A DNA stretch of 64,000 bases from Pristiophorus japonicus (taxonomy: Eukaryota): the NCBI RefSeq assembly GCF_044704955.1, contig NC_091980.1:129580001-129644000 (forward strand). The letters run 5' to 3'. The notes beneath the pieces were generated by a model. It did no database searches. It was not told where the DNA came from and was given only the letters and a program-made list of their open reading frames with translations. Every line of letters starts with the position of its first letter. Positions within the stretch are counted from its first letter, which is position 1. Positions 1 through 64,000 of this stretch are shown here, piece by piece. The position numbers and the translations under genes are program-made.

Positions 1-1210
1 CAATCCATGCAAGTATATTACCCCCAATTCTATGTGCTTTAATTTTGCACACTAAAGTCTGTGGGACTTTATTAAAGGCCTTCTGAAAATCCAAATAGTT
101 TACATCCACTAGTTCTCCCTTATCTAATATCAGTTATAGCCTTAAAAAAAAAAAAAAATACTCCAATGCATCCACTATTTCATGGCTGCCACTTTTAGTA
201 CCCTGGGATGCAGATTATCAGGCCTTGGATTTATCAGCTTTCAGTCCCAATAGTTTCTGCAGCACTATTTTCTTACTAATTTCCTTTAATTCCTCTTGCT
301 CATTAGACCCTTGATTCCCTAGCATTTGTGGGATGTTATTTGTGTTCTCTTAGACAAAATTGAAGTATTCAATTGTTATGCCATCTCTTTGTTCTCCATT
401 ATAAATTATCCCAATTCTAACTGTAAAGGACCTACATTTGTCTTCACTAATCTTTTTCTTTTTACGTACTTGGAGAAACTTTTACAATCGTTTTTATGTT
501 CCTTGCAAGTTTAGTCTCATACTCTATTTTCCCCCTCTGAATCAATCTCTTGGTCCTTTTTTTGCTGAATTCTAAACTGCTCCCAATCCTCAGGCTTGCT
601 ACTTTTTCTGGCAACATTGTATGACTGTTACACTCATTATAAATGGGGAGACTGAGTACTGTGTGTAAAGAGCGAGTGTGATCTTAGCTCCTTTAAGATT
701 CCAGAGTGCAGATACCTCATGGGTGGCCTGCTTATATACTGTGCTCCCAAGGGATGCTGGGATGCCTTGGGACTCCAACAGGTGGGTCCTCTGGTGGTCA
801 GGTGCAATGCAGGTTACAAAGGGTTAAATACATAACGGACAGCTCTTTGGATCTAATACTATCCTTAATTTCTTTTGTAAACCATGGTTGGGTCACTCTT
901 CCTTTTGTATTTTTGAGTCAGAAAGGAATGTATAATTATTGCTATTCATACATTCGTTCCTTAAATGTTAGCCATTGACTGTCCACCGTCATGCCTTTTA
1001 ATCACACTTCCCAATCTATTATAGCCATTCCTCATATCTTTGTCGTTTCCTTTGTTTAGATTTAGGACCCTAGATTATGATTGGACTACTTCACTTTCCA
1101 TCTTCATGAAAATTCATTCATGTTATCGCCACTCTTCCCTAAAGGACCCCACCCAACAAGACTGTTAATTAACCCCTTCTCATTGCACAGTACCCAATCT
1201 ACGATAGCTA
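1..1210 (-). mobile_element. Degenerate CR1-clade LINE ORF2 internal fragment
   Basis: Matches the endonuclease/RT linker of the CR1 copies at 38-41 kb and 51-55 kb (e.g. ggacctacatttgtcttcactaatcttttt). Paralogous to 25350-26590. Confidence 0.85.
626..837 (-). mobile_element. Solo LTR (~210 bp, Gypsy-like) inserted in the CR1 fragment
   Basis: Begins TGTTA and ends CATAAC(G). Absent from the paralogous CR1 site at ~26235. Homologous to 33128-33336. Confidence 0.7.
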
Positions 1211-1759
1211 TTCAGACATGTTGAAGACCTAATTTCAATTCTACATATACATAATGACTCAAAAGTCTGGTTACTGTAAACGCACTCAGGTGCAACCTGA
1301 TCCATCTTTATTCCAACCCAAGAGTGCCAGCGTGAAAAAGACATCCAGCTTATATTCAGTTGACCAAACACACATGCATACAGCCCGATGGCATCCGACC
1401 GTGGTGTGCTCTGGTGTCTGGTGACCCCCAAGCATTAATACATAAGAGTATATCTTGCAAATTCTATTCATGCATTTCAATCAAGCATTGCAATACTGTA
1501 ATACAACAGCTGAAAATGTTCACGTTTGTTCAGTCACAGAAGGCAGTGGGATGACAGGTAAATTTTAGTGTCTTAAAGGAGGCAGAGAGGTTTACATAAT
1601 AACATGCATAGGCAATCCATAAGATCATGGCTGGTCTGATCTTGGTATCAACACTTTCCTGCATGTTCCCCATAGCCCTTGACTCCCCTATTGTTCAAAA
1701 ATCTATCTATCTATCTATCTTAAATGTATTCAATGACCCTGCCTCCACACACACACACA

Positions 1760-2100
1760 CATTACTGACAGGGTTCTGCACTGTCTGAGGGGCAATACTG
1801 AGGGATTGCTGCACTGTCTGAGGGGCAGTACTGAGGGATTGCTGCACTGTCTGAGGGCAGTACTGAGGGATTGCTGCAATGTCGGAGCTGCCGTCTTTCA
1901 GATGAGATGCTAGACCATCTGTCTCAAGATGCTATTTCGAAGAAGCGCAGGGGGCGTTCTCTTCGGTATCCTTAACAATATTTATCCCTCAACCAAAACA
2001 GATTATCTGGTCATTAACACATTGCTGAACTTGATTGGCTGTAAAAAGCTTTGAGACATCCTGAGGCCATGAAAGGGCTATATAAATGGAATTATTTCTT
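1760..2100 (+). mobile_element. Deu-domain (SacSINE/DeuSINE-like) SINE with internal ~30-bp tandem repeats
   Basis: Repeats of actgagggattgctgcactgtctgagggg, then gccgtctttcagatgag...tatccctcaacc...gctatataaatg tail. Homologous to the SINE at 27535-29965. Confidence 0.7.
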
Positions 2101-2488
2101 CTTTCTAAGAGGATAAGCATTCCCAAGGCTGCCACAATGAAGTCCAGATGCAAGTCTTTCTTTCTCTTTGGACTGCAGTCCATTTCATTGCTTGTAAAAT
2201 GTCATGGTAACATAACAAGAACTCAAAATCCCACGGTCCTCGCCACATTCTAGCTCCTGTGTGTACAGGTGCTCACTAAACTTGGAAGTGATGGAGTATC
2301 TGAGCACTTGAGCTTGTCACATTCCTCACATGCACTGTCCATTCACCTGACCCGCTGTCGGTTGCTTTGCAGACTCACTGGTCTGTCTTTGGATGCTGCA
2401 TCCACAGATACCTGAAAATGACCAACCCACTGAACCGCGCAGAATATTAAAAAGACACTGACTCGCAAACAACGGAAGATTCAATTAA

Positions 2489-2950
2489 CCTGGACAAGGT
2501 GGCCGTCAGCAGGGCAGCGGGCGTTCGAGGTGGTCGTTCGGCCCGACTGTCCACCTCTCGTCCACGGCTACATTCGTGCCCGGGCGTCCCTGGAGACGGA
2601 GCATGTGGTGTCCATCGACATGCTCGCGATCTTCCGTGAGAGGAGGGACTGGAGTGCATCATCACCCCTGGCAAACAAATTTTAATTTGATTACTATTGT
2701 TTAAAGTTTAATTTGTTTACTGTGATGGTTTTAGTGCCTCTCCCCCCTTTTAGCCAGGGATCACTTGTATAACTTGTGTTTCAATGCCTTAAAAAAAAAG
2801 GGGGCACTTGAAAAGTTTTTGGAGTGTGCCCCCACTCCCCCCCTTTAATCAGGAGGCATTTGATTATTAGTTTACAACAAAAATAGTTGTGTGCCTTTAA
2901 ACAGGGGAGCCATGTTTGACTTTAAATTGTCAATTGCCGGCAAAAAGAAG
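2489..2950 (+). mobile_element. 5'-truncated Tx1-type (L1 superfamily) non-LTR retrotransposon: ORF2 C-terminus plus 3' UTR
   Basis: GC-rich degenerate coding stretch (KVA...VVRPDC.PL..GYIRAR.SLE.EH.VS...FRER.GLECIITPG.QILI*, stop at 2688-2690), then an AT-rich 3' UTR with CCCC/GGGG pairs and an A-rich end. Family assigned from recalled similarity, not a search. Confidence 0.65.
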
Positions 2951-2954
2951 GGTC

Positions 2955-3125
2955 AAACAATGATGTTCATTCTTCAAAGTTCATGACTGGCTCTGGGAGT
3001 CATGGCCCCGCCTCCCTTTATTTGATTGGTGCTCTGACAAAGGCTGCAACTTGTGATTGGGTATGATGAATGACACTCACAGCTAGGTTGTCCCACCCTG
3101 GATTATCCAGCAGTATAAAGACAGG
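2955..3125 (+). promoter_or_regulatory. Ferritin FT1 promoter
   Basis: GC box GGCCCCGCCTCCC (~3004), two inverted CCAAT boxes (TGATTGG ~3023 and ~3054), TATAAA at 3114-3119. Module is conserved in front of FT3, FT4 and FT5. Confidence 0.75.
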
Positions 3126-3150
3126 AGTTTGAAATTAGTTAACTCTTAGC

Positions 3151-3183
3151 TTCTTGCTTCAACAAGGCTTAGATTTTTGGAAA
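3151..3183 (+). promoter_or_regulatory. Degenerate iron-responsive element (IRE) remnant in the FT1 5' UTR
   Basis: TTCTTGC-TTCAA-CAAGGC-TTAGA versus the canonical ferritin IRE TGC-TTCAA-CAGTGN-TTGAA. The 5' arm and spacing are kept; the loop and 3' stem are mutated. Confidence 0.7.
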
Positions 3184-3194
3184 AGCAAATTAGG

Positions 3195-6505
<3,311 letters not shown>

Positions 6506-7479
6506 AGCTTATGTTCAGTACGTGAGACTCTGTCCTGAAGCGAATGATGGCTTGTGGCTTTGTACAGGCTGAGACCTGGTCTTGTGATGTGAAATGTAAT
6601 TGACTGTAAATAAACTGTCCAATATGGAACTGGGTTGTCTTTTTGTAAATTTGAGTGTTTGCTTATCTTCAGATTAACAGCATTTGGTTTCCATCAGACA
6701 AGAATTATACTGGGCTGTGTAACAGCTTTATTTTCCTCTCTCCTTCAGGTCTAAGTCTAATTTATTGAGCTACAAATTTAAGCTTGTATGTTGAGCTAAT
6801 TTTAATTCTGTTTATACCTTGGGAGCAATTTGTCTTCATGTATTTCAATTATTGTGTTCCAGCATTTCTCTTCACCTCGGATTGTAACACAACTTGCTGC
6901 TGATATAACCTTTAACATAGTAAAATGTACCCAGGCATTTGGCAGGAGTGTCACCAAACAAAAATGAGTGACAGGAAAGATGACTAAACTCTTGCTCAAA
7001 CAGGAAGGTCTAAAGGGAGTAAGAAAGAATTTTCAGGGTATGAACTCTAGAGCTTGGGCCAAAGTAACTGCTTCCACTGGTGGTAAATATTCTTTCTGCT
7101 CTGTGTCAATGGCAGCTCTTTTAATCCCTCAATACAACAAACTCTCAGCTGCTGTAATTTTGATAAAAATGCATTTAATTTAAAGTAAGCTTTTACCAAT
7201 CCCACTGAGTAGTTCCTGTGGCATACACTGGAGGTCCCTCACGGAACCCAACTTGGTGCTGCTGCTGACTTTCTGGTCAGTTTTGTGGGCAAAGTAACAC
7301 AACTGTGGAGACCAGCAATGTCTGAGCTCATGGTGGGAGTACCCTGAACTCATGGTACTGTAAGTGGTTTGAGTTAGTTATTTTACATTTCTGTACACCC
7401 CCCCCCCCCCCCACCCAAAAGCCATTTTAGTTCTAGACCTGGGAATTATAGTAGTGAACAGAATATTCAGTTTCAGATA

Positions 7480-8660
7480 GATCTCTCTGTCATAATGCTT
7501 TCATGTTAAAGCACCTGCTTGCTTCCAGTAAAACACACCCCGGTGGCGTAAAACAAACACAATCCAACACACAAGACGGGCCCATCCGAATGCAAAGTAT
7601 CCACGACTAAAACACCCCTGCTTGGATCAATAGTGCACCATTGAATATGTACCAAAGACTGTGCGTACACCTATGATCCGTGCAGAACCTCCCCACTAAA
7701 CCCCTAAGGCTTGGTTGGTATGCACAACACCGCTCCACATGATGTGCTGGTCTAAAGGATATGTGGGCTGGGATACTGCTCACCAGTTACCCCCTCTGGC
7801 TTATTCGCTGCTTCTCCCGATAAGGCCTATCTTCTGGTTTCGTATCAGTCGTTTACAAGTTCCAGTCTCAAGGTCAGCTTCGCAGTCAAAGTCACGAGGC
7901 TGTCTTTTCTTGTTGATGGTTTCTTCTCTCTGTCCCAGATGGAGTGCTCGATCCTTGAAGGTGTTGAATAAAGCAAGCAACTGTAGAAGATAGAGAGAAA
8001 GATGGCAGTAAACTGCTTTTCTTATACCTGAAAAATGCTTGCTGAATCCTTGCCCCATAAACCAGTCCTTTGCCTGAGGCAGTCCAACTAAAGAGCATGA
8101 TTCACATCTCCGGCCTGTGCCTTTGTTACCAGGCTCCTCCTGGGGATAAAGGCTCCAACGAGTCTGGGTGGCCAATAGCTTCCTTTGTCCTGAGGTTCCT
8201 GTGCTCCAGGGCTATCTCATTCCAGTTTGATGGCTTGAGCACTGACCAGTTTATCTGATCTCTCACTGATGGAGGACCCTTTTGTCATGCAATGGGAACC
8301 CATCAGCCATCTACCTGTGATGAGGTTCCTGCATTCAGCCATTGACCCATCCCAGACTATCCCCACCCACCTGATGTGTATTCCTGTGGAAAATGCCTGG
8401 GTCTGTCCCAGTCATGCTGTCAGCTCTGTAAATGAAATATGGAAAAGCAATGTCCAAACTTAAAGTCCAAAATCCTGAAGTTTGTGTCGATGTTTACGCC
8501 GATGCTTACAGTACAAAAGGCAACTACAATTGGGTGATTGGGAAATGCATCTCAAATGTTGGCCTCTTGGGGCAGAAAGTGTGAATTCTTTTTGGGGATA
8601 GGATGAACTTGGTTCCTAATATTTTTTCTGTTTTGTCTTTCGGATGTTGATTGAATAAAC
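7480..8660 (-). mobile_element. Possible LTR/ERV-derived unique insertion
   Basis: Segment absent from the equivalent flanks of the other ferritin copies. LTR-like composition, but no coding motif or clear termini recognised. Confidence 0.3.
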
Positions 8661-9509
8661 TGTCTACCTCGGCTCCCACGTGAATAAGAAGTTGTATAAG
8701 GCATTAAAGAGAGAGATAATCATGAACTGTACTCAAATAAAATGTATTCCTTCTGCAAGGAGTAAAAGAATTTCATTAAACGCAAAAAGCAATAAATTAA
8801 ACCACCAAGGAAGAACAATAAATATTTCTCCTGCCCCCACACCCTTCAACACTTCAATTGTATTTATCCAACGTTTATAAATTAATTAGTTGAGAACTGC
8901 AATGAGTGAAATGGAATTGCCATCTTCAATCATTCCTCGTTAATGTCTTTGCATCTCTCAAAGTTTCCAGTCACCTTATTCAATCTTTGCTATTGTATGA
9001 AAATTCATCAATGGCAAAGGAAGCTTCTCACCACCTTGTGCTTTCTTTGCCTACCGCCATCCCGATTCCCCACAGGGAGTGACACTGAATGAAAGAGATC
9101 CTGTGGAAGGATCAAAGCTTCCCTCAGTCCCAGTAACCACAGGCCTGAATCGAAGTCTCTGCTGCCCACTGGGCTGGCATTGAGTGTGACCATGTGATGT
9201 CCATCAGTTTGCTCAAAGCCCTTTGTGACTGCATCTTGGATCCTTCGACCAATACAGGTGTAAATACCCAGATAGATGTTCGGTTCAGGTGGGTCAACAT
9301 TCTCTCTCTATCCACTCTATCAAACTTTTCATAATTATAAGGACCTGTGTGTGATTGGTGGCTCTGGATCTGAATCACTGCCACCCTCTCTGACCTATCT
9401 AAAACAGAGTTTTAATCCAAGGGAACACCTCTCATCAGCTAATCCATGACTGAACCACTTCTGCACTGAAACCAGACGTCACGGCGTTGGATCTCAGAGA
9501 AACACCAAC

Positions 9510-10390
9510 ATGAAAGGCAAAGGACCAGAGAGGAGAGATGAGAATTGTTTTTGCGCAGAGAGTTGTTGTGATCTGGAACACGCTGCCTGAAAGGGCGGTG
9601 GAAGCAGATTCAACAGTAACTTTGAAAAGGTGAATTGGATATATAGGAGGAAAGAAAAACATTGCAGGGCTATGGGGAAGGAGCTGAGGAGTGGGATTAA
9701 TTCGATCACTCCTTCAAAGAGCCTGCACAGGCACAATGGGCTGAATGGCCTCTTTCTGTGCTGCATTAATCTATGATGAGACACAGTTACAGAACAACTG
9801 AAGAGGGTGTAAAAAAAGATTTACAAGGATGATACCAGAAATGTGAGGGTATACCTATCTTGAAAGAACAGGCTCTTTACTCTTGAAAAGAGAATGCTGA
9901 GGGTGACCTAATAAAGGTCCTTACAATTATGAAAGCTTTGATAGAGTGGATACAGAGAGAATGTTTCCACTTGTGGAGAAGAGCAAAACTAGAGGCCATC
10001 AATATAAGATAGTCACCAAGAAATCCAATAGGGAATTCAGGAGAAACATCTTTATGCAGATAGTTGCTACCACAGGAAGTGCTTTAATTGAATAGTATAG
10101 AAGCATTTAAGGGGAGGATAGACAAGCATATGAGGGAGAAGGAAATAGAGAGTTTTGCTGATAAATTTAGAGGAGGAAAGACGGGAGGCTCGAGTGGAAC
10201 ATAAACGCCGGCATGGACTGATTGGGCCGAATGCCATGTTTTCCAAAGCTCTGATTGGCTCTGGGCCACAAACCACCCCAAAAGAGCTAGAATATGGTGT
10301 TGAGATAGAGGATCAGCCAAGATCATATTGAATGGCGATGCAGATTCGAAGGGCTGCATGGCCTACTACTGCTACTAATTTTCTATGTCT
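9510..10390 (+). mobile_element. Cluster of old CR1 3'-end fragments
   Basis: Repeated CR1 3' motifs (gagagttgttgtgatctggaac, gggctgaatggcct, atggcctactact). Confidence 0.65.
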
Positions 10391-10464
10391 CTTTTGTGAA
10401 TTGGAGCCTGGATTCAAGGAAGATTCCTGATTGACAAATCCTGAGAGCCAATCATCATTGGTGA

Positions 10465-10943
10465 TAGAAACATAGAAAATAGGTGCAGGAGTAGGCCATT
10501 CGGCCCTTCTAGCCTGCACCGCCATTCAATGAGTTCATGGCTGAATATTCAACTTCAGTACCCCATTCCTGCTTTCTCGCCATACCCCTTGATCCCCCTA
10601 GTAGTAAGGACCTCATCTAACTCCTTTTTGAATATATTTAGTGAATTGGCCTCAACAACTTTCTGTGGTAGAGAATTCCACAGGTTCACCACTCTCTGGG
10701 TGAAGAAGTTCCTCCGCATCTCGGTCCTAAATGGCTTACCCCTTATCCTTAGAATGTGACCTCTGGTTCTGGACTTCCCCAACATTGGGAACATTCTTCC
10801 TGCATCTAACCTGTCTAAACCCGTCAGAATTTTAAATGTTTCTATGAGGTCCCCTCTCATTCTTCTGAACTCCAGTGAATACAAGCCCAGTTGATCCAGT
10901 CTTTCTTGATAGGTCAGTCCCGCCATCCCGGGAATCAGTCTGG
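10465..10943 (-). mobile_element. Young 5'-truncated CR1 LINE 3' end, inserted just upstream of FT2
   Basis: ORF 10555-10926 is the CR1 ORF2 C-terminus (LYSLEFRRMRGDLIETFKIL...RTRGH...FFTQRVVNLWNSLP). (CATAGAAA)-type tail. Near-identical to 34102-34525 and 38012-38490. Confidence 0.92.
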
Positions 10944-11568
10944 ATGTTATTCCTTCTTTGAATGCAGCTGGCCCAGTAGTATAAATAAAGGTGCTTCTGT
11001 AAGAAAAGGTTAATACTAGAACTGTGCAGGTGATAGTGTAATATAGGTCGTGAGGATGGCCTTCAAGTGTGTCAGAACTATAAAAAAGACTGTGAGGCTG
11101 CTGTCAACAAGCAGATCAACATGGAGCTCTGTTCCTTCTATGTTTACCTCTCCATGGTGAGTCTTGTATTCCTTGTTGCTACATTCTGAAAAGTTGGAAA
11201 TTCTCCAGTTCCATGAACTGGCTTTAAGCTGTATTTCTCTGGATTCCTTCCCTGGGGGAGAAGAGTCTTTGGGCAGTGAGGGCTTCAGGTGTGTAATACA
11301 GGGGGATCTTGTTGAGTTAATGGACTGCTCCCTGTAGCAGCTGCCCTCTGTTCAAGTTTAAAATCTGAAACCAGCTCAGCTGCTGCCTGAGTGTGTTACG
11401 GAAGAGCACAAACCTGGTCAGGGCCTTGTTGACCTGAGACAATGTTCAGTTTCAGTGGGGGATCTGTAGTGAGTGAAATGTGGGCAGGTCCTAACTAGTG
11501 ATCTCATTAATTGGAGGTGAAATATTGAGAATCCTGGCTTTGGAGCCCTGCTCACTGCTGAGATCTCT

Positions 11569-12310
11569 TGTAGGCATTAGGCACCTGCTGAATATATCTA
11601 AACACTAAGCATTAGGCACCTGCTGAATACACGAATATGTTTAAAGTGGCCAAATATAAAATGGCTGCCTGGAGGGCTCCTCCAAGCATGATGGGAAATC
11701 AGGTAGTCAAGCTGTGAACTATTGACTGAGACTGACCGAGCAATAACCCTGTGAGGCCCACTGCCAGGAATGCCTTGGATACAAGATAACTATAACAAAC
11801 CATTATAACTCCACACAGCAGAGCCCCGAGAAATAGAGATAAGGGGGGCCTACATCACATAACGAGGGCATGAATCAGCCCGAGATGACAAGAACCGAAT
11901 ATGTAATTCTAATAAGGAGGCTACCCAAAGACAGCACCCAAGGATAGTAAGATAAAGGGGGCCTGGACCATGTTACAAGATGCATGAGTAATTCCTAGCA
12001 ACACACACCTTAGCAACACATCTCTTGGCAACACATGAGCCACTTCACATTTAGAGACTAACTCTATCTATTGGTCTAATTGAATCTATAATCAGTATGA
12101 TTGGATAGTATCCAACCGAAATGGGCTGATGTAACTGTCGTAAACTGTTGTAAAACATATAAAAATCCATGAAACTATTTGTTCGGTGGAGAGTGGAATA
12201 CCTGGAGTTAACCAGAGGCTCTCTCCCCACCGGTGAAATAAAGACCGCTTTGGTGTTGGAACCGATTCTGAGTGTCGAGTGATTCTTCCGAGAAAACACT
12301 AACACTAACA
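11569..12310 (+). mobile_element. Solo LTR (~740 bp, ERV-like) in FT2 intron 1
   Basis: TG...CA ends, internal direct repeats, ATTGG boxes, CATATAAAA (~12157), AATAAA (~12237), approximate 4-bp flanks ctct/cact. Confidence 0.6.
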
Positions 12311-12379
12311 CACTATTGCTGCGAAAACTACTGGAGTGGAGGATTTTTTTCACTCCGTGCCCAATCTTGGATTAGAAAG

Positions 12380-13085
12380 GAAGAATAATCATTTCTATAG
12401 TGCCTTTCACTACCTTGGAATGTCCCAAAGTGCTTTGTAGCCAATGAAGGAGTTAAGTGTAGTTACCTATTGTAAAGTGGGAAATGCAGCCAGCCAAATA
12501 GTGCACAGTAAGCTCCCACAAACTGCAATGAGATAATGATCAGATCATCTGTTTTAGTGGTGAGGGTTGAGGGATAAATATTGGCTGGCACACTGCAGCG
12601 ATCTCCCCTGTTCTCTGAAGTATTAACTAGAACAAAGGAGTAGGCCATTGGTCCCTCAGCCTGATCCATCATTCAACAAAATCACTGCTGATCTTCTACC
12701 TCAACTCTAGTTTCCTGCACTGTCCCCATATCCCTTTGTTCCCTAAATATCCAATCTATTGATCTGTCTTGAATATACGCTTCTGGGGTAGTGAATTCCA
12801 AAGATTCACCACCCTCTGAGGGAAGAAATTTCTCCTCCCCTGACTCCTAAATGGCTGACCCCTTATTCTGAGACTGACCCCTGGTTCCTGACTCCCCAGC
12901 CAGGGGAAACCTCCTCCCTGCATCTACCCTGTCCAGCACTGTAAGAATTCTGTATGTTTCGATGACATCACCTCTGATTCTTCCAAACTCTAGAGAATAT
13001 AGGCTAGTGTAAATGTCTCTTCCTTGAGATCTTTCACATCCACCTGAGGACAGACAGGGTTTCTGTTTAACGTCTTGTGTGAATG
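12380..13085 (-). mobile_element. Deu-domain SINE interrupted by a CR1 3' fragment (~12627-13010)
   Basis: Reverse complement of the SINE tail and body (tatagtgcctttcac, ggttgagggataaatattgg). Confidence 0.65.
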
Positions 13086-16074
13086 ACCAGAAGTATTACT
13101 TATCCAGGAGTAGAATTGAGTTTGACTAGACCTCTTTCTTCCTGTTACAGGGAGGAGTGGCTATCCAACTCAGGTTAGTGAAGCAAATTGCACTTTAGCT
13201 AGTTAACAAATGGTATTTATTTTTGAAAGACTCAGAATTAGCTAACTAGGGGGAAAAATAATATTCTTGCATTGTAGATGAAGATCTATGTCTGAAGAAG
13301 CTGTTTAAAATTCTCTCCGCAGTCCTTCTACTTTGACCGGGATGATGTTGCCCTGCGTCACTTTGCTGAGTTCTTCAAGGAGCAGTCACATGAGGAACGT
13401 GAGCATGCTGAGAAACTGATGGAATTCTAGAATCAGCGTGCGGGCTGAATCATCTTGGCGGACATCAAGGTTTGGTTCAATAAATGAGTGGCCTTCTTTC
13501 AGAATCCCCTTGGCATAATTTGTTTTAAATACTTTCCAAAGCAATTTGTTCCAATTTGATTCCATGGTTCTGGTGGTGGAATGCAATAATTGCATATTCC
13601 TGTGATGCATTGTTTATGGTAACCTGGACGTCTGGTTGCTTTTTCACCTGTCTTCCTTCTACTTTCTCATGTATGTTGTTTAATTGATTGTAAGTGAACT
13701 GCCTGTGACTTTCCTCTTCAGAAACCAGAGCAGGATGAGTGGAGCAATGGTCTGGAGGCGATGTGGAGAGCTCTGCAGATGGAGAAGAATGTCAACCAGA
13801 GTCTGCTGGATCTGCACAAACACTCCACTGGGAGCACCGGCACTTATGTAAGTTCCTTCATGTGGGTTTTTGGGTACATTCGGGACATTGGAACATTGCT
13901 GTCCTGGAGCCTATTCCAAAGATCTCTGCCCAATAGTGTTGTGTTGGGGTATCTCTCCTGGGTTCTTCAGTTACTTGGGGAGAGGACTGGGAGGTTGGCC
14001 TGCTGTAGACATAAATGTGTTTCCAGCATCTGAGCACCCATTGTATAGGAGTTACTGAGTGAGTGGAGAAAATTTACATCAGTCTTAATAACCCCACTTG
14101 TCTATGCTCCAGTCCAAGAGGATTAAAATACCCAACTTTCGAGGGATAAGTTTGGATGTTGCTTGATCTGTTCCGGCCATAACTAGATTCCCTCTTTCAG
14201 TCGTGTGAGTTCCTGGAGACCCACTACTTGGATGAACAAGTGAAGATGATCAAGAAACTTGGAGATCAAATCACCAACCTGAAGAGATGGGGAACCCCTG
14301 AGAATGGAGTACCTGTTTGACAAGCACATTCTGGGGGAGTGTGACTGAACTGACTGATGGGATCAAACTATTTGTGTTTTGTACTTGTATTTACATAATC
14401 AGACCCCTGTCTTGTAGGGAATGATGGATTGTGACTTTGCATAAAGGGCTGAGACCCATCACACTAAATATACTGTTCAACATTGGATTGGGTTTTGTCT
14501 CCTTGTAAATTTGAGTGGTTGCTTATTTTTCATTTAACATGACTTGGTTTACATCAAACAAGAATTCCACTGAGCTGTGCAACAGTGTGATGGGATGCAG
14601 TCCTATGAAATGTGTTCTTCTAGTGTAATGTTGATGTATTGACTGGGATAATCAAGCACCTGTTGTAAGATCTAAAATGTTCAACTGTGCGTTCGGACAA
14701 TTGACAGCCCCATGGGATATTGGCCCAGTGACCAAAAGCCTGGTCAGATGTATGTATCAAGGAGATATTTTGGGAGGGATCTCCAGAGCTTGGAACTTAA
14801 AAGCTGTATAAAATTAACTGTTCCATCTATCTGCCATTATATTTTGTTGGAGTGAATTGTCATCAATGCAACATCTGTTAAAGACAGGGCCAACTTGCAA
14901 GTAAATCAGTGTTGCACCATTTCAGTCCAGTGAAGAAAAAGTCCTGGATTAGCTTCCTATTTAGTGTACCAGCCCTGTGAAGGGCAGTTTGTATTCAGTA
15001 GCTTATATAGATCTTGTTCAGTTATCCAGGCAATTCAGTAATGAGATTCACTACTGCTGCTATAGTCTTTCTGTTAAGCTTTATAGGCAGACAAGCACTG
15101 TCTCAGTACACTGAACTCTGGGCACTACAATTGGGTGAGGCAGAAAAGCAACCGGTGGCATCAGCTTGCTGTCATGGCTTCATTGGTTAGTGTGGGATAC
15201 CCTAGTGGGTGTGGTTCTGGCACAGCTTCTCTTCTGCCTCCTCCCATCATGGTTGAATAACTTGCCAACATAACCTCGATTCACCTGAATAAGGTATTGA
15301 ATGACTCACTATACTCCGACAAAATATAATCCTTCGTGAAGGAGTAAATGTATTTAATTAATTCCACGAAGCAAGAGGCACAAGATGTTAAACCCATTTC
15401 TCCCCTGCCCTGGCAGCAATGCCTAAACCCTCAATTTATAAGCCCACTTATACAATTATGTATTTAGTACCATTGCAAATTTCATAACTATCACCCTGGA
15501 TTAGATCTCCATTTCTCTCCTTCGCTGCCTTGAATGGATTCAAATGTTACTGGAATTTATTGGGTCGAATTAAATTGCCATGAACACGCATTCCTGTTTA
15601 ATGTCTTAGCAACTCTCAAGCACCTTTGGGGTATCAATGTTACAATATTTCATATATTGATGAGCCCCAGTTCCACGAGTCAGCCGTTTGCGTGCTGATG
15701 GGTTTGATGGCTTCATGTATTCAACAAAGTTTCCAGCTCACTCGATGTGAAACTTTACAGGGGTGCTCGTGTTTTAAGAATTACTTACAATTTACAGCAC
15801 AGAAAAAGACCATTCGGGCCAACTGGGCCATGCTGTGGTTTATGCTCCATGTGAACCTTCTCCCACCCCACTTCATCTAGACCTATTAGCATAGCCTTCT
15901 ATTCCTTTCTCCCTTGTGTTGATCTAGCTTTCCCTTAAATACATCTATATTCTTTGCATTCAGAGTTATTACTGCGGGTAGCTCAGTAAACGTACCGCTG
16001 CTGCTGTGGATTTTCTGTTAAGCTGTGTGGGCAAAGAAGCAAGTAACAGCTATAGAGACCCGCAATGTCTGGGC

Positions 16075-19000
16075 TCAAGGCCAGTATTTATTGCCCGTCC
16101 TTAATTGCCCTTGATAAGGTGCTGGTCAGCCATCTTCTTGAACTGCTGCAGTCTTGTGTTGAAGGTACTCCCACAGTGCTGTTAGGAGGGAGTTCCTGGA
16201 TTTTGCCGCAGTGCCGAAAAAGGAATGGTGATATATTTCCATGTCAGGTTGGTGTGTAACTTGGAGGGGAACTTGCAGGTGATAGTGTTCCCAAACTTCT
16301 GCTGCTCTTATCCTTCTAATTGCTAGAGCTCATGAGTTGGCAAGTGCTGCTGAAAAAGCCTTGGCGAGTTGCTGCAGTGCATCTTGTCGATGGTACACAC
16401 TGCAGCCATGGTGCACCGATGGTGGAAGCAGTGAATGTGGAAGGTGGTGGATGGGGAGCCAATCAAGCGGGCTGCTTTGTCCGAGATGGTGTCGAGCTTC
16501 TTGATGAGAGTTGAAGCTGCACTCATCTGGGCAAGTGGAGAGTATGCCACCATACTCCTGACTTGCACCTTGTAGATGGTGGAAAGGCTTTAGGGTGTCA
16601 GGAGGTGAGACACTCAGCGCAGAATACTCAGACTCTGGCCCACTCTTATTACCACAGTATTTTATGCGGCTGAGCTAGTTAAGTTTCTGATCAGCGTTGA
16701 GCCCCAGGGGTTAATGCTGGGGAATTCAACGACAGTGATTGTTAAGGACAGGTGTTAGACTTTCACTTGTTGCAGATAGCCATTGCCTGTCACTTGTGTG
16801 GTGCCATTGTTACTTGCCCATTATCAGCCCCACACTGAATGTCATCCAGGTCTTGCTGCATGTGGGCATGGACTGCTTCATTTTCTGATGTGTTGCAAAT
16901 GGAACTGACCACTGTGTAATCATCAGCAAACATCCCCACTTCTGGCCTTTATGATGGAGGGAAGGTCATTCATGAAGCAGCTTAAGATAGTTGGGCCAAG
17001 GACACTGCCTTGAGGAATTCTTGCAGCGATGTCTTGGGGTTGAGATTATTGACCTCCAACAACCATCTTCCTTTCTGCTAGATATGAGTCCAGCTAGTGG
17101 AGAGTTTTCTATACTCGCATTGACTTCAATTTTACTAGGGCTACTTGATGCCGCACTCAGTCAGATGCTGCCTTGCTGTCAAAGGCAGTCACTCTCACCT
17201 CACCTGGAATTCAGATCCTTTGTACATGTTTTGACCAAGGCTGCAATGAGATCAGGAGCCGAGTGGTCCTGGCGCAACCCAAACTGGACATCAGTGAGCA
17301 GATTATTGTCGACAACATCTTCCATTACTTTGCTGATGATTGAGAGTAGACTGATGGGGTGGTAATTGGCCGGAATGGATTTGTCCTGCTTTTCCTGGCA
17401 GGACATACCTGGGCAGTTTTTCACATTGTCGGGTAGATGCCAGTGTCTCTGTACTGGAACAGCTGGGCTAGAGACGCAGCTAGTTCTGGAGCATAAGACA
17501 GCTAGGATGATGTTGGGGCCAATTGCCTTTACAGTATCCAGTGCACTCAGCTGTTTCTTGATATCATGTGAAGTGAATTGAATTGGATGAAGACTGGCTT
17601 ATGTGGTGGTGGGCACTTCAGGAGGAGGCCAAGAATTTCATCCATGAGACACTACTGGTTGAAGATGGTTGTAAATACTTCGGCCTTGTCTTTTCCACTC
17701 GCGTGCTGGGCTCCGCCATCATTGAGGATGGGGTTATTCAAGGAGCCTCCACCTTCTATTTGTTTTTTAATTGTCCACCACCATTCATGACTGGATGTGG
17801 CCGGACTGCAGAGATTTGATCTGATCCGTTGATTGTGGAATTGCTTAGATCTGATTGTAGCACGTTAGCTCCACTGTTTAGCTTACATGTAGTCCTGAGT
17901 TGCAGCTTCCCCAATTGACAGCTCATTTTTAGTTGTGCCTGGTATTGTGCCAGACATTCTCTTTGCACTCTTCATTGAACCAGGTTTGGTCCCTTGGCTT
18001 GATGGTAATGAGTGAACGATACGCCGGACCATGAGGTTACAGATTGTGGTTCAATACAATTCTGCGGCTGCTGATGGCCCACAGTGTCTCATGGATGCCC
18101 AGTTTTGAGCTGCTAGATCTGTTTTGAATCTATTGCATTTAACACTCTGCTCGACCTACTCACCACAAAGGAGGGTGTCCTCAGTGTGAAGACAGGACTT
18201 CGCCTCAAAAGGATTGTATGGTGGTCACTGCTATCAATGCTGTTATGGACAGATGAATCTATGGCTCGTAGATTGGTAAGGATGTGGTCAAGCAGGATTT
18301 TCCCTTATGTTGGTTCTCTCACCATCAGTCACAAGCCCAATCTGGTAGCTATTTTCTTCAGGACTCAGCCCGCTTGGTCAGTGCTACCGAACCACCCTTG
18401 GTCATTGACATTGAAGTCCATTGCTACTATGAGTGCTTCTTCCAAGTGGCCTTCGACATGGAGGAGTACTGATTCATCAGCTGAGGGAGGGCGGTAAGTG
18501 GTTATCAGCAGGAGGTTTCCATGCCCAAGCTTGACCTGAACCCATGGGACTTGATCGGGTCCATAATTAATGTTGAGGACACCAACCTCTACTCCCTCCC
18601 GACTGTATACCACTGTGTCACCACCTCTGGTGGGTCTGCCATTCCGGTGGGACAGGACATACGCAGGGATGGTGATGGAGGAGTCTGGGATATTGGCTGG
18701 AAGGTATGATTCTGTGATTATGACTATGTCGGGTTTTGCTTGACTAACCTGTGGGGCAGCTCTCCCCAGTTTGCCACAAGATTCCAGATGTTAGTGAGGA
18801 GGACTTTGCATTATTGACTGGGCTGGGTGTACCATTGTCATGTCAGAGGTCGGTGCCGAGGTCGATGCCGGGTGGTCCTCCTGTTTTGTTCTTAATGTTT
18901 CTCGTAGCGGTTTGTTATAACTGACTGACTTGCTAGGCCATTTCGGAGGGCAGTTAAGACTCAACCACATTGCTGTGGGTTTGAAGTCGCATACAGGCCA

Positions 19001-19200
19001 GACCAGGTAAGGACGGCATATTTCCTTCCCTCAGGACATTAGTGAAGCAGATGGTTTTTTACGACAATCCGATAGCTCCCTGGGCAACATTACTGATACT
19101 AGCTTTTTATTCCAGATTTTAATTTAATTTACTGAAATTAAATTCCCCAGCTGCCGTGGTGGGACTTTGGATCATTCGTCCAGGTCTATGAATTACTCAT
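16075..19200 (-). mobile_element. Degenerate CR1/L2-group non-LTR retrotransposon (endonuclease + RT)
   Basis: Fragments KQDKSIPANYHPISLLSIISKVME, LLTDVQFGLRQDHSAPDL, LLITTYRPPSADESVLLHVE. Duplicated at 43000-46430. Confidence 0.85.
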
Positions 19201-19229
19201 CCAGTAACATAACCACTATGTTACCGTAC

Positions 19230-20140
19230 TCTTTGCATCTCTCAATGGCACTTTTGGAGTATCGATGTCACCACAATTCATACGTTGATGACTCACAATT
19301 CTGCAAGTCAGGTTCGGTTTGCGTGCTGATGAATTTGACGGCTTCATGTTTCAGACAAAACAAATTCTTCAGGTCAATCGACGTGAAAAACTTTACAGGT
19401 GCCCATGTTTTAAGAACTACATAGAATTTACAGCACAGAAAAAGGCCATTCAGCCTGGCAAATTGCAGTGGTGAGCGGTCCTTCTCGAACGTAAAACGAA
19501 TCAAGGATGGGACAAGATCGACTTAATATTCTTTCAATTGAGAGCGAAGTACAGAGAGGACTTGACTTCACACACTGAGCCTCTTCCCAACTTCATTTAA
19601 TCGTATCAGCATATCCTTCCAATCCGTGCTCCCTCACGTGTTTATCCAGTTTCCCCTTAAACGCATCTGTGCGTTTGGCCTCATCTATTCCTTTCGATGA
19701 CGAGTTAAACATTCTAAACACTGAGTAAGGAAATTTCATTTGAAGTCTCTTAGATTATTAATTCTATGGAGATCAGAACTGTGCACAATACTCCAAGTGT
19801 TGTCTAGCCAAGGTACTATATAAATTTAACATGCTGCCCAGGGATGTGTTTCAGCTGCAGGCATTCCTCGCTCTGAGCTCAGAACTGAGCTAATAGTTGA
19901 CCCTCATCTGTGCCTTTTTATCTCTAGAATTGACTACTTCAATGCTCTCCTACGAGCCTTACTTGCTCCATAAATTTAAGCTTGTCCAAAACTCTGCTGC
20001 CCGTATCCTAACACACACCTAGCCCCATTCACCCATAACCCCTGTGCTTGTGGACCACCATTGGCTCCCGGTCTGACAGCGCCTCAAATTCAAGATTCTT
20101 ATCCTTGTATTAAAATTCCACCATGGCCCGTCCCTCACCT
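19230..20140 (+). mobile_element. Ancient L2 LINE RT fragment with an inserted CR1/SINE tail
   Basis: YVDDSQF resembles YADDTQL; the paralog at 46984-47436 gives LHKLKLIQNSAA. Related RT modules at ~15595, ~35365, ~42520 and ~46440. Confidence 0.6.
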
Positions 20141-20144
20141 CTTT

Positions 20145-20330
20145 TCCCAGCACATGAATAACATCGGTGCTGTTTCCTGCTCTAACAACAAACTGGAAAA
20201 TTTAATTCACTATGTTTACAATTTCTACCGTTCACTCACCTTCACATGGTCCATCTCTGTCACTTCACTTCCCTTCCTCGACTTCTCTGTCTCTATTTCT
20301 AAACATAGTCTATCGACAAATATCCAATGA
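20145..20330 (+). mobile_element. Penelope-like element RT fragment
   Basis: NNIGAVSCS..KLENLIHYVYNFYRSLTFTWSISVTSLPFLDFSVSIS, a typical PLE RT C-terminal motif. Paralog at ~56155-56340. Confidence 0.7.
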
Positions 20331-20446
20331 GTTGTTTGGATGTTGCTTCAAATCCGCAGATACCTGCAAATGACCAAACCACTGAACAATCCAGAACTAT
20401 TAAAAAGACACTCACTCGCAAACAACAGAGGATTCAATGAATGTTT

Positions 20447-20785
20447 CAAGGTGGCCATTAACTGGTCCAGGCAGAGCACGGTCGATGGGGTTTTCTCTCC
20501 GTCTGCCTGCCTCTCTTCTGCGGCTATATCCGTATCAGTGTGTCCCTGGAGAGGGAGCACGCGGTGTCTGCCGGTATGCTTGAGGCTTTCCGTGACCGGT
20601 GGGCACCAGAGGGACTGGAGTGCAGCGTGGATACAAGGAAATAATGTAACATTGAAAAGTTTTTATGTTAGTTTTGACATAATGTGGATCTTACAGTTTA
20701 TTCCCCCTTATAAAGGGGCACTTATGGTTTAAGTGTTTCCGATAGCTGATTTAATAATTCCAATTAATTAGCTCAAAGAGTAGAG
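20447..20785 (+). mobile_element. Tx1-type retrotransposon 3' remnant (variant B) upstream of FT3
   Basis: caaggtggccattaactggtccaggcag...gtgtccctggagagggagcacgcggtgtc...gggactggagtgc, followed by a cccccttataaagggg 3' UTR. Confidence 0.6.
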
Positions 20786-20861
20786 AATCCAATTAAACCT
20801 GTGACTCTGGATATTTGAACTGTGTTTGTGGAAAGTTCGGACAATTGAGATACTCATTAAG

Positions 20862-21106
20862 TTGTCAGCCAATGGTGCTCATTCTTCCAAGATGTGACTG
20901 GCCCTGGGAGTCCATCTTACCTCCTTCTTTACTTGATTGGTGCTCTGAGAGGCTGCAACTTCTGATTGGGTATTGATGACTGTCACACATCAGCATGACT
21001 GCCACACCCTGGATTATCCCTCAGTATTAATACAGGAGTTTGAGATTGAATAAATGTTATCTTCTTACATCTACAAAGTTTCTACTTCAGAAAATAAAAT
21101 AGTCAG
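20862..21106 (+). promoter_or_regulatory. FT3 promoter and 5' UTR
   Basis: CCAAT ~20869, TGATTGG ~20934 and ~20963, TATTAA 21025-21030. IRE position is degenerate (TAC-ATCTA-CAAAGT-TTCTA). Confidence 0.65.
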
Positions 21107-24077
<2,971 letters not shown>

Positions 24078-24589
24078 AGTTTGCGTTTATATAATTGTCT
24101 GTGTGTGTGAGACTCATTCCTACAGAGAATGATGGCTTGTGACTTTGTACAGGCTGAGACCTGGGCTCTGTGAAATGTAATGAACTGTAAATAAACTGTT
24201 CAATACTGGACTGGGTTTTGTCTCCTTGCAAGTTTGTGGTTGCTGCTTTTTCAGTTACCATAACTTGGTTACAGCAAGTATTGCACTAAGATTTGGTCAT
24301 AGAATGATTGGCCTCCTGGGCAGTTGAGCACCTGACTGCTCTCCAAGAGCACTTCAGCCTGCTCCCCTAGCCCTGCAAAATATTTTCCCTCGGGTACTTA
24401 TCCAATTCCCTTTTTGAAAGCCATGATTGAACCTGCCTCCACCCCCCGCCCCCCCTTCTCAGGCAGTGCAGTCCAGATTATAACCACTCACTGCATAAAA
24501 GTGTTTCCTCAAGTCAGCTGTGGTTCTTCTGTCAGTAGGAGCAGTCCTATAATTTTTTTTTTGCTGGGATAATTTCAATATTGTGACAT

Positions 24590-26590
24590 GTGTATTCATG
24601 GGTGCAGTAGCAGGCCATTTGGCTTTTTTGAGCCTGCACTCATTCAATATCACAGCTGATCTATTTCAACACTGTATTCTTGCTTTCTCCCCCTACCTCT
24701 CGATGTCTTTTATCCCAAGAAATCTATCTATCTCCTTTTTTTAAAATATATTCAGTGACTTGGGTTCCACTGCTGTCTGTGGTCACACATTCAACAGCTT
24801 CACCACCCTCTGAACAACTTTCTCATCAGTCCTAAATTTCCTACACTGTATCCTAAGCCTGTGCCTACTTGTTCTAAAATTTCCAGCCAAGGGAAACATG
24901 CTTTCCCCACATCCAGGCTATCCAGCCCAGTCAGAATTTTGTACATTTCAATTAGATCCGATCTCCTCTCTTCTTCTTAAACGCTAGTGAATACAGGTCT
25001 AATCGACCCAATCTTTCTTCATACGACAGTCCTGCCAGCCCAGGAAGCAGTCTGGTGAACACTTGCTGCATGTCTGCTAATTCAAGTGTACCCTTTTCTA
25101 ATTAAGTAGACCAACTGCATGCAATACTCTCAGGTCTGGTCTCCCCAAGGCCCTGCATAACTGTAGTAAGACTTCCTTGCTCCTGAACTTGGAAATATTA
25201 CACTGTTTCCTCAACCAAGCCATCTATTTATATAGAATAGCTGGGGCCCAAGCACTGATCCTTGTTCTATCACACGAGTCACTGCCAGCCTCCCAGAAAA
25301 AGACCTGTTTATTCTTGCTCTGTTTCCTATCAATTAACCAATTTTCAATCCATGCCAGTATATTGGCCACAATTCTGTGTGCTTCAATTATGCACACTAA
25401 CCTCTTATGTGGGACTTTATCAAAGGCCTTCTGAAAATCCAAATACACTCCCTCCACTGGTTCTCCCTTATCTATTCTATCAGTTACATCCTCAAAAAAC
25501 TGCAGTAGCATTGTCAAACACTATTTTCCTTTCATAAATCCATGCTGACTTTGTCTAAGTCCGTTGATATTTTCTGTGTCCCGTTATAACATCCTTTATA
25601 ATAGATTCTAGCATTTTCCCTACTACTGATATTAGGTTAACCAGTCTGTAGTTCCCTGTTTTCTCTCTTCCTTTTTTAAATAGTGGGGTTACAATTGCTT
25701 TCCTCCAATCTGCAGGAACTGTTCCATAATCTATATATTTGGAAGATGATAACCAATGCATCCACTATTTCCATGGCTACTGCTTTTATACTATGGGATG
25801 CAGATTATCAGGCCTTGGGGATTTATTGGCTTTCAGTCCCATTAGTTTCACCAGCACTTTTTTAAAAAATTAATAATTTCCTTTAGTTTCTCTTGCTTAC
25901 TAGACCCTTGGTTCGCGAGCATTTCTTGGACGTTATTTGTGTCCTCTTCCGTGAATTGAAAACAGAACCAAAGTCTTTATTTAATTGTTATGCCATTTCC
26001 TTGTTCCCCTTTATAAATTCTCACATTTGTGACTGTAAAGGACCTATATTTGTCTTCACTAATCTTTTTCTTTTTACGTACTTGTCGAAACTTTTGCCGT
26101 CGGATTTTATGTCCCTTGCAAGTTTACTCTCGTACTCTATTTTCTTCCTCTTAATCAATCTCTTGGTCCTTTTTTGCTGAATTATAAACTGCTCCGAATC
26201 CTTAGGCTTGCGACTTTTTCTGGCAACTTTGTATGACTCGTCTTTCAATCTAATACTATCCTTAATTTCTTTTGTAAGCCATAGTTGGGCCACTTTTCCT
26301 TTTGTGTATTTGCGCCAGAAAGGAATGTATAACTGTTGCAATTCATGCATTCGTTCCTTAACTGTTAACCATTGACTATCCACCATCATGACTTCTAATT
26401 AATCTTACTAATCTATCATCACCAATTCATTCCTCATACCTTCAGAGTTTCCTTTGTTTAGATATAGGACCCTCATTTTGTATTGGACTACTTCACTTTC
26501 CATCTTCATGAAGATTTCAATCATGTTATGGTCACTCTTCCCTAAAGGACCCCGCACAACCTCTTCTCATTGCACAATATCAATCTAGAT
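24590..26590 (-). mobile_element. Degenerate CR1 LINE (ORF2 fragments and 3' end)
   Basis: ORFs with [54 protein letters not shown]. Confidence 0.88.
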
Positions 26591-27534
26591 AAAAATTCAG
26601 ACATGTTGAAGATTTAATTTCAATTTAAAGTTTATCTTGAAAATTCTATTCATGCATTTCAAACTTGCATTGCAATGCGGAAATGTTGAAAATGTTCATG
26701 TGTGTTCAGCCAAATGAGGCAGTGGGACTACAGGTACATTTTAGTGTCTTAAAGGAGGCAGAGAGGTTTACATAATAACATGAGTAGGCCATTTGGCCCT
26801 TTTGAGCCTGCTCCACCATTCAATAAGATCTTAGCTGATCTGATCTTGGCCTCAACTCCACTTTCCTGCCTGTTCCCCATAACCCTTGCCTCCACTGTCG
26901 TTCAAAAATCTGTCTATCTCCACCTTAAATGTATTCAATGGCCCAGCATTCAACGCTCTCTGGGGTAGAGAATTCCAAAGATTCACCACCCTCTGAGTGA
27001 AAAAGTTTCTCCTTATCTCAGTTCTAAATGGCTGACTGCTTATTCTGAAACTGTGACCCGTTGTTCTGGACTCCCAGCCAGGGGAAACATCCTCCCTGTG
27101 TCTATCCTCTCAAGCCCTGTAAGAATGTACTGCACAATTACCGTAGTACATGTAAAGTAGACAGAATACACTCATGCAAAAGGTGTCTCCTCAGATATTT
27201 AAAACATTAAAAAAAACACATACACAGTTACCCATCATTCAAAGCTTGCATGGATCTAATAATAGGGGAGAGGAAGACCTACAAAAACAAAGGTATCGAG
27301 ATACATGGGCTGCTGGGTGGGAAAATTCCATTTAATTTGGGAAATGCAAGAGAATGAGACAAGGGAAGTGAATTCGACAGTGGGAATAGAAACTAAATGG
27401 CTCTAGGCCACAAGGCATCAACATGGGGGTTGAGTCTGGGGATCATGGAGGAAGATAACGTGGAGAATTTACAAATGATTGAGATAGATATTGATGGACA
27501 AGGTGACTGAGAGCTTTTAGTTTTATCGATCAGT

Positions 27535-29965
27535 CAGATTGACTCGGTGGGTCGCACTCTCTCGTTTCGGAGTCCGAAGGTCGTGGGTTCAATTCCCACT
27601 CCAGAGATTTGAGCACAACTCCAGGCTGACACTCCCAGTGCAGTACTGAGGGAGTGCTCCATTGTCGGAGAGACAGTACTGAGGTAGTGCTGAGGGAGCG
27701 CCACACTGTCGGAGGGACAGTACTGAGGGAGCGCCGCGCTATCGGAGGGGCAGTACTGAGAGAGTGCTACACTGTCGGTGGGGCAGTAATGGGGGATAAA
27801 CTGCACTGTCGGAGAGGGAGTACTGAGGGTGGGCTGCACTGTCGGTGGGCAGCACTGAGGGAGTGCTGCTCTGTCGGCGGGGCTGTACTGAGGGTGGGCT
27901 GCACTGTCGGAGGGCAGTACTGAGGGTGTCAGGTTGGTGGAGGATCTTTGTCTTACATGTGTTTAGTATAAGGCCCATGCTTTCAAACGCCTCGGTGAAG
28001 ATGTTGACGATGACTTGGAGTTCATCCTCTGAATTTGCGCGGACGCAAGCGTCATCCGCGTACTGTCGTTCGACGACAGAGGATGGGATGGTCTTGGATC
28101 TGGTCTGGAGGCGATGAAGGTTGAACAGCTTTCCAATGGTTCGATAGTTTAGTTCCACTCCTGCAGGGAGCTTATTGAATGTGAGGTGCAGCATTGCAGC
28201 GAGGAAGATCGAGAAGAGGGTTGGCGCAATGACGCAGCCCTGATTGACCCCGGTCTGGAAGTGGATTGGGTCTAAGATGGATCCATTGGTCAGGATCACG
28301 GCTTGCATGTTGTCGTGGAGCAGGCGGAGTATGGCAACAAACTTTTGGGGGCAGCCGAAACGGAGGAGGATGCTCCAAAGTCCCTCAAGGTTAACAGTGT
28401 CAAAGGACTTTCTAAGGTCTCCATGTACAAGGGTTGGTGCTGTTCCCTGTATTTCTCTTGCAGTTGTCGCGCCATAAAGATCATGTCCATTGTACCCCAT
28501 AGTGGATGGAATCTGCACTGTGAATCTGGGAGGAACTCCTCAGCCACAGCGAGAAGATGGTTGAGGAGGATTCTAGCGCTGACTTTCCCGGTGGTTGATA
28601 ACAGGGAGATTCCTCTGTAGTTGCCGCAGTCGGACTTGTCCCCTTTTTTAAAGATGGTCATGATTACTGCGTGTCTGAGATCTCCCAGCATGCTTTCCTC
28701 CTTCCAGATGAGAGAGATGAGAAAGGTCCTCCACCAACCTGACCCCACCAGACAGCACTGCCCCCCAGGCATCAAGATCCACGGTGTGGCCCTGGACAAC
28801 GTGGACCAATTTCCATACCTCGGGAACCTATTATCGGCAAGGGCAAAAATTGATGATGAGGTTCAACACCGCCAGTGCAGCCTTCAGCGGCCTGAGGAAG
28901 AGAGTGTTCGAAGATCATGCCCTCAAATCCGGCATCAAGCTTATAGTCTACAGGACTGTAGTGATACCCGCCCTCCTGTATGGCTCAGAGACGTGGACCA
29001 TATACAGTAGACAACTCAAATCGCTGGAGAAATACCACCAACGATGTCTGTGCAAGATCTTGCAAATTCCCTGGGAGGACAGTTCGCGATCAGGCCAACA
29101 TACTCAGCATTGAAGCACTGACCACAGTCAACCAGCTCTGTTCTGCGGGCCACATTGTTCGCATGCCCGACACAAGACTTCCAAAGGAAGCGCTCTACTT
29201 GGAACTCCTACATGGCAAGCGAGCCGAAGGTGGGCAGAGGAAATGTTTCAAGGACACCCTCAAAGCCACTTTGATAAAGTGCAACATTCCCACCGACACC
29301 TGGGAGTCCCTGGGCAAAGACTGCCCTAAGTGGAAGATGAGCATCCAGGGTGGGTGCTGAGCACCTCGAGTGTCATCGCCCAGAGCATGCAGAAAACAAG
29401 CGCAGGCAGCGGAAGGAGTGTGCGGCAAACCAGTCCCACCCACCCTTTCCTCCAACGACTGTCTGTCCTACCTGTGACAGAGACTGTAATTCCTGTATTG
29501 GACAGTTCAGTCATCTGAGAACTCACTTTTAGATTGGAAGCAAGTCTTCCTTGATTTTGAGGGACTGCCTATGATGATGATGACTGAGGGAGTGTTGCAC
29601 TGTCAGAGGAGCAGTACTGAGGGAGTGCTGTACTGTTGGAGGTGCCGTCATGCCGATGAAACAGCAAACTGTCTGCTCGCTTCGGTAGAAGTAAAAGATC
29701 TCAGGTTTCTATTTCTCAAGATCTCAAGGTAATTCACTCCGCTGTCCTTGACAATATTTATCCCTCAACTAAAACAGCTTACCTGGTCATTATCACATTG
29801 CTGTTTGCGGGAGTTTGCTGTGCACAAATTGTCTGCCGCACAGAGTGTTGTAATTTCCTACATTACAACACTGACTACACTTCAAAAAGTACTTCATTAG
29901 CTGTAAATAGCTTTGGGGCATCCTGAGGCTGTGAAAAGAGCTGTACAAATGTAATTCTTTCTTCT
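27535..29965 (+). mobile_element. tRNA-derived Deu-domain SINE with minisatellite, split by an RTE insertion (SINE parts 27535-27927 and 29583-29965)
   Basis: B-box GGTTCAATTCCC (~27587), about 9 copies of cagtactgagggagtgctgcactgtcggaggg, Deu-type body and tail. Confidence 0.75.
27928..29582. mobile_element. RTE-clade LINE with inverted 5' segment (27928-~28720 minus; ~28720-29582 plus)
   Basis: RT motifs GVNQGCVIAPTLFSIF and QYADD on the minus strand; C-terminal ALLYGSETWT, zinc-knuckle and (TGA)n tail on the plus strand. Flanked by the repeated sequence actgaggg. Confidence 0.88.
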
Positions 29966-30370
29966 TCCTGAGAGGATAAGCGTTCCCAAGGCTGCCACAA
30001 TGAAGTCCAGGTGCAAGGAGATATTTGGATAGAAGCCTTTCTTTCTTTTTGGACTGCAGTCCATTCCATTGCTTGTAAAATGTCATGGTAACATAACAAG
30101 AACTCAAAATCCCACAGTCCGCACCACATTCTAGCTCCTGTGTGTACAGGTGCTCACTAAACTTGGAAGTGATGGAGTATCTGAGCACTTGCACTTGTCA
30201 CATTCCTCACACTCACTGTCCAGTCACCTGATCCGCTGTCGGTTGCTTTGCAGACTCACTGGTCTGCCTTTGAATGTTGCATCCACACATACCTGAAAAT
30301 GACCAACCCACTGAACCGAACAGAACTATTAAAAAGGCACTGACTCGCAAACAATGGAAGATTCAATTAA

Positions 30371-30689
30371 CCTGGGCAAGGGGGCCGGCAACAGGGCCGG
30401 GCAGCAGGCGTTCGAGGTAGTCGTTCGGGCCGACTGCCCGCCTCTCTTCCGTGGCTAAGTTCGTGCCCGGGTGTCCCTGGAGACGGAGCATACGGTGTCC
30501 ATCGTCACGCTTGCGGCCTTCCGTGAGAGGAGGAGCTGGAGTGCATCATCATCCCGGGTATAGAATTTTAAGTTAATTTGTTAAGTTTCCTTTCACATCT
30601 TTTGTTGCAGTCTTTATTGGTTGTGCCCCTTTAAAAAGGGGGCCCATACTTGAAGTTAAATTGACAATTGCCACCGGCAAAAAGAAGAG
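30371..30689 (+). mobile_element. Tx1-type retrotransposon 3' remnant (variant A) upstream of FT4
   Basis: Homologous to 2489-2950 (cccgactgcccgcctctcttccgtggc...ggagtgcatcatc). Confidence 0.6.
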
Positions 30690-30918
30690 TCAGCCAATGA
30701 TGTTCATTCTTCAAAGTTCATGACTGGCTCTGGGAGTCATGGCCCCGCCTCCCTTTCCTTGATTGGTGCTCTGACAGAGGCTGCAACTTGTGATTGCGTA
30801 TTGAGGAATGTCATTCACAGCTAGGCTGTCGCGCCCTGCATTATCCAGCAGTTTGGTGTTAACCAACTTTTAGCTTTGTGCTACAACAAGTCTTAGATTT
30901 TTGGAAAAGCAAATTAGA

Positions 30919-33900
30919 ATGGCTTCTCAAGTGTGTCAGAACTATCACAAGGACTGTGAGGCTGCTGTCAACCAGCAGGTCAACATGGAGCTCTGTTCCT
31001 CCTATGTTTATCTCTCCATGGTGAGTCATGTATTTCTGAGCACTTCACAATGGGACCTGTGCAATGTGAAGTTACTAGATTCTGTGCTGTATCCGGCCCA
31101 CCCCTCACTTGATGCACAGTGAATTAATTTGTTAAAGTTATACTATAATAGAAGTAATCACCTTGTGTATTCTTTAACAAACTGCCTTTATGTTCCTGAG
31201 CCATAGTTGGTGAATCTTAATTACTCTTTCCTGGGCCTTTGTGAGCTTGTTGTTGAAGTTTGTTTGGAATACACTTTGCATTCAATGCATGGCATTCAGG
31301 ATTCCTAACCTCCATTTCTAAATCACTCCATGGCCTTTCCTTACCTTGCTTTTTGCAATGAGGGGATTCAGTCTTCAAATTAGAAATAGACCATTTATGA
31401 GAGAAGTTGAGAAGCAATTTTTCATGTGTGGTGGAAGTCTGGAACATATTCTCTCTCCCTGCTTCCCACATTCTAACCACCTAAGGCTGTGGTTGCTTGG
31501 GCAAGTTTTTTGTTGGGTAAGGGTATCAAGGGATTAGAACATAAGCAATAGGAGTAGGCCATTTGGCTGAACTTCTCCCTCAATTCCACCTTCTGCACTC
31601 TCCCCATATCCTATAATTTCTTTATTTCCCCAAAGTATATCAATCTGTCTTGAATATACTCAACAACTGGGCATCCTCAGCTCTCTGGGGTAGAGAATTC
31701 CATAAATTCATCACCCTCTGAGTGAATAAATTTCAACTCCTCTCAGTCTTTAATGGCCAACCCCTTATTCTCAGACTGTAACCCCCTTGTACTAGATTTC
31801 CCCAGTTCCGGTTAAGATTTTCTCTGCATTATTCCTGTAAAGCCCCTTAAGAATGCTGTTTCAATTGGATTTGCACCTCATTTTACTAAAGTCTGTGGCA
31901 TACTAGCCTAGTCTACTGAATCTCTCGACATAGTGAAATCCCCTCATTCCAGGAACCAGTCTAGTAAACCTTTGTTCCACTTCCTAAGGCAAGTATCTCC
32001 TTCGTTTGGTGAGGAGACCAGAATTGTATACAATACTCCAGGTAATCCTCACCAATGCCCTGTATAATTGTAGCAAGACTTCTTTACTCTTAGCTTCTGT
32101 TATGAAGGAATTAGAGTCCAATGTAACATTTGCTTTCCTAATTACTTACTGGATAAATGGAGTTGAGCTGCAGATCTGACCATATTGAATGGTGGAACAG
32201 GCTTGCGGGGCTGAATGGCCTACTCCTGTTCCTAATGTTCTTGAACTCCAGCTTTACATACCAGTTTTTGCCCTTCTGTCTTTAATCTAACTCCCTTTGC
32301 TTTATTGGTGATAAAACCTTCAGCCATTTCTCCCCTCCCTACTCTGGAACTCTCCCCTAACCCCTCTGCTTCCCCACCTTGACCTTCACCGATGACCTCA
32401 AACTCTGAGGGGTGGTATCTGGTTGTCTGCTGAAATGCCTTGATTAGTGTTGAAGGTGCCAAATGAATGCTGCTTAGTTTTGGTTCCATGGGATGAATGT
32501 AGCCAGTAACATTTGGGCCAGATGTACTATGTGAATTGTGCACTGTGACTAGATCTCCTACTTTAAGGGATTTGCTTCTCGTTCCAGTAGTGTCCCTTGG
32601 CTAGCCTGTACAGAATAGATCTGGGTCAATAAACCATGATTGAAGTGGTACTGTGAGTAGTAATCTTTCTAATTTCTAAACTTAAAATTGATTAAGGTTG
32701 TAGTTTTGAGCATGTTCTATCCAAGCTGAATTGGTAACCATGGGATGAGACAGCACTGAAGGTAGCCATTGGGCCAGTGCTGGCTGTTAGGTGGAGCTAT
32801 CCAACTAGTCCTTCTCCCCTGCTCCATTTCATAGCCCTGCAAAAGGTCTGTATTATGTCTCTGACTGTTGCCATTTAATTTACTTCCACCATCCTTTCAA
32901 GTAGGCCATGCACTTATTTAAAAAAAAAATGTCCTTCTTGCCTATGGCAAGAGGATGCGGTCCAATAACCTGTGATTTTCCATTAGCCAGCTTCTCTATT
33001 GCTAGGGGGTTTTCCACTCTACCACATTAGTGAAGCCAGTAGGCTGGTGCTAGCATGTGTTACATTATACATGGAAATACAGGGAGACTGTGACCCCTTT
33101 AGCAGGAAGCAAAATTGAGTTTGGTTCTGGTACATTCAAAATAAAGGATGAATCTGAGTACAATGAGCAAGTGTGACGTCAACTCCTTTATAAGACTCCA
33201 GAGTGCAGGTACCTCATGGTAGGCCTGCTTATATACACCATGCTCCCAAAGGATGTTGGATCTCTTGGGATTCCAACAGGTAGGTGTGATGGTGGTGGTG
33301 GTCTAATACAGGTTAGAAGGGGTTAAATACATAACAGGCTTTATGCACAATAACCACAATAGTGGATCTGTCATGTGATGCCCAATACTCTTCTGATCCC
33401 TCCGCAGTCCTTCTACTTTGACCTGGATGATGTTGCCCTGCGTCACTTTGCTGAGTTCTTCAAGGAGCAGTCACATGAGGAACGTGAGCCTGCTGAGAAA
33501 CTGATGGAATTCCAGAATCGGCGTGGAGGCTGAATCATCTTGGCGGACATCAAGGTTTGGCTTAAACAGGTGTTCTGTATGGCTCCCAATACATTCAAAA
33601 GCAGTTGGTTCCAATTTACACCATAAACCAACCATTTGGACACTGGTCTATGCTGGTGATCAGGCTGCAGACATCTACTCCCAACTTGCTTTATCCAGCA
33701 ACATATCCTCCTTCTATCCCTTTTTCACTCGTGTACTTATTTAGCTTCCCCTTAAATACATCGATGCTATTCATCTCATCAAATTTAACTCCAGTGGTTG
33801 ATGGCTTAATGCATTAATTCTATATTCTAACACATTGGTTCATGGCATCCTAGATTCTGATTTTCATTTTTGCATTTTTCATCCCTAATTCCTTCAATTA

Positions 33901-34071
33901 TTTTTAATTAATCCATTGTGAAGGAACTGTGACTTTCCTCTTCAGAAACCTGAGCAGGACAAGTGGAGCAATGGTCTGGAGGTGATGCAGAGAGCTCTGC
34001 AGATGGAGAAGAATGTCAACCAGAGTCTGCTGGATCTGCACAAACTCTCCACTGGGAGCACTGACCCTCAA
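30919..34071 (+). pseudogene. Ferritin pseudogene FT4 (exons 1-3 only)
   Basis: Exons 30919-31020, 33408-33554 (H65P; TGA at 33531-33533), 33946-34071. TATA box deleted at ~30851. Its own exon 4 is missing. Confidence 0.9.
33128..33336 (-). mobile_element. Solo LTR in FT4 intron 1
   Basis: TG...ATAACA ends, approximate 5-bp duplication ggttc/ggctt, absent at the FT1 site (~5405). Same family as 626-837. Confidence 0.72.
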
Positions 34072-34101
34072 GTAAGTTCCTCATATGGGGTTCTGGGTAA
34101 G

Positions 34102-34525
34102 TTGTATTCACTGGAGTTCAGAAGAATGAGAGGGGACCTCATAGAAACATTTAAAATTCTGACTGGGTTAGACAGGTTAGATGCAGGAAGAATGTTCCCA
34201 ATGTTGGGGAAGTCCAGAACCAGAGGTCACAGTCTAAGGATAAGGGGTAAGCCATTTAGGACCGAGATGCGGAGGAACTTCTTCACCCAGAGAGTGGTGA
34301 ACCTGTGGAATTCTCTACCACAGAAAGTTGTTGAGGCCAATTCACTAAATATATTCAAAAAGGAGTTAGATGAGGTCCTTACTACTAGGGGGATCAAGGG
34401 GTATGGTGAGAAAGCAGGAATGGGGTACTGAAGTTGAATATTCAGCCATGAACTCATTGAATGGCGGTGCAGGCTAGAAGGGTCGAATGGCCTACTCCTG
34501 CACCTATTTTCTATGTTTCTATGTT
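34102..34525 (+). mobile_element. Young CR1 LINE 3' end in FT4 intron 3
   Basis: LYSLEFRRMRGDLIETFKIL...GYGEKAGMGY*, (TTTCTATG)n tail. Confidence 0.92.
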
Positions 34526-35804
34526 AGCTGAGAAGCAAATAAGTGTTGGACAGACCAGCAATGTCTGAGCTAACTGAACTGATGCAGGGGGCAGGGTCGA
34601 GGAGAATCAACAATTGTCAGTGGCTTGCTCTCCATGTAAGATTCAGGAGCAGGATACAGCCCCTCGAACCAGCTCTGACATGCAATAAGATCATAATTGA
34701 TCTTCAATCTTGACTCCACTTTCCTGCCTGATCTTCATATCCATTGTTTCCTTAAGACTACAAAATGCTAACAATCCCAGCCTTAATTATAATCAAAGGT
34801 TCAGGGTCAAGAATTCAAAAGATCTCTTATTGGGGAAGTGTGGATACCCTATTGAGATTGGTTTTGACACCCCTCCCTGTCCCTCTAATTCATGGTTGTC
34901 TATCCTGCCCTCATTCTCTATCTAGACACTTGCATGAGTAAGGAATGTGTGTGGAACTGTACTCCAACAAAATATCTATCTGGCCGGAGTAAATGTACTT
35001 TATTAAATGCACTACTCCAAACACCCAAATTAAATATACTCGTCCCAAAAATATCTTTTTCTCCCTGTGTTCCCCCCTACTCCGCCCCACCACCCCCACC
35101 GGCCTGTTCCATTAGTGTATGAACCCAACACCAGCAGTTCCTCCAGAACTGTATTGATTGGTATTCAGGCCCATTGTGCTTTTCATACCAAATAGCAATT
35201 GTCCTTCACAAATCCTACTGGATTCCCATTTGTCTCCTTCTCACGAATGGATTCAAATGTTGATAATGCTGCCGCTAGCAATAATCCAGTATTTACAGGT
35301 TAATTTATGGAACTTAGCTGAGAACTGCAGTGCGTGCAATTAAATTGCTGTCTTCAGGTATTCTACGTTAATGTCTTTGCATCTTTCCAAGGCATTTGTG
35401 GGGTTTCCATGTCACCACATTTCACACGTTGATGAGCTGCAATTTTACCAGTCGGGTTGGGTTTACTGCTGATGTGTTCGACAGCTTCACGTTGCGCACA
35501 AGAGTCTTCAGCACACTCGTTGTGAAAGAATTTGCAGGCGTCCATGATTTAAGAATTACATAGAATTTACAGCATAAAAAAAAGGCCATTTGGCCCAATG
35601 GGTCCGTGCCGGTGTTTATGCTCCGCACGAGCTCCTCCCACCCCTCCTCATCTCAACCCATCCGAATATCCTTCTATTCCTTTCTCCCTCATGTGTTTCC
35701 TAACTTCTCCTTAAATGCATCTATGATAGATAGATATAACCTCTCAGATCTGCTATGATCTTGGTAAATCATTTTTGCAGCTTTTCCAGTGCCTCTATAT
35801 CCCT

Positions 35805-37300
35805 TTTGAGGAGCTCCTCCCGGAGTCACAGTGTGGATTTCGTCCCCGAATGAGGCACAACGGAAATGATTTTTAGAGCGTGACAGCTGCAGGAAAAATG
35901 CAGGGAACAGCACCAGCCCTTATACATGGCCTTCTTCGACCTTGCAAAGGCTTTTGACACTGTCAACCACGAGGGTCGATGGAGCATCCTCCTCCATTTC
36001 GGATGCCCCCAAAAAATCGTCACCATCCTCCGCCTGCTCCGCGACGACATGCAGGCCATGATCCTTACCAATGGCATCATTACAGACATGATCCATGTCT
36101 GGACTGGGGTCAAACAGGGCTGTGCCATTGCCCCAACCGTCTTCTCAATCTTCCTCGCTGCCATGCTCCACCTCACAATCAACAAGCTCCCCGCTGGAGT
36201 GGTACGAAACTACAGAACCAGTAGGAACCTGTTCAACCTTATTCGACTCCAGGCCAGGTCCAAGACCATCCCAACGTCTCTTGTCGAGCTACAATACACG
36301 GACGACACCTGCATCTGCACACATACAGAGGCTGAACTCCAAGTCATAGTCAATGTATTTACTGAGGCGTACGAAAGCATAAGCCTTACGCTAAACATCC
36401 GTAAGACAAAGGTCCTCCATCAGCCTGTCCTCACCGCACAGTGCACCCTCCTCGTCCCCAATCATCAAGATCCATGGCGTGGCCCTGGACAACGTGGACC
36501 ATTTCCCATACCTCTGGAGCCTCTTATCAACAAGAGCAGACATTAATGACGAGATTCAACACCGCCTCCAGTGCGCCAGCACAGCCTTGGCTGCTTGAGG
36601 AAAAGAGTGTTTGAAGACTAGGCCCTCAAATCCACCAACAAGCTCATGGTCTACAGGGCTGTAGTATTACCCACCCTTCTGCATGGCTCAGAGACATTGA
36701 CCATGTACAGTAGAAACCTCAAGTCGCTGGAGAAGTACTACCAACGATGTCTCCACAAGATCCTACAAATCTCCTGGGAGGACAGAAGCACCAACATTAG
36801 GGTCCTCAACCAGGCCAACATCCCCAGCATTGAAGCACTGACCACACTTGATCAGCTCCGGTGGGCCGGCCACATCGTTTGCATGCAAGACACGAGGCTC
36901 CCAAAGCAAGCGCTCTACTCGGAACTCCTTCACGGCAAGCAAGCCAAAGGTGGGCAAAGGAAACATTACAAGGACACCCTCAAAGCCTCCCTGATAAACT
37001 GCAACATCCACACCAACACCTGGGACAGCCTGACCAAAGACTGCCTTGTGGAGAAAATGCATCTGGGAGGGCGCTGAGCACCTCGAGTCTCATCGCTGAG
37101 AGCATGCAGAAATCACGTCAGGCAGCGGAAAAAGCATGCAGCAAACTTGTCTCACCATCCCTTTCCTTTAACGACTGTCTGTCCCACCTGTGACAGGGAC
37201 TGTGGTTCTCGTATTGAATTGTTCAGCCACCTAAGGACTCATTTTTAGAATGGAAGCAAGTCTTCCTCACTTCTGAGGGACTACCTATGATGATGATGAT
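35805..37300 (+). mobile_element. 5'-truncated RTE-clade LINE
   Basis: AFFDLAKAFDTV, GVKQGCAIAPT, QYTDD, LLHGSETLT, QLRWAGHIV; (TGA)n tail at 37288-37300. Confidence 0.9.
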
Positions 37301-37701
37301 CGTTTTTGTGATATTCTCCTGAGAGCAGAGAAGGCTAAGAGGAGATTTGATAGAGGTGTTTAAAATCATGAAGGATTGAGATAGAGAAACTGTTCCAATG
37401 GTCGAAGGGTCGATAACCAGAGTGTGCAGATTTAAGGTGATTGGCAAAAGAACCAGAGGTGACATGAGGGAAAACCTTTTTGCATAACAAATGTTTATGA
37501 TCTGGAATGCACGGCCTGATAGGATGGTGGATACAGATTCAATAATAGCCTTCAGTGTGGATATGGATAAATACTAAAGGAGAAAAAAAATCAGTGATAT
37601 GGGAAAAGCGCGGGGGAGTGGGACTAACCGGATTGCTCTTCGAAAGAACCAGTGCAGACTCGATGGGCCAAATTGTCTCCTATGCTGTACTATTCTAAGC
37701 T

Positions 37702-37835
37702 TTTATCTGGAAGAACAAATGAAAATGATCAAGAAACTTGGAGATCACATCACCAACTTGAAGAGATTGGGAGCCCCTGAGAATGGGATGGGCGAGTACC
37801 TGTTTGACAAACACATCCTGGGCGAGAGTGACTAA
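37702..37835 (+). pseudogene. Orphan ferritin exon 4 (FT2-type), 5'-truncated
   Basis: [43 protein letters not shown]. The LCDFLETH start and acceptor are replaced by a CR1 fragment (~37310-37700). The 3' flank matches that of FT2. Confidence 0.85.
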
Positions 37836-38011
37836 ACTGACTGGATCAAGCTTAGTGTTTCGTACTTGTATTTATATAATTGGGGGACCCTCCGCCAGGC
37901 ATGTAGGGAATGATGGCTTGTGACTTTGTATAAATAAACTGTTCAACATTGGACTGGGTTTTGTCTCCTTGTAAGTTTGAGTGGTTGCTTATTTTTCAAT
38001 TAACATAACTT

Positions 38012-41000
38012 AGAAACATAGAAACATAGAAAATAGGTGCAGGGGTAGGCCATTTGGCCCTTCTAGCCTGCACCGCCATTCAATGAGTTCATGGCTGAAC
38101 ATGCAACTTCAGTACCCCATTCCTGCTTCTCACCATACCCCTTGATTCCCCTAGTAGTAAGGGCTTCATCTAACTCCTTTTTGAATATATTTAGTGAATT
38201 GGCCTCAACAACTTTCTGTGGTAGAGAATTCCACAGGTTCACCACTCTCGGTGAAGAAATTCCTCCTCATCTCAGTCCTAAATGGCTTCCCCCTTATCCT
38301 TAGACTGTGTCCCCTGGTTCTGGACTTCCCCAACATTGGGAACATTCTTCCTGCATCTAACCTGTCTAACCCTGTCAGAATTTTAAACGTTTCTATGAGG
38401 TCCCCTCTCATTCTTCTGAACTCCAGTGAATACAAACCCAGTTGATCCAGTCTTTCTTGATAGGTCAGTCCCGCCATCCCAGGAATCAGTCTGGTGAACC
38501 TTCGCTGCACTCCCTCAATAGCAAGAATGTCCTTCCTCAGGTTAGGAGACCAAAACTGTACACAATACTCCAGGTGTGGCCTCACCAAGGCCCTGTACAA
38601 TTGTAGCAACACCTCCCTGCCCTTGTACTCAAATCACCTCGCTATGAAGGCCAACATGCCATTTGCTTTCTTAACCGCCTGCTGTACCTGCATGCCAACC
38701 TTCAATGACTGATGTACCATGACACCCAGGTCTCTTTGCACCTGCCCTTTTCCTAATCTGTCACCATTCAGATAATAGTCTGTCTCTCTGTTTTTACCAC
38801 CAAAGTGGATAACCTCATTTATCCACATTGTACTTCATCTGCCATGCATTTGCCCACTCACCTAACCTATCCAAGTCGCTCTGCAGCCTCATAGAATCCT
38901 CCTTGCAGCTCACACTGCCACCCAACTTAGTGTCATCCGCAAATTTGGAGATACTACATTTAATCCCCTCGTCTAAATCATTAATGTACAGTGTAAACAG
39001 CTGGGGCCCCAGCACAGAACCTTGCGGTACCCCACTAGTCACTGCCTGCCATTCTGAAAAGTCCCCATTTACTCCTACTCTTTGCTTCCTGTCTGACAAC
39101 CAGTTCTCAATCCATGTCAGCACACTACCCACAATCCCATGTGCTTTAACTTTGCACATTAATCTCTTGTGTGGGACCTTGTCGAAAGCCTTCTGAAAGT
39201 CCAAATATACCACATCAACTGGTTCTCCCTTGTCCACTCTACTGGAAACATCCTCAAAAGTTTCCAGAAGATTTGTCAAGCATGATTTCCCTTTCACAAA
39301 TCCATGCTGACTTGGACCTATCATATTACCTCTTTCCAAATGCACTGCTATGACATCCTTAATAATTGATTCCATCATTTTACCCACGACCGATGTCAGG
39401 CTGACCGGTCTGTAATTCCCTGTTTTCTCTCTCCCTCCTTTTTTAAAAAGTGGGATTACATTGGCTACCCTCCACTCCATAGGAACTGATCCAGAGTCAA
39501 TGGAATGTTGGAAAATGACTGTCAATGCATCCACTATTTCCAAGGCCGCCTCCTTAAGTACTCTGGGATGCAGTCCATCAGACCCTGGGGATTTATCGGC
39601 CTTCAATTCCATCAATTTCCCCAACACAATTTCCCGACTAATAAGGATTTCCCTCAGTTCCTCTTTCTTACTAGACCCTCCGACCCCTTTTTATATCCGG
39701 AAGGTTGTTTGTGTCCTCCTCAGTGAATACCGAACCAAAGTACTTGTTCAATTGGTCCGCCATTTCTTTGTTCCCCGTTATGACTTCCCCTGATTCTGAC
39801 TGCAGGGGACCTACGTTTGTCTTTACTAACCTTTTTCTCTTTACATATCTATAGAAACTTTTGCAATCCGTCTTCATGTTCCCTGCAAGCTTCTTCTCGT
39901 ACTCTATTTTCCCTGCCCTAATCAAACCCTTTGTCCTCCTCTGCTGAGTTCTAAATTTCTCCCAGTCCCTGGGTTCTCTGCTATTTCTGGCCAATTTGTA
40001 TGCCACTTCCTTGGCTTTAATGCTATCCCTGATTTCCCTTGATAGCCACGGTTGAGCCACCTTCCCTTTTTTATTTTTACGACAGACAGGAATGTACAAT
40101 TGTTGTAGTTCATCCATGCGGTCTCTAAATGTCTGCCATTGCCCATCCACACTCAACCCCTTCAGTATCATTCGCCAATCTATCCTAGCCAATTCACGCC
40201 TCATACCTTCAAAGTTACCCTTCTTTAAGTTCTGGACCATGGTCTCTGAATTAACAGTTTCATTCTCCATCCTAATGCAGAATTCCACCATATTATGGTC
40301 ACTCTTCCCCAAGGGGCCTCGCACAACGAGATTGCTAATTAATCCTCTCTCATTACACAACACCCAGTCTAAGATGGCCTCCCCCCTAGTTGGTTCCTCG
40401 ACATATTGGTCTAAAAAACCATCCCTTATGCACTCCAGGAAATCCTCCTCTACAGTATTGCTTCCAGTTTCGTTAACCCAATCTATGTGCATATTAAAGT
40501 CACCCATTATAACTGCTGCACCTTTATTGCACGCACCCCTAATTTCATGTTTGATGCCCTCCCCAACATCACTACTACTGTTTGGAGGTCTGTACACAAC
40601 TCCCACTAACGTTTTTTGTCCTTTGGTATTCTGCAGCTCTACCCATATAGATTCCACATCATCCAAGCTAATGTCCTTCCGAACTATTGCCTTAATTTGC
40701 TCCTTAACCAGCAATGCTACCCCACCTCCTTTTCCTTTTATTCTATCTTTCCTGAATGTTGAATACCCCTGGATGTTGAGTTCCCAGCCCTGATCATCCT
40801 GGAGCCACATCTCCGTAATCCCAATCACATCATATTTGTTAACATCTATTTGCACAGTTAATTCATCCACTTTATTGCGGATACTCCTTGCATTAAGACA
40901 CAAAGCCTTCAGGCTTGTTCTTTTAACACCCTTTGTCCTTTTAGAATTTTGCTGTTCAGTGGCCCTTTTTGTTCTTTGCCTTGGGTTTCTCTGCCCTCCA

Positions 41001-41536
41001 CTTTTCCTCATCTCCTTTCTGTCTTTTGCTTTTGCCTCCTTTTTGTTTCCCTCTGTCTCCCTGCATTGGTTCCCATCCCCCTGCCATATCAGTTTAAATC
41101 CTCCCCAACAGCACTAGCAAACACTCCCCCTAGGACATTGGTTCCGGTCCTGCCCAGGTGCAGACCGTCCGGTTTGTACTGGTCCCACCTCCCCCAGAAC
41201 CGGTTCCAATGCCCCAGGAATTTGAATCCCTCCCTGTTGCACCACTGCTCAAGCCACGTATTCATCTGTGCTATCCTGCGATTCCTACTCTGACTATCAC
41301 GTGGCACTGGTAGCAATCCCGACATTACTACTTTTGAGGTCCTACTTTTTAATTTAGCTCCTAGCTCCTTAAATTCGTTTCGTAGGACCTCATCCCTATT
41401 TTTACCTATGTCGTTGGTACCAATGTGCACCACGACAACTGGCTGTTCTCCCTCCCTTTTTAGAATGTCCTGCACCCGCTCCGAGACATCCTTGACCCTT
41501 GCACCAGGGAGGCAACATACCATCCTGGAGTCTCGG
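38012..41536 (-). mobile_element. Young CR1 LINE, 5'-truncated within ORF1
   Basis: ORF1 SGNH esterase-like (HIGTND, DGLHL; 41089-41550), APE endonuclease (39671-41011), RT (KFADDTKL; 38815-39627), few frameshifts. The empty site is seen in the FT2 flank (~14540). Confidence 0.95.
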
Positions 41537-42999
41537 TTTACATCAAACAAGAATTACACAGTGCTGTGCAACAGTGTTATGGGATTTGGCCCAATGACCA
41601 AAAGCACAGTCAGAGGTATGTTTTAAGGAGGTACAGAGATGTTTAGGGAGGGATCTCCAGAGCTTGGGACTTGGACATCTGTATAAAATTACCTCTTCCA
41701 AATATCTGCACTTGCATAAATGACAATTCAATCGAATTAAAATACAAGTTGATGTAACATGTGTTTAACACAGGGAAATTTGCCAGTAAATCTGTGTTGC
41801 ACCATTTCAGTCAAGTGAAGAAAGTCCTGGATTAGCTTCCTCTTAAGTGTATCAGCCCTGTGAAGAGCAGTTTGTTTGCAGTAGCTACTACAGATCCTGT
41901 TCAGTTATCCAGGCACTTCAGTATCAGGACTCACCACTGCTGCTGTTGCCTTTCTGTTAAGCTTTGTAGGCAGACAAGCAATGTCTCAGCACATTGAACT
42001 CTGGGCACTAAAATTGGGTGAGAAGGGAAAGCAACAGGTGGCATCAGCTTGCTGTCACAGCTTCATTGGTCAGTGTGGATACCCTAGTCGGTGTGGTTCT
42101 AGGACAGCTTCTCTTCCACCCGCTCCCATCATGGTTGAATAACGCACCAACACAACCTAGATTCACATGAATAAGGAATTGGGTAAGGTATTGAAAGACT
42201 AACTGTACTCCAACAAAATATAATCCTTCTGGAAGGAATAAATGTATTTCATTGCACAAAGCAAATGGCCCAAGAAATTAAACACATTTCTCCCCTGCCC
42301 TGGCCCTAATGCCTTAAACTCTATCAATTTGTATTTAATACCACTGTGCATTACTCAACCATCACCCTGGATTGGATCTTCATTTCTCTCCTTCACGGCT
42401 ATGGATGGATTCAAATGTTAATTCCTCAGCTCCAATAATCCAGTGTTTACAAGTTATTTTTAGGTATTTAGCCGAGGACTGTAGTGGGTGCAATTAATTT
42501 GCCATGGACACATTCCAGGTTAATGTCTTCACAACTCTCAAAAGCACCTTTGGGGTAGCGATGTTACAAAATGTCATATATTGATGAGCCACAGTTCCAC
42601 GAGTCAGCCTGGCTTTGCGTGCTGATGGGTTTGATGACTTCATGTATTCACCAAAGTCACCAGCTGACTCGATGTGAAACTACAGGTGCTCGTGTTTTAA
42701 CAATTACTTACAATTTACATCTCAGAAAAAGACCATTCGGGCCAACTGGGCCATGCTGTGGTTTATGCTCCATGTGAGTCATCTCCCACCCCACTTCATC
42801 TAGACTTATTAGCATATCATTCTATTCCTTTCTCCCTCAAATTTATCTAGCTTCCCCTTGAATGCATCTATGCTCTTTGCATTCAGAGTTATTACTGCGG
42901 GTAGCTCAGTAAACGAACCGCTGCTGCTGTGGATTTTCTGTTCAGCTGTGTGGGCAAAGAAGTGAGTAACAGCTATAGAGACCAGCAATGTTTGAGCTC

Positions 43000-45900
43000 A
43001 AGGACAACATTTATTGTCCATCCCTAAATGCCTTTGAGAAGGTGCTGGTCAGCCATCTTCTTGAAATGCTGCAGTCTTGTGATGAAGATACTCCCACAGT
43101 GCTGTTCGGGAGGGAGTGCCAGGATTTTGCCCCAGTGACGAAGAAGGAACGCCGATATATTTACAAATCAGAATGGCGTGTAACTTGGAGGGGAACTTGC
43201 AGGTGAGGGTGGTCTATTTAAGTTTCTGGTCAACGGTGACCCACAGGGGTTGATGCTGGAGAATTCAGTGACAGTGAATGCTAAGGGCAGATGGTTAGAC
43301 TCTTGCTTGTTGCAGACAGTCATGGCGTGGCACTAGTGTGGCGCCATTGTTACTTGTCCCTTATCAGCCCAAGCCTGAATATCATCCAAGTCTTGCTTCA
43401 TGCGGGCTTGGACTGCTTCATTTTCTGAGGTTTTGCAAATTGAACTGAACACTGTGTAATCTTCAACATACATCCCCACTTCTGACCTTATGATGGAGGG
43501 AACATCATTGATGAATCAGTTGAAGATTGCTGGGCCGAGGACACTGCCCTGTGGACCTCCTGCAACAATGTCCTGGGGCTTTGGTGATTGACCTCCAAAA
43601 GTGACAGCCATCTTCATTTGTGCTCGGTATGACTCCAGCCAGTGGAGAGTTTTCTATATTCACATTGACTTTAATTTTACTGAGGCTCCTTGAGGCTGCA
43701 CTCAGTTAGATGCTGCCTTGATGTCAAAGGCAGTCACTCTCGCCTCACCTCTGGAATTCAGTTCCGTTGTACATGTTTGGACCAAGGCTGTAATGAGGTC
43801 AGGAGCCAAGTGGTCCTGACGCAACCCAAACTGGGCATCGGTGAGCAGGTATTGACGAGTAGAACTCTTGACCACATCTTCCATTACTTTGCTGATGATT
43901 GAGAGTAGATTGATGGGGCGGTAATTGGCCGGAATGGATTTGTCCTGCTTTTTGTGGACAGTATGTATCTGGGCAGTTTTTCACATTGTCGCGTAGATGC
44001 CAGTATCTCTGTACTGGAACATATGGGCTGAGGGGTGGCTAATTCTGGAGCATAAGACAGCTAGGATGATGTCGGGGACTATTGCCTTTGCAGTATCCAG
44101 TGCGCTCAGCTGTTTTTTTAGTATCATGTGAAGTTAATTGAATTGGATGAAGACTGGCTTCTGTGGTGGTGGGCACTTCAGGAGAAGGCCGAGAAAAATC
44201 ATCCATGAGACATTACTGGCTGAAAATGGTTGCAAATACTTCAGCCTTGTCTTTTGCACTCGCATGCTGGGCTCCGCCATCATTTGAGGATGGGGTTATT
44301 CATGGAGCCTCCTCCCTCCATTTGTTGTTTAATCATCCACCACCATTCATGACTAGATGTGACAGGACTGCAGAGCTTTGATCTGATCCGTTGATTGTGG
44401 GATCGCTTAGCTCTGTCTGTAGCATGTTGCTTCTGTTTTTTTAGCATGCATGTAGTCGAGTTGCAGTTTCGATAATTGACATTTCATTTTTAGGTGCACC
44501 TGGTGTTGCTCCTGTTATCCTCGTCTGCACTCCTCATTGAACTAGGATTGGTCACTTGGTTTGTTTGTAAAGCTAGAGTGAGGGATATGCCGGGCCATGA
44601 ATTTACAGATTGTGGTGGAATACAATTCTGCAGTTATTGATGTCCCACAGTGCCTCCTGGATGCCCAATTTTGAGCTGCTACATGTGTTTTGAATCTATT
44701 CCATTTAACACTGTGGTCGAGCCAATCGAAGGAGGGTGTCCTCAGTGTGAAGACAGGATTTTATCTCCACAATGACTGTGTGGTGGTCACTGCTACCAAT
44801 GCTGTCATGGACAGATCAGTCTGTGACAGGTAGATTGGTGAGGTTGAGGACAAGTAGGTTTCTCCCTTGTGTTGGTTCTCTCTCCATCTGTCGCAAACCC
44901 AATCTGGCAGCTATATCCTTCAGGGCACATCCCGCTTGGTCAGTGCTACCGAGCCAGTCTTGGTGATGGACATTGAAGTCCATTGCTACTATCAGTGCTT
45001 CTTCCAAGTGGCCTTCAACATGGAGGAGTACTGATTCATCAGCTGAGGGAGGGCGGTAGGTTTCCATGCCCATACTTGACCTGAACCCATGGGACTTGAT
45101 CGGGTCCAAAGTAAATATTGAGGACTGCTACTCCCTCCCAACTGTATACCACTGTGTCACCACCTCTGGTGGGTCTGCCCTTCCGGTGGGACAGGACATG
45201 CGCAAGGATGGTAATGAACGAATCTGGGACATTGGCTGAAAGGTATGATTCTGTGATTATCACTGTCAGGCTGTTGCTTGACTATAATCATCATAGGCAA
45301 TCCCTCGGAATTGAGGAAGACTTGCTTCCACTCCTGAAGTGAGTTCTTTGGTGGCTGAACAGTCCAATACGGGAGTCACAGATAGTCGTTGAGGGAAGGG
45401 CTGGATGGGACTGGTTTGCCGCACACTCTTTCTGCTGCTTGTGCTTGAGTTCTGCATGCTCATGGCGATGAGACTCGAGATGCTCAGCGCCATCTCGGAT
45501 GCACTCCCTCCATTTAGGGTGGTCGTGCGCTCGAGACTCCAAGGTGTCAGTGAGGATGTCGCACTTTATCAGAGAGGCTTAGAGGGTGTCCTTTTTGCGT
45601 TTCCGCTGCCCACCTTTGGCTCATTTGCCATGAAGGAGCTCAGAGTAGAGTAGAACTCTTGCTTTGGGAGTCTCGTGTCTAGCATGCGAACTATGTGGCC
45701 TGCCCAGCGGAGCTGATCGAGTGTGGTCAGTGCTTCAATGCTGGGGATGTTAGCCTGGACGAGGATGCTGATGTTGGTGCACCTGTCCTCCCCGGGGATT
45801 TGTAGGATCTTGCGGAGGCATCGTTGGTGATATTTCTCCAGCAACTTGAGGTGTCTGCTGTACATGGTCCATGTCTTTGAGCTATATAGGAGGGCAGGTA

Positions 45901-46430
45901 TTACTACAGCCCTGTAGACCATGAGCTTGGTAACAGTTTTGAGGGCCTGGTCTTGACTAGCTTGTGGGACAGTTCTCCCCATTTTGGCACAACATTCCAG
46001 ATGAGTGAGGAGGACTTTGCAGGGTCGACTGGGCTGGGTGTACCATTGTCATGTCAGAAGCCGGTGCCAAGGTCGATGCCGGGTATCCGTCATGTTTTAT
46101 TCTTATTAATGTTTCCCGTAGTGGTTTGTTACAACTGAGTGGCTTGATAGGCCATTTCAGAGGGCAGTTAAAACTCAACCACATTTCTGTGGGTTTGGAG
46201 TCGCATATAGGCCAGACCGGGTAAGGATGGCAGATTTCCTTCCCGAAGGACATTAGTGAAGCAGATGGGTTGTTACGACAATCCGATAGCTCCCTGGGCA
46301 ACATTTATGATACCAGCTTTTTATTCCAGATTTAAATTTAATTAACTGAATTTAAATTCCCCAGCTGCCGTGGTGGGACTTTGGATCATTAGTCTAGGCC
46401 TCTGGATTACTCATCCAGTACCATAATCAC
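43000..46430 (-). mobile_element. Duplicate of the CR1/L2-group LINE at 16075-19200
   Basis: LLTDAQFGLRQDHLAPDLITALVQTCTTELNSRGEARVTAFDIKAA. Colinear with the 16-19 kb copy. Confidence 0.85.
45285..45951 (-). mobile_element. 5'-truncated RTE LINE with 8-bp target-site duplication
   Basis: ORF 45569-45982 (MVYRAVVIPALLYSSKTWT...QLRWAGHIVRM). TSD CTTGACTA at 45277-45284 and 45952-45959. Absent from the paralog at ~18740. Confidence 0.9.
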
Positions 46431-47299
46431 GATGTTACCGTACTCTTTGCATCTCTCAATGGCACTTTTGGAGTATCGATGTCACCACAATTCATACGTT
46501 GATGAGTCACAATTCTACAAGTCATGTTGGGTTTTGCGTGCTGATGAGTTTCATGGCTTCATGTTTCAGATAAAACAAATTCTTCAGCTCACTCGATGTG
46601 AAAAACTTTACAGGTGCCCTTGTTTTAAGAATTACATAGAATTTACAGCACAGAAAAAGGCCATTCAGCCTGGCAAATTGCAGTGGTGAGCAGTCCTTCT
46701 TGAACGTAAAACGCATCAAGGATGAGGTGAGAAAACGAATTAGACAAGATCGATTTAATCGTCTTTCAATCATGAGCATGGAGAGCGAAGTACTGAGAGG
46801 ACTTGACTTCACACACTGAGCCTCCTCCCAACTTCATTTAACCCGATCAGCATATCCTTCCAATAATTCCTCCCTCATGTGTTTATCCAGCTTCCCCTTA
46901 AACACTGTCTATGCTTTTTGCCTCAACTATTCCTTTTAATAGCGAGTTAAAGATTCTAAACACTCTGAGTAAAAAAGTTTCTCTTGAAGTCTCTCTTAGA
47001 TTACGAATTCTATGGTGATCAGAACTCTGCACAATACTCCAAGTGTTGTCTAGCCAAGGTTCTAGATAAATTTAACATGCTGAACAGGGATGTGGTTCAG
47101 CTGCAGGCGTTCCTCGCTCTTAGCTCAGAACTGAGCGAATGGTTAACCCTCATCTGTGCCTTTTTATCTCTAGAATTGACTATTTCAATGCTCTCCTGCT
47201 CGCCTTACATGCTCCATAAACTTAAGCTTATCCAAAACTCTGCTGCCTGTAACAGACACCTAGTCCATTCACCCATAACCCCTGTGATTGTGGACCATC

Positions 47300-47504
47300 T
47301 GTTATATATGTTAACTGGGTTTTACCTGTCAATGGAGGGCGTGACTATCGGAGTCCTAATGGTCACTGGCAGACACGAGCAAGCCGTGTATATAATGTTG
47401 GCAGCCATGTTGAATCCTCACTTTGAGAATAAATAAACTGGAGTGAGGTGATGCCTGAACTAGCTCACCATACTTAGCCTCGTGGAGTTATTCGATACAT
47501 AACA
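47300..47504 (+). repeat. Gypsy 5' LTR
   Basis: TGTTAT...ATAACA; direct repeat of 55876-56069. Confidence 0.92.
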
Positions 47505-50500
47505 ATTGGTGACGAGTTAAAAAATACGAGCTTTCACCCAACCATGTCTGTTGGAATTTTGGAGTGATTCATGGAAGGGGAAGACTGGGAGGATTTCACT
47601 GATTGCCTCGGCTGGTACTTCATAGCCAATGGATTGGAAGGAACCGATAACGCAATTAAGCGCAGGTTCTCCTCACAGTTTGTGGGTAAAAAATTTATGG
47701 CCTTATCAAGAATCTCCTCTCACTGACTGACTCGACAACGGATAAGACTTACAATGAATTGTGTACGCTGGTTTGGAACCACTTTGAACTGAAGGAAAGC
47801 ATCATCATGTCGAGGTATCATTTCTTTACTCACAATCGCTCCGAGGGCCAGGACGTGGCGGAATTTGTCGCCGACCTGAGACGTCTCGCTGAGCCGTGCA
47901 ACTTCAGAGCTGCGTTGCAGGAAATGCTGTGGGACATTTTCGTGCTTGTCATTGGCCACAAGGTCATCATTCGAAAGCTGCTGGCTGCTGAATCTCTCGA
48001 CTTGAGCAGTGCCATCATGATCGTCCAGGCATGCATGTCTTCGGACGAAAACTCGAAACAGATATCTTCCCAGCATCGAAGCTCACCGGCAAGTACTGTG
48101 CATAAAATAATATCGTCGGCAGACAGAGCTGCACATGGCAGGGCCTACTCGTCCGCATTCGTACGACCTGTAACTGCTCAAAGTGTGCCATTGGGGGCGA
48201 AACAAATCTCGCCTGGTTGGCATTGCGGGGGCTATCATTGGGCCCATCAATATCGATTCAAGAATAAGTGTGCAAAGGCGGTGGGGCACCTTCAGTGAAT
48301 GTGTCCGCAACCGAGCAAGCATGCTGCGACACACCACGTGGCCGAGGATGATCGATCCAGTGTGGATCAAGCGGCTAAGGCAACTCAACCTGAGGTACAG
48401 GATGGAGAAGTGTATGGGGTACATTCTTTTACCAAATTCCTCCGATAATGCTGGAAGTTAAATTAAATGAGGTTCCAGTATCCATGGAATTGGACACGGG
48501 TGCGAGTCAGTCAATAATAAGCCAGAGGGCTTTCGAAAAGCTGTGGGACACGAAGGCAAAAAGACCCAAACTGAGCCCAATCAACACGAAGTTGTGTACC
48601 TACTCCAAAGAGCTCATACCAGTCATTGGCAGCGCGGCAGTAAAGGTATCGTATGATGGAGCTGTGCATGATTTATCGTTGTGTATTGTTCCAGACAATA
48701 GCCCAGTGCTGTTCGGCAGGGGTTGGCTTGAGAAAATTAAATGGAACTGGAACGATATTAAAGCCTTATCCTCAGTGGATGACGCTTTGTGTGCTCAAGT
48801 GCTGAGCAAGTTTCCCTCGTTGTTCGAATCAGGCATTGGCAACTTCACAGGAGCCAAGGTGCAGATCCACCTTGGCCCTGATGCAAGACCCGTTCATCAC
48901 AAGGCTCGGGTTGTTCCGTACATGATGTGGGAGAAGGTCGAGATCGAACTGGACAGACTTCAACGAGAAGGAATCATATCACCAGTCGAGTTCAGCGAAT
49001 GGCCCAGTCCAATTATCCCGATGTTGAAAAGTGATAGCACGGTCAGGGTCTGTGGCGACTACAAGGTAACAATCAACCGAGTCTCGATACAGTATCCATT
49101 ACCCAAGGCTGACGACCTGTTTGCAATGTTAGCGGCGGGGAAGTCGTTCACCAAATTGGACCTGAATGCTGCTTACATGACACAGGAGCTGGTCAAATCT
49201 TCAAAAAAAATTATTTGTATCAACACGCACAAAGGACTGTTTATATACCACAGATGCCTTTTTGGAATTTGCTCGATGGGAGCCATATTTCAGAGAAATA
49301 AGGAGAGTTTGCTGAAGTCCTTCCCGATAACTGTCATCTTCCAAGATGGCATCCTGATCGCCGGTCGCGATGCCACCGAATACCTGCAAAACCTGGAAGA
49401 GGTTCTACGTCATCTGGACAGAGTGGGACTCAGGCTAAAACACTCCAAGTCTGTTTTCATGGCACCAGATGTTGAATTCCTGGGGAGAAAGATTGTGGCA
49501 GATGACATCAGGCCTAGGGACTCGAAGGCAGAGGCCATTAAGAATGCACCCACACTCCAGAGTGTGACGGAGCTGCATTCGTTCCTGGGTCTTCTCAACT
49601 ATTTCGGTAACTTTCTACCTAGTTTGAGCACATTGCTAGAGCCTTTGCACATGTTGCTAAGAAAGGGTAACAACTCAAATCTCAAGACAGAGCCTTTGAG
49701 AGGGCCAGGAACCTGCCATGTTCCAATAAATTACTGGTACACTATGACCCATATAAGCGATTAGTGCGGGCCTGCGACGCCTCTTCATATAGGGTCGGTT
49801 GTGTGCTCCAGCAAGCCAATGTATCAGGCAAACTCCAATCAGTTGCCTACACATCCAGAAGTCTGTCTAAAGCCGGATAGAGCCTATAGTTTAGTAGAGA
49901 AAGAGGCTTTAGCATGCATATATGGGGTTAGGAAAATGCACCAATACATATTAGGGCTTCGGTTTGAACTTGAAACAGACCACAAGCCGCTCATTTCATT
50001 GTTTTCTGAGAACAAAGGTATAAACACCAGTGTCTTGGGCACTGACATTATCCGCTTATGATTATGTCACCCGCCACAGACCAGGCTCTGAAAACTGTGC
50101 TGATGCGCTCAGCCGGCTACCATTTCCCACAACCGGGGTGGTAATGCCGCAGCCCGCAGACTTGTTGTTGGTCATGGATGCGTTCGAGAGCGAGGGATCA
50201 CCCTTCACGGCTCGCCAAATTAGGACCTGGACCAGCCATGATCCTGTGCTGTCAAACGTAAAAAGGTGTGTCTGAAATGGAAATTGGTCTGCCATTCCCA
50301 GGGAAATGCAGGATGAAATTAAGCCTTATAGCCACCACAAAGATGAATTGTCTGTTCAGTCTGATTGTCTGTTATAGGGTAATCGTGTCGTTAGGCCAAA
50401 AAAAGGCAAGGAAACTTTTGTGCAAGATTTACACAGCAGCCATCCAGGCATTGTCATAATGAAGACCATTGTCAGGTCTCACGTTTGGTGGCACGGCATT

Positions 50501-51004
50501 GACTCGGACTTGGAGTCATGCGTGCATCAGTGCAACATTTGCATGTAACTGAGTAATGTACCTGTGGAGGCTCCGCTGAATCTATGGTCATGGCCGTCCA
50601 AACCGTGGTCAAGGATCCACATAGACTTTGCCGGCCCATTTCTCGGCAACATATTTTTAGTGGATTGTATGCGTAATTATATCATCCAGCACGTCACAGC
50701 CACTATTGAAAGCATCCGGGCAATGATCACCGCTCATGGACTACCCGACGTCCTTGTCAGCGACAACAGACCGTGTTTCACCAGTTCGTAGTTCCAGGAG
50801 TTTATGACTCATAATGGCATCAAGCAAATCAGGTTGCCCCTTTCAAACCCATGTCTAGTGGTCAAGCGGAGCGGGCTGTCCAAACCATTAAGCAGAGCCA
50901 AAAACGCGTGACTCATGGCTCCCCACTTGACCTGCATTCTGCTCATTTGCCAGACGAGACTCCACTCGCTCACCGGGATCCCCCCTGCCAAGCTGTTAAC
51001 GGAG

Positions 51005-54000
51005 AAACATAGAAAATAGATGCAGGAGTAGGCCATTCGGCCCTTCGAGGCTGCACCACCATTCAATAAGATCATGGCTGATCATTCACCTCAGTACCCC
51101 TTTCCTGCTTGCTCTCCATACCCCTTGATCCCTTTAGCTGTAAGGGCCATATCTAACTCCCTCTTGAATATATCCAATGAACTGGCATCAACAACTCTCT
51201 GCGGAAGGGAATTCCACAAGTTAACAACCCTCCGAGTGAAGAAGTTTCTCCTCATCTCAGTCCTAAATGGCTTACCCATTATCCTTAGACTGTGTCCCCT
51301 GGTTCTGGACTTCCCCAACTTCGAGAACATTCTTCCTGCATCTGACCTGTCCAGTCCCGTCAAAATGTTATATATTTCTATGAGATCCCCTCTCGTCCTT
51401 CTAAACTCCATTGAATAAAGGCCCAGTCGATCCAGTCTCTCCTCATATGTCAGTCCAGCCATCCCTGGAATCAGTCTGATGAACCTTCGTTGCACTCCAT
51501 CAATAGCAAGAACGTCCTTCCTCAGATTTGGACACCAAAGCTGAACACAATATTCCAGGTGAGGCCTCACCAAGGCTCTGTACAACTGCAGTACGACCTC
51601 CCTGCTCCTATACTCAAAATCCCTAGCTATGAAGGCCAACATACCATTTGCCTACTTCACCGCCTGCTGTATCTCCATACCAACTTTCAATAACTGATGT
51701 ACCATGACACCCAGGTCTCGTTGCACCTCCCCTTTTCCTAATCTGCCGCCATTCAGATAAAATTCTGCCTTTGTGCTTTTGCCCCGAAAGTGGATAACCT
51801 CACATTTATCCACATTATAATTCATCTGCCATGCATTTGCCCACTCACCTAACCTGTCCAAATCACCCTGAAGCCTCTTAGCATCCTCCTCACAGCTCAC
51901 ACCACCTTCCAGCTTAGTGTCACCTGCAAACTTGGAGATATTACACTCAATTTCTTCATCCAAATCATTAATGTATATTGTAAAGAGCTGAGGTCCCAGC
52001 ACTGAGCCTTGCGGCACCCCAGTAATCACTGCCTTTCATTCTGAAAAGGACAAATTTATGCCGACTCTCTGCTTCCTGTCTTCTCTCCCCTCAATACCAT
52101 GTGCTTTAATTTTTCACACCAATCTCTTGTGTGGGACCTTGTCAAAAGCCTGTTGAAAGTCCAAATACACCACATCTATTGGGTCTTCCTTGTCCACTCT
52201 ATTAGTTACATCCTCAAAAAATTTCAGAAGATTTGTCAAGCGTGATTTCCCTTTCATAAATCCATGTTGACTTGGACCGATCCTGTCACTGCTTTCCAAA
52301 TGCGCTGTTATTTCATCTTTAAAAATTGATTCCAACATTTTCCACACTACTGATGTCAGGCTAACTGGTCTCTAATTACCCATTTTCTCTCTCCCTCATT
52401 TTTTAAAAAGTGGTGTTACATTAGCTACCCTCCAGTCCATAGAAACTAATCCAGAGTCGATGGACTGTTGGAAAATTATCACCAATGCATCCACTATTTC
52501 TAGGGCCACTTCCTTAAGTACTCTCGGATGCAGACTATCAGGCCCTGGGGATTTTTCGGCCTTCAATCCCATCAATTTCCCTCAAACAATTTCCCGCCTA
52601 TTAAGGATATCCTTCAGTTCCTCCTTCTCACTTGACCCGCGGTCCCCTAGTCCTTCCGGAAGGTTATTTGTGTCTTCCTTAGTGAACACAGAACCAAAGT
52701 GTTTCTTCAACTGGTCTGCCATTTCTTTGTTCCCCATTATAAATTCACCTGAATCTGACTGCAAGGGACCTACGTTTGTTTTCACTAATCTTTTTCATTT
52801 AACTATAGAAGCTTTTGCAGTCAGTTTTCATGTTCCCGGCAAGCTTCCTCTCATACTCTATTTTCCCCCTCCTAATTAAACCCTTTGTCCTCTTCTGCTG
52901 AAGTCTAAATTTCTCCCCATCTTCAGATTTGCTGTTTTTACTGGCCAATTTATATGCCTCTTCCTTGAATTTAACACTATCCTTAATTTCCCTTGTTAGC
53001 CACGGTTGAGCCACCTTCCCTGTTTTATTTTTTATTCCAGACAGGGATTTACAATTGTTGAAGTTCATCCATGTGATCATTAAATATTTGCCATTGCCTA
53101 TCCACCGTCAACCCTTCAAGTGTCATTTGCCAGTCTATTCTAGCCAATTCACTTCTCATACCATCAAAGTTACCTTTCCTTAAGCTCAGGACCATAGTTT
53201 CTGAATTAACTGTGTCACTCTCCATCTTAATAAAGAATTCTATCATATTATGGTCACTCTTCCCCAAGGGACCTCGCACAACAAGATTGCAAATTAGTCC
53301 TTTCTCATTACACATCACCCAGTCTAGGATGGCCAGCCCTCTAGTTGGTTCCTTGACATATTGCTCCAGAAAACCATCTCTAATACACTCCAGGAAATCC
53401 TCCTCCACCGTATTGCTACCAGTGCGGTTAGTCCAATCTATATGTAGATTAAAGTCGCCCATGATAACTGCTGTACCTTTATTGCAAGCATCCCTAATTT
53501 CTTGTTTGATGCTGTCCCCAGCCTCACTACTACTGTTTGGTGGTCTGTACACAACTCCCACTTGCGTTTTCTGCCCTTTGGTATTCCGCAGCTCTATCCA
53601 TACAGATTCCACATCATCCAAGCTAATGTCCTTCCTTACTATTGCGTTAATTTTCTCTTTAACCAGCAATTCTACCCCACCTCCTTTTCCTTTCTGTCTA
53701 TCCTTCCTGAATGTTGAAAACCCTGGATGTTGATTTCCCAGCCTTAGTCATCCTGGAGCCGTGCCTCCGTGATGCCAATTATATCATATTCATTAATTGC
53801 TGTCTGTGCAGTTAATTCATCCACCTTATTATGAATACTCCACGCATTGAGGCACGAGCCTTCAGGCTTGTCTTTTTAACACACTTTGCCCTTTTAAATT
53901 TTTTACGGAATGTGGCCCTTTTTGGTTTTTGCCTTGGGTTTCTCTGCCCTCCACTTTTACTTTGCTTCTTTCTATCTTTTGCTTTTGCTCCCATTCTACT

Positions 54001-55329
54001 TCCCTCTGTCTCCCTGCATAGGTTCCCATCCCACTGCCATATTAGTTTATCCTCTCCCCAACAGCACTAGCAAACACTCCCCCAAGGACATTGGTTCCGG
54101 TCCTGCCCAGGTGCAGACCATCTAGCTTGTACTGGTTCCACGTCCCCCAGAACCGGTTCCAATGACCCAGGAATTTGAATCCCTCCCTTTTGCAACACTC
54201 CTCAAGCCAGGTATTCATCTGAGCTATCCTGCGACTCCTACTCTGACTAGCACGTGGCACTGGTAGCAATCCTGAGATTACTACCTTTGAGGTCCTATTT
54301 TTAATTCAACTCCTAGCTCCCTAAATTCAGCTTATAGGACCTCATCCTGTTGTTTTCCTATATCGTTGGTACCTATATGCACCATGACAAATGGCTGTTC
54401 ACCCACCCCCTTCAAAATGTCCTGCAACCGCTCAGAGACATCCTTGACCCTTACACCAGGGAAGCAACATACCTTCCTGGAGTCTCGATTGCGGCCGTAG
54501 AACCGTCTATCTATTCCTCTTACAAATAGAATCCCCTATCATTATAACTCCTCCACTCTTTTTCTTGCACTCTTGTGCAGCAGAGCCACCCACAGTGCCA
54601 TGGACTTGGCTGCTGCTGCCCTGTCCTGATGAGTCATCTTCCCCAACAGTAGCCAAAGCGGTGTATCTGTTTTGGAGAGGGATGATGGCAGGGGACCTCT
54701 GCACTTCCATCCTTCCACTGCTCTTCCTGTTGGTCATCCATTTCCGATCTGTCTGTGTAACCTTTACCTGCGGCAAGACCAACTCACTGAATGTGCTATT
54801 CATGGCATCCTCAGCATCGCGCATGCTCCAAAGTGAATCCATCCGCAGCACCAGTGCCGCAATGCAGTCTGTCAGAAGCTGCAGCAGGGTACACTTCCCA
54901 CACATGTAGTCGTCAGGGACACTGGAAGCGACCCTGAGTTCCCACATAGCACAGGAGGAGCATGACACGTGTCCGAGCTCTCCTGCCATGATTTAACCCG
55001 AAGATTAACTTAATTTGGCAACAACAATGATAAAGGTTACCTACTGACAGGGAAAAGAAAAAGAAAAATTACTCACCAATCACCAGCCAATCACTTACCC
55101 CCTTGGCTTTCGATTTCTTTCTACTTCTTTGTTTACCATCAGCCCCTGCAGCTGCACCAGCTAATCTTTTATAGGCCTCCGTCCCTGGCCTCTCCTCAAC
55201 TCACCGATGCTCCTCACTCACGGGTATTTTATAGGCCTCTGAACCCGGATTCCCGCCTCTCCTCGACTCACCGACAATCCTCACTCGCTGGCCTTTTATA
55301 GGCCTCCGACCCCGGACTTCTGCCTCTCC
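51005..55329 (-). mobile_element. Full-length CR1 LINE inserted in the Gypsy integrase
   Basis: 5' UTR with repeated ttttataggcctc units, ORF1 start MAGELGHVSCSSCAMWE...CGKC zinc finger (54507-54989), esterase, APE and RT. Degenerate TSD ttaacggag (50996-51004) / ttaatgaag (55330-55338). Confidence 0.93.
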
Positions 55330-55875
55330 TTAATGAAGAGAGGCCTCAAAAACAGGCTTTCCCTTGTACACCTGGATCTCAATGATCATGTCAAAATCAG
55401 AAGGCAACAGCAGCAATGGTACCACGATCGCGCGGCTGTATCATGTGACATTGCTGTTCATGACCCTGTGTTTGTCCTGAATTATGGTCATGGTCCAAAG
55501 TGGGTTGCTGGCACGGTTTTGGCCAAGGAGGGGAACAAGGTGTTTGTAGTCAAACGGTTAAATGGCCAAACGTGCAAGAAGCACATTAACCAAACCAAAC
55601 TGCGATTCACAGACAATCCCGGAATAAATTGAAGATGACATCATCATTGACCAACCAACACACATCCAACCATCAGTTGAGCCTTGTGTGATTCATGAAG
55701 ACATACCTACCATCCCTGATAGCCCTGTCAGACCGACTGTTCCGCAATGCAACAATGGTCCTACTAACTCACCCAAGTTTGGTTTCAAACTGAGAAGATC
55801 AACCAGGGAGCGAAAGGCCCCAGACCGTCTCAACTTGTAAATGCAACCTATACCAAGGACTTTAAGGGTGAATGA

Positions 55876-56069
55876 TGTTATGTATGTTAACTGGGTTTTA
55901 CCTGGCGTGACTGTCGGAGTCCTAATGGTCACTGGCAGACAATGCAAGCTGTGTATATAATGTTGGCAGCCATGTCGAATCCTCACTTTGAGAATAAATA
56001 AACTGGAGTAAGGTCATGCCTGAACTAGCTCACCGTACTTAGCCTCGTGGAGTTATTTGATACATAACA
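55876..56069 (+). repeat. Gypsy 3' LTR
   Basis: Direct repeat of the 5' LTR with an 11-nt deletion and several substitutions. Confidence 0.92.
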
Positions 56070-56461
56070 GCAGCATTGGCTCCCAGTCTGACAGCGCCTC
56101 AAATTCAAGATTCTTATCCTTGTATTTAAATACCACCATGTCCCCTCCCTCACCTCTTTTCCTGGCACATTGATAACATCGGTGCTGTTTCCTGCTCTCG
56201 GAATAAACTGGAAAATTTAATTCACTATGTTTCCAATTTGCACCCTTCTCTCACCTTCACATGGTCCATCTCTGTCTCTTCCCTTCCCTTTCTCAACTTC
56301 TCTGTTTCTATTTCTAGACATAGTCTATTGATAAATATCCAATGAGTTATTTGGATGTTGCTTCAAACCTGCAGATACCTGAAAATGACCAACCCACTGA
56401 ACAAACCAGTACTAGTAAAAATACACTGACTCGCAAACAACAGAGGATTTAATGACCCTTT

Positions 56462-56790
56462 CAAGGTGGCCATTAACTGGTCCAGACAGAGCACAGTCGA
56501 TGGGGTGTTCTCTCCGTCTGCCTGCCTCTCTTCTGCGGCTATGTCCGTGCCTGGTTATCCCTGGAGAGGGAGCACGCAGTGTCTGTTGGTATGCTGGAGC
56601 CTTTCCGTGACCTGTGGGCACCAGAGGGGCAGCGTGGATACAGGGAACTAACATAAAATTTGAAAGATTTTTATGTTAGTTTTGCCATAATGTCGATCTT
56701 TCAGTCTATTCCCCTTTATAAAGGGGGCACTTATGGTTTAAGTGTTTCCGATAGCTGATTTAATCATCCCAATTAATTAGCCCAAAGAGT
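56462..56790 (+). mobile_element. Tx1-type retrotransposon 3' remnant (variant B) upstream of FT5
   Basis: Homologous to 20447-20785. Confidence 0.6.
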
Positions 56791-57116
56791 AGAGGATCCA
56801 ATTAAACCTGTGACTTTGGATATTTGAACTGTGTTTGAGGAAAGTTAGGACAATTGAGATCCTCATTGAGTTGTCAGCCAATGATGTTCATTCTTCAAAG
56901 ATCTGACTGGCTCTGGGAAGCCATCTAACCTCCTTCCTTTACTTGATTGGTGCTCTGAGAGGCTGACACTTCTGATTGAGTGTTGATGACTGTCACTCAT
57001 CATCAAGAATGCCACACCCTGGATTATCCCTCAGTATTAATGCAGGAGTTTGAGATTGATTCAATGTTACCTTTGTACTTCGACAATGTTTTTACTTCAG
57101 AAAATAAAACAGTAAG

Positions 57117-59982
<2,866 letters not shown>

Positions 59983-60593
59983 ACTGACTGCCAGGAACAA
60001 GCTTGTTGTGTTCTGTACCAGTCTTTCGAGAATTGTCTGAGATTCTCTCCTGCATGGAATAACTGCCTGTGACTTTGTACAGGCTGTGAGACCTGGCCTC
60101 ATGGTGAATAAACTGTTTGGTATTGAACTGGGTTTTGTCATTTTATATTTGAGTGAGTGGTTGCTTATTTTCAGATTAATGTCTGCCCAGAATTACACTG
60201 GGCTGTGTAACTGCTTTATTGTTCCTCTTTTCTTCTGGTGTAAGTCTGATTTGTTGAACTGCATCTTCAGGGTCTCGTGTGGAAGATCTAATTCTAAATC
60301 TGTGTATCCATTGAGAGTATATTATTTGGTGTATTTCAGTGATTGTTCCAATGCTGTAATCCAACAACTTGCATTGATGTAGCACTTGTAAAATGTCCTG
60401 AGCAACATAAGGGAATGGGACAAGTACCCAGAGGTAAGCCCTTTAGGAGTCAAGTGTTATGGTGAGCATGCAGGAAAGTGGAGTTGAGGCCAAGATCTTA
60501 CTGAATGGTGGAGCAGGTTGAAGGAACCAAATGGCCAAATCCTGGTCCTCTACCTTATGTAGGGAGGGGACTCTAGAGCCATGGCCCCAGGCA

Positions 60594-63538
60594 ACCGAAT
60601 GGTCTGCACCTGGGCAGGATTGGAACCAATGTCCTAGGGGGAGTGTTTGCTAGTGCTGTTGGAGAGGAGTTAAACTAATATGGCAGGGGGATGGGAACCT
60701 ATGCAGGGAGACAGAGGGAAATAGAAGGGGTGGGGGCAGAAGCAAAAGATAGAAAGGAGAATAGTAAAAGTAGAGGGCAGAGAAACCCAAGGTAAAAAGG
60801 GCCACAATACAGCAAGATTCAAAAGGGGCACAGTGTGTTTAAAAAGACAAGCCTCAAGCCTCTCTGCCTCAAATGTGAGGAGTAGTTGGAATAAGTTGTA
60901 TGAATTAACTGCACAGATAGCAGTTAATGGATATGATGCGATTGGCATCACGGAGACATGCTCCATGGTGACCAAGGCTGGGAACTCAAACCAAGGCTAT
61001 TCAGCATTTAGGAAGGATAGACAGAAAGGAAAATAAGGCGGGGTGGCTTTGCTGGTTTATAGAGGAAATCAATGCAATTATAATGAAGGACATTAACCTG
61101 GATGATGTGGAATCGGTATGGGTGGAGCTGGGGAATTCCAAAGGGCAGAAAACGCTAGTGGGAGTTGTGTATAGACCACCAAATAGTAGTAGTGAGGTTG
61201 GGGACAACATCAAACAAGAAATAAAGGATGTGTGCAATAAAGGTACAGCAGTAATCATGGGCGAATTTAATCTACATACAGATTGGGCTAACCTAACTGG
61301 TAGCAATGCGGTGGAGGAGGATTTCCTGGAGTGTATGCGGGATGGTTTTCTAGACCAATGTGTCGAGGAACCAAACAGGGAGCTGGCCATCCTCGACGAG
61401 GTGATGTGCAATGAGAAGGGATTAATTAGCAATCTTGTTGTGCGAGGCCCTTTGGGGAAAAGTGACCATAATATGGTAGAATTCCTTTTATTAAGATGGA
61501 GAGTGACAAAGTTAATTCGGAAACTAGGGTCCTAAACTTAAGGAAAGGTAACTTTGACGGTATGAGGTGGCAATTGGCTAGATTAGACTGGCAGAGGATA
61601 CTTAAAGGGTTGACGGTGGATAAGCAATGGCAAACATTTAAAGATCACATGGATGTACATCCCTGTCTGGAGTAAAAATAAAACTGGGAAGGTGGCTCAA
61701 CAATGGCTAACAAGGGAAATTAAGGATAGTGTTAAAACCAAGGAAGAGGAATATAAATTATCTAGAAAAAGCAACAAACCTCCGGACTGGGAGAAATTTA
61801 GAATTCGACAGAGGAGGACTAAGGGTTTAATTAAGAAGGGGAAAATAGAGTACGAGAGGAAGCTTGCAGGGAACATAAAAGCAGACTGCAAAAGCTTCTA
61901 TAAATATGTGAAGAGAAAAAGATTAGTAGAGACAAACGTAGGTCCCTAGCATTCTGATTCAGGTGAATTTATAATGGGGAACAAAGAAATGGCAGACCAA
62001 TTGAACCAATACTTTGGTTCTGTCTTCACAAAGGAAGATACAAGTAACCTTCCGAATGCACGAAGGGACAGTGGGCCTAGTGAGAATGAGGAACTGAAAG
62101 ATATCCTTATTAGGTGGGAAATTGTGTTAGGGAAATTGATGGGATTAAAGGCCGATAAATCCCTGGGTCCTGATAGTCTGCATCCCAGAGTACTGAAGGA
62201 AGTGGCCCTAGAAATAGTGGATGCATTGGTGATCATTTTCCAACAATCTATCGACTCTGGATCAGTTCCTATGGACTGGAGGGTAGCTAATGTAACGCCA
62301 CTTTTTAAAAAAGGAGAGAGAGAGAAAGCAGGTAATTATAGACCAGTTAGCCTGACATCAGTAGTGGGGAAAATGTTGGAATCAATCACTAAGGATGAAA
62401 TAGCAGCTCATTTGGAAAGCAGTGACAGGATCAGACCGAGTCAGCATGGATTTATGAAAGGGAAATCATGCTGGACGAATCTTCTGGAATTTTTTGCGAA
62501 TGTAACTACTAGAGAACCAGTGGATGTGGTGTATTTGGACTTTCAAAAGGCTTTTTACAGGTCCCGCACAAGAGATTGGTGTACAAAATCAAAGCGCATG
62601 ATATTGCGGGTAATGTGCTGACGTGGATAGAGAACTGGTTGGCAGACAGGAAGCAGAGAGTCGGGATAAACGGATCCTTTTCAGAATGACAGGCAGTGAC
62701 TAGTGGGGTGCCGCAGGGCTCAGTGCTGGGACCCCAGCTCTTTACAATATACATTAATGATTTGGATGAAGGAATAGAGTGTAATATCTCCAGGTTTGCG
62801 CTTGACACTAAACTGGGGGCGGTGTGAGCTGCGAGGAGGATGCTAAGAGGCTGCAGGGTGACTTGGACAGGTTAGGTGAGTGGGCAAATACATGGCAGAT
62901 GCAGTATAATGTGAATAAATGTGAGGTTATCCATTTTGGGGGCAAAAACACAAAGGCAGAATATTATCTGAATGGCGGCAGACTAGAAAAAGGGGAGGTG
63001 CAAAGAGACCTGGGTGTCATGGTTCATCAGTCACTGAAAGTGGGCACGCAGGTACAGCAGGCGGTAAAGAAGGCCTTCATAGCTAGGGGATTTGAATATA
63101 GGAGCAGGGAGGTCTTACTGCAGTTGTACAGGGCCTTCATGAGGCCTCACCTGGAATATTGTATTTGGTTTTGGTTTTGGTCTCCTAGTCTGAGGAAGGA
63201 TGTTCTTGCTATTGAGGGAGTGCAGCGAAGGTTCACCAGACTGATTCCAGGGGTGGCTTGGCTGTCATATGAGGAGAGACTGGATCAACTGGGCTTTATT
63301 CACTGGCGTTTAGGAGGATGAGAGGTGATCTCATCGAAACATATCAGATTCTGACGGGACTGGACAGGTTAGATGCGGGAAGAATGTTCTCGATGTTGGG
63401 AAGTCCAGAACCAGGGGACATAGTCTTAGGATAAGGGGTAGGCCATTTAGGACTGAGAGGAGGAGAAACTTCTTCACTCAGAGAGTTGTTGACCTGTGGC
63501 ATTCCCTGCCGCAGAGAGTTGTTGATGTCAGTTCATTG
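60594..63538 (+). mobile_element. CR1 LINE, truncated at both ends and degenerate
   Basis: End of ORF1, APE (VGVVYRPPNS, GKSDH) and RT fragments in ORFs 61083-63321. Confidence 0.92.
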
Positions 63539-63539
63539 A

Positions 63540-64000
63540 GTGCAGCAGCATAGAGTGGCATTCGTGAGTTTGGTAAGTGGGTGAGTTCAGGCAAGTGGGG
63601 GTGGCAGGTGCTGTTTTGTCTTGTTTTTCCTACCAGTGCTGACACTAGAGCAGCTGATAAGGATGCGAGAGTATGGGACGAAAGCCCAGAGACCAGCCCA
63701 ACCAGCTGCAGACAAAGATAGAGGGGTGCGAAATCGAGAGGTCACGTATCAGCCAAGCTGGTAAGTGGTTGGCTGTTCGACTGGTAAGTATAACTCTCTT
63801 TTAGACTGACTATTAGATTGGTTTAATTGGCAGCGAACTACTAAGTAGCTGTTTGGTGTTTAAGTAAATTTTAGTAAGTAAATTAATTTCAGGGTTAAGT
63901 CATGGCAGGAGAGCTTGGACCCATGTCATGCTCCTCCTGTGCTATGTGGGAAATCAGGGACACTTCCAGTGTCCCTGACTATTATGTGTGCAGGAAGTGT
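63540..64000 (+). mobile_element. 5' end of another CR1 (5' UTR and ORF1 start at 63902), running off the window
   Basis: ATG at 63902 gives MAGELGPMSCSSCAMWEIRDTSSVPDYYVCRKC, homologous to ORF1 at 54989. Confidence 0.85.

What the first reader, a model, noticed from the sequence alone, without database searches (positions are those of the whole stretch)
2489..56790. Tx1-type retrotransposon 3' ends sit just upstream of four ferritin promoters, in two distinct variants
Seen: remnants at 2489-2950, 20447-20785, 30371-30689 and 56462-56790, all in the same orientation as ferritin. All begin at nearly the same point (CAAGGTGGCC) after the same upstream flank. Variant A (FT1, FT4) ends ...TGCATCATCAC... 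and joins right at the promoter (before TCAGCCAAT-like sequence). Variant B (FT3, FT5) ends ...TGCAGCGTGGATACA..., has a different 3' UTR and joins about 80-90 bp further upstream. Established: Tx1-clade elements are often sequence-specific for multicopy targets (U2 snRNA, tRNA arrays, microsatellites). Inference: this may be a Tx1 lineage that targets ferritin promoters. Alternatively, one old insertion was retained or converted and co-opted as a GC-rich regulatory element.
Basis: partly seen in the sequence, partly recalled or inferred. Interest (0 to 1): 0.7.

Follow-up and report, generated by a model that had tools for sequence, protein, structure and literature searches.

The report
Overwritten Tx1 fossil at ferritin promoters
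One old piece of a jumping gene landed just upstream of a shark ferritin gene, was copied as the gene multiplied, and was then probably overwritten at least twice by other members of the same jumping-gene group, which points to a repeatedly re-used landing spot rather than an element that specifically targets ferritin.

Summary
Four of five tandem ferritin genes carry, on the same strand, about 200 bp of Tx1-like ORF2 C-terminus plus a 3' UTR, ending 245-330 bp before the ATG.

A dedicated targeting lineage is not supported. All four share one 5' junction. A ~20-bp target-site duplication pairs that junction with the sequence just after variant B's 3' end, even in the A copies, which lack the right-hand copy. 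So there was one founder insertion, multiplied by gene duplication.

Simple decay does not explain A versus B either. Their last ten codons and UTRs differ by 42-46%, against about 20% for the promoters, and A matches a very high-depth, dispersed Tx1 family in reads. Variant A is itself two variants: FT1 carries a third UTR type.

Best reading (0.6): serial replacement of one remnant by other Tx1 3' ends, with loss of 3' flank, as described for Alu. Two Heptranchias ferritin gene models also begin with a longer Tx1 remnant, so a recurrent hot spot in this gene array is possible. No whole genome was available; variant B's family was not tested.

The parts
2388..2493 (+). FT1 shared upstream flank, ending in the left copy of the founder target-site duplication (about 2473-2492)
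2489..2690 (+). FT1 Tx1-like ORF2 C-terminal remnant (variant A; 5-bp deletion, and a 10-bp deletion shared with FT4; stop at 2688-2690)
2691..2886 (+). FT1 long 3' UTR of another Tx1 subfamily (A2); high read depth that ends in the 2860-2894 bin
2887..2952 (+). FT1 remaining tail of the FT4-type (A1) UTR; Tx1 origin inferred, read depth here is at promoter level
2953..3297 (+). FT1 ferritin promoter (CCAAT boxes, TATA at 3114) and exon 1 (ATG at 3195)
11056..11157 (+). FT2 exon 1; no Tx1 remnant or flank upstream; promoter broken by CR1-like pieces (young copy at 10464-10943)
20335..20446 (+). FT3 shared upstream flank with left target-site-duplication copy
20447..20655 (+). FT3 Tx1-like ORF2 C-terminal remnant (variant B)
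20656..20780 (+). FT3 variant-B 3' UTR with C/G hairpin and terminal stem-loop, ending CAAAGAG
20781..20864 (+). FT3 84-bp spacer; its first ~20 bp are the right copy of the founder target-site duplication; absent from A copies
20865..21209 (+). FT3 ferritin promoter and exon 1 (ATG at 21107)
30269..30375 (+). FT4 shared upstream flank with left target-site-duplication copy
30371..30576 (+). FT4 Tx1-like ORF2 C-terminal remnant (variant A1)
30577..30689 (+). FT4 short 3' UTR (A1); its start matches 15 of 15 bases of the commonest loose-end consensus in reads; joins the promoter directly
30690..31021 (+). FT4 ferritin promoter and exon 1 (ATG at 30919)
56350..56461 (+). FT5 shared upstream flank with decayed left target-site-duplication copy
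56462..56789 (+). FT5 Tx1-like ORF2 C-terminal remnant and 3' UTR (variant B)
56790..56873 (+). FT5 84-bp spacer with right target-site-duplication copy
56874..57210 (+). FT5 ferritin promoter and exon 1 (ATG at 57118)

Best explanation
One founder event, then serial overwriting. (1) A Tx1-type LINE inserted by target-primed reverse transcription upstream of an ancestral ferritin gene. It was cut short to the last ~70 codons of ORF2 plus the 3' UTR and left a ~20-bp target-site duplication. The duplication is shown; the mechanism is inferred. (2) Tandem duplication of the gene copied the remnant (shown by shared flank and junction). (3) In the A branch the remnant's sequence and the 84-bp spacer were replaced by the 3' end of another, very abundant Tx1 subfamily, which kept the old 5' junction. 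The different source is shown indirectly; direction and one-step mechanism are inferred. (4) In FT1 a further subfamily's 3' end landed inside the A1 UTR and merged in register with the old reading frame (structure shown, mechanism inferred). The likely mechanism is a new insertion primed a little downstream whose 5' end pairs with the homologous old remnant, or insertion followed by recombinational collapse of the tandem copies. The old remnant thus acts as a landing pad. No ferritin-specific endonuclease is needed, though open germline chromatin may raise the rate.
For: Target-site duplication: 5 of 8 comparisons of the last 30 bp before the element with the 30 bp at B's 3' end gave p < 0.02 (A copies 0.0008-0.012); 0 of 12 comparisons with A's own 3' junctions did (lowest 0.036). 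A versus B: last 30 columns of the ORF 13/30 different against 41/210 in the promoter (p 0.008); UTR 45/107 and 50/108 against 44/196 and 41/197 (p 6e-4, 7e-6). The UTR is not hypermutable: FT3 and FT5 UTRs are 92% identical, their promoters 89%. Reads laid on FT1 show an abundant family whose loose-end consensus matches FT4 and FT1 with 2 and 3 mismatches in 22 bases and B with more than 3. Another loose-end consensus (175 contigs in X1) matches FT4's UTR start 15 of 15, the only exact match in the window. High depth over FT1's long UTR stops in the 2860-2894 bin (9,312, then 139 in X1), where FT1-FT4 homology resumes. Precedent: Alu replaced by another subfamily with removal of 142 or about 500 bp of 3' flank, 2 of 120 loci (PMC554112 passages).
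Against: A tree of the remnants (56 rows, 57 columns) does not reject A+B as one clade (p-AU 0.24). Over codons 1-59, non-CpG A-B divergence (30/123) is no higher than the promoter's (39/186, p 0.49). Third-position bias of fixed A-B differences is only suggestive (9:6 against 5:14 at non-CpG sites, p 0.08; 10:13 against 13:23 at all sites, p 0.60). No crossover step is visible inside the core. A's last 65-69 bp align better to Tx1 tails (FT4 p 0.0005-0.01; FT1 p 0.01-0.13) but also weakly to B's spacer (p 0.02-0.09), and an 8-mer is shared at matching distance (p 0.007). FT1's copy of that tail has only promoter-level depth. So A's junction may lie further upstream, or the spacer may have been lost by a separate deletion. 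Reads were laid on FT1 only, which biases the matches toward A; B's source family was not observed.
Confidence: 0.6

Rival explanations
1. Single insertion with neutral divergence. A and B descend from one founder, A lost the spacer by an ordinary deletion, and only FT1's long UTR is a second event.
For: One shared junction and target-site duplication. A+B clade not rejected. Core divergence over codons 1-59 similar to the promoter. FT4 and B UTRs are still alignable (p 0.001), with the hairpin at the same offset.
Against: C-terminal and UTR divergence about twice the promoter's, although the UTR evolves no faster within B. A matches abundant-family loose ends where B does not. B's residues at codon 62 (D in 8 of 21 relatives) and codon 36 (R in 18 of 50) are common family states rather than decay.
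Confidence: 0.14
2. Independent insertions into different paralogues (B at the founder site, A1 84 bp downstream), followed by exchange between paralogues that gave A the flank and 5' junction of B.
For: The flank is less diverged between A and B than the promoter (8/92 against 39/186 non-CpG, p 0.01). A-B divergence steps up at the junction. FT5 looks like a mosaic (B-type promoter, A-like exon 3 and intron 3), so paralogues do exchange.
Against: Needs one more event than the best reading. It gives no account of FT1's nested replacement, which happened in cis.
Confidence: 0.08
3. A Tx1 lineage (B and/or the Heptranchias type) has a sequence or chromatin preference for the upstream region of the multicopy ferritin genes.
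For: Two Heptranchias perlo ferritin gene models begin with a Tx1 remnant that runs at least 7 codons further 5' than the founder here, so it probably comes from a separate insertion. In the tree it lies outside a starred clade (98/95) that holds A and B. [quoted passage not shown] One contig in X3 joins a Tx1 end to promoter position 3083 in opposite orientation (depth 17, 45 bases on the short side; absent in X1; weak).
Against: The four window copies are one founder, not four events. The three 3' junctions lie at three different sites. Peak depth of the A family is 920-1,140 times the deepest promoter bin, about 30-37 times after a worst-case 31-fold correction that I assumed; depth is not a copy number. 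Contigs leave the A2 end into other sequence. B+Heptranchias as one clade is not rejected (p-AU 0.23). The Heptranchias evidence is two predicted proteins, without DNA or distance.
Confidence: 0.1
4. The remnant is kept because it has been co-opted as a CpG-rich upstream regulatory element (not exclusive of the best reading).
For: CpG observed/expected 0.91-0.93 in A cores against 0.34 for the window. CpG kept in both paralogues 19 of 30 against 52 of 120 in five control duplicates. Present upstream of 4 of 5 genes here.
Against: That difference has p 0.066, and recent replacement also explains high CpG. B cores are lower (0.44-0.67). Sequence turnover of 27-31% between A and B argues against sequence-level constraint. 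Three of the five genes, including remnant carriers FT4 and FT5, have in-frame stops.
Confidence: 0.1

Closest known systems
Alu gene conversion/replacement with retrotransposition-associated 3' flank deletion (loci Ye5AH24, Ye5AH27, Ye5AH181) and near-parallel insertion hot spots (Ye5AH161, Ye5AH16); PMC554112, passages read
   Same: An old element keeps its place while its sequence is replaced by another subfamily's, and 3' flank is lost (142 and about 500 bp there, 84 bp here). Repeated events occur at one small locus.
   Different: Here the element is an autonomous-type LINE 3' end, the process seems to have happened at least twice in one gene family, and it lies at the promoter of a tandem protein-coding array. 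Replacement is inferred from paralogues, not from orthologous empty and filled sites.
Target-specific Tx1-clade LINEs: Xenopus Tx1L (Tx1D), Keno (U2 snRNA genes), Kibi and Koshi (microsatellites), Tx1-Mar (Mariner-N4_AMi); PMC4494074, passages read
   Same: ORF2 C-terminal homology to Tx1-named proteins; presence in a multicopy array; target-site duplication at the founder.
   Different: No single shared 3' junction, no series of independent 5' truncations, and the A family appears dispersed and very abundant. A protein-coding gene promoter is not among the targets listed in those passages.
Chimeric L1 formed when new L1 cDNA recombines with an upstream endogenous L1 and deletes the DNA between (Gilbert 2002, Symer 2002; recalled; only their titles were seen, in the reference list)
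   Same: Predicts the architecture seen: old 5' junction, new 3' part, new 3' junction, intervening DNA lost.
   Different: Described for human L1 in cultured cells as I recall it; not checked here.

Membership tests
Tx1 clade non-LTR retrotransposon | Homology to the ORF2 C-terminus of Tx1-named proteins | tested here: met
   FT3 frame hits P0003 at 63%, E 3e-9. P0005 (same cluster) hits all four remnants and medaka P0156 at E 9e-33; a member of P0156's cluster is named 'transposon TX1 uncharacterized 149 kDa protein'. The link is two-step.
Tx1 clade non-LTR retrotransposon | ORF2 with APE endonuclease, RT and C-terminal zinc knuckle | not testable with these tools
   The remnants lie downstream of these domains and hit no Pfam family. 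Three full-length relatives carry Exo_endo_phos, RVT_1 and a sub-threshold zf-RVT.
Tx1 clade non-LTR retrotransposon | RT-domain phylogeny inside the Tx1 clade | not testable with these tools
The C-terminal tree has 57 columns and no named Tx1 reference families.
Tx1 clade non-LTR retrotransposon | Target-primed insertion signature: 5' truncation, intact 3' end, target-site duplication | tested here: met
   Founder: ~20-bp duplication in 5 of 8 comparisons at p < 0.02. No duplication at the A1 or A2 3' junctions (0 of 12).
Target-specific Tx1 family (Keno/Kibi/Tx1-Mar type) | More than 20% of copies flanked by the same target (criterion of PMC4494074) | tested here: inconclusive
   For the A family, depth ratios of 920-1,140 and other 3' flanks argue against it, but contig depth is not a copy number.
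Target-specific Tx1 family (Keno/Kibi/Tx1-Mar type) | Independent insertions: same 3' junction, different 5' truncation points | tested here: not met
   The reverse holds in the window: one 5' junction and three different 3' junctions.
Retrotransposition-associated replacement (Alu/L1 type) | Old flank and junction kept, element sequence from another subfamily, 3' flank deleted | tested here: met
   The protein tree alone cannot show separate sources.
Retrotransposition-associated replacement (Alu/L1 type) | Pre-replacement state seen at the orthologous locus in an outgroup | not testable with these tools
   No shark genome DNA could be fetched; paralogue B serves as a stand-in.

The most novel reading that the evidence does not exclude
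The upstream region of the ancient, ovary-expressed shark ferritin array is a standing landing site for Tx1 LINEs. Several lineages have inserted there independently in different shark orders, and each resident remnant captures and is refreshed by later 3' ends. This would be a protein-coding gene array used as a Tx1 haven, possibly keeping a CpG-rich element next to the promoter.
Probability: 0.2. Interest if true: 0.75.

Novelty: new variant of a known kind. Interest (0 to 1): 0.45.

Why it matters
Paralogues in this array preserve successive stages of one insertion site, with the founder's target-site duplication still readable. That makes it a natural test case for how often new LINE copies overwrite old ones, a process described for Alu and little studied for Tx1. 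It also warns that same-site elements of different subfamilies do not by themselves show targeting. If the Heptranchias case and the wider array show many independent events, a germline-expressed protein-coding array would join RNA genes, microsatellites and transposons as Tx1 landing sites.

Tried and rejected
No whole genome was held, so genomic 3' junctions could not be tabulated. Viral contigs: 0 of 25 pattern matches confirmed. Metagenome scan: 2 of 43 matches kept, both 17-residue hits at E 2e-4, treated as chance and not used. Protein tree and AU tests were inconclusive (p-AU 0.24 for A+B, 0.23 for B+Heptranchias); 53 of 58 matching relatives were kept (match of 35 residues or more) and P0005 was dropped as a duplicate of P0003's cluster. 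FT2 as an empty site: rejected, no flank match (p 0.85). An empty-site joint (flank to promoter) was not among the 15 of 31 joints shown; absence proves nothing. No RNA holder was listed for the FT4 region. Rfam: 0 matches at gathering score in the window and no IRE among 5 chance-level matches around FT1. A scan for recalled ARE/MRE/GC-box motifs found nothing in the shared flank. The idea that A extends 6 bases further 5' than B was dropped: those bases are the end of the target-site duplication. The idea that the Heptranchias remnant is the same insertion as B was weakened, because the founder junction here is original and the Heptranchias piece is longer. Earlier-findings look-ups by place and by sequence were blank. 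Literature searches showed no title or abstract on Tx1 at ferritin genes; one search returned 0 papers. The library lacks most subscription journals, I saw no Repbase entries, and bioRxiv supplements are closed, so prior description is not excluded. PMC1920257 and PMC3747384 (passages) added only background.
Full report
Setting. The window holds five tandem ferritin heavy-chain-like genes on the + strand (exon 1 at 3195, 11056, 21107, 30919 and 57118) among LINE and LTR-element pieces (the clade labels CR1, RTE, Penelope and Gypsy are recalled). The named close relatives of both the remnant and the ferritins are from cartilaginous fishes. No whole genome was held.

Observation. Four of the five genes carry a GC-rich ~200-bp segment and an AT-rich tail upstream of the promoter, at the stated coordinates and on the same strand. 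FT3's open frame hits P0003 (63%, E 3e-9; 1 hit among 12 candidates). Its longer cluster mate P0005 hits these four places (E 4e-13 to 4e-7; next hit 0.61) and aligns to the C-terminus of a 1,298-aa medaka ORF2 (E 9e-33). That protein has endonuclease and RT domains, and its cluster includes a protein named TX1 149 kDa. The remnants are the last ~70 codons of a Tx1-like ORF2 plus 3' UTR. Clade membership rests on this two-step homology, because no RT is present.

One founder. All four copies share a ~105-bp flank and the same start in the element. The last ~20 bp of that flank recur directly after B's 3' end. Five of 8 comparisons gave p < 0.02, strongest for the A copies (0.0008-0.012); the others gave 0.06, 0.08 and 0.52. 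None of 12 comparisons with A's own 3' junctions reached 0.02. When the whole flank was searched against the whole spacer and promoter the match was not significant (p 0.08-1.0), so the signal depends on its position at the junctions. I read this as a target-site duplication. The founder's 3' junction was then the B site, the shared 5' junction is the original truncation point, and the A copies inherited it and later lost the 84-bp spacer that holds the right-hand copy. The four copies are therefore not four targeting events.

A and B are probably not one sequence decaying. A-B differences are 12-18% in the flank, 19-22% in the promoter and 27-31% in the core. For codons 1-59 the non-CpG excess over the promoter is not significant (p 0.49), and third-position bias is only suggestive (p 0.08 without CpG sites, 0.60 with all). 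The last ten codons (13 of 30 columns) and the UTR (45 of 107, 50 of 108) differ about twice as much as the promoter (p 0.008, 6e-4, 7e-6), while the UTR is 92% identical within B. Contigs of four coded runs laid on FT1 (80% likeness) give summed depth of 1.39 million (X1) and 426,000 (X3) over the C-terminal codons, against 230-1,513 and 40-374 over the promoter. Their loose-end consensus upstream of A's shared 10-bp deletion reads, by eye, LAAFRERWA. It matches FT4 and FT1 with 2 and 3 mismatches in 22 bases and does not match B within 3. The commonest loose end after the stop matches FT4's UTR start 15 of 15. A therefore belongs to an abundant, dispersed family. The lay was biased toward A, and B's family was not observed. 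A protein tree (56 rows, 57 columns) places A and B apart without support and cannot reject them as one clade (p-AU 0.24).

Variant A is two variants. FT1 and FT4 share the 10-bp deletion and the last ~65 bp (p 0.001), but FT1 has 195 bp and FT4 44 bp of unrelated UTR between them (p 0.60). FT1's segment has high depth in every bin (9,312-72,247 in X1) and falls to 139 just after its A-rich end at 2886. Some contigs leave this end into other sequence (tables 5c and 8). The simplest order is that FT4 keeps the A1 state, and that in FT1 another subfamily's 3' end landed inside the A1 UTR and merged in register with the old frame between about 2646 and 2692. Caveat: the shared last 65-69 bp align best to Tx1 tails (FT4 p 0.0005-0.01; FT1 p 0.01-0.13) but also weakly to B's spacer (p 0.02-0.09; shared 8-mer p 0.007), and show no high depth on FT1. 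A's exact 3' junction is therefore not settled.

Mechanism. Shown: founder duplication, shared junction, three UTR types, loss of the spacer in A, and an abundant family matching A. Inferred: a new copy primes a little downstream of the resident remnant and its 5' end pairs with the remnant's homologous reading frame, or it inserts and the tandem copies later collapse by recombination. Either way the old 5' junction stays, the 3' part is new and the DNA between is lost. The same outcome is reported for Alu: replacement by another subfamily with loss of 142 or about 500 bp of 3' flank in 2 of 120 loci, and near-parallel insertion hot spots (PMC554112, passages). With many paralogues and a very abundant family, two such events need no special targeting (inference).

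Evidence that keeps a hot spot open. Two Heptranchias perlo gene models named ferritin heavy chain B-like (XP_067834083.1 = P0094, and P0158; 2 hits among 11 candidates) begin with a Tx1 C-terminal remnant spliced to ferritin exons. It runs at least 7 codons further 5' than the founder here and falls outside a starred clade (98/95) that holds A and B, though B+Heptranchias is not rejected (p-AU 0.23). It is probably a separate insertion, but I saw only predicted proteins. I have not shown that the window is from another species; the abundant family's methionine at codon 36 (place 2597) agrees with a Pristiophorus protein, P0134. A Greenland shark preprint reports 179 FTH1 and 155 FTL copies in clusters shared with the white shark and expressed in ovary (10.1101/2024.09.09.611499, passages), which is the kind of multicopy, germline-active locus where insertions could recur. 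One X3 contig joins a Tx1 end to promoter position 3083 in opposite orientation (depth 17; absent in X1 of the same sample; weak).

Against dedicated targeting. Known target-specific Tx1 families use U2 genes, microsatellites or transposons and are called specific when more than 20% of flanks share the target (PMC4494074, passages). Here there is one 5' junction and three 3' junctions, the reverse of the expected pattern. A's peak depth is 920-1,140 times the deepest promoter bin, or 30-37 times after an assumed worst-case 31-fold overcount; the tool warns that depth is no copy number. Earlier scan notes describe shark-like Tx1 families that target Penelope tails (unchecked); I did not test whether the families here are the same.

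Co-option. A cores keep CpG (observed/expected 0.91-0.93 against 0.34 for the window; B 0.44-0.67). CpG retention between paralogues is 19 of 30 against 52 of 120 in five control duplicates (p 0.066). This is not enough to claim protection or function.

Verdict. The feature is real. The best reading is one founder insertion, duplicated with the gene and overwritten at least twice (0.6). Rivals: plain decay plus deletion (0.14), a ferritin-preferring lineage (0.10), independent insertions with paralogue exchange (0.08); co-option (0.10) could accompany any of them. I class it as a new variant of a known kind. No title or abstract on Tx1 at ferritin genes appeared, within a library that lacks most subscription journals. 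Interest 0.45.

Noticed in passing
window 11056-14345, 30919-37930, 57118-60100: FT2, FT4 and FT5 have in-frame stops in exon 2; FT2 and FT5 also appear frameshifted in exon 1. FT1 and FT3 read open in exons 1-3.
   Followed up: partly
window 56350-60100: FT5 looks like a mosaic: B-type promoter and intron 1 start, but exon 3 and intron 3 closer to FT1, FT2 and FT4, a sign of exchange between paralogues.
   Followed up: partly
window 2388-2488 and homologues: The ~105-bp flank is better conserved between A and B than the promoter (p 0.01), either from recent conversion or because it is a conserved upstream element; no recalled motif was found in it.
   Followed up: partly
window 3145-3194 and homologues: The short 5' UTRs have no iron-responsive element by Rfam; FT1 has what looks by eye like a decayed one (consensus recalled).
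   Followed up: partly
window 2642 / 3083 (table 5): One contig in run X3 joins a Tx1 C-terminal piece to the ferritin promoter in opposite orientation: a possible further insertion in another paralogue.
   Followed up: no
window 3296 and 2405-2486: Run X6 has a loose end that reads like spliced ferritin exon 2, so X6 may be RNA; run X5 has one contig with B-type letters over the upstream flank. Single contigs, not evidence of expression.
   Followed up: no
window 20150-20327 and 56170-56340: A Penelope-like RT fragment (label recalled) lies directly upstream of the flank in both B copies.
   Followed up: no
window 10464-10943, 34093-34525, 38018-38494: Young CR1-like 3' ends, 95-99% identical to each other; one sits inside FT2's promoter and one inside FT4's intron 3.
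   Followed up: no
window 14712-20057 and 41579-47297: A ~5-kb segmental duplicate (80-88% identity) lies upstream of both B copies, and a Gypsy-like LTR-element remnant (47690-50058, 55243-55629; label recalled) interrupts it before FT5.
   Followed up: no
P0094, P0158, P0028, P0074, P0134: Several public shark and ray gene models include Tx1 C-terminal remnants as predicted exons, probably annotation artefacts.
   Followed up: partly
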